In this document: positions 1 through 64,000 of the stretch, piece after piece | Layout: each line of letters opens with the position of its first letter | How positions within the stretch are numbered: position 1 is the first letter of the stretch | Assembly: GCA_019634835.1 (NCBI GenBank) | Contig: JAHCAO010000006.1 | Coordinates: 46,298-110,297 of the forward strand | DNA length: 64,000 nt | Direction: 5' to 3' | Source of the DNA: Gammaproteobacteria bacterium | Lineage (GTDB): Bacteria; Pseudomonadota; Gammaproteobacteria; DSM-16500 | Made by a program: the position numbers and the translations under genes | Notes under the pieces: generated by a model | Databases searched by the model: none | Told to the model about the DNA's origin: nothing | Seen by the model: the letters and a program-made list of their open reading frames with translations, nothing else

Positions 1-1320
1 GCCAAGCTAGGCAATGCCATCAAATTTATTCCTGACCCAGTGATCGTAGGTTTCACAACAGGCATTGGGTTTATTATTTTTGTTGGAGAATGGAAAGATT
101 TTTTTGGATTATCACCTAATACATCCATCAGCGCACATTTTTATCAGAAACTGGCGTCAGCAATATACACTTTGCCACACTTGAACATCACGACCACCAG
201 TCTTGCGATTTTAAGCTTATTATTAGTCATATTTTCACCCAAGGTTTCTAAACGATTACCAGGCCCATTAGTAGCAATGGTTGTCGTCATTACATTACAA
301 ATGTTATTTCACTTTAACGTCGCCACGATTGGAAGTACTTTTGGCGGCATTCCACGTCAACTACCGCCATTTCATTTTCCAACTCTATCGATTCAAGAAA
401 TGATTGAATTAGCTGGCCCAGCTTTTACTATTGCCCTCTTGGGTGCCATTGAATCCTTGCTGTCAGCAACTGCAGCAGATGGTATGAGTGGCACGCATCA
501 TAACTCAAATCAAGAATTAATTGGCCAAGGTCTAGCAAATATTTTCGCTCCGCTATTTGGCGGTTTCGCTGCTACCGGAGCAATTGCAAGAACAGCAGCC
601 AATGTTCGTAACGGAGGCAACAGCCCCATTTCAGCCATTACTCATTCGGTGTTTCTCATTTTTGTTATTCTCATCTTAGCACCATTAGCAGTATATGTTC
701 CCTTATGCTCGCTAGCTGCCATTCTGTTTGTAGTGGCTTATAACATGAGTGACTTGCCTCATTTCATGCATATCATCAAATGTGCACCACGTTACGATGT
801 CATTGTATTGATTACAACCTTTCTCTTGACTGTCTTTACTGACTTAGTCATTGCTGTGAATATTGGTGTCATATTAGCAATGTTATTTTTTATCCGCCGC
901 ATGAGCCAATCAGTCGGTATAGAAAAACAAACTTCTGATAAATTACATTTAGAATTGTCTAATAGTGAAATATCAAGATCCTTCGTGGATGCGGCTGTTT
1001 ACACCATACAAGGCCCATTATTTTTTGGTGCAGCCGAAAAAATTGAACGTGCTTTGGCTGCCACCCATCATGATCCTAAAACTATTATTTTCCGTCTTAA
1101 AAATGTGCCTTTTATGGATATGACAGGCTTAGAAACATTTAATAAATTAATCCGTCAATATCATCAACGCGGAGTTAAAATTTACCTTTGTGAAGCAAAT
1201 GACAAGGTCTGTCGCAAACTAGCCAACGTTGGGATTTTACAAGTAATTGACGGTAACCGTGTTTATCACTCTCTCCAAGAAATGATGATGGCTACTCAGC
1301 TAGAGGTTGCTTCAACGTAG
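1..1320 (+). CDS. SulP-family anion (sulfate) permease with C-terminal STAS domain; 5' end lies outside the window
   Basis: The frame is open from base 1 (AKLGNAIKFIPDPVIVGF...). A multi-TM body is followed by a soluble STAS-like tail (IFRLKNVPFMDMTGLETFNKLIRQYHQRGVKIYLCEAN). The listed ORF 40..1320 starts only at the first in-frame Met. Confidence 0.85.
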   Translation, partial: AKLGNAIKFIPDPVIVGFTTGIGFIIFVGEWKDFFGLSPNTSISAHFYQKLASAIYTLPHLNITTTSLAILSLLLVIFSPKVSKRLPGPLVAMVVVITLQMLFHFNVATIGSTFGGIPRQLPPFHFPTLSIQEMIELAGPAFTIALLGAIESLLSATAADGMSGTHHNSNQELIGQGLANIFAPLFGGFAATGAIARTAANVRNGGNSPISAITHSVFLIFVILILAPLAVYVPLCSLAAILFVVAYNMSDLPHFMHIIKCAPRYDVIVLITTFLLTVFTDLVIAVNIGVILAMLFFIRRMSQSVGIEKQTSDKLHLELSNSEISRSFVDAAVYTIQGPLFFGAAEKIERALAATHHDPKTIIFRLKNVPFMDMTGLETFNKLIRQYHQRGVKIYLCEANDKVCRKLANVGILQVIDGNRVYHSLQEMMMATQLEVAST

Positions 1321-1345
1321 ATATCATCACAACGATAATAGCCTC

Positions 1346-2071
1346 TTACTGATTCCCTTCATCCACCCAAAATTTTGTCGCGCCAGCCACTGCAGCAGGA
1401 ACAATAAGAAAATTAAGAATGGGTATCATAGAACAAACTAACACGCTTGTCCCAAAACCCAGTGCAGTCCAATTACGTTGCGCCAACCAAGTGTGCACAT
1501 TCGACATAGAAATGCGATGATTATCCGTTGGATAATCAATATAAGTTAACGTCATTAACCAAGCATGGAACAAAAACAATAAAATGGCTGCGACGGCTTG
1601 AATCACTGGAACAAAAAATAAAATTAATATCAATAAAGCACGTGGAATATAATATCCAATAATAGAGAATTGCCGACCTAGAATACGTGGGACATCTTTA
1701 AGGTTATCCAGTAAACTACGCTCATCCGGAATTCTTCCGCTAAGATATAATTCAACTTTCTCAGCAAGAAAACTATTAAATGGAGCCGATATAATATTTG
1801 TCACCATGACAAAGGTATAGATAATAATGACAAAAAAACCAATAAAAAAAACTGCCCAAAGCAAAATGCTTAACCATTGCAACCATGCTGGTAAATAATG
1901 AGCAAACCACTGGTTAAATTCAATCATAAAATAACGTAATAAAAAAAATAATCCAATAAACAAGCAAATATTGATGCATAACGGGATGATGACAAAGCGT
2001 CGCATGCCAGGCCTAAAAATAAGCTTAAATCCAGCAAGAAAATAATGAAAACCTAAAACCATATTATTCAT
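1346..2071 (-). CDS. cysZ: CysZ-family sulfate transporter
   Basis: 241 aa. Aligns by eye along its length with E. coli CysZ (GFxYFxxGxKLIxxPGxRRFVIxPL, LQWLSxLLW, APFNxxLAEKVE, DVPRI, YxDYPxDNH). AGGAAG SD lies 6 nt upstream of the ATG. Confidence 0.8.
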   Translation of the reverse strand: MNNMVLGFHYFLAGFKLIFRPGMRRFVIIPLCINICLFIGLFFLLRYFMIEFNQWFAHYLPAWLQWLSILLWAVFFIGFFVIIIYTFVMVTNIISAPFNSFLAEKVELYLSGRIPDERSLLDNLKDVPRILGRQFSIIGYYIPRALLILILFFVPVIQAVAAILLFLFHAWLMTLTYIDYPTDNHRISMSNVHTWLAQRNWTALGFGTSVLVCSMIPILNFLIVPAAVAGATKFWVDEGNQ

Positions 2072-2088
2072 GAAATCATACTTCCTAT

Positions 2089-2218
2089 AGGAATTCCGCT
2101 GAAGGTAGTCGCCCCATTGTTTTTAGGCGACTTGGATTGCAGGATGCAATCCTAAACGCCATGGATGGCGTGTTGGGAGCTAAAAAACAATGGGGCGACT
2201 ACCTTCAGCAGAATTCCT
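2089..2218 (+). repeat. Family C palindromic element, copy C1
   Basis: 36-bp arms (AGGAATTCCGCTGAAGGTAGTCGCCCCATTGTTTTT / reverse complement, 1 mismatch). They enclose the core AGGCGACTT-GGATTGCAGGATGCAATCC-TAA-ACGCCATGGATGGCGT-GTTGGGAGCT. It lies between the MFS gene stop and the cysZ SD on the same strand, so it is intercistronic. Confidence 0.85.
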
Positions 2219-2251
2219 GTACGTCCTATCACTTTCCTATGTTTTATCATA

Positions 2252-3466
2252 TCAGCAAATGTGATATCGCCAAAACTTAGGCAGCAAGAAACAACAAAGT
2301 GCAACACCCATCACACATAATACTCCACCCGAAACAATAGACGCTGTAATTCCGAATGCTGCGGCCACCAAGCCTGCTTCAGTATCACCTAATCGTGGAC
2401 CGCTTAAATAACTAATCATTTCTATTCCTGCTAAACGACCACGAAACTCGTTAGGAATAGTTTCATTCCACATGGTCATGCGAAAAATTCCACTCATACC
2501 ATCAAAAGCACCTGCTAGTGACAAGAAAAATAATGCTACCCAGAAATTTGAGGCCAAGCCAAAAAAGACGATTGCAACACCCCACAAGATAGCTGAAACA
2601 GCAATGGCAAAGCCATAGCGTTTAATGTGTTTAGTCCAACCGCTAAAAAATGAAACCACTAAAGCACCTACTGCCGGCGCTGCATACAGCATGCCAAGCA
2701 CTTTAGCGCCGCCAAACCACATCGCAATAGCAGGAAACAAAGCAGTAGGCATGCCAAAAACCATAGCAATAAAATCAACCACATAAGTTCCCACTAATTC
2801 TTGGCGAGAAAATGCATAATGCAAACCTTGTTTTAAAGATGCCCATGTAGAATCATCACGTGTGCGCTTAGGTTTAGGGATATTTGTCATTAATAATAGA
2901 GCAACCAATGAAATGACAAAGCTGGCCACATCCACCAAATAGGTCACAACAATACCAAAACTAGCAATGAGTAAACCACCTATTGCCGGCCCGCCAATCA
3001 TCGCTACATTTGCTTTCAATGAAGCTAATGCACTCACTCCAGGATAATCTTCTTTAGCAACAATCTGCTGAACCATGCTTTCCAAGGCGGGTCTATGCAA
3101 CCCATTAAAAGCAGACATACATGAAGATACTAAAAACATAGCCCATATATGTGGAATAGGCAGACACGTATTCAAAGCTAATAATAAACTGCCAATGGCC
3201 AGTACCAATTCAGCAACCAATAATAACATACGCCGATGATAACGATCTGCAAATACACCTCCAATTAATGCAGTGAGTAACAAAGGCAATAATTGAACTA
3301 AGCTTAACAATCCTACCATGAGGGTAGAATGTGTTTCTGTATAAATTTGATACGGCAAAGCTACACCAGTAATCATCGTTCCCAAAAATGAAACAAACTG
3401 GCCTATATACAACAATGTGAAATTACGATTGCGGCGGAATAATGAAAAGTTAATTAAATAATTCAT
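2252..3466 (-). CDS. MFS transporter (EntS/MFS_3-like, about 12 TM)
   Basis: 404 aa, hydrophobic throughout. N-terminus FRNRNFxLLYIGQFVSxxG and loop motif GGVFADRYxRR are typical of MFS efflux proteins. Confidence 0.8.
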   Translation of the reverse strand: MNYLINFSLFRRNRNFTLLYIGQFVSFLGTMITGVALPYQIYTETHSTLMVGLLSLVQLLPLLLTALIGGVFADRYHRRMLLLVAELVLAIGSLLLALNTCLPIPHIWAMFLVSSCMSAFNGLHRPALESMVQQIVAKEDYPGVSALASLKANVAMIGGPAIGGLLIASFGIVVTYLVDVASFVISLVALLLMTNIPKPKRTRDDSTWASLKQGLHYAFSRQELVGTYVVDFIAMVFGMPTALFPAIAMWFGGAKVLGMLYAAPAVGALVVSFFSGWTKHIKRYGFAIAVSAILWGVAIVFFGLASNFWVALFFLSLAGAFDGMSGIFRMTMWNETIPNEFRGRLAGIEMISYLSGPRLGDTEAGLVAAAFGITASIVSGGVLCVMGVALCCFLLPKFWRYHIC

Positions 3467-3606
3467 AGGGCAAGGTAAAAAGCCTAACTAAGGCTGAGGC
3501 ACTATAAGGGGTTTAATAGACAAAGTAAAGTGATAGGTCCAGTGTTGAGAAAACATTGAGGTTGTATAATGAAGTGATCAGGCTATCTAACTAAGGAAAG
3601 TACACT

Positions 3607-4527
3607 ATGACTAGCGTGAATCTCCTGCAATACGAACCATGGCCAGCTTTACCTTATGACGAATTCCAATCTACACAATACCTACTGCACAGAGTGGTGC
3701 AAGCTATAGGTAAGCTCAAACTCGCAACACCATTCGAGCCCCATTGGGCAAATGTAACACTTTTTCTTACTAGTCAAGGCTTAACAACAGGGTTGATACC
3801 CTATCAAAAAGGAATTTTTAATGTTGATGCTAATTTTATTGATCATCACATCATTTTTACCTCTAGCTGGGGAGATAGTAAAAAAATCAAATTACATTCG
3901 ATGTCTGTTGCACAATTCATTAGTAAATTTCTTAACACGCTAAACGATATGGGCATAATCATGCCTATTAACCTCATGCCGCAAGAAATACCTAATCCCA
4001 TTGAATTTGATAAGGACCTTGATAGACGAGAATATCGTTCTGATCTTGTTAAGGCCTGGCAGCGCATTATGCTGAGTTCTTATCAAGTCATGCAGCGTTA
4101 TCATTCACGTTTTTATGGAATCACTCCTCCTATAGGGTTAATGTGGGGCACCTTAGATTTACGAGACGCACGTTACAAAGGTAAGCACATTCCAACAGAT
4201 GGGCCAAATTCAGGATACATTCGTCGTAATGCAATGGATGATGCACAAGTTGAAGTAGGCTGGTGGAGCGGCTCAGAACAGTATCCCCGCCCAGCTTATT
4301 TTTCTTTTATTTATCCTGAGCCTAATGGAATTGAACAAGCAACCATTCAACCTAGTAAAGCACATTGGGACAATTCACTCCGAGAATTTATTCTTGATTA
4401 TGATGATGTGCGCACTGCCAAGCATCCTGACCAAGATTTACTAAACTTTTTCGAGTCCACTTATGCAGTTGAAGCAGAAAAAGCAGGCTGGGAACCAGGG
4501 TTAGTGGTATCTGGAAATCCGGTGTAA
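3607..4527 (+). CDS. Conserved hypothetical protein, DUF5996-like
   Basis: 306 aa soluble ORF. The N-terminal pattern [40 protein letters not shown] resembles the DUF5996 signature as I recall it. Family assignment is from memory only. Confidence 0.6.
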
Positions 4528-4591
4528 CAAAGACTTACCTCTGGTTTTATGGAATAATAGACCAATCAGGGTATTCAAATGCAAGGAGAGC

Positions 4592-5377
4592 ATGATGTTA
4601 CTAAAAGATAAAGTTGCCATTGTGACTGGCGCAGCCAGTGGTATTGGAAAAGAAATTGCGCATACCTATGCACGTGAAGGTGCCAGCGTTGTCATCGCTG
4701 ATCTTGATCTAACACAAGCCAATGCAGTCGCAGAGGAAATTAAAGCCAACCAAGGACAAGCTTTGGGTGTAAAGATGGATGTTAGCCGCGAAGAAGAAGT
4801 GGAACACGGAGTAGAACAAGCGGTCAATGCATTTGGCAGCATCGATATTTTGGTAAGCAATGCAGGTATCCAACATATTGATCCCATCGAAAAATTATCT
4901 TTTGCTGATTGGAAAAAGCTGCTGGCCATTCAACTTGATGGTGCCTTTCTTACAACACGTAGCTGTATTCGCCACATGTATGAATCAAAACGCGGCGGCA
5001 GCATTATTTATATGGGCTCTGTCCATTCTAAAGAAGCATCCATGCTCAAGGCGCCTTATGTGACAGCAAAACATGGACTCATTGGATTATGTAAAGTGGT
5101 CGCAAAAGAAGGTGCAAAACATAATGTAAGAGCCAATGTTATCTGCCCTGGGTTTGTTCGAACACCGCTAGTCGAAAAACAAATTCCCGAACAAGCCAAA
5201 AATTTAGGGATCAGTGAAGAAGCTGTGATTAAAACAATCATGTTGAAAGATACTGTAGATGGTGAATTTACGACAACAGAAGATGTTGCTGCTGTAGCCC
5301 TTTTCTTTGCCTCATTTCAGTCAAATGCACTAACTGGACAATCTTTAGTGGTCAGTCATGGATGGTTTATGCAATAA
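4592..5377 (+). CDS. bdhA: 3-hydroxybutyrate dehydrogenase (SDR)
   Basis: TGAASGIGK cofactor motif, NAGIQH, YVTAKHG catalytic Y-x3-K, and [14 protein letters not shown]. This matches characterised bacterial BDH closely. Confidence 0.85.
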
Positions 5378-5387
5378 GCAAATCAGG

Positions 5388-6494
5388 ATGACAATGTCGA
5401 ATAAACCGCATGGTTATGACAAGGTAGTGTACCTTTTGCAAGGAGGTGGAGCATTGGGCACTTATCAGGTCGGTGCGTGTGAAGCATTGTTAGAATATGG
5501 TTGCACACCAGATTGGTTAGTTGGCACCTCTATTGGTGCCATTAACGCAGCTATTATTGCAGGGAATACACCAGAAAACCGTATCAAAAAATTGGAAGAA
5601 TTTTGGAGTATGATTGCCTCTCCCTGGCCCGCCGTCGAGCTTGTTGAAAAAAACTACATGGCAGAACAGTTACAAAAAAGTTGGAATGTATTATGGACTC
5701 TTTGGGTTGGGCAAACTGGATTTTTTAAACCTAGATTATTTAATCCCTGGATTGGCTTGTCTAGCTTCCCTGATCAACTGAGTTTTTATGATACGAGTGA
5801 ATTACGGTATACCTTAGAAAAACTGGTTGATTTCGATCTGATTAATAAAAAAGAAGTGCGCTTAACATTAGCGGCTGTTTGCGTTGAAGATGGTGAATTG
5901 GTTTATTTTGATAACATGACGCAAGAAATCGGTCCAGAGCATGTGATGGCAAGTGGTGCATTACCGCCAGGTTTTCCTGCTATCCGGATTGCAGGCAAAA
6001 ATTATTGGGACGGTGGGTTGAGTTCAAACACACCCCTTACTGCTATTATTAAGGAAAATATGCAGGAAAAATTGCTTTGCATTCTCATGCATCTTTTTTC
6101 TTATCACGAGCGAACACCAGCAAATTTATTGGAAATATTAAAATTAAGAAAAGATATTGAGTTTTCCAGCCGCTATCATCAAATCCTAACTTACATATGC
6201 AAAGTACAACACTTGCATAACCTCTTACACCATCTTGTTGATGAAGTGCCTGACATTCGCAAGATTGAAGGCGTGGATGAAATTATAAAATTCTCTCACC
6301 CTATCATTATGAATATCGTTCGATTTCATTACCGTGATTATCCTGGCAATTTATGGACGAAAGATTTTGACTTTTCACGTCAAACACTCATGGAGCATTA
6401 TCAATCCGGTTATCAAGATGTAAAGCAAGCCTTAAAAAATCCTGAATGGCTTTACCAGATACCTGAGCATGGAATTGAGTTGCATGAATTTTAA
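5388..6494 (+). CDS. patD: Patatin-like phospholipase
   Basis: GGGALGTYQVG oxyanion motif, GTSIGA serine lipase motif and DGG aspartate motif. Sits directly after bdhA, as in the Legionella bdhA-patD operon. The start is set at the ATG after the bdhA stop (ATG 5394 is also possible). Confidence 0.8.
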   Translation: MTMSNKPHGYDKVVYLLQGGGALGTYQVGACEALLEYGCTPDWLVGTSIGAINAAIIAGNTPENRIKKLEEFWSMIASPWPAVELVEKNYMAEQLQKSWNVLWTLWVGQTGFFKPRLFNPWIGLSSFPDQLSFYDTSELRYTLEKLVDFDLINKKEVRLTLAAVCVEDGELVYFDNMTQEIGPEHVMASGALPPGFPAIRIAGKNYWDGGLSSNTPLTAIIKENMQEKLLCILMHLFSYHERTPANLLEILKLRKDIEFSSRYHQILTYICKVQHLHNLLHHLVDEVPDIRKIEGVDEIIKFSHPIIMNIVRFHYRDYPGNLWTKDFDFSRQTLMEHYQSGYQDVKQALKNPEWLYQIPEHGIELHEF

Positions 6495-6500
6495 TGATGA

Positions 6501-6669
6501 GTGCATGACGAGTTTTTTGCAATGAAAGGAGAAGGGTATTTTGTATGAACCATTCACTCGCAGGCAGGAATCTGCGAGAGCAAAACCCAATCAAGGATGA
6601 ATGTGTTTTGCGGTGAATGGTGAAGAAAAAATACCCTTCTCCTTTCATTGCAAAAAACTCGTCATGCAC
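6501..6669 (+). repeat. Family A palindromic element, copy A1
   Basis: Perfect 42-bp inverted arms (6501-6542 / 6628-6669) around an 85-nt core. The core reads GTATGAACCATTCACTCGCAGGCAGGAATCTGCGAGAGCAAAACCCAATCAAGGATGAATGTGTTTTGCGGTGAATGG... It starts 6 nt after the patD stop and ends 21 nt before the adc start. Confidence 0.9.
6545..6616 (+). other. Candidate 23-codon micro-ORF inside the A1 core (MNHSLAGRNLREQNPIKDECVLR)
   Basis: ATG lies 8-9 nt after the purine-rich arm tract GGAGAAGGG and the ORF ends in TGA. The same ORF is intact in A2, A3 and A4. Coding status is unproven. Confidence 0.2.
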
Positions 6670-6690
6670 CTTTAATAACTGGAGATAACA

Positions 6691-7431
6691 ATGGATATTT
6701 CTGCAGTGAAACAACAAGCGTTTGCCATGCCCTTAACGAGCCCTTCCTACCCTAGAGGACCCTATCGTTTTATTAATCGTGAATTTTTTGTCATTACTTA
6801 TGAAACAGACTTAGATAAATTAAGAGAAGTAGTGCCTGCACCGCTTGAAGTCACTGAGCCTTTGGTTAAATTCGAATTTATCCGCATGCCGGATTCAACA
6901 GGATTTGGTGATTATGCGGAGTCAGGACAAGTCATTCCCGTGAGTTATCAGGGAAAAAAAGGTGGTTATGTTCATGCAATGTACTTAGATGATGAATCAC
7001 CTATTGCAGGCGGCAGGGAAATATGGGGATTTCCCAAAAAATTGGCCAAACCCAGTTTGTGTGTCACGAAAGAAACGTTAGTGGGACAATTGAATTATGA
7101 GACTCATCCTATCGCTATCGCCACAATGGGATACAAATACCATACATTGGCCACCGACACTGTGCATCAATCGCTGCTCACCCCTAATTACCTACTAAAA
7201 ATTATTCCGCATGTTGATGGTTCAGTACGAGTGTGTGAATTAGTCGAATATTATTTAGAAGATGTCACAGTCAAAGGCGCATGGAGCGGGCCTGCTGCGA
7301 TTCAATTAATGCAGCATGCATTGGCACCAGTAGCAGAATTACCCGTCAAAAAAGTTATTTCAGGCATACACATTCTCACTGATCTCACTTTACCCTACGG
7401 AAAAGTGATTTTTGATTATTTGAAAGAATAA
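6691..7431 (+). CDS. adc: Acetoacetate decarboxylase
   Basis: 246 aa, collinear with clostridial Adc: [39 protein letters not shown], catalytic-Lys region, [19 protein letters not shown]. Confidence 0.9.
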
Positions 7432-7439
7432 TACTGTAC

Positions 7440-8765
7440 ATGAAACACCACTGGTTTATTGTCATCTTATTGTCCTTTGTTGTAGGGATATTAGGCGCAT
7501 TGGCCGCTTTGATTTTTCAAGGCATGATTTCGTTGGCACATAATCTATTTTTTTCAGGACAATTAAGTTTTACTTATCATCAAACGGTCCACACCACACC
7601 TAGTATCTGGGGAATCGGTATTATTATCATTCCTGTTATCGGTTCTTTTATCGTGATATGGGCCACTAAAAACTATGCGCCTTCCGAAAAAGGATTAAGT
7701 GTACCGGAATTAATTTATGCTATTCGTTTTAAATCAGGCATTATCAACCCTGCGACTGCTGTTGTTAAAGTGCTAGCTTCTGCTATCACGATAGGAACAG
7801 GCGGATCAGTCGGCCGGGAAGGCCCCATTATTGCGATGGGGTCAGCATTAAGTTATCTCATGAGCCAGATGATTAGCTTATCACCGCATCATCGTGTTAC
7901 TTTATTGGCTGCCAGTTCTGCTGCAATTATCTCTACTACTTTTAATGCACCTTTAGCAGGCATTGCATTTGCTATCGAAGTGTTGCTGATTCAAATTAGC
8001 TTTCTTAATATTGTAGCCATTGTAGTTGCTTCCATGGTTGCTATTTACAGTAAATATTTATTCATTCATGTCACCCCCATTTTTCAGTTAGCTGCTATTC
8101 CACCTCATGATAATTATTATTTTATGCTGGATATCATTTTATCTTCTGTAATCTTAGGGATTCTTGCAGGCAGCTTATCTAGCTTATTTATTCGCGGACT
8201 CTATTGGTGTGAAGATGTATTCAAATCACTTTTTGAAAATTTATATTTGCGGCATGCGCTTGGAATGGGCGCAGTCGGTATCATGATGTATCAATTTATG
8301 ATTTATGGTGGCCATTATCATATTGAAGGGATTGGCTTTGCGACTATTCAAGATATATTAAATATGCTATTACAACATCCTCAATTCCTTATTTTGTTAT
8401 TCTTTGGTAAATTGCTAGCTACTTTTTTTACATTGGGATCAGGCGGTGTAGGTGGTATTCTCTCGCCCTCATTATTTTTGGGTGCAATCCTCGGCGCATT
8501 AGTTAACTTGATGATGAGTTGGTATTTTCCTTCTTTTTCAGCCTATTTTATTCCATTTGTGATGGCAGGGATGGCCAGCATGCTGGCCGGCAATACCAGT
8601 GCTATAGTGACATCTATTCTGTTAGTCATGGAGTTAACTCACGATAATAGTGCTATTCTTATTATCTCACTCACTGCTATTATTGCATGGCGAGTACGTC
8701 TGCTATTCTGCCGTGATAGCGCTTACACACTCAAATTGACGAGAAGAGGCATCTTGTTAAAATAA
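7440..8765 (+). CDS. ClC-family voltage-gated chloride channel / H+-Cl- antiporter
   Basis: 441 aa polytopic protein with ClC selectivity motifs GSGIP-like (GLSVPE), GGSVGREGP and GxFxP-like segments. Confidence 0.85.
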   Translation: MKHHWFIVILLSFVVGILGALAALIFQGMISLAHNLFFSGQLSFTYHQTVHTTPSIWGIGIIIIPVIGSFIVIWATKNYAPSEKGLSVPELIYAIRFKSGIINPATAVVKVLASAITIGTGGSVGREGPIIAMGSALSYLMSQMISLSPHHRVTLLAASSAAIISTTFNAPLAGIAFAIEVLLIQISFLNIVAIVVASMVAIYSKYLFIHVTPIFQLAAIPPHDNYYFMLDIILSSVILGILAGSLSSLFIRGLYWCEDVFKSLFENLYLRHALGMGAVGIMMYQFMIYGGHYHIEGIGFATIQDILNMLLQHPQFLILLFFGKLLATFFTLGSGGVGGILSPSLFLGAILGALVNLMMSWYFPSFSAYFIPFVMAGMASMLAGNTSAIVTSILLVMELTHDNSAILIISLTAIIAWRVRLLFCRDSAYTLKLTRRGILLK

Positions 8766-8775
8766 CCAGCGACAG

Positions 8776-8940
8776 GTGCATGATACGTTTTTTGCAGCAA
8801 GCAGAGGAAAGAATTTTGTATGAACCATTCACTTGCAGACAAGAGTCTGCGAGAACAAAACCCAATCAAGCATGAGTGTGTTTTGCGGTGAATGGTGAAG
8901 GAAAAATACTTTCTTCTTGCTGCAAAAACGCGTCATATAC
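8776..8940 (+). repeat. Family A palindromic element, copy A2 (arms imperfect)
   Basis: Same core as A1. The arms GTGCATGATACGTTTTTTGCAGCAAGCAGAGGAAAGAATTTT / AAAAATACTTTCTTCTTGCTGCAAAAACGCGTCATATAC carry several mismatches and indels. Confidence 0.8.
8820..8891 (+). other. Candidate micro-ORF inside the A2 core (MNHSLADKSLREQNPIKHECVLR)
   Basis: Intact ATG...TGA, 24 codons including the stop. GAGGAAAG tract upstream. Confidence 0.2.
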
Positions 8941-8978
8941 TCGCAGCAGTTAATATTTTTCATACAAGGAATTTAATT

Positions 8979-9308
8979 ATGTCATTTTTCAGAAACCATG
9001 CTCTCAGTGAATACACACTAATGAAGTTAACTTACATCAAGCAAAATACTGCTCCATTGGAATGGGAAGAGGAATTGGGATTTCGTAATCATGCCCTATT
9101 GTCACGTCCATTGAGTAAAGACACAGCAGAGAACATGCTTGCCAAAATTCATCAGACTGAACATCCTGATCATTTAAAAGCCTATAAAATCATCGCAACT
9201 AAAGATGACATGCAATTTAGAATACAAGTCAACTTAGATGGTATTAACCTTAAACTTTATGAACTAGAAAAAAGCCACGAGAACTCGTACAAAACATCAT
9301 TTTGCTAA
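8979..9308 (+). CDS. Hypothetical protein (orphan, 109 aa)
   Basis: ATG 8979 is preceded by AAGGA. The longer listed ORF (8892) starts inside the A2 arm. Contains an internal FRNHAL duplication. Its 3' end overlaps the uvrB 3' end by 12 nt (convergent). No family recognised. Confidence 0.35.
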
Positions 9309-11309
9309 CGATATCTCTTTCAGCTGATGAATAAGATCACGAACATGCGCCGCTTCTTCAAACTCCAAATTATGCGCATGCTCATACATTTGATTTTCAA
9401 GCTTTGTTATTTTGGCCGCCAGCGCTTCAGGCGTGAGTGACAAATAACTGGATTGGTCATCCGCGACTGCCGTCTTAGGGAAAAGACGGCCGCGCACGCT
9501 ATTTTCAGCATATGCCCCTTCCATGACATCATGAACTGCCTTTGAAATGCTGCGTGGAGTAATGCCATGCGTTTCATTGTAAGCTTGTTGCTTGGCCCGC
9601 CTACGATTTGTTTCTTTCAATGCTCGTTCTATTGACCCCGTGATACGGTCAGCATAAAGGATCGCTTTGCCATTAAAATGACGCGCCACCCGTCCAATAG
9701 TTTGAATCAATGATGTCTCTGAGCGTAAAAATCCTTCTTTATCTGCATCTAATATACCCACCAGAGACACTTCGGGAAGATCCAGTCCTTCACGTAATAA
9801 ATTAATACCCACTAAAACGTCAAATATACCTAAGCGCAAATCATGAATAATTTTTACACGCTCAACAGTTCCTACATCGGAATGTAAATATCGAACACGG
9901 ACGTTATGCTCTTCCAAGTACTCAGTCAAATCTTCTGCCATGCGCTTAGTCAGTGTTGTTACCAACACCCGTTCACCTATTGCCGCACGCTTATTTATCT
10001 CTGAAAGTAAATCATCCACTTGAGCCGCCACTGGCCGCACTTCTACTTCTGGATCCAGCAAACCAGTTGGACGCACGACTTGCTCTACAATCATCCCAGA
10101 GTGACTGATTTCATACTGGCTTGGGGTGGCAGACACATAAATCGTTTGCGGAGCACGCACTGAAAACTCATCAAAGCGCAGAGGCCTATTATCAAGCGCT
10201 GACGGCAGCCGGAAACCATATTCCACTAATGTTTCTTTACGCGAACGGTCACCACGATACATACCATTTAGTTGGGGGATAGTGACATGTGATTCATCAA
10301 TAATAAGTAATGAATCAGTTGGAAGATAATCAAACAACGTAGGTGGTGGCTCGCCTGGAGCATGTCCTGATAAATAACGAGAATAATTTTCAATTCCTTG
10401 GCAATAACCCAATTCTTTCATCAACTCTACATCATAAATAGTTCTTTGTTCTAAACGTTGAGCTTCAACCAATTTACTCAGTTTATATAGCTCTTCTAAT
10501 CGTGTACGTAAATCCGTTTTAATCTGATCGATGGCTTTTATTATTGTGTCACGCTGTGTGACATAATGCGTCTTAGGATAAATGGTAAGCCGGGGAACAC
10601 GCCGGATGATTTCACCTGTTAATGGATCAAAATAAGCTAAATTCTCTATCTCATCACCAAACAATTCGATACGCACTGCTTCACTATCTGATTCTGCTGG
10701 ATAAACATCGATAACATCGCCATGTACACGATAAGTTGCACGATGCAAATCCACATCATTTCGCGTGTATTGCAGCTCAGCTAAGCGACGCAAAATAAAC
10801 CGTTGGTCCACTTTATCTCCTCGATCCAGATGCATGACCATACTAAGATACATACGAGGATCACCCAAACCATAAATGGCAGATACAGTAGCGACAATAA
10901 TGGCATCACGCCTTTCGAGCAACGCTTTGGTCGCTGAGAGACGCATTTGCTCAATATGCTCATTAATAGAAGCATCTTTAGCTATGTAAGTATCAGAGGA
11001 AGGCACGTAAGCTTCTGGTTGATAATAATCATAATATGAAACAAAATATTCCACTGCATTTTTTGGAAAAAAATCTTTCATTTCACCATACAACTGTGCT
11101 GCAAGGGTTTTATTAGGCGCTAGTATTAATGTAGGACGTTTGATGGCTGTGATGACATTAGCTATGGTAAACGTCTTCCCTGATCCCGTCACTCCTAACA
11201 GGGTTTGGTACGCTAAGCCGTTATTTATGCCTGCAATCAGCTGTTTAATTGCTGCAGGCTGATCGCCAGAAGGTTGAAAATTAGAATGTAAATCAAAATG
11301 TTGTGGCAT
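9297..11309 (-). CDS. uvrB: Excinuclease ABC subunit B
   Basis: 670 aa. GVTGSGKT Walker A, DESH helicase motif II, beta-hairpin region, and a C-terminal UVR domain ([13 protein letters not shown]). Confidence 0.97.
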
Positions 11310-11407
11310 AAAAATGATGCATTATAGCGTCGTAAACCTATAATTATTATAATTAAGGTGTGCCGCTTGTGAAAACTCGATTATCCGCCACTTGGAGCAA
11401 GATAACA

Positions 11408-12628
11408 ATGACAAATAATGAAGCAAAAAATCCAGCTCAGGAATTAGCGCAGCGTGTTCAGCGCATTAAACCATCTCCTACTCTTGCTGTATCAGCGCGC
11501 GCAGAAGAGTTACAAGCGAAGGGTCAACCTATTATCAATTTAAGCGTAGGTGAACCTGATTTTGATACTCCTCAGCATATTAAAGACGCCGCCATTAAAG
11601 CAATTCAAGACGGGCACACAAAATATACCGCTGTGGATGGTATCAAACCATTAAAGAAAGCGATTATTCATAAATTCTTTCATGAGAACCAATTAAATTA
11701 CAACCTAGATCAAATTCTGGTTTCATGCGGCGCTAAACATAGTATTTTTAATTTGTTTTCTGCCATTCTCAACCCTAGCGAAGAAATCATTATCCCTGCC
11801 CCCTATTGGGTCTCTTACCCAGACATGGCTAAATTGGCTGATGGTATACCGGTTATTGTCAACACGACTTTCTCACAACATTTTAAAATGTCGCCGGCGC
11901 AACTGAATGCTGCCATTACCGAAAAAACGCGTATCGTAATGTTAAATAGCCCATCTAATCCAACAGGCATGGCATATACCACAGATGAATTAAAAGCATT
12001 AGCAGAAGTGATTTTACCACACCCACAAATATTAGTTGCTACGGATGATATTTATGAACATAGCTTATGGAGCCAAACTTCATTTACAAACATACTCAAC
12101 GTATGTCCAGATTTATATGACCGCTGCATTGTTATCAATGGCGTATCAAAATCCTACGCGATGACGGGTTGGCGCATAGGTTATGCCGCTGGCCCGGCTA
12201 AAATTATTGGCGCCATGAAAAAAGCACAATCACAAAACACATCTAATCCCACTAGCATCGCTCAATATGCTGCATTAGCTGCATTAGAAGGTGATCAAAA
12301 TTGCCTCCAAGTGATGAGAAAAGCATATAAAGAGCGGCATGATTATTTACTCAGCGAATTTAAGCATATTTCAGGTATCCGCTATCTCCCTTCAGACGGA
12401 ACTTTTTACACTTTTCCTTCTGTTGAAGAGTTACTTAACCCAGAAACCGGAATGACCAATGATATAGAATTTGCTGAATTTATTTTATCCAAAGCAGAAG
12501 TAGCTATTATTCCTGGATCCGCTTTCGGTGCACCAGGCCATATCAGAATCAGTTATGCTACCAGCATGAAAAATCTTGTAGATTCCATCACACGAATAAA
12601 GAATGCGCTAGCAACAATATTCAAATAA
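11408..12628 (+). CDS. Class I pyridoxal-phosphate aminotransferase (aspartate aminotransferase-like)
   Basis: INLSVGEPDFDTP, NSPSNPTG and SKSYAMTGWRIGY (PLP-lysine motif). The start is taken at ATG 11408. The listed ORF begins at an upstream GTG (11360). Confidence 0.85.
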   Translation: MTNNEAKNPAQELAQRVQRIKPSPTLAVSARAEELQAKGQPIINLSVGEPDFDTPQHIKDAAIKAIQDGHTKYTAVDGIKPLKKAIIHKFFHENQLNYNLDQILVSCGAKHSIFNLFSAILNPSEEIIIPAPYWVSYPDMAKLADGIPVIVNTTFSQHFKMSPAQLNAAITEKTRIVMLNSPSNPTGMAYTTDELKALAEVILPHPQILVATDDIYEHSLWSQTSFTNILNVCPDLYDRCIVINGVSKSYAMTGWRIGYAAGPAKIIGAMKKAQSQNTSNPTSIAQYAALAALEGDQNCLQVMRKAYKERHDYLLSEFKHISGIRYLPSDGTFYTFPSVEELLNPETGMTNDIEFAEFILSKAEVAIIPGSAFGAPGHIRISYATSMKNLVDSITRIKNALATIFK

Positions 12629-12670
12629 AATACAATAAGATTTGTTTACCATTGCTTTTTCAAATTTCTA

Positions 12671-12699
12671 TTGACGATCGCACAAACGGATATTAGTAT
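12671..12699 (+). promoter_or_regulatory. Putative sigma70 promoter of tRNA-Asn
   Basis: TTGACG (12671-12676), 17-nt spacer, TAGTAT (12694-12699). It ends about 20 nt upstream of the tRNA 5' end. Confidence 0.4.
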
Positions 12700-12720
12700 G
12701 CTGATCACTTAGCGCTACAT

Positions 12721-12793
12721 TCCCCGGTAGCTCAGTCGGTAGAGCAAGTGGCTGTTAACCACTGGGTCGGCGGTTCGAGTCCGTCCCGGGGAG
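12721..12793 (+). tRNA. tRNA-Asn (anticodon GTT)
   Basis: Cloverleaf read by eye: acceptor TCCCCGG/CCGGGGA, D arm GTAGCTCAGTCGGTAGAGC, anticodon loop CTGTTAA, T arm GGCGGTTCGAGTCCGTC. CCA is not encoded. Confidence 0.93.
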
Positions 12794-12859
12794 TAGGTGT
12801 AAACATGCATTTATATCCCTCTCTGATGAACCAGGGTTTTAGTTTTGGGATGTGTAAAT

Positions 12860-13717
12860 ATGGATGGGCTGCGTCAAGCACTTACTCAAGAATCTCCTCT
12901 ACAAATTGTAGGCACAATAAACGCTTATGCCGCGTTGCTTGCTAAGCAAGCAGGGTTTCGCGCTATTTATCTTTCAGGTGCAGGCGTTGCAAATGCATCC
13001 TATGGAATGCCTGATTTAGGAATCACTAATCTCAGTGACGTGATAGAAGATGTTAACCGCATTACTTATGCTTGTGATTTACCACTTCTAGTCGATATCG
13101 ATACGGGTTGGGGTTCAGCGTTCAATATTGCTAGAACCATTAAATCCATGATCAAAGCAGGAGCATCTGGTGTTCATATAGAAGATCAAATCCAAACTAA
13201 ACGCTGTGGCCACCGCCCTAAAAAAGAAATCGTCGATATCAATGAAATGTGTGACCGCATTAAAGCAGCTATCGACGCAAAATATGATAATCGTTTTGTG
13301 TTAATGGCACGCACAGATGCACTCGCAATAGACGGATTAGATAAAACCATCGAGCGTATACAGCGATACATTGAAGCAGGCGCAGAAATGATTTTCTTTG
13401 AAGGCGCGACAAACCTTACACAATATCAAGCCGTCACCACAGCATGTAAAGTGCCAGTGCTAGCAAATATCACGGAATTTGGACTGACGCCTTTATATAC
13501 TAAAGAAGAATTACAGCAAGCAGGAATCCAACTGATTCTTTATCCATTAAGCGCATTTCGAGCCATGAATGCCGCTGCAGTCCATGTCTATGAAACTATA
13601 CGCACTCAAGGGACACAGCAATCTGTTACCGCTGAAATGCAAACCCGTGAGCAATTATATCATGTTTTAAATTATTACGATTACGAGCAAAAGTTAGATA
13701 ACTTGAAAAATAAATAG
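12860..13717 (+). CDS. prpB: 2-methylisocitrate lyase
   Basis: Collinear with E. coli PrpB: [31 protein letters not shown] and ANITEFG. ATG 12860 has GGGA 9 nt upstream. A TTG at 12845 is the alternative start. Confidence 0.9.
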
Positions 13718-13742
13718 AATATTTGCAAAAGGAAAAAAATAG

Positions 13743-14885
13743 ATGACAGAAAAATCTGGAGGGTTACAAGGTATTATTGTTGGTGACACAGCGATATCCA
13801 CGGTAGGCAAAGAAGGAGTAGGCCTCACTTATAGAGGATACGATATTCACGATTTAGCAGCACACTCCACGTTTGAAGAAGTTGCTTACCTGCTAGTGTA
13901 TGGAGAATTACCTACCCTAGCTCAATTGCAAGCTTATCGCGAAAAACTGATAAAAATGCGCAGGCTACCCAATGAACTAAAACTGATACTTGAGATCATT
14001 CCTGGGTCTGTACATCCAATGGATGTGCTAAGAACGGGCATTTCCTTGTTAGGCACACTCGAGTCTGAAACTGCACAATATACTGGCCAACAAATTGCTG
14101 ATAGGCTAATTGCTTGCACACCTAGCATGCTACTCTACTGGTATCAATTCCACCGCAATAATATTCGTATTGAAACTTGGAATAGTGAAGAACAAACGGT
14201 GGCGGGTTACTTTTTGCATTTATTACACGGAAAGAAACCTGATGATGATCAACGCCAGGCAGTGGACGTATCATTAATTCTCTATGCTGAACATGAATTC
14301 AACGCATCCACATTTGCAGCCCGTGTCACCACATCAACTGAATCAGATTTTTACTCTGCTATTGTCTCTGCCATTGGTACATTACGTGGGCCATTGCACG
14401 GCGGCGCAAATGAAGAAGCCATGCAGTTAATCAGTAAATTTAAAACACCAGATCAGGCAAAAACTGGCATAAAAGAAATGCTGACACAAAAGATCAAAAT
14501 CATGGGATTCGGACACAGAGTGTATAAAATTTCTGATCCACGTTCTGACATTATCAAAACATGGTCTCAAAAACTCTCTACAACCGTACGGGACGGCTAT
14601 TTATTTGCGGTCTCGGAGCAAATAGAAAAAGTCATGTGGGATGAGAAAAAATTATTTCCAAATTTAGATTTTTACAGTGCAACGACATATCATTTCTGCA
14701 ACGTACCTACTCCATTATTCACTCCTCTATTCGTTATGTCACGCTTAAGCGGTTGGAGTGCACATATTTTTGAACAGCGTGCAAATAATCGTTTAATTAG
14801 ACCTGAAGCTAACTATATTGGCCCTGCACCACGTCCATTCACACCGATACAAGAACGAGGCTGGAACAATGGAATTTGTCGATGA
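13743..14885 (+). CDS. prpC: 2-methylcitrate synthase
   Basis: Citrate-synthase family motifs ([31 protein letters not shown]). Located between prpB and prpD. Confidence 0.9.
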
Positions 14886-16311
14886 AAACACACAGGCAGC
14901 ACCCGATGCTGAGTTAACAGCCATTGCTGATTATGTAACTCGCGATAATCTAGAAAGTGAGCTAGCATTCACTACCGCACGTTATTGCTTAATGGATGCT
15001 TTAGGATGCGCAATCCTAGCATTACAATACCCTGCTTGCGTAAAATTACTGGGTCCTATCATCCCAGGTACCGTTGTCCCAGTTGGAGCACGAGTACCAG
15101 GAACAAATTATATACTTGATCCTATTTTAGCCGCGTTTAACATCGGTACATTAATACGATGGTTGGATTTTAATGATACCTGGTTAGCAGCAGAGTGGGG
15201 TCATCCTTCTGATAACTTAGGCGCTATTTTAGCCTTAGCGGATTATGTCAGCCGGAAAAATATTTCTCATGGCAAACCACCTTTACTCATCAAAGATGTT
15301 TTAGCTGCTATGATCAAAGCACATGAAATTCAAGGGGTCCTGGCATTAGAAAATGGGTTTAACCGCTTAGGCTTTGACCATGTTATTTTAGTCAAAATTG
15401 CTTCCACCGCTGTAGGCACTTATCTTTTAGGCGGTTCTCATGAGCAAATTATAGATGCGTTGTCACAAGCATGGTTAGACGGCGCCGCATTAAGAACGTA
15501 TCGACATGCTCCGAATACCGGATCGCGAAAATCTTGGGCAGCAGGTGATGCCACCAGTCGTGCGGCTCGATTAGCCTGGTTGACTATGCAAGGCGAAATG
15601 GGTTACTCCAGCGCACTCACAGCAAAAAAATGGGGGTTTTATGACACTGTCATGAAAGGCCAATCATTAAAAGTTGCTAGGTCATTTGATACTTACGTAA
15701 TGGAAAATGTGTTATTTAAAATTTCATTTCCCGCTGAATTTCATGCACAAACAGCAGTTGAGTGCGCTATTATTTTGCATCCTCAGATTAAAAATAAAAT
15801 AGATCAAATTGAAAAAATTATTCTCACCACTCAAGAGTCTGCTGTGCGAATCATTAGTAAATCAGGCCCTCTGCATAATCCTGCTGATAGGGACCATTGT
15901 TTGCAATACATGGTTGCGGTTGCTCTTTTACAAGGTAATCTTAAAGCAGATTATTATGAGGATGCGTTTGCCTCTTCTCATCCCGCTATTGATAAACTCC
16001 GCAATAAAATGATCGTTGAAGAAGATAAGCAGTTTTCTAAAGATTATTTAGACCCAGATAAACGATCTATTGCAAATGCAATTCAAATTTATTTTGAAGA
16101 TGGAACACATACCGACAAAATAATCATTGAGTATCCCGTCGGACATCGGCGGCGGCGTGAAGAAGGTATTCCCTTGATGTATAAAAAATTCGAGGAAAAT
16201 GCTTCTACCCATTATTCACCAGAAACAGTTCAGAAAATGCTGGCGTTATTCCACGACAAAAACACTCTTGAAAGCATGCCTGTTAATGAGTTCATGGATT
16301 TATACCCGTAA
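14869..16311 (+). CDS. prpD: 2-methylcitrate dehydratase
   Basis: Near full-length similarity to E. coli PrpD: [60 protein letters not shown] and [15 protein letters not shown] 14869 overlaps the prpC end by 17 nt. Confidence 0.9.
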
Positions 16312-16376
16312 GTAGGTCAATGTCCGGTAATAGGGCCTGTTTAATAATTAGATTCTCAACAGACCCTCATTTCCAT

Positions 16377-17009
16377 TTATTGACTGGTGCTATTAGTCAT
16401 ATTTTTAACTGAGTCAGTTACTTCTTGTATTGCAGGAGCAAATGTAGATTTAAGATCCGATAATGCTGGTGAAACTATATTGCCTAACCATACTACTTGC
16501 GGCTGAAACTTCGGCACATACTGAGAATGCTGCCACCATGGTTGTGATGCAAGAGGAGATAATTGGACAAGGAAAATAAGAACAAGATTAATCAGGTAAC
16601 CGCGGAAAAACCCAAATATACCACCGAATATACGATTACCAAATCCTAGTATGCCTCTTTGAAACATAAGATTCAGAAGCGCTTTAATAATGCCGCCCAC
16701 AATGACGGTAGCAGCAAATAAAATACCAAAACTTATGCCTAAAGCCATGTAAGAAATGGGTTGAGCGGTACTAGTACCAACAGCCGTAGTCGTAGAATTC
16801 ACTACTTCTTGTACCATCGTTGTGCTAGTGAAATAAGCCGCCAGGGTATTAGTAAACATAATTGCAACGACAAACGCAGCAATTAAGGTTAAAAGAGAAA
16901 GTGCTTCACTGATAAATCCACGACCAAATCCAATGAGAATTGACACAAAGAAGATAACTAGAATGGCGATATCAACAACATTCAATGTTCCTAAATCCAT
17001 CGTACCCAT
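16377..17009 (-). CDS. cvpA: CvpA-family membrane protein
   Basis: 210 aa with 4-5 TM segments. The N-terminus NVVDIAILVIFFVSILIGFGRGFISEALSL is typical of CvpA. Confidence 0.8.
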   Translation of the reverse strand: MGTMDLGTLNVVDIAILVIFFVSILIGFGRGFISEALSLLTLIAAFVVAIMFTNTLAAYFTSTTMVQEVVNSTTTAVGTSTAQPISYMALGISFGILFAATVIVGGIIKALLNLMFQRGILGFGNRIFGGIFGFFRGYLINLVLIFLVQLSPLASQPWWQHSQYVPKFQPQVVWLGNIVSPALSDLKSTFAPAIQEVTDSVKNMTNSTSQ

Positions 17010-17166
17010 AGCGAATCCTTACTAATAGTGTATTGTATAAGTACATTATAACAAGACTAATAGAAAGAGACAGAGAAAACAGTCAGCACCATACAACTCA
17101 TTCCAAAAGCTGAAATATTGAGCATATCTCTACGCAAGCTGAGATGTTTGCATAAAAAATTGGCAA

Positions 17167-17937
17167 TTATGCACAAAATTCTGTGGAAACAGTAGACGCC
17201 TTAATGATTTGGTCAGGGACATCACTAAATACCGCATCCACTCCCCAAGAATAAAGCTCTTCAGCACGAGACACATCATTGACTGTATAACAAAGCAAAA
17301 GTTTACCCATCCCTTTAATCTTACGCGCCATATCTGCAGTCATAATCTCATGGTTAACATGCACAGAAACACAATTTATCGATTGACAAATTTCTTGCCA
17401 GTCCGGCTCCCATTCATGCAGCAGCATACCTATTTGGCAATCTGGAGAATACTGGCGTAGAAACTGTAATGCTTGTATTGAAAAACTGGAAAATATAAAA
17501 AAATCATTTGAGCTAGATAAATAAGCTGACATTTTTTCTAACGTACATTTCACTAAGCTTTCTTCCTTGCCAGGAAATGCTTTAATTTCAATGTTTGCTG
17601 ACATCTGCATATTTTGAAGAAATTCAATCACAGCCAATAATGTTGGTATACGCTCTCCAGAAAAAACAGGATCAAACCAAGAACCTGCGTCCAACAAACA
17701 TAAGTAAGAATAAGAATAAGACCTCAAGTCACCCTGTCCATTTGATGTCCTGTCTAATGTGTCGTCATGGAAAACCACTACTTCACCACATTTCGCCTGC
17801 ATGACATCAAATTCAACCCATTTCACGCCTAATTGTGCTGCTTTAATAAATGAAGCCATTGTATTTTCAGGAGCATAAGCACAAGCTCCTCTATGCCCCA
17901 CTACAGATGTGTTCAAAACAACAGGTGTTTTCATCAA
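17167..17937 (-). CDS. ugpQ: Glycerophosphodiester phosphodiesterase (cytoplasmic type)
   Basis: HRGACAYAPENT and WVEFDVMQAKCGEVVVFHDDTLDRTSNG GDPD motifs. No signal peptide. Confidence 0.85.
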   Translation of the reverse strand: MMKTPVVLNTSVVGHRGACAYAPENTMASFIKAAQLGVKWVEFDVMQAKCGEVVVFHDDTLDRTSNGQGDLRSYSYSYLCLLDAGSWFDPVFSGERIPTLLAVIEFLQNMQMSANIEIKAFPGKEESLVKCTLEKMSAYLSSSNDFFIFSSFSIQALQFLRQYSPDCQIGMLLHEWEPDWQEICQSINCVSVHVNHEIMTADMARKIKGMGKLLLCYTVNDVSRAEELYSWGVDAVFSDVPDQIIKASTVSTEFCA

Positions 17938-18021
17938 TATTTCTCACTTTTATTTACAATCTATGCACGACCAAGCGATTGATAGGCATTCTACCGAAGC
18001 AGGTATGCTTGAACAATCACT

Positions 18022-18726
18022 CTACTCACGCAACTTTTGCATCACCATCTCTGGTATTGAAGCGACTACAACAATGGCCTGTAATTGAACTTTATTTCCC
18101 ACTGAGACAGGCGAAATAGAAGCACTCAGTGCAGTTTTTTCCATATGCATGCTTGCTGCCATTGGCATAGGAGAAATAGGCTGTGATACAAAATCTATGC
18201 TATATAAGTAATATTTTTGATCCGGATAAATTTTATTAAGCGTATCAATTTCCGCTTTGGCCTGTAAATATAAATTACTTCTCAAGGTAGTATTAGCTTG
18301 TCTTATTTCTTCATCACTCGGTATAAATTGAACATTCTCAATTGTAAAAGTCTCTCCTGGTTTGCTAATAGCTTTGGCTTTATCACGCAAACCAGCAAGA
18401 TCCGTTTGAGGCAATCTTGCTTGAGCCATAATACGAATATTTTCTAATCCCGATTGATCTAGTTGACGATTAAATGAAACAACATGCCATTCACCTTTAT
18501 CTGAAAGTTGTTTTAGCTTATTTAATACATCAGCTTGTATATTACTTATCCCTTGATCAGTCACGGCAGCATTAACGGTAACTGACACAAGAGCGGTTTT
18601 TGTTGTCACCCATTGTTCAGTTTGTAGTTGCAACGTCACTTTATTCAATAATGGTCCTAAATCTACATTCGCCCACACTGGAAGTGAAAATAAAAAGCTC
18701 AAAACAAATACACAGAATTTCTTCAT
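18022..18726 (-). CDS. Secreted SIMPL/DUF541-like protein
   Basis: Signal peptide MKKFCVFVLSFLFSLPVWA after a GGAGG SD. The C-terminal half is organised like E. coli YggE. Weak call made by eye. Confidence 0.55.
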   Translation of the reverse strand: MKKFCVFVLSFLFSLPVWANVDLGPLLNKVTLQLQTEQWVTTKTALVSVTVNAAVTDQGISNIQADVLNKLKQLSDKGEWHVVSFNRQLDQSGLENIRIMAQARLPQTDLAGLRDKAKAISKPGETFTIENVQFIPSDEEIRQANTTLRSNLYLQAKAEIDTLNKIYPDQKYYLYSIDFVSQPISPMPMAASMHMEKTALSASISPVSVGNKVQLQAIVVVASIPEMVMQKLRE

Positions 18727-18876
18727 GAATTTAACCTCCCCGTTAAGCTGATACAATTAACACCATTCATTATTATTTTATGCAAGTTACTTATAGACTG
18801 CTATCAATTCCTTTGTTAGAGTATGGGACGTTTTTCCTAATTAGCTGTTTAATAGCATATTGTAAAAAAACCCCGC

Positions 18877-21800
18877 ATGAAAACTATACCAACTAAAAAT
18901 ATACAAAATAGCCATCTCTTTTGTCCTCCGCTGCCGCAGAATAATGGCGATCAAGTGGTTTGGAAAAACCTTCATGGTGCTAGCACTAGCCTAGCATTGA
19001 GTTCAATCATAGCGGAATGCAATCAGCCTTTGTTCATTATTGCGCCAGACAATTTATATGTTTCTCATTTGATTGATGAATTACAATTTTTTAGTGGCAT
19101 GAAAGAAATTGTCATTTTTCCTGATTGGGAAACACTGCCATACGATCATTTCTCGCCACACCAAGACATTATTTCTGACCGGCTGTCCGCGCTTTATCAA
19201 ATTTCTACACTACCGTATGGCGCTATCATCACCACTGTTTCCACTCTCATGCATAGAGTAGCACCTAGGACTTTCCTAGAAAAACACAGTTTTTTACTAA
19301 AAATTGGCGATCACTTAAACATCGACCAATTGAGAACACGATTAAGTGAGAACGGCTATCACTATGTCAGTCAAGTACGTGAACACGGCGAATTTGCTAT
19401 TCGTGGTTCTATTATTGATTTATATCCGATGGGAACCAATACACCTTATCGAATAGATTTGTTTGATAATGAAGTAGAAACCATCCGTTTATTTTCTCCT
19501 GACACACAACGTTCTCTAGAAAAAATCCATCAAATTCGCTTGCTGCCAGCAAAAGAATTCCCTTTAACTAGCGATGCCATTGAAATCTTTCGTCAAGCTT
19601 GGCGCAGCCAATTTAACGGCAACCCATTAAGATCACCTACCTATCAAGACATTAGCGAGGGTATTTGTTCACCTGGAATTGAATATTATTTACCCTTATT
19701 TTTTGAAAAAACAGCCACATTATTTGATTATCTTCCTAAAAATACATTAATTGCCACCATTGGCGATACGCAAGCAAAAGCCAATGAATTTTGGCAAGAA
19801 ATTAATGCTCGTTTCAATCAAGGACGTTACGATATTTCACGGCCATTACTTGCACCACAACAAGCATTCCTCCCTGTGGATGTCATGAACCAATTTTTAC
19901 ATCAATATTCTAATATACAAATTAACAATGAAAACAAAAAACATGGCCATGAATTTGCTACACACCCAGTTCCATCGATGGACATCAATCATAAAGCGAC
20001 ACAACCATTAACACCATTACAACAATTTACCGCTGAATATACCGGTAGAATTTTATTCTGCGTCGAGACACTAGGACGACGCGAAGTCATTTTACAATTA
20101 TTCAAGAGCATTGCATTAAAGCCAAAGTATTTCACTTCATGGAACGAATTTTTAACCAGCGATGCTCGTTACGGAATTGTAGTCACTACACTAGAAGAAG
20201 GATTTTCCATTGAGAACCCCAAGTTAACCATACTGCCAGAAACACAATTATACGGTAACCGCGTCATGCAGCGGCGTTTACGTAAAAAAAGCATTCAAGA
20301 TCCTGACACACTGATCCGTGATCTCACTGAATTACAACTCAATGATCCCGTTGTACATATTGATCATGGGATTGGTCGCTATCTTGGTTTACAAACATTA
20401 AAGGTAGGGGATCAAGTTGGCGAGTTTCTCACGCTCGAATATCAAGGTAAAGATAAATTATATGTGCCAGTTGCATCTTTACATCTTATTAGTCGCTATA
20501 CTGGAGGCAATCCGGAACACATACCCATTAACAAACTCGGCACCGACTTATGGTCACGTACAAAACGCCGTGCGGTAGAAAAGATACGTGATGTTGCTGC
20601 TGAATTATTAGATCTTTATGCAAAACGTGCAGCGGGCCATGGACACACTTATGAGCTGCCTAAAGAACAATATGCCACATTTGCAACAGCATTTCCATTT
20701 GAAGAAACACCCGATCAATTACAAGCCATTGATCAAGTCTTTGCAGACATGACTTCTGATAAGCCCATGGATAGAGTTATTTGTGGTGATGTAGGATTTG
20801 GCAAAACTGAAGTTGCCTTGCGAGCCGCATTTCTTGCTATTCAAAATAATAAACAAGTTGTACTGCTGGTTCCAACCACACTGTTAGCACAACAGCACTT
20901 TGAAAATTTTCGCAATCGCTTCGCTGAATGGCCTATTCAAGTTGAAATGCTATCCCGTTTTCGCACTAGTAAAGAAACCAAGCATATTATGCAGCGCATG
21001 GAAGACGGAAAAGTGGACATCGTGATTGGCACACACAAATTATTGCAAGATGACATCAAGTTCAAATCTTTAGGCTTGATGATTATTGATGAAGAACATC
21101 GTTTTGGTGTAAAACAAAAAGAAAAACTGAAAGCATTACGTGCTATGGTCGATATACTCACGCTCACTGCGACTCCCATACCTCGTACGTTAAATATGGC
21201 GTTAGCTGGAATTCGCGACCTATCTGTTATTGCAACACCACCCTTACGCCGATTATCAGTTAAAACCTTTGTTCACGAGTATCAAGATCAGATTATTAAA
21301 GAAGCCATACAACGTGAAATCATGCGCGGTGGCCAAGTTTATTTTCTACATAATGATGTCAGTACCATTAATAAAAAAGCTGATGAAGTTAAAGCTTTAG
21401 TTCACGAAGCAAGGCCTTTGATTGCACATGGTCAAATGCACGAACGTGAGCTAGAACGAGCCATGTCTGAATTCTACCACCGTCATGCAAATGTTTTAGT
21501 ATGCTCTACGATCATTGAAAGTGGTATCGATATACCTACAGCGAATACTATCATTATCAACCGCGCAGACAAGTTTGGGCTAGCACAATTACACCAATTA
21601 CGTGGCCGTGTAGGACGATCACACCATCAAGCCTATGCCTATTTATTAACTCCTCCCAAACATACCATGACGGATGATGCTATTAAGCGCTTGGGGGCGA
21701 TTGCATCACTCGATGACCTTGGTATTGGATTTACACTGGCAACGCACGATTTAGAAATTCGCGGCGCGGGTGAGCTGCTAGGTGAAGAACAAAGCGGCAA

Positions 21801-22341
21801 CATGCAAGAAATTGGTTTTACGCTTTACATGGATTTACTTTCACGTGCAGTAGATGCTTTAAAAGCTGGTAAAGAACCTGATTTGGAAAAATCCTTACTG
21901 CATCACCGATCTGAGGTTGATTTACATTTATCTGCCTTGATCCCAGAAGACTATCTTCCTGATGTTCAATTGCGTTTGCAATTTTATAAACGCATTGCCA
22001 ATGCAAAAAACCAGGATGAATTAGATGATATTCAAATAGAGTTAATTGATCGCTTTGGATTATTACCCGGACCGCTTAAAAGCCTAATTGCTATGACTGA
22101 GCTAAAACAGAAAGCAGACTCTCTTGGCATAATAAAAATCGAAGCCAATGACAAAGGAGGCAAATTTGAATTTGGTGAAAAACCCAACGTCAAGCCAGAA
22201 ACCATCATCCGCCTCATTCAAATGAAAACTCAACGTTATCGCCTCGATGGACCCACCCGCCTACGTTTCGTATTAGATAAGCATGAGCCTAAAGATCGAA
22301 TTGCATTTATCAACCAGTTGTTAAGTGAAGTAGCGGCATAG
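18877..22341 (+). CDS. mfd: Transcription-repair coupling factor
   Basis: 1154 aa. UvrB-homology N-terminus, RNAP-interaction domain, and helicase motifs GDVGFGKTEVA, DEEHRFGV and QLRGRVGR, plus the TRG motif. Confidence 0.97.
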   Translation: MKTIPTKNIQNSHLFCPPLPQNNGDQVVWKNLHGASTSLALSSIIAECNQPLFIIAPDNLYVSHLIDELQFFSGMKEIVIFPDWETLPYDHFSPHQDIISDRLSALYQISTLPYGAIITTVSTLMHRVAPRTFLEKHSFLLKIGDHLNIDQLRTRLSENGYHYVSQVREHGEFAIRGSIIDLYPMGTNTPYRIDLFDNEVETIRLFSPDTQRSLEKIHQIRLLPAKEFPLTSDAIEIFRQAWRSQFNGNPLRSPTYQDISEGICSPGIEYYLPLFFEKTATLFDYLPKNTLIATIGDTQAKANEFWQEINARFNQGRYDISRPLLAPQQAFLPVDVMNQFLHQYSNIQINNENKKHGHEFATHPVPSMDINHKATQPLTPLQQFTAEYTGRILFCVETLGRREVILQLFKSIALKPKYFTSWNEFLTSDARYGIVVTTLEEGFSIENPKLTILPETQLYGNRVMQRRLRKKSIQDPDTLIRDLTELQLNDPVVHIDHGIGRYLGLQTLKVGDQVGEFLTLEYQGKDKLYVPVASLHLISRYTGGNPEHIPINKLGTDLWSRTKRRAVEKIRDVAAELLDLYAKRAAGHGHTYELPKEQYATFATAFPFEETPDQLQAIDQVFADMTSDKPMDRVICGDVGFGKTEVALRAAFLAIQNNKQVVLLVPTTLLAQQHFENFRNRFAEWPIQVEMLSRFRTSKETKHIMQRMEDGKVDIVIGTHKLLQDDIKFKSLGLMIIDEEHRFGVKQKEKLKALRAMVDILTLTATPIPRTLNMALAGIRDLSVIATPPLRRLSVKTFVHEYQDQIIKEAIQREIMRGGQVYFLHNDVSTINKKADEVKALVHEARPLIAHGQMHERELERAMSEFYHRHANVLVCSTIIESGIDIPTANTIIINRADKFGLAQLHQLRGRVGRSHHQAYAYLLTPPKHTMTDDAIKRLGAIASLDDLGIGFTLATHDLEIRGAGELLGEEQSGNMQEIGFTLYMDLLSRAVDALKAGKEPDLEKSLLHHRSEVDLHLSALIPEDYLPDVQLRLQFYKRIANAKNQDELDDIQIELIDRFGLLPGPLKSLIAMTELKQKADSLGIIKIEANDKGGKFEFGEKPNVKPETIIRLIQMKTQRYRLDGPTRLRFVLDKHEPKDRIAFINQLLSEVAA

Positions 22342-22371
22342 GATTTTTTTCTGAGGAATCAATGAAGATTT

Positions 22372-25080
22372 ATGACGAATAGCCATCACGCTCAATACTA
22401 TATTTACTTTCAACAAATAAACACAGAAACTACTGTTCTTACCCCTAATCGCCGTCTCTCTGCCATCTTTCATAAATTATATCGCCAATATCAATTAGAA
22501 CAACAACATGAATTATGGGAAACTCCAACGATTTTGCCCGTATCAAGTTGGATACATCAACTCTGGAGTGATCACGCTGATAACACATTTTCCTCTCTTT
22601 TTTTACTAAATTCAGTACAAGAACATTATTTATGGGAAAAAATTTTAACCCATGAAAAAAGTAACGAGCAACTTTTACAAATATCTGAAACAGCAGAGTT
22701 AGCAAAATCTGCATGGAATTTATTAAGACAATGGCAAGTGGATATCAATCATCCCTGCTTTAATGCTTCTGACGATTATTCCGCATTACGCAAATGGGCA
22801 ATTGCATTTCAGCAGGATTGTGAGAAACATTGTTGGATTGACTCGGCCACTCTACCCAACATGCTGATTGAGAAGATTAAAGCTGGCAGTGTAACCCCTC
22901 CACAACACATCATGATGGTCGGATTTACTGAGTGTTCCCCTCAATTCAGTCAATTATTAAAAACATGTGAATTAGCTGGCAGCAAAATCAGTTATGTCGA
23001 TGTACCATCAACAATGATTGAACATAAACGCATTAGTTTAGCTGATCACGAAAATGAGATTCAAACTATGGCAAGATGGGCAAGATTAACATTAAAAAAC
23101 CACCCTACCGCTACCATTGGCTGTGTCATCCCCGCTCTGGAAAAAATGCGTGACCGCGTTGCACAATTATTTTCTGAAGTATTCGCAGAGGAAAGTACTT
23201 ACACTATCGATTTACAAAATAGTCCTTTCAATATCTCGGCTGGAAAGTCTCTAATACAGTACCCTATCATTCATGCTGCTTTACAACTATTATCATTACA
23301 TAAAAAAAATATTTCCAGCGCAACACTCAGTTTTATTTTATCCACTCCATTTATAGGTGAAGCTGAAGTCGAACGAATCAAACGTGCCAATTTTGACCGT
23401 TTATTACGGGAAAATAATAAAAATAATATTGATTTGTCTGCCTCTCTTAATGAAGATAAATCAAATATAACGTTATCATTAAAAAAACATTGTCCCTTTC
23501 TAGCAAGACGCATAGAAAAATTTTTGTTATTAGTGAATAACATTCAGAAAAAATTATCCTATAGCGAGTGGGCCACGCACTTCAACAACATGCTTATCGC
23601 ATTAGGATGGCCTGGTGAGAGAAGCTTAAACAGCGAGGAATACCAAATAGTGGATTGTTGGTTGAATTTGCTCAATGAGTATAAAACACTAGACTACGTT
23701 GCGAAGCCAACTCATTTTTCACAAGCGTTGTACCTGTTGCAAAAAACATTGGGCTCGAGTGTATTCCAACCTAAGTCTCCCGAAGCTCCCATCCAGATAT
23801 TGGGCATTCTGGAAGCAGCTGCAATACCCTTTCACTCTCTGTGGGTAGCCGGGTTAGACGATATATCCTGGCCGCCACCACCGCAACCTAATCCATTTAT
23901 TCCTAAGCGCTTACAACGTGAATTGCACATGCCGCATGCAACAGCAGAACGAGAGCTAATGTTTTGCAGTGCACTCATCAAACAGTTTAAGCAAAGTGCA
24001 AATTATGTTGTTTTCAGTCATGCGAATAAAAAAGATGGTCTTGAATTGCAACCTAGCCCCTTGATTAAAGATGTCATCAATATCAGTGAAGATGACTTAC
24101 CATTAGAGCCATACACTTTCCCCAGCAAAAAAATATTTCAAAATAGAAAAATACAACTCTTGCAAGATGACAAAGCCCCAATGATTCGCGATGATGAGGA
24201 AATACACGGCGGTGTCAATATCATTAAGCAACAAGCTTTATGTCCATTTAAGTCATTTTCTGAGTGTCGACTGCATGCCTATGAACTTGAAAGCCCCCTC
24301 CCTGGATTACGAGCAAAAGATAGAGGTAAGACAATACATAAATCGCTAGAAATTTTATGGGATAAACTGCAAGACCATGAAACATTACTGACTATCAAGG
24401 AAAATGAATTAAACACTTTAATACAAGATAGCATAGAAACAGCTATCAATTTCACCCCAAATTCGCATAGCGAATTGACACAATATATCTCACTAGAAAA
24501 AAAACGATTATTTACGCTCATTTCAGAATGGATACAACTAGAAAAAAAACGTCGTCCCTTTAAAGTGATACTCAGTGAAAAAATGACTCCAGTTACTTTA
24601 GGTCGATTGCAGCTTAATATTCGAGTTGATCGAATCGACGAATTAGAAGATGGGCGTCAATTTATCATCGACTACAAAAGCGGAAAAAACAACGATATTA
24701 ATAACTGGTTTGGTGACAGACCAGAAGAACCACAATTACCTCTTTATACTTTATTAGAACTCGAGAACATTTGCGGTATTACATTTGCTCAGATTTATCC
24801 TGGTGAATATGGCTTTAAAGGCATCAGCCATTACGCATTAGATATACCAGGCGTTAAACTCATCTCTGAAATCAAAAAGACAACTGCTTTGTCATGGCAT
24901 GAACAACTCAATCAATGGAAACACGTATTAACACAATTGAGTGATAATTTTTACCAAGGTGATGCTAGAGTCTATCCTAAAGATTCTTCAAAAACCTGCA
25001 TTTGGTGTGCGCTAAAACCATTATGTAGAATTAACGAGGAAATTACAGCGGCTCCCACTGACCTTACAGGAACCGTATAA
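22372..25080 (+). CDS. AddB-like PD-(D/E)XK nuclease subunit of an AddAB-type helicase-nuclease
   Basis: 902 aa with no Walker A. C-terminal nuclease motif IIDYKSGK, and four Cys arranged as in the AddB Fe-S cluster (CPFKSFSEC ... CIWCALKPLC). Its stop lies 1 nt before the addA-like start. Confidence 0.8.
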   Translation: MTNSHHAQYYIYFQQINTETTVLTPNRRLSAIFHKLYRQYQLEQQHELWETPTILPVSSWIHQLWSDHADNTFSSLFLLNSVQEHYLWEKILTHEKSNEQLLQISETAELAKSAWNLLRQWQVDINHPCFNASDDYSALRKWAIAFQQDCEKHCWIDSATLPNMLIEKIKAGSVTPPQHIMMVGFTECSPQFSQLLKTCELAGSKISYVDVPSTMIEHKRISLADHENEIQTMARWARLTLKNHPTATIGCVIPALEKMRDRVAQLFSEVFAEESTYTIDLQNSPFNISAGKSLIQYPIIHAALQLLSLHKKNISSATLSFILSTPFIGEAEVERIKRANFDRLLRENNKNNIDLSASLNEDKSNITLSLKKHCPFLARRIEKFLLLVNNIQKKLSYSEWATHFNNMLIALGWPGERSLNSEEYQIVDCWLNLLNEYKTLDYVAKPTHFSQALYLLQKTLGSSVFQPKSPEAPIQILGILEAAAIPFHSLWVAGLDDISWPPPPQPNPFIPKRLQRELHMPHATAERELMFCSALIKQFKQSANYVVFSHANKKDGLELQPSPLIKDVINISEDDLPLEPYTFPSKKIFQNRKIQLLQDDKAPMIRDDEEIHGGVNIIKQQALCPFKSFSECRLHAYELESPLPGLRAKDRGKTIHKSLEILWDKLQDHETLLTIKENELNTLIQDSIETAINFTPNSHSELTQYISLEKKRLFTLISEWIQLEKKRRPFKVILSEKMTPVTLGRLQLNIRVDRIDELEDGRQFIIDYKSGKNNDINNWFGDRPEEPQLPLYTLLELENICGITFAQIYPGEYGFKGISHYALDIPGVKLISEIKKTTALSWHEQLNQWKHVLTQLSDNFYQGDARVYPKDSSKTCIWCALKPLCRINEEITAAPTDLTGTV

Positions 25081-25081
25081 C

Positions 25082-28000
25082 ATGGACATAGCAGAGAATT
25101 TAATCGAACAAGACAAACAACATCGCCTATTAGCATTAGATCCAACTCAATCATTCATTGTTCAAGCACCCGCTGGGTCTGGAAAAACAGAATTACTGAT
25201 ACAACGCTTTCTCACTTTACTAAGTTGTGTCAAAAGCCCTGAAGAAATCCTTGCTATTACATTTACAAAAAAAGCCGCCAATGAAATGCGGGCAAGAGTA
25301 TTAAAATCACTGAAACAAGCATTAAATGACCCTGAACCCAACTCCCCTCATGCCAAAAAAACTTGGCTGTTAGCAAAAAATGCACTACAACGCGACGCTC
25401 AATATCAATGGAACTTAATTAACAATCCTAATCAATTACGAATTCAAACTATTGATTCACTCTGTTCGTTTTTAAATAAACAACTCCCATTGCTATCGCA
25501 TTTTGGATCGACACCAGATATTACAGACAACCCTACTATTTTATACAGAGAAGCAGTGCAAGAAGTGTTAATGCATGTAGAGGAAAATTTCGCTTGGTCA
25601 CAAGCCATCACCCGTATATTGCTGCATCTTGATAATGACTTAAACAAATTACAGGATTTACTGGTGAATTTGCTATCTAAGCGTGATCAATGGCTACCTT
25701 ATATCCAGTTCAACTCGAATGATGACGATATTAGAAAAATTTTAGAGCATCAATTAGGATTAGTCATTACCGATACATTAACAACCGTACGCCACCATGT
25801 CCCACACCACCTAGTTTCTGAATTGTTAGCCATCACACGCTTCGCTGCTGACCATAAAGGTCAGTATCCCGTTGACGCTGAATTAACAGCCTGCCAGCAC
25901 TTAACGCAATTGCCAGGTACAGCAGCAGACGATAAACTCACCTGGATTGGCCTAGGAAAATTACTATTAACAAAAGAGTATACTTGGCGAAAACGTGTTG
26001 ATGTGGGAATTGGCTTTCCTGCGCTGAAAAATATAAAAAATCCTCACGAAAAAACATTACATACTGAATACCGTCAGCGGTTTACTGCATTATTAACCGC
26101 TATGCATGATCATGAAAATTTCCGTTTAGCACTCATTGAAATCTTTCATCTTCCCCATTCAAGTTATAGCCAGGAACAATGGGAAATACTACAGTCATTA
26201 TTACAAATCTTAAAAGTAGCCGCAGCACAATTGCGCCTTGTTTTTCAGCAGCATGGACAAATTGACTTTATTGAAAACACACAAGCAGCACTTTCTGCAC
26301 TAGGAACGAGCGAGCAGCCCACTGATCTCGCTTTAGTACTTGATTACCAAATTAAACATATTCTCATTGATGAATTTCAAGATACCTCACACACACAATA
26401 TCAACTACTTGAAAAGTTGACTGCCGGCTGGGAAACCCATGATGGCCGCACATTATTTGTGGTAGGCGACCCCATGCAGTCTATTTATCGTTTCCGTGAG
26501 GCTGAAGTTGGTTTATTTATCCGCATGCGTAATCAAGGCATTCACCATCTTACTCTCACTCCTTTGACACTAGCCGTTAATTTCCGCTCTACTCCAACCA
26601 TTGTGGAGTGGAACAATTTATACTTCCGTACTATTTTCCCACCATTTAACAATATAGCCACAGGTGCAGTTTCGTACAGCCCTAGCGTATCAAATGCAGA
26701 CCCATGTTCCATGGTCCCATATGCTACTCATTCTGAAGAATTAGGCTTAAAAAACCTTCGGAATACAAACAACACCGATAAAACATCCATTGATATAGTT
26801 GGGTTTGTTGATGCAGTAAATGACACTGAAGCCGCTCATATCATTGATTTAATACAGGAAATAAAACAAAAATACCCTGAAGAAAAAATCGCCATTTTAG
26901 TAAGATCCCGAGCACACTTGATTGAAATTATTCCTGCCTTGAAAAGAGCGAATCTCGCTTATCATGCCATAGATATTGATCCTCTAGCATCGCGACAACC
27001 TATCCAAGATTTATTGTCACTTACCTGTGCTTTATTACATCCAGCAGATCGTATTGCTTGGTTATCCATTCTGCGCGCGCCATGGTGCGGGTTATCTTTA
27101 GCAGATTTACTGATCATCGCGGGCAGTGATCCGAAAGCAGCGATTTATGATCAACTTGAAAAGCAAAACATAAGACAACAATTAAGTGAGGAGGGTCGCC
27201 AACGTATTGACAAAATTTTTCCTTTGTTAAGAAAGAAAATAGCTGTGCGTGGGCGTTATCATTTACGAGCATGGATTGAAAGCACATGGTTATTATTAGG
27301 CGGTCCTGCTTGTTTAAGCGAATACACCGAAATCGATGACGTCAATGCCTTTTTCAAATTGTTAGAAGAGTTTAGTACCAACACTCAATCATTAAGTTTA
27401 GATAAATTAAGAGAGATTGTCAGCCAACTTTATGCTTCAACGCAACATGACGATGAAAATTTACAAATAATGACTATCCATACTGCTAAAGGGCTAGAAT
27501 TTGATACGGTTATCCTGCCGAAATTAGATAGAAAAAAACCTAACGATGATAAATCACTCTTACTTTGGATGGAGCGACCGCTGACCAACGACCAAATCGC
27601 CTTATTATTAGCTCCCATTCATGCCATTGGAAACGATAAAGATATCATCTATGAATATATCAACAAACAGATGCGAACCAAATCTGATTATGAAACAGAT
27701 AGATTGTTGTATGTAGCCGCAACACGCGCAAAAAAGCGCTTGTATTTATTCTTTAATGTACAAAGCAAGGAGAATGATGATCACAGAATTGAACCCGGCA
27801 GTTTTCTTGCAAAAATATGGCAACAAATTGAAAAAAACAAAAATAAAATTTTAAAATCAATCCCCCAAGAAAAAGAAGCTGATAGCCTTAACCTCCCTCC
27901 TCCTCACCGTTTTATTCAACGGATTCATTCCACATGGATTAACCCAATCAAAGAAACGGCGACAGAACAGGTTGCTTTACACCGAAAGTCAGCGGGATTT

Positions 28001-28537
28001 GAATTAGTGGATCACACACCTAAATTCATTGGTATTGCTACACACCGTATTCTTCAACGGATTTCGCATACAGGAACCAGCTGGTGGTCAGTTCGCACTA
28101 CTCAAGAAAAAATATATTATTTACAATCTCGGCTAAACCAGTTGGGAATCTCCGAGGATAAAATAACATCCTCTGCTCAGCTAGCATTAAAATCTGTGGA
28201 AAATATGTTGTCTGATGAACGCGGCAGATGGATATTAAAAAAGCATCGCGAAGCAAAATCTGAGTATGCGATTACTGCTCTTATCGACAATAAACTAGAA
28301 AGCTTAATCATTGATAGAACCTTTATCGATGAGGCAGGTACCTTATGGATTATTGACTACAAAACTGCGGCCTTGACTCATCTTGATTTAGCATCTTTTC
28401 TTGCTAAAGAGTATGAAAAATATTTAGAACAAATGCAAAAATATTATCTTGCATTAAAAATACATCACCATGGCTCTATACGATTAGGTTTATATTTTCC
28501 CGCTTTACCCGCATGGCGTGAATGGGAGCCAATCTGA
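25082..28537 (+). CDS. AddA-like UvrD/Rep-family helicase with C-terminal PD-(D/E)XK nuclease
   Basis: 1151 aa. Contains APAGSGKT, DEFQDTS, VGDPMQSIYRFR and TIHTAKGLEFD, with a C-terminal WIIDYKT nuclease motif. Confidence 0.85.
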   Translation: MDIAENLIEQDKQHRLLALDPTQSFIVQAPAGSGKTELLIQRFLTLLSCVKSPEEILAITFTKKAANEMRARVLKSLKQALNDPEPNSPHAKKTWLLAKNALQRDAQYQWNLINNPNQLRIQTIDSLCSFLNKQLPLLSHFGSTPDITDNPTILYREAVQEVLMHVEENFAWSQAITRILLHLDNDLNKLQDLLVNLLSKRDQWLPYIQFNSNDDDIRKILEHQLGLVITDTLTTVRHHVPHHLVSELLAITRFAADHKGQYPVDAELTACQHLTQLPGTAADDKLTWIGLGKLLLTKEYTWRKRVDVGIGFPALKNIKNPHEKTLHTEYRQRFTALLTAMHDHENFRLALIEIFHLPHSSYSQEQWEILQSLLQILKVAAAQLRLVFQQHGQIDFIENTQAALSALGTSEQPTDLALVLDYQIKHILIDEFQDTSHTQYQLLEKLTAGWETHDGRTLFVVGDPMQSIYRFREAEVGLFIRMRNQGIHHLTLTPLTLAVNFRSTPTIVEWNNLYFRTIFPPFNNIATGAVSYSPSVSNADPCSMVPYATHSEELGLKNLRNTNNTDKTSIDIVGFVDAVNDTEAAHIIDLIQEIKQKYPEEKIAILVRSRAHLIEIIPALKRANLAYHAIDIDPLASRQPIQDLLSLTCALLHPADRIAWLSILRAPWCGLSLADLLIIAGSDPKAAIYDQLEKQNIRQQLSEEGRQRIDKIFPLLRKKIAVRGRYHLRAWIESTWLLLGGPACLSEYTEIDDVNAFFKLLEEFSTNTQSLSLDKLREIVSQLYASTQHDDENLQIMTIHTAKGLEFDTVILPKLDRKKPNDDKSLLLWMERPLTNDQIALLLAPIHAIGNDKDIIYEYINKQMRTKSDYETDRLLYVAATRAKKRLYLFFNVQSKENDDHRIEPGSFLAKIWQQIEKNKNKILKSIPQEKEADSLNLPPPHRFIQRIHSTWINPIKETATEQVALHRKSAGFELVDHTPKFIGIATHRILQRISHTGTSWWSVRTTQEKIYYLQSRLNQLGISEDKITSSAQLALKSVENMLSDERGRWILKKHREAKSEYAITALIDNKLESLIIDRTFIDEAGTLWIIDYKTAALTHLDLASFLAKEYEKYLEQMQKYYLALKIHHHGSIRLGLYFPALPAWREWEPI

Positions 28538-28538
28538 T

Positions 28539-28712
28539 GGGATGAATGATGAGTTTTTTGCAGCGAGAGGAGGAGGATATTTTGTATGAACCATTCACTC
28601 GCAGACAGGAGTCTGCGAGAGCAAAACCCAATCAGGGATGAGTGTGTTTTGCGGTGAAGGGTGAAGGAAAAATATCCTCCTCCTCTCGCTGCAAAAAACT
28701 CATCATTCACCC
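28539..28712 (+). repeat. Family A palindromic element, copy A3
   Basis: Arms of about 44 bp (GGGATGAATGATGAGTTTTTTGCAGCGAGAGGAGGAGGATATTTT / complement, 1 mismatch near the tip) around the conserved core. It starts 2 nt after the addA-like stop. Confidence 0.9.
28586..28657 (+). other. Candidate micro-ORF inside the A3 core (MNHSLADRSLREQNPIRDECVLR)
   Basis: Intact ATG...TGA. GAGGAGGAGGA lies 8 nt upstream. Confidence 0.2.
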
Positions 28713-28737
28713 ATTCTAAACAGATCCTAGTACGTTT

Positions 28738-28878
28738 CCGCACTAAGTTTGACCTGCGACTGCAAAGCCTCGAGGTCCTGTCATAGGCCAACTCTTTTTG
28801 TGCTCGCAAGCTGCGCGGGAAAAAGTTGGCCTATGACACTCATCGAACCAACCTCAATATGACTCAAACTTAGTGCGG
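28738..28878. repeat. Nested imperfect palindrome (family E, single copy in the window)
   Basis: Outer stem CCGCACTAAGTTTGA (28738-28752) / TCAAACTTAGTGCGG (28864-28878). Inner stem TGTCATAGGCCAACT (28779-28793) / AGTTGGCCTATGACA (28824-28838). Confidence 0.6.
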
Positions 28879-28884
28879 GATGCA

Positions 28885-29718
28885 CTAGTCTTCTACAAAA
28901 AGGTCTGATACAACAGGCATAAATTTATGCATGGCATATTTTTTAAAATCTGTCACACCACGCTGGCGTAATATCGCTTCATCAATAAAAAAATTGCCGG
29001 TCAAGTCACGGCTGTCCGTTGTAATGATTTCATGCGCTGCATCCGCCACAATATCCGGTTTGCGACTAGCATGATAAAGTAATTTTGAAATATTGACTGA
29101 GATAGCTGCGGTTGCAATAAGCGTTTTTGGCCAGAGTGAATTTACCGCAATGCCATATTTTTTAAATTCTTCTGCCATGCCTAATGTGCACATACTCATC
29201 CCGTATTTTGACATCGTATAAGCAACATGTTTTTTAAACCATTTAGGATTCATGTTCAATGGTGGAGAAAGGTTAAGAATATGTGGATTGGCTGCCTCTT
29301 TAAGGTATGGAATGCATAATTTAGAACACATAAACGTCGCACGCACATTCACTGCAAAAATCAAATCAAAACGCTTCATAGGAATGTCTAATGTAGAACC
29401 TAAGTGAATGGCACTGGCATTGTTAATTAACACGTCAATGCCACCAAATGTTTCAACCGTTTTTTTTATCGCCTCTGAAACCATATTTTCATCGCGTACA
29501 TCGACAATCACTGGCAACGCTTTACCACCAGCTTTTCCCACTTCATCTGCCACACTATAAATGGTACCTTCTAATGTTGGATGGGGTTCTGACGATTTAG
29601 CTGCAATAACAATTTTTGCTCCTTCACGAGCACAACGCAGCGCTATTTCACGACCAATGCCTCTGCTAGCTCCTGTAATAAATATGACTTTATCTTTTAA
29701 TGGTATTGACATATTCAC
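28885..29718 (-). CDS. SDR-family oxidoreductase (HSDL2-like)
   Basis: TGASRGIG cofactor motif, NNAS, and YTMSKYG catalytic Y-x3-K. Confidence 0.85.
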   Translation of the reverse strand: MNMSIPLKDKVIFITGASRGIGREIALRCAREGAKIVIAAKSSEPHPTLEGTIYSVADEVGKAGGKALPVIVDVRDENMVSEAIKKTVETFGGIDVLINNASAIHLGSTLDIPMKRFDLIFAVNVRATFMCSKLCIPYLKEAANPHILNLSPPLNMNPKWFKKHVAYTMSKYGMSMCTLGMAEEFKKYGIAVNSLWPKTLIATAAISVNISKLLYHASRKPDIVADAAHEIITTDSRDLTGNFFIDEAILRQRGVTDFKKYAMHKFMPVVSDLFVED

Positions 29719-29730
29719 TCCATTCCTTTT

Positions 29731-30273
29731 TTAAATTTCCCGCCACATTTGCCGCCCTTGCTGTACCCTATGCAGCTTATCTTGACATAACACGGTCGTC
29801 CCCTCTTCAGGTAAAGCAACCGTACTTTGCATGATAAACTTCCCATGGAATGCCTCCGGCAGTAAATATAAAGTAATACGGTAATATTTACTTATTGACG
29901 ATTGTGCATGATGACTTTTTACAATCATTCCACAGGGATCGATACCTAAAAATTCAACTGCATAATGATAACGAATTTCACCAAGATTACCACTACACGC
30001 ATGGGACTGCCACCATGTTGCATCCTTTATCTTTAACTCAGTGGATGGAATCATGGGTATTCTACATCTAGTGGAAGTTACCATACTGACATCTTCTAAC
30101 TGACGCAATATTTTATTACTAGTACGCTGATACAAATGACTTTGCCATTGGTGGCTATATCGTTTCATTGATTGTGATAGATAGGTAAGGCTATATAAGC
30201 TTAACAACGAAAATATTTGTAGAAATACCAGCACTGTGATCAATACCATTCCGGAGGACCATGTCTTTCTCAT
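29731..30273 (-). CDS. PilX-like type IV pilus minor assembly protein
   Basis: 180 aa. N-terminal hydrophobic helix (GMVLITVLVFLQIFSLLSLYSL) of the PilX_N type. Positioned after the pilV- and pilW-like genes. Confidence 0.55.
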   Translation of the reverse strand: MRKTWSSGMVLITVLVFLQIFSLLSLYSLTYLSQSMKRYSHQWQSHLYQRTSNKILRQLEDVSMVTSTRCRIPMIPSTELKIKDATWWQSHACSGNLGEIRYHYAVEFLGIDPCGMIVKSHHAQSSISKYYRITLYLLPEAFHGKFIMQSTVALPEEGTTVLCQDKLHRVQQGRQMWREI

Positions 30274-30295
30274 TTTGCTACCTTTGCAATACTAA

Positions 30296-30428
30296 ATCAG
30301 GCATTCGTTGAAGGTCATCATCCTATTGTTTTTAAGCTCCCAACGCGCCATCCATGGCGTTTAGGATTGCATCCTGCAATCCAGTCGCCTAAAAATAATA
30401 GAATGACGACCTTCAACGAATGCCTGAT
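30296..30428 (-). repeat. Family C palindromic element, copy C2 (core inverted relative to C1)
   Basis: Core AGCTCCCAACGCGCCATCCATGGCGTTTAGGATTGCATCCTGCAATCCAGTCGCCT is the reverse complement of the C1 core. Arms of about 38 bp carry 3 transition mismatches. It overlaps the last 5 codons and the stop of the pilW-like ORF. Confidence 0.85.
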
Positions 30429-31276
30429 ACTGAATACATATACTTATTTTTTTTAAGAGAATCAGCACGCACTTCCAAATCTATTCCTACCCCAACCACT
30501 TTCGACCAATCTGAAATTTTATCTGCTGATACTTCCTCTAATTTTTCTGCTTGCATAAATGAATAAGTAATCTTCATCTTATTTATATTTTCTACTAATT
30601 CTGATTTACGCTGTTTAATATCCTTTACAAATAATGCATATATGATTGTCCCATCTTGGTTACGCCGGTTTGTTGGAGCTACATAATAAGTATTCACAAC
30701 AAACCGACTTATTTCTGAATATTTTTCATATTTATGATGTAATGGAGACAAAGCAATTAACTCTTGGTGTGCTCCTTTAATTTTCACTTGTTGTACTGTA
30801 AATAATTCGGCACGTTGACAATTTGAAATGATTAATACATCACCAGAAGAAAAATGGACATGCTGGCTGGTCTCTAGCGTAATATTATCAGTCATTGATT
30901 GATTTAATACCGCATTAGGATAATCTGCATAGCGCACTGTGATTTCATTTGATGCATTACCTATCATTTTATTTTTTGGATTTATTGTATAAGAAAGGTA
31001 GGACATCACTGGAAAATCTTCTGTTAACTGTCCGCAACCGATTGTTCCAGCTTTTTGAATTTCAGATGTTAATATTGCTGTTGCAGCATAAGCATTATCT
31101 TGTATGTCAATCATAGCAGTTTGTAATTTGACGCTTCGTTGAGAAATAAGGTACATCTCAAGCAAAACAAATATCAATAATATTCCTATAGTCATTGATA
31201 CTAATACCTCTACCAGCGTCAAGCCATACGACGATACTTGTTTAAAATAATTGGGAACCGCTGCAGGTCTACGCAA
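30413..31276 (-). CDS. PilW-like type IV minor pilin
   Basis: Prepilin cleavage/methylation motif G|LTLVEVLVS followed by a hydrophobic helix. The start is proposed at TTG 31276, overlapping the pilV-like stop by 8 nt. The longest ORF runs to 31375 and would overlap pilV by about 100 nt. Start uncertain. Confidence 0.65.
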   Translation of the reverse strand: MRRPAAVPNYFKQVSSYGLTLVEVLVSMTIGILLIFVLLEMYLISQRSVKLQTAMIDIQDNAYAATAILTSEIQKAGTIGCGQLTEDFPVMSYLSYTINPKNKMIGNASNEITVRYADYPNAVLNQSMTDNITLETSQHVHFSSGDVLIISNCQRAELFTVQQVKIKGAHQELIALSPLHHKYEKYSEISRFVVNTYYVAPTNRRNQDGTIIYALFVKDIKQRKSELVENINKMKITYSFMQAEKLEEVSADKISDWSKVVGVGIDLEVRADSLKKNKYMYSVSGIR

Positions 31277-31643
31277 TAAATTGCCGCAAACATCCTTCCG
31301 TACCAATTTTATTTTTCTCGCAGTCTTGCTCCTGTGTGTTGCCCCAAAAAATAGACACTGTTTCATTAGGGTCACTCCCTTTTATTGTACCTCTGCCTTG
31401 AGGTAGTACTTCTTGGTTCTGTTTGTTCCATGCATTTAGCAATGCTTGGTACTGATTATTTTTTATTAGCTTGAGTTTTTCCGAAATAACATTTATTTGC
31501 TGTTGTGCAGCGGCAAAGTAATACACAGACCTAGATTGCTGTATCGATGTCACAAGCACCGCATCTACTCCTAACAACAAGATGGAAATAAGCATGAGGC
31601 TGGTTAATAACTCAATCAAACTAATGCCGGTTTGTCGCAGCAT
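31269..31643 (-). CDS. PilV/FimT-like type IV minor pilin
   Basis: 124 aa. N-terminus MLRQTG|ISLIELLTSLMLISILLLG is a class III (prepilin) signal with a methylation motif. Confidence 0.65.
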   Translation of the reverse strand: MLRQTGISLIELLTSLMLISILLLGVDAVLVTSIQQSRSVYYFAAAQQQINVISEKLKLIKNNQYQALLNAWNKQNQEVLPQGRGTIKGSDPNETVSIFWGNTQEQDCEKNKIGTEGCLRQFIA

Positions 31644-31672
31644 GCTTCCTCCTCATTCATTTTTTTTGATCT

Positions 31673-31754
31673 TATAGAGGTGCATAACATGTTTTTTGCA
31701 AGAAGAGGATAAGGGTATTTTTCCTTGCAAAAAACGTGCCATACCCCCATAGGG
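31673..31754 (+). repeat. Family A derivative lacking the core (A5)
   Basis: The left arm TATAGAGGTGCATAACATGTTTTTTGCAAGAAGAGGATAAGGGTATTTT is homologous to the A4 left arm. It is joined directly to CCTTGCAAAAAACGTGCCATACCCCCATAG, which matches the outer right arm. The core and inner right arm are absent. Confidence 0.6.
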
Positions 31755-31858
31755 TAATTATCACCTCTAGGTCAGTATTAGTAGGGAAAAAATTAAGAAT
31801 TTACGTATTAAATTTTCAAAAAAGTCTCTTGGTATGATATTGAGAGTGGCAGATTCGC

Positions 31859-31889
31859 GAACCCTAATGAGATTAATCATTTAGGGTTC
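31859..31889. other. 9-bp hairpin just downstream of the serC stop
   Basis: GAACCCTAA - 13 nt - TTAGGGTTC. There is no U-tract on either strand, so a terminator role is doubtful. Confidence 0.3.
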
Positions 31890-31902
31890 TTATAATATCA
31901 CT

Positions 31903-32991
31903 TCAACCCTTTCGTCTAGCAAAGTCCATCATAAAATCAGCTAACATATTGACGCCATCTTCTGGCATGGCATTGTAAATACTCGCTCGCACACCACCAC
32001 TAACACGATGGCCTCGTAAGTTTGTCAATCCAATTTTTTCTGCTTCCTCAAGAAAATGCGGTGTTAATGTTTCATTGCACAAATGAAACATCACATTCAT
32101 CAAGGAACGACAATCAGGATGAACACGGCTAATATAAAAATCTTTATACTGATCGATAAGAGAATATAATGTCTTTGCTTTACGCAGATTTTGCTGATAA
32201 AACGCTTGCACACCACCTTTATGTTTCATCCATGCTAACACTAATCCTGAAATATACCAACTATAGGTAGGCGGTGTATTATAAAATGAATTGTGTTCAG
32301 CATGCAGCTTATAAGAATAAAGAGCGGGAGTTTTTGGTAATGGTTCTTTAATTAAATCCTCGCGAATAATTACAACGGTAATACCCGCTTGCCCAATATT
32401 TTTTTGTGCACCTGCATAGATAATTCCATAATCATTTACATTAACAGGTCTTGATAAAATCATTGATGTCATATCTGCTACCAGTGGTACATTGCCTGTT
32501 TGGGGGATCCACTGAAATTCAATTCCGCCAATCGTTTCATTGGGGGTATAGTGGAGATATACAGCATCTTCATTCATAGTCCATTGGTCCTGGGCTGGAA
32601 TATAATCAAGACGATCTTGATGTTGTGTTTGAGCCACAACATTCACCCTTCCATAACGGCTTGCCTCTGCTATCGCTTTTTTGGACCAGATCCCTGTATC
32701 AACATAGTCAGCACTTCTCTTTCCATCGAACAGATTGAGCGGCACCATAGAAAATTGTGTAGTCGCACCACCAGCCAAAAAAAGTACTTGATAATTTTTA
32801 GGTATTGACATGAGTTCACGTAAATCAGCTTCCGCTTTTTCTGCCACTCTCTTAAATTCAGGCCCGCGGTGTCCTAACTCCATGATTGACATACCAGTCT
32901 CATGCCAATCTAACATTTCAGCTTGAGCTTGCAGCAATACTTCTTCTGGAAGCATGGCTGGCCCTGCACTAAAATTATATACTTTGCGCAT
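31903..32991 (-). CDS. serC: Phosphoserine aminotransferase
   Basis: MRKVYNFSAGPAMLPEEVL matches the SerC N-terminus. The PLP-Lys region is GAQKNIG. ATG 32991 has a GGTGGAAAGA SD; the listed ORF starts 17 codons further upstream. Confidence 0.92.
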   Translation of the reverse strand: MRKVYNFSAGPAMLPEEVLLQAQAEMLDWHETGMSIMELGHRGPEFKRVAEKAEADLRELMSIPKNYQVLFLAGGATTQFSMVPLNLFDGKRSADYVDTGIWSKKAIAEASRYGRVNVVAQTQHQDRLDYIPAQDQWTMNEDAVYLHYTPNETIGGIEFQWIPQTGNVPLVADMTSMILSRPVNVNDYGIIYAGAQKNIGQAGITVVIIREDLIKEPLPKTPALYSYKLHAEHNSFYNTPPTYSWYISGLVLAWMKHKGGVQAFYQQNLRKAKTLYSLIDQYKDFYISRVHPDCRSLMNVMFHLCNETLTPHFLEEAEKIGLTNLRGHRVSGGVRASIYNAMPEDGVNMLADFMMDFARRKG

Positions 32992-33089
32992 TCTTTCCAC
33001 CTTGTCAATTGTTCTGCTTTCAAGTTTGATCTGTAATGTCATAATGAAAAAACCTCATGCTGCCCACTTTGAGTGACTATACCTGTGGT

Positions 33090-33300
33090 ATTTCAATTTT
33101 GGGTATTCTATAGGCGCATGGCACGTTTTTTACAAGAGGAGGTGGGTATTTTGTATGAACCATTCATTCGCAGACAGGAGTCTGCGAGAGCAAAACCCAA
33201 TCAGGGATGAGTGTGTTTTGCGGTGAAGGGCGAAGGAAAAATACCCACCTCCTCTTGTAAAAAACGTGCCATGCGCCTATAGAATACCCAAAATTGAAAT
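33090..33300 (+). repeat. Family A palindromic element, copy A4 (longest arms)
   Basis: Perfect 63-bp inverted arms (33090-33152 / 33238-33300), verified base by base, around the conserved core. Lies in the divergent serC / marC-like spacer, 70 nt upstream of the marC-like start. Confidence 0.9.
33155..33226 (+). other. Candidate micro-ORF inside the A4 core (MNHSFADRSLREQNPIRDECVLR)
   Basis: Intact ATG...TGA. GAGGAGGTGGG lies 8 nt upstream. Confidence 0.2.
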
Positions 33301-33370
33301 GACGAGTATATCTTCCTGCTATCCTAGCAATTATTATTCTGCTTCGCTATCATGATCGCATTAAGAGAGG

Positions 33371-34009
33371 ATGTGTACCGTGTCCTATGCCGATACTGTT
33401 AAATTTCTTGTAGCAATGATTATTATGATGAACCCATTAGGTTCATTATCTATTTTTTTACAACTAACGAGTAAGTTTTCACTCTTCCATCAACGAAAAA
33501 CGGCGGTTACCTGCGGGTTATCTATTACCATTATTATGGTCGCTACCATTTGGATTGGCAGTCAATTGCTCGATCTATTGGGAATCACTATCTCCTCATT
33601 TCGGTTTGCCGGAGGTATTATCTTATTGTTAACAGGCTTGTCCATGCTGCAATCTAAGGAAAGCCCTATTAGCCATACTCCTGAAGATGATATTGCAGCA
33701 GAAGAGCGCCACTCCATTGCTATCGTTCCATTAGCCCTACCCATCATCATTGGCCCTGGCGCAATTAGCACCCTTGTGATCGCATCAAACGATTACCCCA
33801 ATTTCACCTTAAAACTCTGGCTATCCATCTTATGCATCATTTTAGCATTGAGTATGTTTGTCTTATTATACTACGGAGCAATCATAGGCAAGCTCGTTGG
33901 TGAATCTGTCATGAAAGTGATTACTCGCATTATGGGTATGATTATTATGGCTATTGCTGTTGGCATGCTGGCAAATGGTTTAATTGGATTAATTCCTGCA
34001 TTGAGGTAA
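33371..34009 (+). CDS. MarC-family (UPF0056) integral membrane protein
   Basis: 212 aa with 6 TM segments. Has the NPLG motif near the N-terminus and a PLAxPxIxGPGAI motif. Confidence 0.8.
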   Translation: MCTVSYADTVKFLVAMIIMMNPLGSLSIFLQLTSKFSLFHQRKTAVTCGLSITIIMVATIWIGSQLLDLLGITISSFRFAGGIILLLTGLSMLQSKESPISHTPEDDIAAEERHSIAIVPLALPIIIGPGAISTLVIASNDYPNFTLKLWLSILCIILALSMFVLLYYGAIIGKLVGESVMKVITRIMGMIIMAIAVGMLANGLIGLIPALR

Positions 34010-34043
34010 AAGCCATAGAACAAGAGTCAATCATCCTTATGTG

Positions 34044-34067
34044 TTCACGAAAGTAGCCATAGGATCC
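34044..34067 (-). repeat. Family B short repeat, copy B5 (right half only)
   Basis: The reverse complement reads GGATCCTATGGCTACTTTCGTGAA. It begins 3 nt after the fumC stop. Confidence 0.5.
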
Positions 34068-34069
34068 CT

Positions 34070-35470
34070 TTAGCCTTTAGGGCCTATCATCAATTCTGGC
34101 CTGACGAGTTCCTTAAACTCTTTCTCGCTCAATAATCCCAGTGCAAGTGTAGCTTCAAGCAAAGAGGTCCCATCATGCCAAGCTTTATGTGCAATTTGAG
34201 CTGCTTTATCATAGCCAATCTTCGGCGCTAACGCTGTCACTAACATCAGTGAATGATTCACTGATTCTTTAATGGCCCGCTCATCCGCTATCAAATCTTT
34301 TACACAATATTGATTAAACATTCGCGCTGAATCTGCAAGTAATCGTATAGATTGCATAAAATTATGTATGATGACAGGTTTAAATACATTTAATTCAAAG
34401 TTACCCTGAGAATCAGCAAACCCTATTACTGCGTCATTACCCATCACTTGTACGCACACCATTGTCATCGCTTCGGATTGGGTTGGGTTTACTTTTCCAG
34501 GCATGATAGAAGAACCTGGCTCATTCGCTGGCAGCACCAATTCACCTAAACCACAACGAGGACCCGATCCTAACCAGCGAATATCATTTGCAATTTTCAT
34601 TAATGCGCAAGCTAATGTCTTCAATGCACCGCTTGCAAAAACAAATGCATCATGTGCAGCCAGTGCTGCAAATTTATTTGGTGCAGTTACAAATGGCAAT
34701 CCTGTCAATTCAGCAATTTTTATTGCGGCCATTTCAGCAAATTTTGGGTGTGTATTTAAGCCTGTGCCAACAGCAGTGCCACCAATAGCAAGTTCATACA
34801 ATCCAGGTAATGTCTTTTTAATATTTTCCATCGCTGCATCAAGTTGAGCCACATAGCCAGAAAACTCTTGACCCAAAGTCAGTGGTACTGCATCTTGTAA
34901 ATGTGTACGTCCCGTTTTAACAATATGAGAAAATTTTTTTTGCTTTTCAGCCAGTCCATCACGCAACGCTTTAATCGCTGGAAGCAAGTCATTGACTAAT
35001 GATTGGGCTGCAGCAATATGCATAGCGGTCGGAAAGGTATCATTAGAAGATTGCGATTGATTCACATGGTCATTAGGATGAACAGGATCTTTTCCACCTA
35101 TCTTGCCTGTGGCGATTTCAATAGCACGATGACTAATCACCTCATTCACATTCATGTTAGTCTGAGTACCGCTGCCTGTTTGCCATACACGCAAGGGAAA
35201 TTGATCGTTTAATTTACCTGCAATGACTTCATCCGCCGCTTTACCAATCCATTCCATCATCTGCTGACTCATGAGTCCGAGTTCATAATTAGTGATAGCT
35301 GCTGCTTTCTTTAAAATACCAAAAGCTTGAATTAATTCTTTTGGCATCCTATCGCAGCCAATGGCAAAATGCTCAAGAGATCGCTGTGTCTGGGCACCCC
35401 AATATTTGTCGGCAGGAACTTCAATACTGCCCATACTATCAGATTCTAATCGTTGATTGATTGTTGTCAT
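34070..35470 (-). CDS. fumC: Class II fumarate hydratase
   Basis: [11 protein letters not shown] signature, TGRTHLQDA, and N-terminus [26 protein letters not shown] 35470 follows the pepN stop by 1 nt, with a GGGGAGGGG SD. Confidence 0.95.
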
Positions 35471-35471
35471 A

Positions 35472-38144
35472 CTACCCCTCCCCAAGGCTTTTTATCACGA
35501 GTTCATATAAGTCCTTTGATATTTTTTTATCTTGCAAAAGCAATTCCAACTGCTCCCGCATTAGCTGTTGGCGCTTATTATCATAGCGCTTCCATGTGGT
35601 CAAAGGCTTCACCATTCGACTCGCCACTTGTGGATTAAGCTTATCCAACTGATTGACTACCTCTCTAAGAAAGGCATAACCTTCGCCATTGTCCGCGTGA
35701 AAATTAATGAGATTACGCTGCCCAAATGTTCCAATAAGAGAATAAACTTTATTAGGATTTTTTATGTCAAATGCCTCATGCTGCATTAGTTTTTTCACTT
35801 CTCGCAGCATGTCAGATAATTTAGACGCTGCTTGTATAGCAAACCATTTATCAACAACAAGAGCATCATGTTTCCAGACTGTATAGAAACGATTAAGCGC
35901 TTTTTCTCTTAATGGAGAATCAATATTAGCTAACCCCACCAATGCAGATTGAGTATCTGTCATGTTTTTTTCCAATGACGATTCAAATTGCTGCATTCCA
36001 ACATCTGCATATTCTGGCAATAACATTAGATAAGTTAAACAACGATTTTTCAATTGCCGTTTTCCAATAGCTTGAATGTTAAACTGATACGTTTCTGACG
36101 AATCATGGTTTTGATAATAAGTTTCAAGAAATAATTTTTGCAGCTGTTTTGCTATTTCTGTGACAACAAATTCACGAACCGCATGGATTGCATCAATATC
36201 AATGGTCTCCATTTGTTCGCCAATATAATGTTCTGACGGCAGCGACAACATCTCAGCCAGTAAAAAATCATCACTAGTATCATGGCGCAATATATATTCA
36301 TACATTTCGACTAATTCATATGGCAAGTGCAATGGTCGATGATGACGATAATCTTGTATTAAATTCATGAACATTCGCAGAGTATATTTCTGCCCTGCTT
36401 CCCATCGATTAAATGAGTCTTTATCATGTTTAAATAAGAATTTTAAGTCATCGTCTGAATAAGCAAAATTTAATTTAACTGGTGCTGAAAAATGACGTAG
36501 CAACGAAGGCACAGGCCGCACTAATACATTATCAAATTGAAAAATCTGTGATGCTGCTGTCAAATGCAGCACTTTTTCATTTTCTACTGGCTCGTTATTA
36601 ATTTGAAGTGGAATTTCATTTCCCTGCTCATCAAAAAAACCCATTCTTATTGGAATATACAATGGTTTTTTTATAGATTGACCTGATGTGGAAGGCGTGT
36701 GTTGATTTATTATCAAACGATAAATTTTTTGCTCCGCGTCATAATCCTCTTCAACATGCAACACAGGTGTGCCAGCTTGACTATACCAAAGCCTAAACTG
36801 TCTCAAATCAGCACCAGAGACATCTTCCATCGCTTTTATATAATCTTCTATAGTGACTGCTTGGCCATCATGTCTAGCAAAGTACAAATCCATACCCTTG
36901 CGAAACATTGCTTTACCAAGAATGGTTTGTAACATGCGCAATATTTCTGCGCCCTTGTTATAAATCGTGGAAGTATAAAAATTATTAATCTCAATATAAG
37001 AATCAGGCCTAACTGCATGCGCTAATGGACCTGCATCTTCAGAGAATTGGACTTCTCGCAATCCATTGACTTCTTGAATACGCATGACTGCGCGTGAAAG
37101 TATGTCTTCAGAAAAAGTTTGATCTCTAAATATCGTTAACCCTTCCTTCAAGCTTAGTTGAAACCAATCACGGCAAGTCACACGGTTACCACTCCAATTA
37201 TGAAAATACTCATGGCCAATGACAGACAAGATATGCATATAATCTGTATCGGTTGCTATTTCAGGCTTGGCTAAAACATATTTTGTATTGAAGATATTTA
37301 AGCCCTTATTTTCCATGGCACCCATATTAAAGTCACCAATAGCAACAATCATGTAGGTATCTAAATCATATTCACGCCCATAAGCTTTTTCATCCCAACG
37401 CATCGCCTCTTTTAAAGCATACATCGCATGATAAGCTTGACTGCCATAACCCTTTTCAACATAGATAAGTAATTTAATTTCGCGATTAGATTGAGTAATG
37501 AATTTATCTTCAATCACGTCAAAGTCACCTGCGACTAAAGCAAATAAGTAACACGGTTTTTTAAATGGGTCTTCCCATTTTACCCAATGCTTACCATTCT
37601 CTAACTTTCCTGAATCTATTAAATTTCCATTAGATAATAAATAAGGAAATCTTGACTCCTCTGCAGCGATTTTTACCGTGTAACAAGACAATATGTCAGG
37701 TCTATCGACAAAGTAAGTTATTCGCCTAAAACCTTCCGCCTCGCATTGCGTGCAATAAGTATTGGTAGACCGATATAATCCACTTAAGGCAGTATTTTTT
37801 TGTGGATAAATTCTTGTTGTTATTTCAAGATCAAAATTGTCTGGCACATTGTGAACCATTAACCACTGGTCCGTCACTTGAAATTGTGCATTACTAAGCA
37901 AATTGCCGTTTATCTTAATGGATTCTAAGACTAACTCTACTCCATTCAATACTAAATCTTTTACCTTGCTCGCGCTAAGCCGATTATGACGTACGCGTAA
38001 ATAGGATTTAACAAGGGTGTGATCCTCATTAAGATCAAACTCAAGATCCACTTTATCAATTAAATAGGCTGGAACTTGATAATCTTTTAAATAAACCGAT
38101 TTCGGTTCATTTATAAATTCATTCTGCATGGCTGATTCAGACAT
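35472..38144 (-). CDS. pepN: Aminopeptidase N (M1 family)
   Basis: GAMEN exopeptidase motif, [13 protein letters not shown] zinc motif plus downstream LKEG. Length is about 890 aa. AAGGAG SD lies upstream of ATG 38144. Confidence 0.93.
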
Positions 38145-38369
38145 CCACCTCTCCTTAATCACGCTGATATTACTGGCAAGACACTAGTCAATAAAACACT
38201 TAAGTGAAACGCTACGGGTATAGATGATAAACAGATCACTTCATGGGGGCAAGATCAAAGGTTCCTTGAGCTCTTCTACTATGCTTAAATGTTCGTTTAT
38301 GCTAACATACTGTTTAAATTAAAGTATCGTCAAATTAGAATAAAGCATTAAAAGGTAGATAATCACAAC

Positions 38370-39071
38370 ATGAATCAAAACTATGATGCACAAGAGCTAG
38401 CAAAATTTGCCAGCTTAGCAGCACATTGGTGGGATCCCAAGGGTGAACTTAAAACACTGCATCAAATAAATCCTATAAGATTAAGTTATATAAAAGAAAT
38501 AATTGATATAACAGGTAAAACGATGATCGATATTGGTTGTGGGGGTGGAATACTCACAGAAAGTCTCGCTATTCATGGTGCTCATATGACTGGTATTGAT
38601 ATGAACCCGTCTGTGATTGAGGTTGCGAAATTACATCAGTTAGAATCTGGCATAGATGTCGAATATTTATGTACCTCTGCTGAATCTATTGCGGCTGAAC
38701 GCCCCTCTCAATATGATGCTGCAGTTTGTTTAGAAATGTTGGAACATGTACCTGACCCCTCTTCAGTCATTCAAGCATGCGCAAGGCTGGTGAAACCGGG
38801 AGGATACGTGTTTTTTTCTACCCTAAACCGTCACCCTAAATCCTATCTTTTTGCCATTTTAGGTGCAGAATATTTACTGAAGATTTTACCTAAAAATACT
38901 CATGATTATGCAAAATTCATCCGTCCGTCAGAAATAACCCGTTGGGCAAGGCAAGCCGATTTGATACCACAAGAGATGAAAGGAATCTCATACAACCCAT
39001 TTTCACAAAAATTCAGCTTCACTCAGGACATCTCTGTGAATTATTTGTTTCTCACCAAAAGAGCACAATAA
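38370..39071 (+). CDS. ubiG: Ubiquinone biosynthesis O-methyltransferase
   Basis: FxxxAxxWWDPxGExKxLHxINPxRLxYI N-terminus, a SAM motif DIGCGGGILTE, and LEMLEHVPDP. Confidence 0.9.
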   Translation: MNQNYDAQELAKFASLAAHWWDPKGELKTLHQINPIRLSYIKEIIDITGKTMIDIGCGGGILTESLAIHGAHMTGIDMNPSVIEVAKLHQLESGIDVEYLCTSAESIAAERPSQYDAAVCLEMLEHVPDPSSVIQACARLVKPGGYVFFSTLNRHPKSYLFAILGAEYLLKILPKNTHDYAKFIRPSEITRWARQADLIPQEMKGISYNPFSQKFSFTQDISVNYLFLTKRAQ

Positions 39072-39727
39072 TGACTTCATTTCGCGCCGTACTTTTTGAT
39101 TTAGATGGCACATTACTAGATACCGCTCCTGACCTCACACTCACTGTCAATCTTCTACGAGGAGAGTATGGCATGCCAGTCTTACCTATGTCCGCTGTAA
39201 GACCCATTGCAAGCTATGGCTCAAAAGCAATGATAAAACAAGCATTTGAAATAGATGAGCACCATCCCACATTCAACTTGTTACGAGAAAAATTTCTAGC
39301 CATCTATGAACAACATCTCTCTGATTCCACACAATTCTTTCCCAACATAGAAAATGTACTGACCCATTTAGAAAGCAACCAGATCCCCTGGGGAATAGTC
39401 ACCAATAAACTCACCAAACATACTATGGCCTTATTAAAGAATTTACAAATTGACCATAGACCAGCTTGCGTGGTTTGCGGTGACTCCCTCCCTACACATA
39501 AACCTGATCCTGCGCCCATACGTTATGCATGTGAGCTGTTGCGGCAAGAACCTAAGCATTGCTTATATGTTGGCGATGCGGCCACCGATGTGATGGCCAG
39601 TAAAGCTGCTGGGACTACCTCATTAGTAGCATTATATGGCTATATACATACCAGCGAAGAACCATCTACATGGCAAGCTGACGGCTATGTACGTGAGCCC
39701 ATTGAAATTATTCATTGGCTGAAATAA
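39071..39727 (+). CDS. HAD-family phosphatase (phosphoglycolate phosphatase / MupP-like)
   Basis: DLDGTLLDT motif I, TNK motif II and GDAATD motif IV. The ATG overlaps the ubiG TAA stop (TAATG). Confidence 0.8.
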   Translation: MTSFRAVLFDLDGTLLDTAPDLTLTVNLLRGEYGMPVLPMSAVRPIASYGSKAMIKQAFEIDEHHPTFNLLREKFLAIYEQHLSDSTQFFPNIENVLTHLESNQIPWGIVTNKLTKHTMALLKNLQIDHRPACVVCGDSLPTHKPDPAPIRYACELLRQEPKHCLYVGDAATDVMASKAAGTTSLVALYGYIHTSEEPSTWQADGYVREPIEIIHWLK

Positions 39728-39739
39728 AGCGTCTTATCC

Positions 39740-40378
39740 TTATGCGGCGTGCGTACCCGCATCAATAATGTCTCTCGATTTCACTAATCGCACACCAGCC
39801 GCTTGCATTTCTTCAAGTGACAATGCAATGTCTCCAGGTTTTAACGCCACTCCCCGACATGCATCCTCTATGAGATAAACGTTAAAACCCAACTGTCTAG
39901 CATCCAACGCAGAATACTTTACGCAATAATCTGTCGCCAGACCCATAATATAAATATCTTCGATTTTCTCATGACGCAAATACTCATCTAATCCCGTAGA
40001 GCGCTGATGTGCGTTATCAAAAAAAGCACTATAACTATCAATCGTTTTATCAACACCTTTATAAAAAATTTTACTTACTTTGCGAGTCTCTAGACCCGGG
40101 TGAAATTCAGCTCCCCTTGAACTTTGCTCACAATGGCTAGGCCATAAAATTTGCGGCACGCCATCGATGATGATAGTGTCTCCCACCCCCTTATCAGGGT
40201 GATTAGCTGCAAAACTGGTATGATCATGGGGATGCCAATCTTGTGTCGCTATAATCAAATCAAAATAAGCTTGCAATTCATTAGCCAGTGGAATCACTTC
40301 ATCGCCGCCTGGCACCGCTAAACTACCGCCCTTACAAAAATCATTCTGCAAATCGACCATAATTAATGCTTTTTTCAT
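39740..40378 (-). CDS. pncA: Nicotinamidase / pyrazinamidase (isochorismatase family)
   Basis: LIMVDLQNDFCxGGSLAV, QDWHPxDHxSF metal site, and the catalytic Cys in GLATDYCV. Confidence 0.85.
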   Translation of the reverse strand: MKKALIMVDLQNDFCKGGSLAVPGGDEVIPLANELQAYFDLIIATQDWHPHDHTSFAANHPDKGVGDTIIIDGVPQILWPSHCEQSSRGAEFHPGLETRKVSKIFYKGVDKTIDSYSAFFDNAHQRSTGLDEYLRHEKIEDIYIMGLATDYCVKYSALDARQLGFNVYLIEDACRGVALKPGDIALSLEEMQAAGVRLVKSRDIIDAGTHAA

Positions 40379-40477
40379 TGCTGTTACCCTTCTTTCTTAA
40401 CTTCACCTTTTAACCATATCTTCTTTTATTTATTATAATATCTGGTTCTTCCTGCCAATCAGCAAGTTGAGGTCATT

Positions 40478-41344
40478 ATGTCTTATGTTCTTTCAGATCT
40501 AGGGGTTATAAAACTCTTAGGAACTGAAGTAAAGCAATTCTTACAAGGCCAATTAACCTGTGATGTTGAATCTATCACAGCATCACACAGCTGTATGGGT
40601 GCACATTGTAACCCACAGGGGCGAGTGATTAGTTTTTTTTATTTATTCATGTTTCGGGAATCTTATTATATGCTAATGCAGCGCAGCATGATTCCTATTG
40701 CAATAACAGCACTGAAAAAATACTCCATTTTTTATAACATTGAATTAATTGATGCAAGCATAGAAACTGTTGTCATTGGCAGTATGGATGCTAGTTTTGC
40801 TCAAGATCATCCGCCAACAGAATATGCTGTCATTCCAATCTACTCCAATCAACCACGCCACTTGTTCATATATAACTTAAAAACTGCCAACACTACATGG
40901 TGTCCACCCATCACACAGCCCAGTCAACAACATTCAAATGATTGGAAACGTTTCAATATCATGGATCGCATACCAACCATTTATCCAGAAACTTCTGGTC
41001 AGTTTCTTCCTCACGAAATTAATCTCGACAAACTACATGCTATTAATTTTGAAAAAGGTTGTTACACAGGCCAAGAAATTATTGCTCGCATGCATTATCG
41101 GGCCAAGTTAAAAAACCATATTTATATTGCCACAGCCTTGGGTGACATCCCGCCGCTGCCTGGATCAGATATTTACTCCTTGCATGGAGATAAAATAAAA
41201 GCATGCGGAATCATTGTTGATGCAGCATATGAAGAAGAGCATCACAAATATCATCTATTAATTATGACTAATGAATTAGAAACTAAACATCCTCATTTAT
41301 TCTTAGACCATGATAAAAAAATTAAATTAATTGATATACATTAA
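40478..41344 (+). CDS. ygfZ: YgfZ-family folate-binding protein (Fe-S cluster repair / tRNA modification)
   Basis: Carries the signature KGCYTGQEIIARMHYR. Has a GcvT-like N-terminal fold pattern. Confidence 0.8.
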   Translation: MSYVLSDLGVIKLLGTEVKQFLQGQLTCDVESITASHSCMGAHCNPQGRVISFFYLFMFRESYYMLMQRSMIPIAITALKKYSIFYNIELIDASIETVVIGSMDASFAQDHPPTEYAVIPIYSNQPRHLFIYNLKTANTTWCPPITQPSQQHSNDWKRFNIMDRIPTIYPETSGQFLPHEINLDKLHAINFEKGCYTGQEIIARMHYRAKLKNHIYIATALGDIPPLPGSDIYSLHGDKIKACGIIVDAAYEEEHHKYHLLIMTNELETKHPHLFLDHDKKIKLIDIH

Positions 41345-41359
41345 CAAGTGAGAAAGAAA

Positions 41360-51093: not shown

Positions 51094-51116
51094 TTCACGG
51101 GGTAGCTATAGGATCC
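51094..51116 (-). repeat. Family B short repeat, copy B4 (right half only)
   Basis: The reverse complement reads GGATCCTATAGCTACCCCGTGAA. It lies 17 nt after the stop of the 51134..52480 gene. Confidence 0.45.
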
Positions 51117-51133
51117 CATGAACGTACTGATTT

Positions 51134-52480
51134 TTAGTTTTTGGCAAAACCCAATTTATTTTCATGCTGAGATTGAACATATTCATTATGTCGTCTAGAT
51201 TTAAAAAATGAATAAGCAGACAATCCAGCTAACACAGAAGAATAAATAACAGAATGCTCACCTATCATCGATTGAGTGTCTTGATGGCCTGTAGGCAAAA
51301 TCTTGGAAAGATGCAAGCCACCAATATCTAAGATAGCCGTCAACCCTGTTCCTATCATACTAGAATAAATGCTAATCGCAGTGGTAGACGGAGATGGTAT
51401 TAAGTTATTAAGAAGGTTAGGTCCCCAATAAATCTCTATAGTTTTGCTTAACACACCACTGATAAAACCAGCTGCAGCAGCACCAACAATGCCCTTATCA
51501 AAGCCCACTACTCCTGCAGCCAACATAGCGTAGGCAGCACCTTGAAACCCTGTCATCACTGCAGTCGGAACAGTAGGGCTCAAATAATTTGATGTTGCCA
51601 CCACTTGCCTATCATCAAATTCCTTCTTATCTGTCTGATGCTGTTTCTTAAATTGAGCTAACTTTTTGCCGCGATTCTCAAGAAGACATCCCAAAACATC
51701 AACAAGCGACCCGTCATATTTTCTAAAATCTTGAACAACATAACAGGCCAATTCAATAACATTTTCTTGATAATTATAATCAATTGCTCCTAGACCTTGG
51801 ATTGTATCTATCGTTGTAATATTTTCTCCAGCATAGTGATATAGGCATAATTGTATGTTGTTTGGTATCAAATCTTGGTTTTCATTAAAAAATTTTGCCA
51901 GTTTATTCAAAATATCAGGATCTTTAGATAGTTTATTCGTTGGATTATATCTATCATCATAAAAGTTATACACAATACTAGCCGCTGGATTTTCAGAAGC
52001 AATTTTGTGCATCTGTGCATATAAAATCGTTAATTTAGAATCATCAAATACACAATCAGAAAATTCATAATCAGAAGAAATATTATGATAATATTCCAAG
52101 GCTCGAGAGAAGTTTTCGCCGGCCGGATTTCGCCCATAGGTATCCGATAATAAATAATCATCCACCTTAACAGAAGCATAAGGGATTTTTTCTGTAAAAA
52201 CCCTACGTAATTGGTTGATTGCAAAAAAACATGAGGGAGTACGATTACGTTCACTATTCCCATAATCACACAAAAAAGACTGTCTATTAGATCCGACCAT
52301 TAATATCACTTGCTCCGCTTGAGCGTTTCCTGCTACTTTTTCTATAAGGTTTTGATTTTCCTCTATTAAAGGTGCTAATGATTCTTTGTTGTTCTTATTA
52401 TCATATTGTTCAATACGTTTAATGTACTTTGGATGAAACACACAATTATCAAAATCAAAGGATTCTACTCTTATTCTCAT
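51134..52480 (-). CDS. Orphan protein: N-terminal HAD-like domain (tentative) plus C-terminal Gly/Ala-rich membrane segments
   Basis: ATG 52480 has a GAGGAG SD 9 nt upstream; the listed ORF starts 45 codons earlier with no SD. Possible HAD motifs are FDFDNC (I), LMVGSNRQS (II) and NFYDDR (IV). The C-terminus has three hydrophobic GxxxG/A-rich stretches. No confident family. Confidence 0.6.
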   Translation of the reverse strand: MRIRVESFDFDNCVFHPKYIKRIEQYDNKNNKESLAPLIEENQNLIEKVAGNAQAEQVILMVGSNRQSFLCDYGNSERNRTPSCFFAINQLRRVFTEKIPYASVKVDDYLLSDTYGRNPAGENFSRALEYYHNISSDYEFSDCVFDDSKLTILYAQMHKIASENPAASIVYNFYDDRYNPTNKLSKDPDILNKLAKFFNENQDLIPNNIQLCLYHYAGENITTIDTIQGLGAIDYNYQENVIELACYVVQDFRKYDGSLVDVLGCLLENRGKKLAQFKKQHQTDKKEFDDRQVVATSNYLSPTVPTAVMTGFQGAAYAMLAAGVVGFDKGIVGAAAAGFISGVLSKTIEIYWGPNLLNNLIPSPSTTAISIYSSMIGTGLTAILDIGGLHLSKILPTGHQDTQSMIGEHSVIYSSVLAGLSAYSFFKSRRHNEYVQSQHENKLGFAKN

Positions 52481-52722
52481 TACGATCCACTCCTCATATG
52501 TTCTTAATGAATGCTTAGCGAAAACATTATATTGATGTCTATAAAATAAACAATATCTTTTGTCCTTTAACCTGTTACCTTCAGTTGCCTCAAAGATATC
52601 TTTACATTTAAACACTTCCTGATAAAATATTGACCATGCGACACGTTAATAAAACTTAAAGATATTAGAGATCTTCCCATTAAACTAATATCTATCTACT
52701 AAAATATCTGGTTGGAACAGTG

Positions 52723-53226
52723 ATGAAATTTAAAATAATAGTGATTTCCCTCTTATTTTCATTTGTTTTTTCTATTTCCTGTTTTGCAACAGCAAACAAT
52801 CTTTTGGCTCCAATGGCTGCTTCTGGGTCTACGCAATTGGTTGTAATAATGAATAATCTCTCTAATCCTACCGCACCAGATGCGACCAAGACAAATATCA
52901 TGGTCAAATATTACGATGGTGCTGGTAATCATCCACCCTGCTGGACAGAAAATAATATTGGCTATCACAATAATCCTAATATTGCAGGTGCAGGCGGGAA
53001 AAATGCATGTGGTAAATTAGGCACACTGCCCCCAGCCATTGTAAGAATTGATATTTTACCGATTAAAGCCTCTGCTTATGTATTATACAAAGACCTGATT
53101 GGGGTAGATATTGACCCAAACAAATTCTACACCAGCATCATTGTAGAACAGGATACTGCACCTGTCTTTAATCAGGATGGCACGCTTAAAACACAAGGTA
53201 CTATCAAAGTTAAAAGAATGGACTAG
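52723..53226 (+). CDS. Small secreted hypothetical protein
   Basis: Signal peptide MKFKIIVISLLFSFVFSISCFA. The mature part is Gly/Asn/Pro-rich with 2 Cys. No family recognised. Confidence 0.55.
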   Translation: MKFKIIVISLLFSFVFSISCFATANNLLAPMAASGSTQLVVIMNNLSNPTAPDATKTNIMVKYYDGAGNHPPCWTENNIGYHNNPNIAGAGGKNACGKLGTLPPAIVRIDILPIKASAYVLYKDLIGVDIDPNKFYTSIIVEQDTAPVFNQDGTLKTQGTIKVKRMD

Positions 53227-53274
53227 ACTTATAATTCCTTAGGGTCTAATGCCACCAACATGTATATAATTATG

Positions 53275-53318
53275 CGGGGATTTTGCTGAAGACAGTCACC
53301 CTATTGTTTTTAGGCGAC
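53275..53318 (+). repeat. Family C element, truncated left half (C4)
   Basis: GGGGATTTTGCTGAAGACAGTCACCCTATTGTTTTTAGGCGAC matches the C3 left arm plus the first 7 nt of the core. Homology then stops. Confidence 0.6.
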
Positions 53319-53384
53319 AGCGAAATCCCTGATAATTGCGCGTCTATCATTGTGTATATCTCATGAGAAAACCATCAGAAGAAT

Positions 53385-54440
53385 ATGAATAAGAAATCGA
53401 TCCGCACATTAAGCAGCTTAACTCAAAATGACCTAGTGAAAAAATCTGATTTGTCTACTTTGCAAAAAGTAGTTGAAAATTTCTCTATCTCTATTACTGA
53501 TCAAATGCATCAATTAATTGATAAATCAGATCCAGATGATCCTATCGCTAAACAATTTGTTCCTCATATAAAAGAGCTTAATATTTCTCCTATCGAACAT
53601 ACGGATCCCATCGGGGATGACATCCATACTACTGTAAAAGGAGTTATTCACCGATATCCAGATCGCTGCCTTTTTGTTCCTCTTCATGTATGCCCAGTTT
53701 ATTGCCGGTTTTGCTTTCGCAAAGAAAAAGTCGGCACACCTTCTGAAACCCTCACCTCAGAAGAACTTGAAAATGCATTTACTTACATCAATGATCATCA
53801 AGAAATATGGGAAGTGATCATGACGGGTGGTGATCCACTCATTCTAAAGCCTACTCTATTAAAAAAATTCATTGATCGGCTCAATGCCATTGATCATGTT
53901 GAGGTGATACGCATCCATACTCGAGTACCTATCGTTGAGTCAGTGAGAATTAATGCTGAAATGGTCACTGCACTCAAATGTGACAAGCCAGTCTATGTTC
54001 TTTTACACGCCAACCACCCTAAAGAATTCACCAAAGACGCAATAAAAGCTTGTGCAGCGTTAGTGGATGCAGGGATTCCAATGTTAAGCCAAACTACCTT
54101 GCTAAAAAACCTTAATGATGATATTGAAACACTGAGTGCCTTGATGCGTTGTTTTATAAAAAACCGTATTAAACCTTATTATCTCCATCATGGCGATTTA
54201 GCAAAAGGAACAGAACATTTTCGAACAAGCATTGCAGAAGGACAGCGCCTTATGAAACAGCTCCGCGGCCGTTTCTCTGGAATGTGTCAACCCACTTATG
54301 TCTTAGATATTCCAGGAGGGCATGGAAAAGTCCCCATTGGCCCCAGTTATATACAGATGGATAACAGAGATGCCGATATTCATAACGAAGCACATTATTG
54401 TGTTGAAGATTATCGTGGTGGCACCCATCATTACCCTTAA
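53385..54440 (+). CDS. KamA-family radical SAM aminomutase (lysine 2,3-aminomutase / EpmB-like)
   Basis: HRYPDR, the CPVYCRFCFRKE radical-SAM cluster motif, GGDPL, and YYLHH. No efp or epmA lies adjacent, so the EpmB versus KamA role is unresolved. Confidence 0.85.
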   Translation: MNKKSIRTLSSLTQNDLVKKSDLSTLQKVVENFSISITDQMHQLIDKSDPDDPIAKQFVPHIKELNISPIEHTDPIGDDIHTTVKGVIHRYPDRCLFVPLHVCPVYCRFCFRKEKVGTPSETLTSEELENAFTYINDHQEIWEVIMTGGDPLILKPTLLKKFIDRLNAIDHVEVIRIHTRVPIVESVRINAEMVTALKCDKPVYVLLHANHPKEFTKDAIKACAALVDAGIPMLSQTTLLKNLNDDIETLSALMRCFIKNRIKPYYLHHGDLAKGTEHFRTSIAEGQRLMKQLRGRFSGMCQPTYVLDIPGGHGKVPIGPSYIQMDNRDADIHNEAHYCVEDYRGGTHHYP

Positions 54441-54504
54441 TGGTAGCCTTTATTCCTACGCTTGCCTTCCTAATTAACGAGTCTTCATGGCTTCGACATC
54501 GCAG

Positions 54505-54537
54505 CGCTTCCGTTTTTTAGGATCCGATGGCTACCCC
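54505..54537 (+). repeat. Family B short repeat, copy B3 (partial)
   Basis: CGCTTCCGTTTTTTAGGATCCGATGGCTACCCC, 64 nt after the aminomutase stop. Confidence 0.5.
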
Positions 54538-54739
54538 ATAATTGCTCGGTAAATATTATAATATTAAATAAAATAATATCTTACAAGAATACATTAAACT
54601 TCATCTTCTAATAAGAAATACAACCATGTATTTCCTATTTGTTTTCTATATTGCAACCTATTTATATCAAGATATTCCAGATAAAACATGAAATTTCACG
54701 TTACAATAAAACTGTAGAACAAAAAAAGGAGTGCTTGAT

Positions 54740-55300
54740 ATGCGAAGTGTTGGATCAGGTATTTCGTTTTTAGCATGCTGTACTGTTTCACTCGCGTTAA
54801 GCTCTTGCTCTTCTATGTCTGATACATATTCCGACGATAGTTTAACAGCACCAGTGTATGCGGCTAACTACCCTACGGGCTATGGTTCGCGATTACCCAC
54901 CCAAATCGAAACCAAAGAAAAAGTCATTGTAGTAGACCCTAATGTGCATACATGGGGAGCATATGATAGTGGTGGAAACTTAGTCCGCTCAGGGTTAGCA
55001 ACCGCTGGTTCATCATGGTGCCCCGATATAGGACGTCCCTGCAAAACCAAAGCGGGACATTTTCGCATCCAGTCATTAGGCAGCGCAGATTGCAAATCAA
55101 GTATCTATCCACTCCCTAAAGGCGGAGCCCCGATGCCCTACTGCATGTTTTTTAATGGCAATCAAGGATTACATGGATCAGGAGAAGTAGTCGAGGGAAA
55201 CATTAGCCATGGCTGTGTACGTATGCACGTATCTGATGCCGAATGGTTACGATTCGATTTTGCAAAAACCGGAACTAAAGTTATTGTAAAACCGTACTGA
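54740..55300 (+). CDS. L,D-transpeptidase (YkuD domain) lipoprotein
   Basis: Lipobox LALSSC. The catalytic motif is HGSGEVVEGNISHGCVRM. AAGGAG SD lies 8 nt before ATG 54740. Confidence 0.85.
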   Translation: MRSVGSGISFLACCTVSLALSSCSSMSDTYSDDSLTAPVYAANYPTGYGSRLPTQIETKEKVIVVDPNVHTWGAYDSGGNLVRSGLATAGSSWCPDIGRPCKTKAGHFRIQSLGSADCKSSIYPLPKGGAPMPYCMFFNGNQGLHGSGEVVEGNISHGCVRMHVSDAEWLRFDFAKTGTKVIVKPY

Positions 55301-55355
55301 AAGAGCGTGATAGAATCAGCGTTTCAGTAAAATGCCAATTCTTTCATGGTGTTCG

Positions 55356-55390
55356 TAAAAACATTCTCCCCAGCTTTCGTTGGGGAGAAT
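55356..55390 (-). terminator. Rho-independent terminator of rpsA
   Basis: 10-bp stem ATTCTCCCCA / TGGGGAGAAT with an 8-nt loop. On the minus strand it is followed by GTTTTTAC. It lies 33 nt after the rpsA stop. Confidence 0.7.
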
Positions 55391-55423
55391 GATGAACATA
55401 AGTCAGTTAACCTTAAATCACTT

Positions 55424-57181
55424 CTACTTTTCTTCACTCTCTTTGTCATCTGTGCCATTGATGTGATCTTTAAATAAATCACCAAATGTGGTTTTAAGAC
55501 CTGACTCAGACGTTTTTTTCTTCTTACTGCCAGAAGAAGCAGCAGCACTAACAGTTTTAGTTGCCTTAGCAGCTTTCTTAACAGGTGGTGCTTTTCCATC
55601 CTTAGCTTTCATAGAAAGAGTAATCGCATGAATCTTTCTATCGGTACCCATAATTTTTGCTTCAATAGCCTCACCAACGTTTAGCTTGGTACGAACATCT
55701 TCTATTTTATCAGTAGAAATTTCTGACGCACGCAGCACGCCGCGAATACCCTCAGCAAGTTCAATGATGGCATGTTTTTGCTCCACTTCAACTACTTTAC
55801 CTGCGACCACGGTACCTTTTTCATTTTCAATGAGGTAACTTGCAAGAGGATCCTCAGCTAATTGTTTTAAACCCAATGCGATACGTTCACGTTCAACATC
55901 AATAGTTAAAATCACCGCCTCAAGTTCATCACCTTTTTGATACTTACGCAGCGTATCCTGGGCTTCTGTTTCGCTCCAAGCAATGTCAGAAAGATAAACC
56001 AACCCGTCAATGCCACCATCAAGTTCAAGAAAGATGCCAAAATCTGTAATAGACTTTATCTTACCTTTGACTTGCTCGCCTTTTTGGTGATTTTCAGCAA
56101 ATGCAGCCCATGGGTTAGCAGTACACTGCTTGATACCCAACGAAATACGACGACGCTCAGCATCAACATCTAGCACCATCACTTCAACTTCCTGGCCTAA
56201 ATGAATGACTTTATTAGGATTAACATTCTTATTTGTCCAGTCCATCTCAGAAACGTGAACCAACCCTTCAATCCCTTCTTCGATTTCAACAAAACAGCCA
56301 TAATCGGTAATATTAGTAACACGGCCACTGATCTTAGCATTAACAGGATAACGTTGGCTAATATCTTGCCATGGATCGCCACCTAACTGCTTAAGACCGA
56401 GTGATACCCGAACATTATCACGGTCAATTTTTAAAACTTTAACTTTAATTTCATCGCCAATATTAAGGATTTCGCTTGGATGTTTGATTCGCTTCCAAGA
56501 CATATCTGTAATGTGCAACAGACCATCTACACCACCTAAATCAATAAATGCACCATAGTCCGTAAGGTTTTTCACGATACCTTTAACTTGATCGCCTTCA
56601 TTAATATTTTCCAGAACAGCTGCGCGCTCTACATTGCTTTCAGCTTCTAATACAGCACGACGAGAAACAACAATATTATTACGTTTGGGGTCAACTTTGA
56701 TGACTTTAAATTCGAATTCTTTGCCTTCAAATGCTTCAGGATCGCGAATAGGCTTAACATCCACTAATGAACCTGGTAAGAAAGCTCTAACTTTATTAAT
56801 TTCAACCGTAAATCCACCCTTCACTCGGCCAACGACCACACCGCGAATAGTTTCTTTTGATTCGTATGCACGTTCCAAGTGAGACCAGGACTCGAGACGC
56901 TTTGCTCGTTCACGTGAAAGCCTTGTACTACCAAAGCCATCTTCTAATACTTCAAGCGCTACTTTAACTTCGTCGCCTACCTTAATTTCTAATTTTCCAC
57001 TTTCATCATAAAATTGATCGATTGATATATAGGATTCAGATTTTAATCCTGCATCAACAATTACATACTTATCTTCAATACGCTCAACGGTAGCAGAAAT
57101 AATCGCACCAGGCAGCATAGGGGTATCAGTTAGACTTTTCTCAAATAATTGCGCAAAAGACTCGCCCATATTTTTGTTCAC
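55424..57181 (-). CDS. rpsA: 30S ribosomal protein S1
   Basis: 585 aa with six S1 repeats (e.g. [26 protein letters not shown]) and a Lys/Ala-rich C-terminal tail. Confidence 0.97.
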
Positions 57182-57330
57182 TAGAACCTCAATTCACTAT
57201 AACGGTTAAGGATGGCTGACATTCTACTATGCTGGTGGTAAGCGATTCACTTCTATCGCACTGTTGTGCTAGAACATTAACGCTTCCTGTGTCACCTATA
57301 GAAATACAACTCAATCCTGTGTTAATCATC

Positions 57331-58071
57331 TTATTCTGCTATCCCCATCTCTACGAATTCAATCGTTATTGGGAATGAGGTAGCAGGAAAGGCCTTTTTT
57401 TGTTTAATCTCGAATAAAATCCGCTCAACTACCTGCTCAACACTCAAATGATCAGTATCAATACGAACCGCGTCTTCAGCGGGTTTAAGCGGTGCTACAG
57501 CGCGTTCTTGGTCACGTCTATCACGCTCACGCAGCTCTTTTATAAGATCGCTCAGGGTAACACTAATACCTCTTTCCTTCAACTGGTTATAACGCCTTAA
57601 AGCCCGTTCTTCCGGGCTAGCAATAAGAAATATCTTTAATTCCGCATCGGGGAAAACCACTGTTCCCATGTCCCGCCCATCAGCAACCAATCCAGGCACA
57701 TCTCTAAATGCTCGTTGCCTGCTTAACAATGAAGCACGGACAGCAGGCAACGCTGCAACGATAGAAGCGGCGTTACCAATTTTCTCCGTACGAATGACAT
57801 CAGTCACATCTTCCCCTTCAAGAATGATCTTAGAAATTTCACTCTCTTGCGCAATAAATTGCACATCTAGGTGTTCTCCGAGTACTTTTAAAGCTTTCTC
57901 ATTATCAAGCACAACCCCATGCTTTTGAGCAGCTAACGCTAATACTCGATACAATGCTCCACTATCTAAAAACTTCCAGCCAAGCCGGCTTGCAAGTACC
58001 TGGCTTACCGTTCCTTTTCCTGTACCACTTGCACCATCAATAGTAATGACAGGCTCCTTTTGAAAGATCAT
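57331..58071 (-). CDS. cmk: Cytidylate kinase
   Basis: [14 protein letters not shown]-loop, LDSGALYR, and [12 protein letters not shown]. The start overlaps the gyrA stop (ATGA). Confidence 0.93.
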
Positions 58072-60626
58072 TCCTTCTCTTCTCCTTTGATATTTGCAAT
58101 TCTTTCAAGACTAACTAGTACTTCACTCTCACCAAGCTGAATAAGGCGTACACCTTGAGTATTACGTCCAATCACTGATATTTCAGAGACAGGAACACGC
58201 ACAAGGGTTCCTTTGTTACTAATTAACATCACTTCATCTTCTTGGTTGACTTGCACAGCACTAACCACCTTGCCATTCCGGTCACTTGATTGTATCGAGA
58301 TAACACCTTGGCCACCGCGCCCACTTAAACGATATTCTTCCAGCGCCGTCCGTTTCCCATAACCATTTTCTGTAGCAGTTAAAATATCACCTTCACGAGA
58401 TACAATTAACGAAACTACTTTTTGGCCATCTTGTAATTTTACTCCACGTACGCCAGCAGCTTGCCTGCCCATACAACGCACTTTTGATTCAGGGAACCGA
58501 ACTACCTTACCTGCGTCAGTAAATAACATAAGATCATGATTACCATCTGTAATGTCAGCCTGGACCAAGTAATCACCCTCATTTAAAGCAACCGCTATAA
58601 TGCCAGATGAACGTGGGCGTGAGAAATTAACAAGCGATACTTTCTTAACCAGGCCCATGGAAGTAGCCATCACTACATATTGATTTTCATGGTACTCACG
58701 CACAGGTAAAAAGGCATTGACCTTTTCCCCTTCTGCTAAAGGCAATATATTAATAATAGGACGACCGCGTGACGCTCTGTTGGCCTGTGGTAATTGATAA
58801 ACCTTGAGCCAGTAAACCTTGCCATGATTAGTAAAACACAAAACGGTATCATGCGTTCTTGCAGCAATTAAATATTCAACAAAATCTTCTTCCTTCATCG
58901 TGGTGGCTGACTTTCCACGGCCGCCTCGGTGTTGTGCCTGATAAACATCCAGCAGTTGGGTTTTCACATAACCTTCGTGCGAAAGTGTAACCACCACTTC
59001 TTCATCAGGAATAAGATCCTCAATGAGAACATCCCCTTCTTCAGTCGCCGCGATTTCTGTTCGCCTTACATCACCAAATTCAGTTTTAATAACATTTAAT
59101 TCATCCCGAATGACTTGCATAAGACGGGTTGAATCTTGAAGGATTTCCATCAATTTTTTGATTAACCCCTGTAATTCCTTATGTTCTGCAACAATTTTAT
59201 CTTGTTCCAAATTAGTTAACCGATGCAACCGCATATCTAAGATAGCTTGTGCTTGTTCTGGAGATAGCCGGTACCCGTCATCGGACAACCCATAAATTTC
59301 TGTCGTCTGTGTTAATACGTCATGCTTGCCAGCTCGAGTCAAGATTTCTATCGTTTGCGCCGCCTGCCATGTCTGTTGTATCAACTGTGCCTTCGCTGTT
59401 GCAGGGTCTTTTGCTTGTTTGATCAATACAATCATCGCATCGATATTAGACAGTGCGACCGCTAATCCTTCCAATATATGCACACGATCACGAGCTTTTT
59501 TAAGATCAAATACAGTGCGGCGAGTCACCACTTCTCGCCTATGCCTAACAAAAGCTTCAATTAGCTGTTTGAGGTTAAGGATTTTAGGTTGACCATCCGC
59601 TAATGCAACCATGTTAATGCCAAACACACTTTGCATTTGCGTATGCACAAACAAATTATTAAGAACAATATCAACATTTTCGCCGCGGCGAAGTTCAATG
59701 ACAACACGCATCCCTTGCTTATCTGATTCGTCGCGCAATGCTGTAATGCCTTCAATTTTCTTTTCTTTTACTAACTCAGCAATCCGCTCTACTAAGCGTG
59801 CTTTATTTACCTGATAAGGTAACTCAGTAATGATAATTCGCTCTTTGGTAGCTTTTTCATCTGATTCAATTTGGGTTTTCGCACGCACGACTACCCTGCC
59901 GCGGCCAGTATGATAGGCTTCATAAATTCCATTTTTGCCCTGGATAATTCCACCAGTAGGAAAATCAGGCCCAGGAACATGCTCCATCATTTCATTAATG
60001 CTGATTTCCGGATTATCGATAAATGCTAAACAAGCTTGAATTATTTCTGTCAAATTATGTGGTGGAATATTGGTTGCCATACCCACCGCAATACCAGATG
60101 AACCATTGACTAATAAATGTGGTATTTTAGTAGGCAAAACAATGGGCATTAATTCGTTTTCGTCGTAATTTGGCGTAAAATCGACGGTCTCTTTCTCAAT
60201 ATCAGCCAACAGTGCATGCGCAAACTTAGACATGCGGATTTCGGTATAACGCATGGCTGCTGCAGCATCGCCATCAATTGAACCAAAATTTCCTTGGCCA
60301 TCTACTAATAAATAACGCATGGAAAAGGGCTGCGCCATACGCACAATGGTATCGTAAACTGCTGTGTCGCCATGAGGATGATATTTACCAATTACATCAC
60401 CCACAATACGGGCTGATTTTTTATAAGGCTTATTCCAATCATTCCCCAATTCATGCATGGCATATAACACACGCCTATGCACTGGTTTGAGACCATCACG
60501 AATATCGGGAAGTGCCCGACCTACGATGACGCTCATTGCGTAATCGAGATAAGATCTTTTTAATTCATTTTCTACACTAACTTTTTGGACTTCTTTAGCG
60601 ACTGGATTATCCATAGTAGGCTGCAT
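58068..60626 (-). CDS. gyrA: DNA gyrase subunit A
   Basis: 852 aa. [28 protein letters not shown], the active-site Tyr context AAAMRYTE, and C-terminal beta-pinwheel repeats. Confidence 0.98.
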
Positions 60627-60650
60627 TTTTCAGTGAATTTTAACTGCAAG

Positions 60651-60659
60651 ATTATACCA
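60651..60659 (-). promoter_or_regulatory. Possible extended -10 promoter element of gyrA
   Basis: The minus strand reads TGGTATAAT about 25 nt upstream of the gyrA ATG. No good -35 is present. The position where a -35 would sit abuts the family D palindrome. Confidence 0.35.
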
Positions 60660-60675
60660 TGAACATTAGGAATTC

Positions 60676-60878
60676 GACAGGAATAGATCAGGCTTAGGAG
60701 ACATTCGTAGTATCTGAACGAGTCTGCCCTTTTTTATTTTTATATTTGGTCGCAAAAGACGTTTCCATTCCGACTTTTGCTAAAGTGGACTCCTGTCCAC
60801 TTTCCCTCATATAAAAATAAAAAAGGGCAGACTCGTTCAGATACTACGAATGTCTCCTAAGCCTGATCTATTCCTGTC
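60676..60878. repeat. Family D palindromic element (single copy in the window)
   Basis: Perfect 69-bp inverted arms (60676-60744 / 60810-60878), verified base by base. The 65-nt core holds two hairpins: GCAAAAG-15 nt-CTTTTGC and AAGTGGAC-TCCT-GTCCACTT. Confidence 0.9.
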
Positions 60879-60909
60879 AGCTCAAATATTTCCATCAATA
60901 TGATAAAAT

Positions 60910-62586
60910 TTAATGCGGTACCGATGAACTTCGCAGCGCCCGCCTTAATATCTTTCCTACATTTGTTTTTGGTAATTCTTCAACAAACTCAACATACTTA
61001 GGAACCTTATAAGGTGTTAAATGTTCCCGCGAGTATTGAATGACATTATCGGCTGTTAAGTTAGGGTCATTTTTAACAATAAATACTTTTGGCACTTCGC
61101 CAGAATTCTCATCAGGGAATGCGACAACAGCAACCTCATGCACCCCTTTTAACTGTGCCAAAACATCTTCTACTTCATTTGGATAAACATTAAAACCAGA
61201 CACCAAAATCATGTCTTTTTTTCGTTCAAGAAGACGCACGTAACCGTTTTCATCAATTGATGCAATGTCACCCGTTAAAAGCCAACCATCTTTAGTAAAG
61301 ACTTTTGCCGTTTCAGCTGGATTATTCCAGTACCCTTTCATCACTTGCGGGCCCTTCACAGCTAACTCACCTGGTTGGCCAATAGGTACTTCATTCTCCT
61401 CAGCATCCAATATACAAATATCTGTCGATGGAACTGGCAAACCAATCGTGCCATTAAACTGCTGCAAATGACTTGGGTTAATAGTCACACAAGGTGATGT
61501 TTCCGTTAGACCATATGCTTCTAATAATGGTGCATGCGTTATATTTTGCCATTTTTCCGCGACCACTTTTTGCATAGCCATGCCCCCGCCTAACGCAAGA
61601 TGTATATGGCTAAAATCTAGCTTCATAAACTGTGGATTTTTCATCAACGCATTAAATAATGTATTCACCCCTGTAATGGCTGTAAATTTGAATTTTCTCA
61701 TCTCTTTTATCATGCTAGGAATATCACGAGGATTCGTGATTAATACATTCAATCCGCCAATTTTTGTAAAATACAAACAATTTGCCGTTAAAGAAAAGAT
61801 ATGGTACAGCGGTAACGCCGTAATAATGACTTCATTTTTATCTACAAGCAACGTGTTAAACCAAGCATCTGCTTGTTGAATATTAGCAATTAAGTTTCGA
61901 TGCGTTAATATCGCCCCTTTAGAAATACCCGTTGTTCCTCCTGTATACTGTAAAAAAGCGATATCCTGATTGGTAAAAGAGACAGGAGCAAATGGAAAAT
62001 GTTTACCTTTGGCTAAAGTTTCTTTGAGATAAATCACATGAGGAATATTCCAGTGTGGAATCTTTTTATAAACATACTTTAAAACAAAATTTATTACCCA
62101 TCCTTTTAATGGCTTTAACAAATCACCTACACTTGTGATAATGACATTTTTTAACTGTGGAAGATTAGGCAGTGCTTTTTGTATTGTCGATGCAAAATTT
62201 GTTACAGCCACAATAGTCTCTGTTCCACTATCTGCTAACTGATGTGATAACTCATCAGCTGTATAAAGCGGATTAACATTTACAACAATCAGGCCAGCAC
62301 GCAGCGCACCAAACATCACGATGGGATACTGCAACAAATTCGGCATCATAATTGCGAAGCGATCGCCTTTCTTTAACTTTAATTCATGCTGTAAATAAGC
62401 AGCAAAATCACGGCTATATTGATCAATTTGGCTATAGGTAAGCGTGTTGCCTAGATTATAATAAGCAGGTTGGCTAGAGTATTCTTCACAACTCTTTTCA
62501 AACACTTCTATTAGTGATTGATACGCATCAGGATTAATTTCAGCAGGCACTCCATCTTGATAGCTTTTTAACCAGATTTTTTCCAC
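60910..62586 (-). CDS. fadD: Long-chain fatty acid-CoA ligase
   Basis: N-terminus VEKIWLKSYQDGVPAEINPDAYQSL parallels E. coli FadD. AMP-binding motif YTGGTTGISKGA, and GWLLTGD. GTG 62586 has a AAGGAAAA SD. The longer listed ORF runs into tRNA-Pro. Confidence 0.9.
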   Translation of the reverse strand: MEKIWLKSYQDGVPAEINPDAYQSLIEVFEKSCEEYSSQPAYYNLGNTLTYSQIDQYSRDFAAYLQHELKLKKGDRFAIMMPNLLQYPIVMFGALRAGLIVVNVNPLYTADELSHQLADSGTETIVAVTNFASTIQKALPNLPQLKNVIITSVGDLLKPLKGWVINFVLKYVYKKIPHWNIPHVIYLKETLAKGKHFPFAPVSFTNQDIAFLQYTGGTTGISKGAILTHRNLIANIQQADAWFNTLLVDKNEVIITALPLYHIFSLTANCLYFTKIGGLNVLITNPRDIPSMIKEMRKFKFTAITGVNTLFNALMKNPQFMKLDFSHIHLALGGGMAMQKVVAEKWQNITHAPLLEAYGLTETSPCVTINPSHLQQFNGTIGLPVPSTDICILDAEENEVPIGQPGELAVKGPQVMKGYWNNPAETAKVFTKDGWLLTGDIASIDENGYVRLLERKKDMILVSGFNVYPNEVEDVLAQLKGVHEVAVVAFPDENSGEVPKVFIVKNDPNLTADNVIQYSREHLTPYKVPKYVEFVEELPKTNVGKILRRALRSSSVPH

Positions 62587-62616
62587 GCTATTTTCCTTGC
62601 GATAAATACGATTTAA

Positions 62617-62690
62617 TCGGGACGGCCGGATTTGAACCGGCGACCACTTGCGCCCCATGCAAGTGCGCTACCAAGCTGCGCCACGCCCCG
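62617..62690 (-). tRNA. tRNA-Pro (anticodon GGG)
   Basis: The minus strand reads CGGGGCGTGGCGCAGCTTGGTAGCGCACTTGCATGGGGCGCAAGTGGTCGCCGGTTCAAATCCGGCCGTCCCGA. The cloverleaf has a 7-bp acceptor stem (one G-U pair), anticodon loop ATGGGGC and T loop TTCAAAT. Confidence 0.9.
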
Positions 62691-62769
62691 CTAGAAATCT
62701 CCTAACTATAAATCATTGACATTCAACATCAGGAGAGACAAATTCAGTGAACCGATCCACTCATACAAA

Positions 62770-63150
62770 CTAATGACTAACTTTTATTTCTGATTGTAGA
62801 TTTTGCAAAACACTTTCAAGTTCTGCAATAACTTTTTTTACCATTGCATTCACTTTTACGGATTGACTAACTGATTCAGGCATATTTGACAATTGTATTC
62901 TGGCACCTTCAATCGTAAACCCATCCTCATATAATAATTTTTTGATCTGTCGTACCAGCAAAATATCTCGATGCTGATAGTAGCGCCTATTACCACGACG
63001 CTTTACTGGTTTAAGTTGAGGAAACTCCTGCTCCCAATACCGAAGAACATAAGCTTTTAGCGCACAAAGACGGCTAACTTCGCTAATAGTAAAATATAAT
63101 TTATCAGGAATAGCAGGCAAATCTCGCTCAGTCTGCTGCTTACGCTTCAC
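62770..63150 (-). CDS. MerR-family transcriptional regulator
   Basis: N-terminal wHTH ([25 protein letters not shown]). Positioned after ihfA, as in many gammaproteobacteria. The start overlaps the ihfA stop (ATGA). Confidence 0.8.
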
Positions 63151-63470
63151 TTTTCATCTCCTGAATTTTCCTTAATCTCCTTACCAATAAACTTTTCCAC
63201 ACGCGCTTTAAGCTTTTGGCCACAATGAAAGGTAACAACACGACGCGCTGTCACTGGTACTTCTTCACCTGTTCGAGGATTACGACCAGGACGTTCTCTT
63301 TTATCGTGCAGCGTGAAATTACCAAACCCAGATATTTTCACCTGCTGACCATTAATTAACGCATCGCTAATGTACTGAAAAAATAGCTCTACAATTTCCT
63401 TAGCTTCGCGATTCGTTAAACCAATTTCTTCATCTAAATGTTTTGCGAGATCAGCTTTTGTTAGTGTCAT
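63147..63470 (-). CDS. ihfA: Integration host factor subunit alpha
   Basis: [12 protein letters not shown]..., [34 protein letters not shown] is the HU/IHF arm. It follows pheT. Confidence 0.93.
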
Positions 63471-63471
63471 A

Positions 63472-64000
63472 CTATCTCCTTAATTCCGCTCCTAATTTCA
63501 TCCTCAACGTTGAGATAACACGTTCTATTAGCGCAGCGACTTCACTATCTACTAAAGTACGCGTTGGATGTTGAAGCACCAGCGCCAACGCAATACTTTT
63601 AAGACCAGGCAAGATTCCTTTGCCTTGATAGACATCAAATATAAAAATGTCTTTTAACCAATTACCTGCAACCAGTTTTATTGTATCCTGAATATCTCTT
63701 GCTGGTATAGCCTGATTTACCAGAATTGCAATATCTCGTCGAATTTCAGGGAATTTAGCAACTTCCTGAAACCTACCCCCCTCCCCTACTTCCATGAATG
63801 CCAAGTCCATCTCAAATACAAACACGGCTCCTGATATATCTAAAGCCTGGAGAACCAAAGGATGTAATGCACCAAAAATACCTATTTTTTTCTCTCCATG
63901 GTAAATGCCTGCTGTCTGACCAGGATGTAATGCCGGATGGCTATCGGACTTAAACGTCACTAAATTATTCAGCATGAATCGCTTTAAAATACCCTCTATG
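63472..64000 (-). CDS. pheT: Phenylalanine-tRNA ligase beta subunit, 3' part (5' end outside the window)
   Basis: C-terminal FDX-ACB domain ([38 protein letters not shown]). The frame stays open to the window edge. Confidence 0.9.

Follow-up and report, generated by a model that had tools for sequence, protein, structure and literature searches.

What the palindromic repeats of this locus are, how they were inserted and how the two arms of each copy have stayed almost perfectly complementary are the questions raised by a 64-kb stretch of a gammaproteobacterial genome (hereafter the window, i.e. the whole length of DNA that was analysed), over which three repeat families (A, C and D) are scattered. 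The preliminary description of this DNA saw in each family a long stem capped by two small hairpins, which holds for A, C and D alike; the repeats lie where it had placed them, and the small hairpins that it quoted were read correctly. Its count of 17 copies comes to 14-16 on recounting (nine copies with cores, two partial copies of A or C and three to five solo arms of family B, an IS66-type MITE which had been included in the earlier count and is not a two-GGA-hairpin element). The copies are listed below, R1 and R2 being the covariance models of D and A, and RF01731 the Rfam model of the TwoAYGGAY motif (gathering score 43 bits).

2089..2218, plus strand: C1, TwoAYGGAY-type, 36-bp arms (RF01731 45.5 bits, exceeding the gathering score); tip GGATTGC-AGGA-TGCAATCC, then TAA, then ACGCC-ATGGAT-GGCGT; flanking direct repeat TACTTCCT (2079-2086) / TACGTCCT (2220-2227), 7/8
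6501..6669, plus strand: A1, family A, 57-nt arms (R2 137.9 bits); tip TCGCAGGC-AGGA-ATCTGCGA, GA, GCAAAAC-18 nt with AAGGAT-GTTTTGC; flanking repeat TTTAATGA (6490-6497) / TTTAATAA (6671-6678), 7/8
8775..8945 (approximate), plus strand: A2, family A with decayed arms (R2 123.6 bits; 17 pairs left as a perfect arm stretch)
28540..28714, plus strand: A3, family A (R2 146 bits; outer arm pairs perfect, 41/41)
30296..30428, minus strand (GGA strand minus): C2, TwoAYGGAY-type (RF01731 42.5 bits, just below the gathering score); flanking repeat ATACTAAA / ATACTGAA, 7/8
31675..31726, no strand assigned: arm remnant of family A without a tip (inverted repeat and BLAST)
33090..33300, plus strand: A4, family A, 63-nt perfect arms, of which the outer 24 nt are absent from standard A copies
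43015..43062, no strand assigned: solo arm of family B (BLAST)
45671..45817, plus strand: C3, TwoAYGGAY-type, 45-nt perfect arms
47367..47411, no strand assigned: solo arm of family B (BLAST)
48867..49005, minus strand: A5, divergent A-like tip in different arms (tip 81% identical over 57 nt; R2 67.1 bits)
53277..53318, plus strand: half copy of family C, single arm (direct-repeat family)
54505..54537, no strand assigned: solo arm of family B (BLAST)
60676..60878, minus strand (GGA strand minus): D1, family D, 70-nt arms, 100% complementary (R1 132.5 bits)

Genome-wide (2.46 Mb, G+C 39%), BLAST searches with the cores recovered 66 copies of A, 29 of C and 58 of D, which together make up about 150 dispersed loci and roughly 1% of the genome. 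The elements have defined ends and measure 131-136 bp (C), 173 bp (A) and 175 bp (D); 144 of the 153 copies lie outside crude ORFs, and their orientation relative to the flanking genes is random. A small ORF spans the tip of A (ATG...TGA, 24 codons), and was rejected as a coding sequence since its conservation, by inspection, is without three-base periodicity.

The two-hairpin tip and its relation to TwoAYGGAY

Judged by their sequences, A, C and D represent divergent forms of a single motif, TwoAYGGAY, with homology both among the three families and to RF01731. This RNA motif was described by Weinberg et al. 2010 (PMC2864571) and extended in bioRxiv 10.64898/2026.09.22.753630, where a huge variation in copy number was reported and a spread resembling that of mobile elements was suggested without a mechanism. 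The earlier view that the three families have no sequence similarity to one another has to be abandoned: D had been read on the opposite strand (TCCT being the complement of AGGA), and once both are viewed on the GGA strand, A and D have a tip in common (NNNNNGAC-AGGA-GTCNNNNN, a 2-nt linker and GCAAAA(C/G)-GGA loop-(G/C)TTTTGC), while C (GGATTGC-AGGA-TGCAATCC, TAA, ACGCC-ATGGAT-GGCGT) matches RF01731 and intermediates link all three. The common layout that had been noticed is nonetheless real, and homologous across the families, with two sequential hairpins arising from one long basal stem both in the consensus folds of A, C and D and in the Rfam alignments. GGA is present in all six hairpin loops (CAGGAU and AUGGAU in C; C-AGGA-G and AAGGAU in A; C-AGGA-G and either AAGGGAAA or AAUGGAAA in D), strict AYGGAY being confined to the second loop of C and to some copies of D, and from version to version the second hairpin shows covariation in its stem (GCAAAAC/GTTTTGC, GCAAAAG/CTTTTGC, ACAAAAAA/TTTTTTGT, GCCCTAG/CTAGGGC and ACGCC/GGCGT).

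RF01731 has 14 matches in the genome, five of which reach at least 43 bits; one copy of A attains 40.3 bits, and the covariance-model search of this genome gave no RF01731 score to any copy of D. In two congeners, G032 (Gammaproteobacteria bacterium RIFCSPHIGHO2_12_FULL_37_34) and G044, the same loci match both the D and the A model, and two such copies of G044 score 62.6-62.7 bits on RF01731. Given these congeneric copies, which match A, D and RF01731 together, C belongs to TwoAYGGAY directly, and A and D through intermediates. Conservation is concentrated in the tip (93-98%, vs 72-82% for the arms), the ends being no better kept than the remaining arms. When the D-type tip pattern was sought in 185,579 genomes, the matches listed (chance hits mixed in) included G032 and pairs of GGA hairpins in another gammaproteobacterial MAG; no other multi-hit locus among the matches listed reached the gathering score of RF01731.

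Target-site duplications and candidate transposases

Flanking 8-mer direct repeats with at least 7/8 identity accompany 37.5% of the A copies, 69% of the C copies and 49% of the D copies (mismatched-flank controls: 2.9%, 0.8% and 4%, respectively), and the longest exact flanking repeats peak at a length of 8. The junctions of D read 8 bp-GTAAATGTTCGG...CCGAACATTTAC-same 8 bp, with abutting duplications of at least 6/8 in 28 of 37 copies as against 0.5% in controls; within the window, the flanks of D1, C3 and A5 were inspected and show no recognisable target duplication. Direct duplications of about 8 bp in all three families point to staggered-cut (DDE-type) transposition, and hence to MITEs, with which the inverted ends, the small size, the non-coding nature and the fixed duplication length agree. 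We consider it likely that A, C and D are small non-autonomous transposons that carry a TwoAYGGAY tip and were inserted in trans with duplications of about 8 bp, their arms being probably kept by mirror-copying. They would constitute three subfamilies of a single kind of element (a non-coding MITE of 130-175 bp, whose body is one long inverted repeat), inserted by a DDE-type transposase that makes staggered cuts and is supplied in trans, the same tip having probably reached shells with different ends by nested insertion and subsequent symmetrisation.

Among the 38 genomes of the genus, the element is present in anything between 0 and about 150 copies. In coding DNA, congeners share only about 73% identity; the sole other assembly found (via an identical neighbouring protein) is 100% identical in its DNA, and the nearest metagenome relatives (scan for the serC neighbour) stand at 77% protein identity, too distant for an empty-site analysis.

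A different enzymology had been put forward in the preliminary description, according to which the paired hairpins are what a single-strand HUH/Y1 transposase (IS200/IS605 TnpA or a RAYT) recognises as it mobilises A, C and D in trans. Y1 enzymes do read conserved small hairpins amid variable surroundings, conservation within the element is highest at the tip, and the copies are intergenic and randomly oriented. However, Y1_Tnp (PF01797, which includes RAYTs) has no match in this 99.78%-complete genome, in a profile search whose controls were positive in 6 of 14 genomes, and the TnpB-type domain (PF07282) is likewise absent from the genome by profile search; these searches for RAYT/TnpA-Y1 and TnpB genes had been proposed together with the idea. 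In addition, IS200/IS605-type single-strand transposition does not produce target duplications such as the roughly 8-bp ones of A, C and D, and the hairpins occupy the centre of the element, not its sub-terminal regions. We therefore regard Y1 mobilisation as scarcely tenable. A profile search for Y2 (IS91) was without match in its controls too. The absence of transposase and RAYT genes from the window was confirmed for Y1, IS66, DDE_Tnp_1, IS256, ISL3 and TnpB-type domains, and what endures of the earlier proposal is its outline, a trans-acting mechanism encoded outside the window, for which candidate enzymes are present elsewhere in the genome. The full-length parents that it had proposed to look for were not found in this genome, whether between the ends of A, of C or of D; pairs of A ends 1.5-5 kb apart were considered as parent elements and discarded, as they enclose housekeeping genes. 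The long repeats of the genome are mostly tuf or other paralogues, together with two group II intron reverse transcriptases.

For the MITE reading, a candidate partner is available in the case of D. Its length of 175 bp, its GTAA... ends, its 8-bp duplications and the presence of two apparently intact IS66-family transposases on other contigs suggest, with an even chance in our estimation, that D may be mobilised by an IS66-family transposase. Members of this family have inverted repeats that begin with GTAAGCG and 8-bp direct repeats (PMC11946415), and include the single-ORF ISBst12 group (PMC12898284). One of the resident elements (contig C45) is an apparently intact tnpA/B/C element, and the other (contig C3) a 468-aa single-ORF element with the terminal inverted repeat GTAAGCGTTCACGG and the duplication AAGATTCG. 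Compared with the ends of the latter, family B agrees at 12/14 positions, D at 9/14 (a likeness that rests on about 14 nt) and A and C at 2-5/14. Across the genus, the presence of IS66 and that of the elements do not track each other (G032 has elements and no IS66, G001 and G047 IS66 and no elements). The ends of A and C show no likeness to any transposase-bearing element examined, and the resident IS256-, ISL3-, IS4- and IS5-like genes were dismissed as their partners, since the ends of these match neither family.

Complementarity of the arms

The two arms are complementary at 95.5% (A), 97.3% (C) and 99% (D) of positions, and compensated double changes amount to 238 (A), 114 (C) and 365 (D) cells. 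In D the arms mismatch at 3%, and the target duplications that flank these copies at 12.5% (p = 2e-8), i.e. the latter have decayed to 87.5% identity. About 30% of the compensated changes are transversion-type pair swaps, which occur at the background ts/tv ratio; G:T and A:C mismatches in the arms are without asymmetry (53 vs 52 in total), and indels are mirrored between the two arms. Unique flanking sequence is mirrored as well: the outer 35 nt of the arms of D1 are unique genomic sequence found only as this mirrored pair, a further 52 nt are mirrored on contig C2 (C2:13210-13521), and the left side of one composite is the mirror image of the right inner arm of family A. Two other copies in the window have unusual arms. 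In A4, the outer 24-nt extension occurs at this locus only (at E<=0.05), and its interpretation as mirrored unique flank is weakened by a loose likeness to extensions in three further long A copies, with which A4 may form a long-armed subfamily; the arms of A5 have GAAGCGAGTAGATAG in common with family B.

Fold-back (template-switch) synthesis regenerating the arms, which had been mentioned as a second possibility, gains support from several independent observations: the unequal decay of arms and duplications, the transversion-type swaps at the background ratio, the symmetry of G:T and A:C mismatches, the mirrored indels, the mirrored unique flanks and the mirror-image composite. We think that after insertion the arms are probably kept complementary by mirror-copying at the DNA level (intrastrand template switching or quasi-palindrome correction), a process that would also let palindromes extend outwards and give rise to symmetric composites.

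Function of the tip and comparison with known systems

The conservation of the tip invites an explanation in terms of RNA, under which A, C and D would first of all be RNA genes or RNA modules of the host (TwoAYGGAY small RNAs that serve as CsrA decoys or regulators), with stems selected as RNA and mobility incidental. The genome has two csrA genes (PF02599, 93.9 and 55 bits), every one of the six loops presents GGA, the second loop of A (CAAGGAUG) fits the CsrA SELEX core, the tip is far better conserved than the arms and its stems covary between versions. On the GGA strand the tip stems have a slight excess of G:T over A:C (70 vs 40), a weak bias in non-independent cells that is driven by one family. 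AYGGAY loops have, moreover, been proposed as Csr/Rsm sites (bioRxiv 10.64898/2026.09.22.753630). Against this, the GGA strand coincides with the strand of the flanking genes in no more than 43 of the 78 tandem contexts (43 vs 35), the long arms are devoid of wobble asymmetry, transversion-type compensated changes allow no wobble intermediate, mirrored indels and unique flanks are not creatable by selection on RNA, and the number of copies among congeners falls as low as 0. As a test of RNA-level selection, wobble asymmetry gave a null result in the arms and a weak, non-independent one in the tip stems, and no promoter is evident by eye at the elements. An origin as host RNA genes is in our view improbable. 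It is a separate and somewhat less doubtful matter, to which we would give appreciably less than an even chance, whether a CsrA dimer would be bound by the two loops in RNA transcribed from that strand, the one with GGA.

The tip might alternatively serve as a cis-acting mobilisation site, where a shared trans-acting factor reads the folded two-hairpin DNA and the ends matter little. It is the tip, and not the ends, that is best conserved in all three families; the duplication length is the same in each, and elements of family B (unrelated to A, C and D) take up precisely the place of the tip within the arms of A, C and D, which suggests that action is directed preferentially at the tip region. 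Yet family B, which has no TwoAYGGAY tip, likewise generates 8-bp duplications, and the lengths of the three families differ, such that cleavage does not occur at a fixed distance from the tip. We know of no DDE transposase that recognises a folded two-hairpin tip instead of ends, and hold this explanation to be very improbable. Within the reading that we favour, of trans-inserted MITEs with mirror-copied arms, a more speculative and rather unlikely extension is that the TwoAYGGAY tip constitutes a portable module, which (like other elements, for example B) lands in the apex of a palindromic MITE and, once mirror-copying has symmetrised the composite, founds a family for a different transposase. 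The tip would then be conserved for a cis role in the spread or the tolerance of the element itself, perhaps by offering a shared factor a site in folded DNA or by yielding a CsrA-binding RNA that makes insertions less costly, and the symmetrisation of palindromes would act quite generally to build and diversify foldback transposons in bacteria.

For TwoAYGGAY, an orphan among RNA motifs since 2010, this genome provides a testable mechanism, the parts of which would be inverted ends with 8-bp duplications, IS66 as a candidate for one subfamily, one tip housed by three or more shells whose ends are unrelated, and a DNA-level mirror-copying that keeps long arms perfect and can capture flanking DNA. 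If confirmed, TwoAYGGAY should be annotated as a transposon-borne module and not as a conventional small-RNA gene, and whether CsrA binds it becomes a matter of the interplay between mobile DNA and a global regulator. The annotation of the genome gains an explanation for about 150 loci, and several spurious ORFs that overlap the repeats can be removed from it.

The elements resemble TwoAYGGAY (RF01731, PMC2864571) in the long basal stem that leads to a pair of neighbouring hairpins whose loops are of the (A)YGGA(Y) type, in their occurrence in Gammaproteobacteria and in a high and very variable copy number. They differ from it in that A and D remain below the Rfam threshold, their first loop being an AGGA tetraloop and their second AAGGAU or AAGGGAAA instead of AYGGAY. 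The doublet clustering and the flanking 5-6-mer arrays reported for Pseudomonas are both missing from A, C and D (nearest neighbours closer than 1 kb: 12%, vs 24% under random placement). Conversely, 8-bp target duplications and defined inverted ends are not reported for TwoAYGGAY in PMC2864571 or bioRxiv 10.64898/2026.09.22.753630. Likeness to REP/REPIN sequences and their RAYTs is limited to short palindromic intergenic repeats in Gammaproteobacteria (REP/REPIN numbering hundreds of copies), whereas A, C and D are much longer, have target duplications and lack a RAYT gene in this genome. With CsrA-sequestering RNAs of the CsrB/RsmZ type they share GGA in hairpin loops, spaced here by 21-28 nt, a distance that suits a CsrA dimer, but they offer two sites per unit in about 150 dispersed and randomly oriented units with no evident promoter.

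Among mobile elements, the IS66 family (PMC11946415, PMC12898284) has the GTAA-initiated inverted ends and 8-bp direct repeats of D and B, and members with open transposase frames in the same genome; the putative link is qualified by the agreement of D with the resident ends at only 9/14 positions and by the unrelated ends of A and C. In the quasi-palindrome template-switch mutagenesis of the Ripley model, one arm templates the other, mismatches and indels are mirrored, and imperfect palindromes become perfect; the same mirroring is found here, and the same templating would account for it, except that the process would have acted repeatedly on a whole mobile family and reached into unique flanking sequence. 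Bacterial MITEs such as Correia/NEMIS, ERIC and RUP are small, non-coding, multi-copy elements, intergenic or co-transcribed, that are moved in trans and bear terminal inverted repeats and target duplications. A, C and D share with them the size, the non-coding nature, the copy number, the inverted ends and the target duplications, and depart from them in arms that are almost perfectly complementary over their full length, in a single tip module housed in shells with unrelated ends and, in a reversal of the pattern of a typical MITE, in the conservation of the centre instead of the ends.

Palindromic repeats in the window and across the genome

Repeat finding in the window, which spans positions 46298-110297 of contig C46, recovered the repeats listed in the preliminary description, including the palindromic families A, C and D (long stems, or arms, with two adjacent small hairpins, or tip, at the apex), and the small hairpins had been quoted correctly; the observation is real.

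Repeat elements found in the window (window positions)
6501-6669: family A copy
8775-8945: family A copy
28540-28714: family A copy
33090-33300: family A copy
48867-49005: divergent family A copy
2089-2218: family C copy
30296-30428: family C copy
45671-45817: family C copy
53277-53318: family C half copy
60676-60878: family D copy (70-nt arms, 100% complementary)
43015-43062: family B
47367-47411: family B
54505-54537: family B

Across the source genome (2.46 Mb in 49 contigs, 39% G+C), BLAST searches with the central 81-89 nt as query returned 66 copies of A, 29 of C and 58 of D, in mutually non-overlapping sets. The copies are dispersed and nearly always single per intergenic region (doublet clustering, looked for genome-wide, was not seen), 144 of the 153 lie outside crude ORF calls, and their gene contexts are tandem, convergent and divergent. 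Two minus-strand ORFs of the window (6388-6717 and 28465-28809; 109 and 114 aa) that cross A copies are almost certainly spurious. Moreover, the right arm of the family C copy C2 overlaps the last codons and stop (30413-30415) of the upstream minus-strand ORF 30413..31375, so that the element supplies the 3' end of this gene. At contig C1:397540-397670, two housekeeping genes flank a family A palindrome that has lost its tip and consists of arms only. The sole further retro- or mobile elements that stood out among the repeats are reverse transcriptases of the group II intron type, with YADD motifs, encoded by the small contigs C38 and C39.

Target duplications and candidate transposases

The preliminary description had put forward, as one hypothesis, that an HUH/Y1 transposase acts on these elements in trans, and had itself named the absence of such genes, together with a lack of insertion polymorphism among related strains, as evidence to the contrary. 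In the 99.78%-complete source genome, the profiles PF01797 (Y1_Tnp, covering IS200/IS605 TnpA and RAYTs; the controls were detected) and PF07282 (TnpB-type) both gave 0 matches, which on those terms speaks against HUH enzymes; with direct 8-bp duplications also present, the mechanism is not supported. Duplications were sought as the best direct 8-mer within 16 nt on each side of the palindrome ends, the control being left and right flanks taken from different copies. Flanking 8-mers matching at at least 7 of 8 positions occurred in 37.5% of A copies (control 2.9%), 69% of C copies (control 0.8%) and 49% of D copies (control 4%), and the length of the longest exact flanking repeats peaks at 8. 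When ends were located from sequence alone, abutting 8-mers agreeing at at least 6 of 8 positions were present in 28 of 37 D copies vs 0.5% of controls; explicit D junctions read [TGATGACG]GTAAATGTTCGGTGATAGC...GCTATCACCGAACATTTAC[TGATGACG], and likewise with CTTTTACA, GAATTCTG and ACCTTTTT. The modal length of D is 175 bp, A measures 173 bp (ends GGGTGCATGACGAG...) and C 131-136 bp (ends CAGGAATTCCGCTGAAGG...). As direct duplications of fixed length point to staggered-cut, DDE-type insertion, we conclude that A, C and D are transposons (MITEs) with target duplications and not HUH substrates.

A combination of GTAA-initiated ends and direct repeats of 8 bp is the published signature of the IS66 family (PMC11946415), whose single-ORF ISBst12 group is covered in PMC12898284. 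The source genome holds two IS66-family members with open transposase frames.

IS66-family elements of the source genome (contig positions)
C45, about 116945-119424: tnpA/tnpB/tnpC element
C3:10700-12490: single-ORF element (468 aa; DDE_Tnp_IS66 and DUF6444; ends GTAAGCGTTCACGG, duplication AAGATTCG)

Family B is a MITE of 216-218 bp (43 core matches genome-wide) whose 115-nt centre is a different one; its ends are GTAACCATTCACGG and its duplications are clean and 8 bp long. Compared over 14 positions with the ends of the C3 element, those of B agree at 12, those of D at 9, and those of A and C at 2-5, which is chance level. The single-ORF element on C3 is the likely parent of family B; this element itself sits within a B copy (duplication AAGATTCG). 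A parent element between A, C or D ends was sought in the source genome and none was found, and IS66 presence does not track element presence across the genus genomes. Weighing the end matches, the missing parent and the mismatch across the genus, we would give an IS66 link for D, as read from the sequences, about even chances. Resident IS256-, ISL3-, IS4- and IS5-like genes were rejected as partners of A and C since their ends differ.

Arm maintenance, composites and tip function

Conservation is approximately sixfold better in the tip than in the arms (identity to consensus 93-98% and 72-82%, respectively), and the arms stay complementary within each copy despite their low consensus identity. 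Where D copies retain recognisable duplications, these differ at 12.5% of positions, compared with a mismatch rate of 3.0% in the outer 50 arm pairs (Fisher p = 2e-8); arm mismatch being lower than duplication divergence, the arms must have been kept paired after insertion. Arm mismatches that would be G-U are equally frequent whichever strand is read (33/35, 7/8 and 13/9), transversion-type changes make up about 30% of the compensated pair changes, and the ts/tv ratio is the same as in the unpaired tip. Furthermore, arm length differences are mirrored, as with GGTCTGAG replacing GGTATCTGAG on both arms and with T-runs of varying length. Genome-wide, neither the outer 35 nt of the D copy in the window nor the outermost 52 nt of the B copy at contig C2:13210-13521 occurs anywhere except in the perfect mirror pair that each forms within its own copy. 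Such behaviour is expected, under the Ripley model, of intrastrand template switching at quasi-palindromes. Taken together, the arm data favour DNA-level mirror-copying over RNA-level selection, and the fold-back (template-switch) synthesis put forward as a second idea in the preliminary description gains support from the paired arms, the mirrored indels and the mirrored unique flanks.

Composite elements of the source genome (contig positions; B elements lie within A-, C- and D-type arms)
C1:381087-381304: D tip within A ends (217 bp, own duplication CTATAAAC/CTACAAAC)
near C5:49858: A tip within C-like ends (216 bp)
C9:20839-21137: B element in the tip's place
C48:83566-83828: B element in the tip's place
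C5 near 24815: B element in the tip's place
C1 near 143366: B element in the tip's place

The composites carrying B in place of the tip are perfectly symmetric, and in the one on C48 the left flank of the B element is the exact complement of A's right inner arm and not A's own, different, left inner arm. These composites suggest apex-directed insertion followed by mirror-copying, which would also account for the other symmetric composites and may have placed one tip in shells with unrelated ends.

As to what the tip does, AYGGAY loops have been put forward as Csr/Rsm binding sites (bioRxiv 10.64898/2026.09.22.753630), GGA is present in all tip loops, and the source genome has two csrA genes; putative binding of the tip by CsrA seems to us conceivable, if somewhat doubtful. 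Several observations argue against most copies serving the host as RNA: the strand of the GGA loops is that of the flanking gene in 43 of 78 tandem contexts (i.e. orientation is random), no promoter is evident, and the wobble bias in the tip stems is only weak and non-independent. The better conservation of the tip might be due to selection acting on the lineage of elements, to host selection or to a raised mutation rate in the stems. A CsrA-like match in the window (56405-56479, within the minus-strand 585-aa ORF 55424..57181) scores 23.2 bits, below the cut-off of 27, and is probably due to chance.

Kinship of the families and relation to TwoAYGGAY

A, C and D had been described as unrelated, which proved wrong: D had been read on the strand opposite to A's.

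Consensus tips (strand with GGA loops)
A: TCGCAGAC-AGGA-GTCTGCGA, GA, GCAAAAC-CCAATCAAGGATGAGTGT-GTTTTGC
D: AAGTGGAC-AGGA-GTCCACTT, TA, GCAAAAG-CCGGAAGGGAAACGTC-TTTTGC
C: GGATTGC-AGGA-TGCAATCC, TAA, ACGCC-ATGGAT-GGCGT

In Rfam, the window copy C1 is a TwoAYGGAY (RF01731; 45.5 bits, gathering score 43); on the same model C2 reaches 42.5 bits and one A copy of the source genome 40.3 bits. Two covariance models, R1 for the D tip and R2 for the A tip, were run against 38 species genomes of this gammaproteobacterial genus, and coincide on the same loci in two congeners: G032 (Gammaproteobacteria bacterium RIFCSPHIGHO2_12_FULL_37_34; C66:2962-3077; R1 78 bits, R2 66 bits) and G044 (C205:8707-8824; R1 70.5 bits, R2 81.7 bits), the G044 copies scoring 62.6-62.7 bits with RF01731. 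In these congeneric copies the first hairpin, GCGGAC-AGGA(A/T)-GTCCGC, is retained together with the loop AATCAGGGATGAG, and the second stem has undergone compensatory change (GCCCTAG/CTAGGGC, ACAAAAAA/TTTTTTGT). Given the shared tip layout, the cross-matches between models and the RF01731 scores, the three repeat families A, C and D belong together as subfamilies of a single structure-defined family and are not three separate inventions. RF01731 matches are present in 15 of the 38 genus genomes, and among these 38 the large A and D expansions were found only in the source genome.

A locus (L133) of the high-G+C MAG Gammaproteobacteria bacterium SE1507_maxbin2.bin.32 reads GCGCGGAC-AGGAA-GTCCGCGC and then a long hairpin whose loop carries AGGGAT, i.e. 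the same layout of two GGA hairpins in a very different sequence. With respect to known systems, A, C and D are a variant of the TwoAYGGAY modules, borne by MITEs.

Follow-up and report, generated by a model that had tools for sequence, protein, structure and literature searches.

TwoAYGGAY (RF01731) is a structured RNA motif placed in Rfam clan CL00106 (Csr/Rsm protein-binding). The supplement of a 2010 paper (Weinberg et al., PMC2864571) already describes its P1 stem as long and almost perfect, and members are also found in Clostridia and gut metagenomes, some with a very short P1 (PMC2864571). The 2010 alignment includes at least five copies from the gammaproteobacterium Psychromonas ingrahamii, which have conserved C·U mismatches in their arms (PMC2864571). 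As a published hypothesis, TwoAYGGAY has been proposed to be a CsrA-binding sRNA (Gardner & Eldai 2015, PMC4333381), and its tandem G·A pairs are mentioned in the same paper. Although the motif has been in Rfam since 2010, the literature searched reports no tested function for it, nor does it describe an insertion and decay history or the maintenance of the arms.

Here we analysed a 64-kb stretch of DNA (the window) from an uncultured gammaproteobacterium. Its family A hairpin elements are copies of this catalogued RNA motif, multiplied and inserted between genes, and three further hairpins (family B) represent the motif in its classical form. Thirteen elements were studied, ten in the window (Table 1) and three in metagenome contigs (L001, L002a and L002b). 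Judged from its sequence, family A is most likely a mobile RNA module that binds CsrA.

Table 1 Family A and family B elements in the 64-kb window and the parts of copy A1.
Feature	Position	Strand	Description
A1, whole element	6501-6669	+	RF01731 match at 6509-6661, 46.4 bits against a gathering score of 43
A1, 5' arm (outer P1)	6501-6542	+	42 nt; T-run GTTTTTTGCA inside; pairs perfectly with 6628-6669
A1, internal loop, 5' side	6543-6549	+	Symmetric 7x7, GUAUGAA opposite UGAAGAA (6621-6627); rich in tandem G·A
A1, core, three-way junction	6550-6620	+	Inner P1 formed by 6550-6557 with 6613-6620
A1, hairpin 1	6558-6577	+	8-bp stem with one G·U on the + strand; loop AGGA at 6566-6569
A1, hairpin 2	6580-6611	+	GCAAAAC/GUUUUGC and inner stem with conserved A·G; apex UCA-AGGA-UGA at 6591-6600
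A1, 3' arm	6628-6669	+	Perfect complement of 6501-6542
A2, decaying copy	8776-8940	+	Core 8825-8895, 93 bits with model R1; loops AAGA and AGCA (GGA gone)
A3, intact copy	28537-28714	+	RF01731 match, 62.7 bits
A4, intact copy	33090-33300	+	Arms 63/63 bp; in the divergent spacer upstream of a MarC-family gene
A5, internal-deletion derivative	31673-31754	+	Without core and inner 3' arm; left-over arms 79% complementary
A6, diverged copy	48867-49005	-	Core 48902-48972, 70 bits with R1; loops AGAA and ACGA (GGA gone)
A7, strongly diverged copy	60676-60878	-	Core 60742-60812, 34 bits with R1; arms 70/70 bp
B1, classical TwoAYGGAY form	2073-2234	+	RF01731 45.5 bits at 2088-2219; loops GC-AGGAU-GC and CC-AUGGAU-GG
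B2, family B	45671-45817	+	Arms 45/45 bp; sense, between co-directional genes
B3, family B	30296-30428	-	RF01731 42.5 bits, slightly below the gathering score of 43

Results

Identity of the elements

The initial annotation of the window listed six family A copies. All six were found where it had placed them, the core-less A5 included, and a seventh copy (A7) and the three related family B hairpins are also present. The arm lengths given there for A1 (42/42, perfect) and A4 were reproduced, and the arms of A3, put at about 44 bp, comprise 46 bp and one bulged base. The core pattern occurs five times in the window and not once in 100 shuffles. Copies lie close to genes: the A3 5' arm begins on the final stop-codon base of a UvrD/AddA-like helicase gene, A6 lies upstream of a Na+/dicarboxylate symporter gene, and A7 sits in sense orientation between an AMP-binding-enzyme gene and gyrA.

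RF01731 was scored on A1, A3, A7, L002a, B1 and B3, with the family A copies searched in short stretches. The gathering score was reached by L002a (70.5 bits), A3, A1 and B1, and A7 gave no match at E ≤ 10. The Rfam alignments of L002a and A3 bring hairpin 1, hairpin 2 and the conserved junction bases AG and CGG into register with the consensus. No named repeat family had been recognised in the initial annotation, which itself held that a database match would remove the novelty; with RF01731 matching A1, A3 and L002a above the gathering score, the lack of a named family is not supported and most of the novelty is gone.

Rfam scans of the whole window and of 2.6-5-kb stretches did not detect family A, probably because the speed filters are stricter in these longer scans. 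Since copies that clear the gathering threshold in short stretches escaped a standard whole-contig Rfam scan at that threshold, TwoAYGGAY-type repeats are probably under-annotated in metagenome-assembled genomes.

Family A shares with TwoAYGGAY two adjacent GGA-loop hairpins, tandem G·A, the conserved junction bases AG and CGG, and a closing P1 that is very long and nearly perfect. It differs in loop 1, which is CAGGAG and not AYGGAY, and in loop 2, which reads ARGGAU in the copies of the window. Hairpin 2 contains a conserved A·G within its stem, P1 reaches 63-70 perfect bp, and A7 has drifted out of reach of the RF01731 model.

Matches to plant and animal microRNAs (MIR2646, MIR7996 and others) were far under their gathering scores and were rejected as generic long hairpins, found on either strand. 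A self-cleaving ribozyme was likewise rejected: the junction strands measure just 0-2 nt, and the best match, Hammerhead_HH9, scored 11.9 bits (gathering score 52).

A conserved core between variable arms

Each copy has a conserved three-way-junction core of about 71 nt, closed by long arms that pair nearly perfectly and differ between copies. The minimum-free-energy fold of every copy is P1 enclosing two hairpins, with P1 and arms of 42-70 bp. The internal loop of the A1 type is kept in A1-A4 and missing in L001 and L002a.

Covariation in the core stems, which the initial annotation had suggested checking, was evident in nine cores: 13 of 28 pairs are altered on both sides, a number that none of 500 shuffles reached and that compares with at most six in slid controls, in an alignment that had been fitted to the model and so favours structure. 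In A7, hairpin 1 reads AAGUGGAC-AGGA-GUCCACUU, with four of its eight pairs altered on both sides. That the centre is the conserved part also stood, as A3 and A4 differ at 1/71 core positions against 18/45 arm columns, and the figures given for A1 and A3 were recovered (five differences in the 71-nt core and one in the internal loop; 5/21 inner arm positions).

GGA is present in both loops of seven of the nine cores and lost from both loops of A2 and A6. Loop 1 is C-AGGA-G in six cores and C-AGGA-A in A1, so that AGGA is kept in 7/9; loop 2 is AUGGAU in L001 and L002b, and AGGGAU or AAGGAU in A1, A3, A4 and L002a. Set against AYGGAY in both loops, loop 1 keeps GGA without the flanking Y, and loop 2 of the window copies has R, not Y, before GGA. 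Apex 2, UCA-(G/A/U)GGA-UGA, matches at the sequence level the CARGGAUG within the CsrA SELEX consensus RUACARGGAUGU, whose GGA lies in a hairpin loop (PMC4347634). The two GGA loops are 21-28 nt apart.

Insertion and decay

A metagenome scan with the core pattern returned only L001 and L002. The alaS-lysC spacer of L002, which is occupied by L002a, measures 177 nt against 5-17 nt in four relatives; L002a is missing at this junction in L005, L007, L009 and L011, and its left arm supplies a new stop codon to the alaS gene of L002. The L002b site is empty in L007, L009 and L011, and L005 holds a remnant of about 50 nt with both junctions kept. Orthologous spacers, proposed earlier as a check of presence and absence, proved informative, each site being filled in L002 and empty in at least three relatives. 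What inserts is the entire palindromic unit, either between genes or at the end of a gene, and decay by point mutation and internal deletion comes later. At the chloride-channel gene orthologue of L004, synteny is broken downstream and the site is uninformative on the insertion of A2.

Insertion polymorphism followed by decay would also be produced by a palindromic DNA repeat that is selfish and nothing more, similar to a MITE, REP or ERIC, with the core as a DNA site for a mobilising enzyme, the RNA without a role and the GGA loops incidental. Such a repeat would suit the density of ten elements per 64 kb, with 9/9 long inverted repeats in the window belonging to families A and B, the placement of copies in a gene end and the two antisense copies, and homogenisation from arm to arm is naturally a DNA process. 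The ends of the elements, however, are the opposite of a transposase-bound inverted repeat: termini are not conserved between genomes or even between copies (A7 against A1), no terminal inverted repeats common to the copies were found, and the arm sequences of A7, A6, L001 and L002a/b are unlike those of A1-A5. Nor is a target-site duplication clear in the filled and empty L002a and L002b sites, which gave only weak 5-nt candidates (AACAT/ATCAT, AATAA), and no direct repeats flank A4, A7 or B2. No transposase was present among 20 flanking proteins scanned, and no RAYT-like gene was seen adjoining any copy. The selfish explanation also has to contend with a core that keeps 96% identity between genomes in which the arms can hardly be aligned, with the preference of G·U mismatches for the GGA strand (below), and with a two-GGA-hairpin layout common to the TwoAYGGAY of Clostridia and gut metagenomes, some of them with a short P1. 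We consider it unlikely.

Beyond the metagenomes, the strict core pattern had no match in 185,579 species-representative genomes, and a looser pattern had none in viral contigs. In the species-representative genomes the looser pattern hit L003, which was rejected as a chance match in GC-rich coding sequence resembling an efflux-pump gene. A protein search with the six-frame core translation (for spurious ORF calls) and a blastn search against plasmids and phages returned no match.

Pairing of the arms

Arms are near-perfect in 7/7 GGA-intact copies. The decayed arms are those of A2 (seven mismatches and three indel columns) and A6 (31 nt at 94%, with three mismatches and one indel), which have lost GGA in both loops, and those of the core-less A5; all three are decaying copies. 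GGA loops and the long P1 are thus retained or lost together, which is new here. The arms of A7 are unrelated in sequence to those of A1-A5.

The initial annotation had every arm change mirrored on the partner arm. This was true of 15 of the 18 columns that differ between A3 and A4, but the arms of A2, A5 and A6 are imperfectly compensated. Its claim that wobble mismatches favour one strand was upheld: across both families, copies with intact GGA have arm mismatches that comprise eight G·U on the GGA strand, two A·C and no transversions. The G·U excess on that strand (p ~0.003 against a null of 1/3) could in part come from strand-biased C-to-T mutation on the non-template strand. Mismatches in the B3 arms, read on the GGA strand, are three G·U and one A·C. 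The behaviour of the arms is that of a selected RNA helix, since almost every mismatch they tolerate is G-U on the GGA strand. With a conserved centre, paired and fast-changing arms, mirrored stem changes and strand-favouring wobbles, the folded nucleic acid proposed in the initial annotation is supported, and is most likely RNA.

L002b provides a dated case of arms staying paired, also new here. Its 42-bp arms have kept 41 Watson-Crick pairs and one G-U wobble at a synonymous divergence of about 0.26 per site, and it predates the split of L002 and L005, which have a four-fold-site divergence of 0.51-0.57. Under neutral decay about 19 of the 42 arm pairs would be expected to be broken, and the single G·U compares with about 5.5 expected if wobbles were neutral. 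The arms are more perfect than selection for helix stability alone should give, and we therefore infer an added DNA-level step of arm copying.

A perfect duplex of 42-70 bp is a textbook substrate for RNase III. The elements could be cis-acting modules of mRNA processing or stability that act without CsrA, the duplex serving as an RNase III site or as a 3' exonuclease barrier that uncouples cistrons and the apex binding another factor or none. Their position between cistrons and directly 3' of stop codons would fit, as would the rarity of G·U in L002b if a perfect duplex is needed. Left unexplained would be why GGA is so strictly kept in both loops and why it is lost jointly with the arms in A2 and A6, and the very short P1 of some TwoAYGGAY members indicates that the duplex is not the defining part; we rate such a module as rather improbable.

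Orientation and transcriptional context

Cores had been described as always sense to a neighbouring gene. A tendency of this kind exists, with seven elements in sense to co-directional flanking genes, but B1 and L002b are antisense and the bias is not significant (one-sided p = 0.09). A consensus scan of positions 1900-9100 found no terminator-like sites at B1, A1 or A2, and promoter-like sites were not enriched there (18 against 21.4 expected from shuffles). An intrinsic terminator was considered and rejected: a T-run lies on the 5' side of the core and an A-run on its 3' side, and no terminator-like site is found at the elements scanned.

L002, which carries family A, encodes csrA at 6727-6993, with a product 78% identical to Escherichia coli CsrA, and close relatives also carry csrA. 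L002b lies 248 nt upstream of it, antisense. No csrA was found within the 64-kb window.

The common clan and the common logic of GGA loops raise a further alternative, that the elements are stand-alone sRNA genes of the RsmY/RsmZ or CsrB type, each with its own promoter and terminator and acting purely as a CsrA sponge. B1, antisense to both neighbouring genes, would need a promoter of its own, and a promoter-like site, TTGACG-16-TAAAAT preceded by a TG, stops 13 nt short of A2. This alternative is nevertheless very unlikely, given the site counts above, a T-run 5' of the core instead of 3' of the stem, and copies that fill spacers within operon-like gene rows; ten regulated sRNA genes per 64 kb would be unprecedented.

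A short peptide gene of 23 codons (ATG AAC CAT TCA ... CGG TGA), whose frame is open in A1-A4 and follows a Shine-Dalgarno-like GGAGG located in the 5' arm (in A1, A3 and A4, 9-13 nt ahead of the ATG), is essentially refuted. L001 lacks the start codon and has an in-frame stop upstream, L002b is frameshifted by a 1-nt deletion, and A7 has no such frame. In hairpin 2, the replacement of an A-U by a G-C pair is structurally compensatory yet non-synonymous (Cys to Arg), and a duplex of 42-63 bp would hide both the start codon and the Shine-Dalgarno-like sequence.

Discussion

We give roughly even credence to a joint reading in which TwoAYGGAY copies insert and decay, ride as passengers on host mRNAs, present a predicted CsrA clamp and have arms subject to DNA-level copying. 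The elements would be transcribed as part of host mRNAs, and one CsrA dimer, as predicted from the loop sequences, would clamp both GGA loops on that mRNA. With CsrA so bound, the element would serve either as a sponge or to place the protein beside a downstream ribosome-binding site. The long P1 would make the module fold independently of its flanking sequence, and RNase III may cleave it. One arm may be copied onto the other by template switching within the palindrome at replication, or by repair of the folded hairpin.

More tentatively, and with a probability we place below even, TwoAYGGAY might be a mobile RNA-protein-binding cassette that spreads a putative high-affinity two-site CsrA clamp through Coxiellales-like operons and rewires or buffers the Csr regulon, its arms perfected by hairpin-templated copying (arm-to-arm conversion or regeneration at each insertion). 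If so, its mode of propagation and maintenance would be unlike that of transposase-bound inverted repeats.

As natural history, TwoAYGGAY acts as an insertable module, with filled and empty sites, a new alaS stop codon and later decay. Should CsrA binding be confirmed, the insertion of a preformed binding cassette would be one way in which a global post-transcriptional regulator acquires or sheds targets or sponge capacity.

Comparison with known systems

CsrB, RsmY and RsmZ, of clan CL00106, resemble family A in having GGA in hairpin loops that fit the CsrA SELEX consensus and paired sites that one dimer could bridge. The genes for these RNAs are regulated, present once and equipped with a promoter and a terminator, and each RNA has some 4-22 sites, whereas families A and B are many two-site modules that would lie in host transcription units, with a long closing duplex and no promoter-like or terminator-like site above background.

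Among palindromic repeats, ERIC/IRU, Correia/NEMIS (Neisseria), RUP and REP/BIME are units of 100-200 bp that lie between operon genes, are co-transcribed and form long RNA hairpins. Repeats of this type are sometimes RNase III targets, and both sense and antisense insertions occur. Their arms and termini are conserved and the family is defined by its sequence; family A has a conserved apex and drifting arms. No such family is known to have a protein-binding two-hairpin apex. The REP/REPIN layout is reversed in family A, which has a conserved 71-nt centre and variable arms in place of conserved short arms and a variable loop.

QMITE2 of Coxiella burnetii is a hairpin repeat of 150-190 bp with about 50 copies that overlaps the C-terminal ends of genes and is a source of sRNAs (Wachter et al. 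2018, PMC5896051). Compared by description, family A is similar in forming hairpins, in overlapping gene ends and in coming from a related order (Legionellales/Coxiellales), and it differs in that the 7-11-nt direct repeats of QMITE2 are not evident.

For the arms, the parallel is mutational. Template switching at quasi-palindromes reportedly goes back to Ripley in 1982 and to work of the Lovett laboratory, and arm-to-arm gene conversion operates in the palindromes of the human Y chromosome. Both are mechanisms of mutation and not families of elements, and in the present case they are inferred from the deficit of mismatches. In both, an alteration arising in one arm is transferred to its partner, which leaves arms that are perfect within a copy and still diverge between copies, as do those of the elements described here.

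Hairpin copies in the window

Family A copies consist of a ~71-nt three-way-junction core set between long paired arms. All six copies in the initial annotation (A1–A6, with A1 the element under study) are present where it placed them and align with one another as it described; its anatomy of the element is right, and the feature is real and accurately described. The long paired arms hold for A1 (42/42 bp), A4 (63/63 bp) and A3 (46 bp plus one bulged base); A2 and A6 are imperfect, and A5 has neither the core nor the inner 3′ arm. A search with a tolerant core pattern gave five matches in the window and none in 100 shuffles. A covariance model of the 71-nt core (R1), run without filters, recovered five cores in the window and found two further copies: A7, which the annotation had missed, and a second copy (L002b) in the metagenome locus L002. 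Flanked by an AMP-binding-enzyme gene and gyrA, A7 has a strongly diverged core and arms unrelated in sequence to those of the other copies. The window contains nine long inverted repeats (arms ≥24 nt, separated by no more than 250 nt), each of them a member of family A or of a second hairpin family, B; the two families amount to ten elements in the 64 kb, ~2.5% of the window DNA.

Antisense mechanical ORFs of 44–114 codons cross some elements and are likely spurious automatic gene calls. A 23-codon reading frame in the window copies was rejected, the copy on metagenome contig L001 having no start codon, L002b being frameshifted and A7 having no such frame.

Coordinates of elements and neighbouring features
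Feature	Sequence	Position	Strand	Remarks
A1	window	6501-6669		element under study
A7	window	60676-60878 (core 60742-60812)	-	R1 match; arms 70/70 bp
B1	window	2073-2234	+	classical TwoAYGGAY core, loops GC-AGGAU-GC and CC-AUGGAU-GG
B2	window	45671-45817	+	as B1
B3	window	30296-30428	-	as B1
Rfam match at B1	window	2088-2219		whole-window scan
Antisense ORFs	window	6388-6717; 28465-28809; 8829-8963	-	cross elements
Promoter-like site	window	8736-8763	+	TTGACG, 16-nt spacer, TAAAAT, TG upstream
Arm 5′ ends at stop codons	window	6492-6500; 28535-28550
Arm 5′ end at stop codon	L001	4455-4460
Arm 5′ end at stop codon	L002	4901-4903
Replication initiator gene	L001	4458-5879	-	Rep3-type (PF01051, PF21205)
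L002b	L002	6342-6479		antisense orientation
csrA	L002	6727-6993
Family A remnant, ~50 nt	L005	8337-8386		lysC-csrA site; without core and most of arms
GGA-loop hairpins	L011	3253-3368		mutS-cinA spacer
GC-rich palindromes	L009	8-92; 1414-1515; 2513-2604		arms 41-46 nt, loops 10 nt

Fold and covariation

In every copy the fold starts with a long outer stem, continues through P1 (UUCAC/GUGAA) and ends in two hairpins, the first with an AGGA loop on an 8-bp stem and the second comprising GCAAAAC/GUUUUGC, an inner stem with a conserved A·G, and UCA-NGGA-UGA on top. Across nine cores, in an alignment that was fitted to the model and so favours structure, 13 of 28 core pairs were altered on both sides, a count reached by 0 of 500 shuffles and set against at most 6 in slid controls. 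Compensated changes include UUCAC/GUGAA to UUUAC/GUAAA in L002b, GCAGAC/GUCUGC to GUGGAC/GUCCAC in A7, and CAAUCA/UGAGUG in the window to CGAUCA/UGAGCG in L001, L002a (the other L002 copy) and A6. A symmetric 7×7 internal loop rich in tandem G·A (GUAUGAA opposite UGAAGGA) is common to A1–A4 and missing from L001 and L002a.

Assignment to TwoAYGGAY

The initial annotation recognised no named repeat family, which proved wrong. On ~190-nt stretches, where Rfam search filters are laxer than on longer ones, L002a (70.5 bits), A3 (62.7 bits) and A1 (46.4 bits) matched the Rfam family TwoAYGGAY (RF01731) above its gathering score of 43, and in L002a and A3 both hairpins as well as the AG and CGG junction bases fit the family consensus. 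Family B scored 45.5 bits (B1) and 42.5 bits (B3); A7, too diverged, gave no match to this model. A whole-window Rfam scan returned only two tRNAs and the TwoAYGGAY match at B1, and scans of 2.6–5-kb stretches found no family A copy. At least four elements pass the TwoAYGGAY gathering score in ~190-nt stretches, and the whole-window scan at gathering thresholds reported one of them; speed filters probably lose AT-rich long hairpins on long inputs. A ribozyme reading was rejected by a short-stretch Rfam search of L002a, and a terminator reading by a consensus terminator scan of window 1900–9100 (B1, A1 and A2).

Weinberg et al. reported TwoAYGGAY in 2010, with at least five copies from Psychromonas ingrahamii in their alignment (PMC2864571). 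A role as a CsrA-binding sRNA was put forward by Gardner and Eldai, who also pointed out tandem G·A pairs (PMC4333381).

Distribution and relation of the two families

A core-pattern search of 185,579 species-representative genomes found no family A core, its single match (L003) being a chance one inside coding sequence, and none was found in viral contigs, plasmids or phages. Two JGI metagenome contigs, L001 and L002, carry the core; the source of L002 is Aquicella-like (87% identity between its lysC and the Aquicella siphonis gene). The window comes from an uncultured gammaproteobacterium; its chloride-channel protein has a 100% match to P0001, and the next homologue shows 61% identity. Over the 55 nt of hairpins 1 and 2, the window and L002a differ by one compensated pair only, and the arms are barely alignable. 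The L001 copy and family B have the inner arm motif UGUUUUUAGG in common, suggesting that the two families, with their inner P1, share an ancestor. Immediately upstream of its element, L001 carries a gene for a Rep3-type replication initiator, so this contig could represent a plasmid or integrated DNA.

Insertion, decay and arm maintenance

Comparison of spacers among relatives, proposed in the annotation, yielded filled and empty orthologous sites for both L002 copies (gene order alaS-[L002a]-lysC-[L002b]-csrA). The alaS–lysC spacer measures 5–17 nt in the related loci L005, L007, L009 and L011 (lysC 95–87% identical) and 177 nt in L002, where it is made up of L002a, the left arm of which supplies the alaS stop codon (...EHKQ* versus ...EHS* in L005). 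Directly after the lysC stop codon, L007, L009 and L011 have AAAAATGCAAATCC, and L002b is inserted at that point in L002. The L005 remnant retains both junctions (left (C/G)ATGATT, right GCC(G/A)AACATTTACAAAA) at the matching site, so the L002b insertion is older than the L002/L005 split, with the centre later lost in L005, like that of A5. Such remnants reflect decay by internal deletion. No convincing target-site duplication was found at the filled and empty sites.

At four-fold sites, L002 and L005 have diverged by 0.51 in lysC and 0.57 in alaS (~0.26–0.28 per lineage). Under neutral decay, ~19 of 42 arm pairs in L002b would be broken, with ~5.5 G·U if wobble were neutral. Only one G·U is present in the arms, so active maintenance, and not just a young age, accounts for their pairing, provided that the remnant in L005 is homologous and that arm sites mutate as four-fold sites do.

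Several arm 5′ ends abut or overlap the upstream gene's stop codon, and stop codons are abundant there in several frames (TAATGATGA, TGATGGGATGAATGATGA, TGATAA). L002b lies 248 nt upstream of csrA, in antisense orientation and just ahead of a conserved csrA promoter-like region (AATGCAAATCC...TACTAT); the csrA leader has its own GGA motifs (CAUGGAU, AAGGAGAUGGAUA). This adjacency may be due to chance. The A. siphonis mutS–cinA spacer (L011) holds a 28-bp stem, 93% complementary, around 60 nt that include hairpins with GGA in their loops (ACG-AAGGA-CGT and GUAC-AGGGAU-GUAC). It may represent a further CsrA-type hairpin element restricted to one lineage, or else an Rsm-like sRNA; elsewhere the spacer is just 37 nt (L007) or the genes overlap (L009). 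The repeated GC-rich perfect palindromes of the Aquicella-like contig L009 (for example, GGGTTAGCGCTTCTCAGCGTAACCC) are unrelated and form a different REP-like family.

RNA-level and DNA-level signals

One rival explanation is a DNA-only selfish repeat. Arm mismatches in GGA-intact copies of both families comprise eight G·U on the GGA strand, two A·C and no transversions (G·U excess p ~0.003 versus a null of one third each), to which strand-biased deamination could contribute. All seven GGA-intact family A copies have near-perfect arms (perfect or G·U-only). A2 (AAGA, AGCA) and A6 (AGAA, ACGA) have lost GGA from both loops and are the only copies that retain a core but have decayed arms; the arms of core-less A5 are 79% complementary. 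The annotation's view that the core is always sense to a co-directional neighbour stood for seven elements with co-directional flanking genes (A1, A2, A7, B2, B3, L001, L002a) and failed for B1 and L002b (one-sided p = 0.09), B1 being antisense to both a CysZ-like gene and an MFS transporter gene. As elements occur on both genome strands under a uniformly negative GC skew in the window, their orientation tracks genes, not replication.

Stand-alone sRNA genes are another rival; a consensus scan of window 1900–9100 found promoter-like or terminator-like sites at the elements no more often than background. One promoter-like site, within the chloride-channel gene 3′ end and 13 nt before A2, is one of 18 in 7.2 kb versus 21 by chance.

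Proposed mechanism

We propose that the element is carried along on host transcripts and that its two GGA loops would bind one CsrA dimer. The two motifs lie 21–28 nt apart, GGA to GGA, and apex 2 contains, by sequence match and with GGA in the hairpin loop, CARGGAUG of the CsrA SELEX consensus RUACARGGAUGU (PMC4347634). P1 may shield the module from flanking sequence and could serve as a target of RNase III; the rival here is an RNase III or stability module that acts independently of CsrA. CsrA binding is hypothetical even for the parent family TwoAYGGAY. The deficit of even G·U pairs points to a further step at the DNA level, in which one arm would be copied onto the other. Candidate routes are quasi-palindrome template switching and hairpin repair.

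Our analysis demonstrates TwoAYGGAY membership, a fold supported by covariation, insertion and decay, arms maintained over the long term, and wobble bias. Family A belongs to the known Rfam family TwoAYGGAY, with a proposed role in CsrA binding; the sequences described here are new, somewhat atypical members, and what they show of insertion, decay and the upkeep of the arms adds modestly to knowledge of that family.
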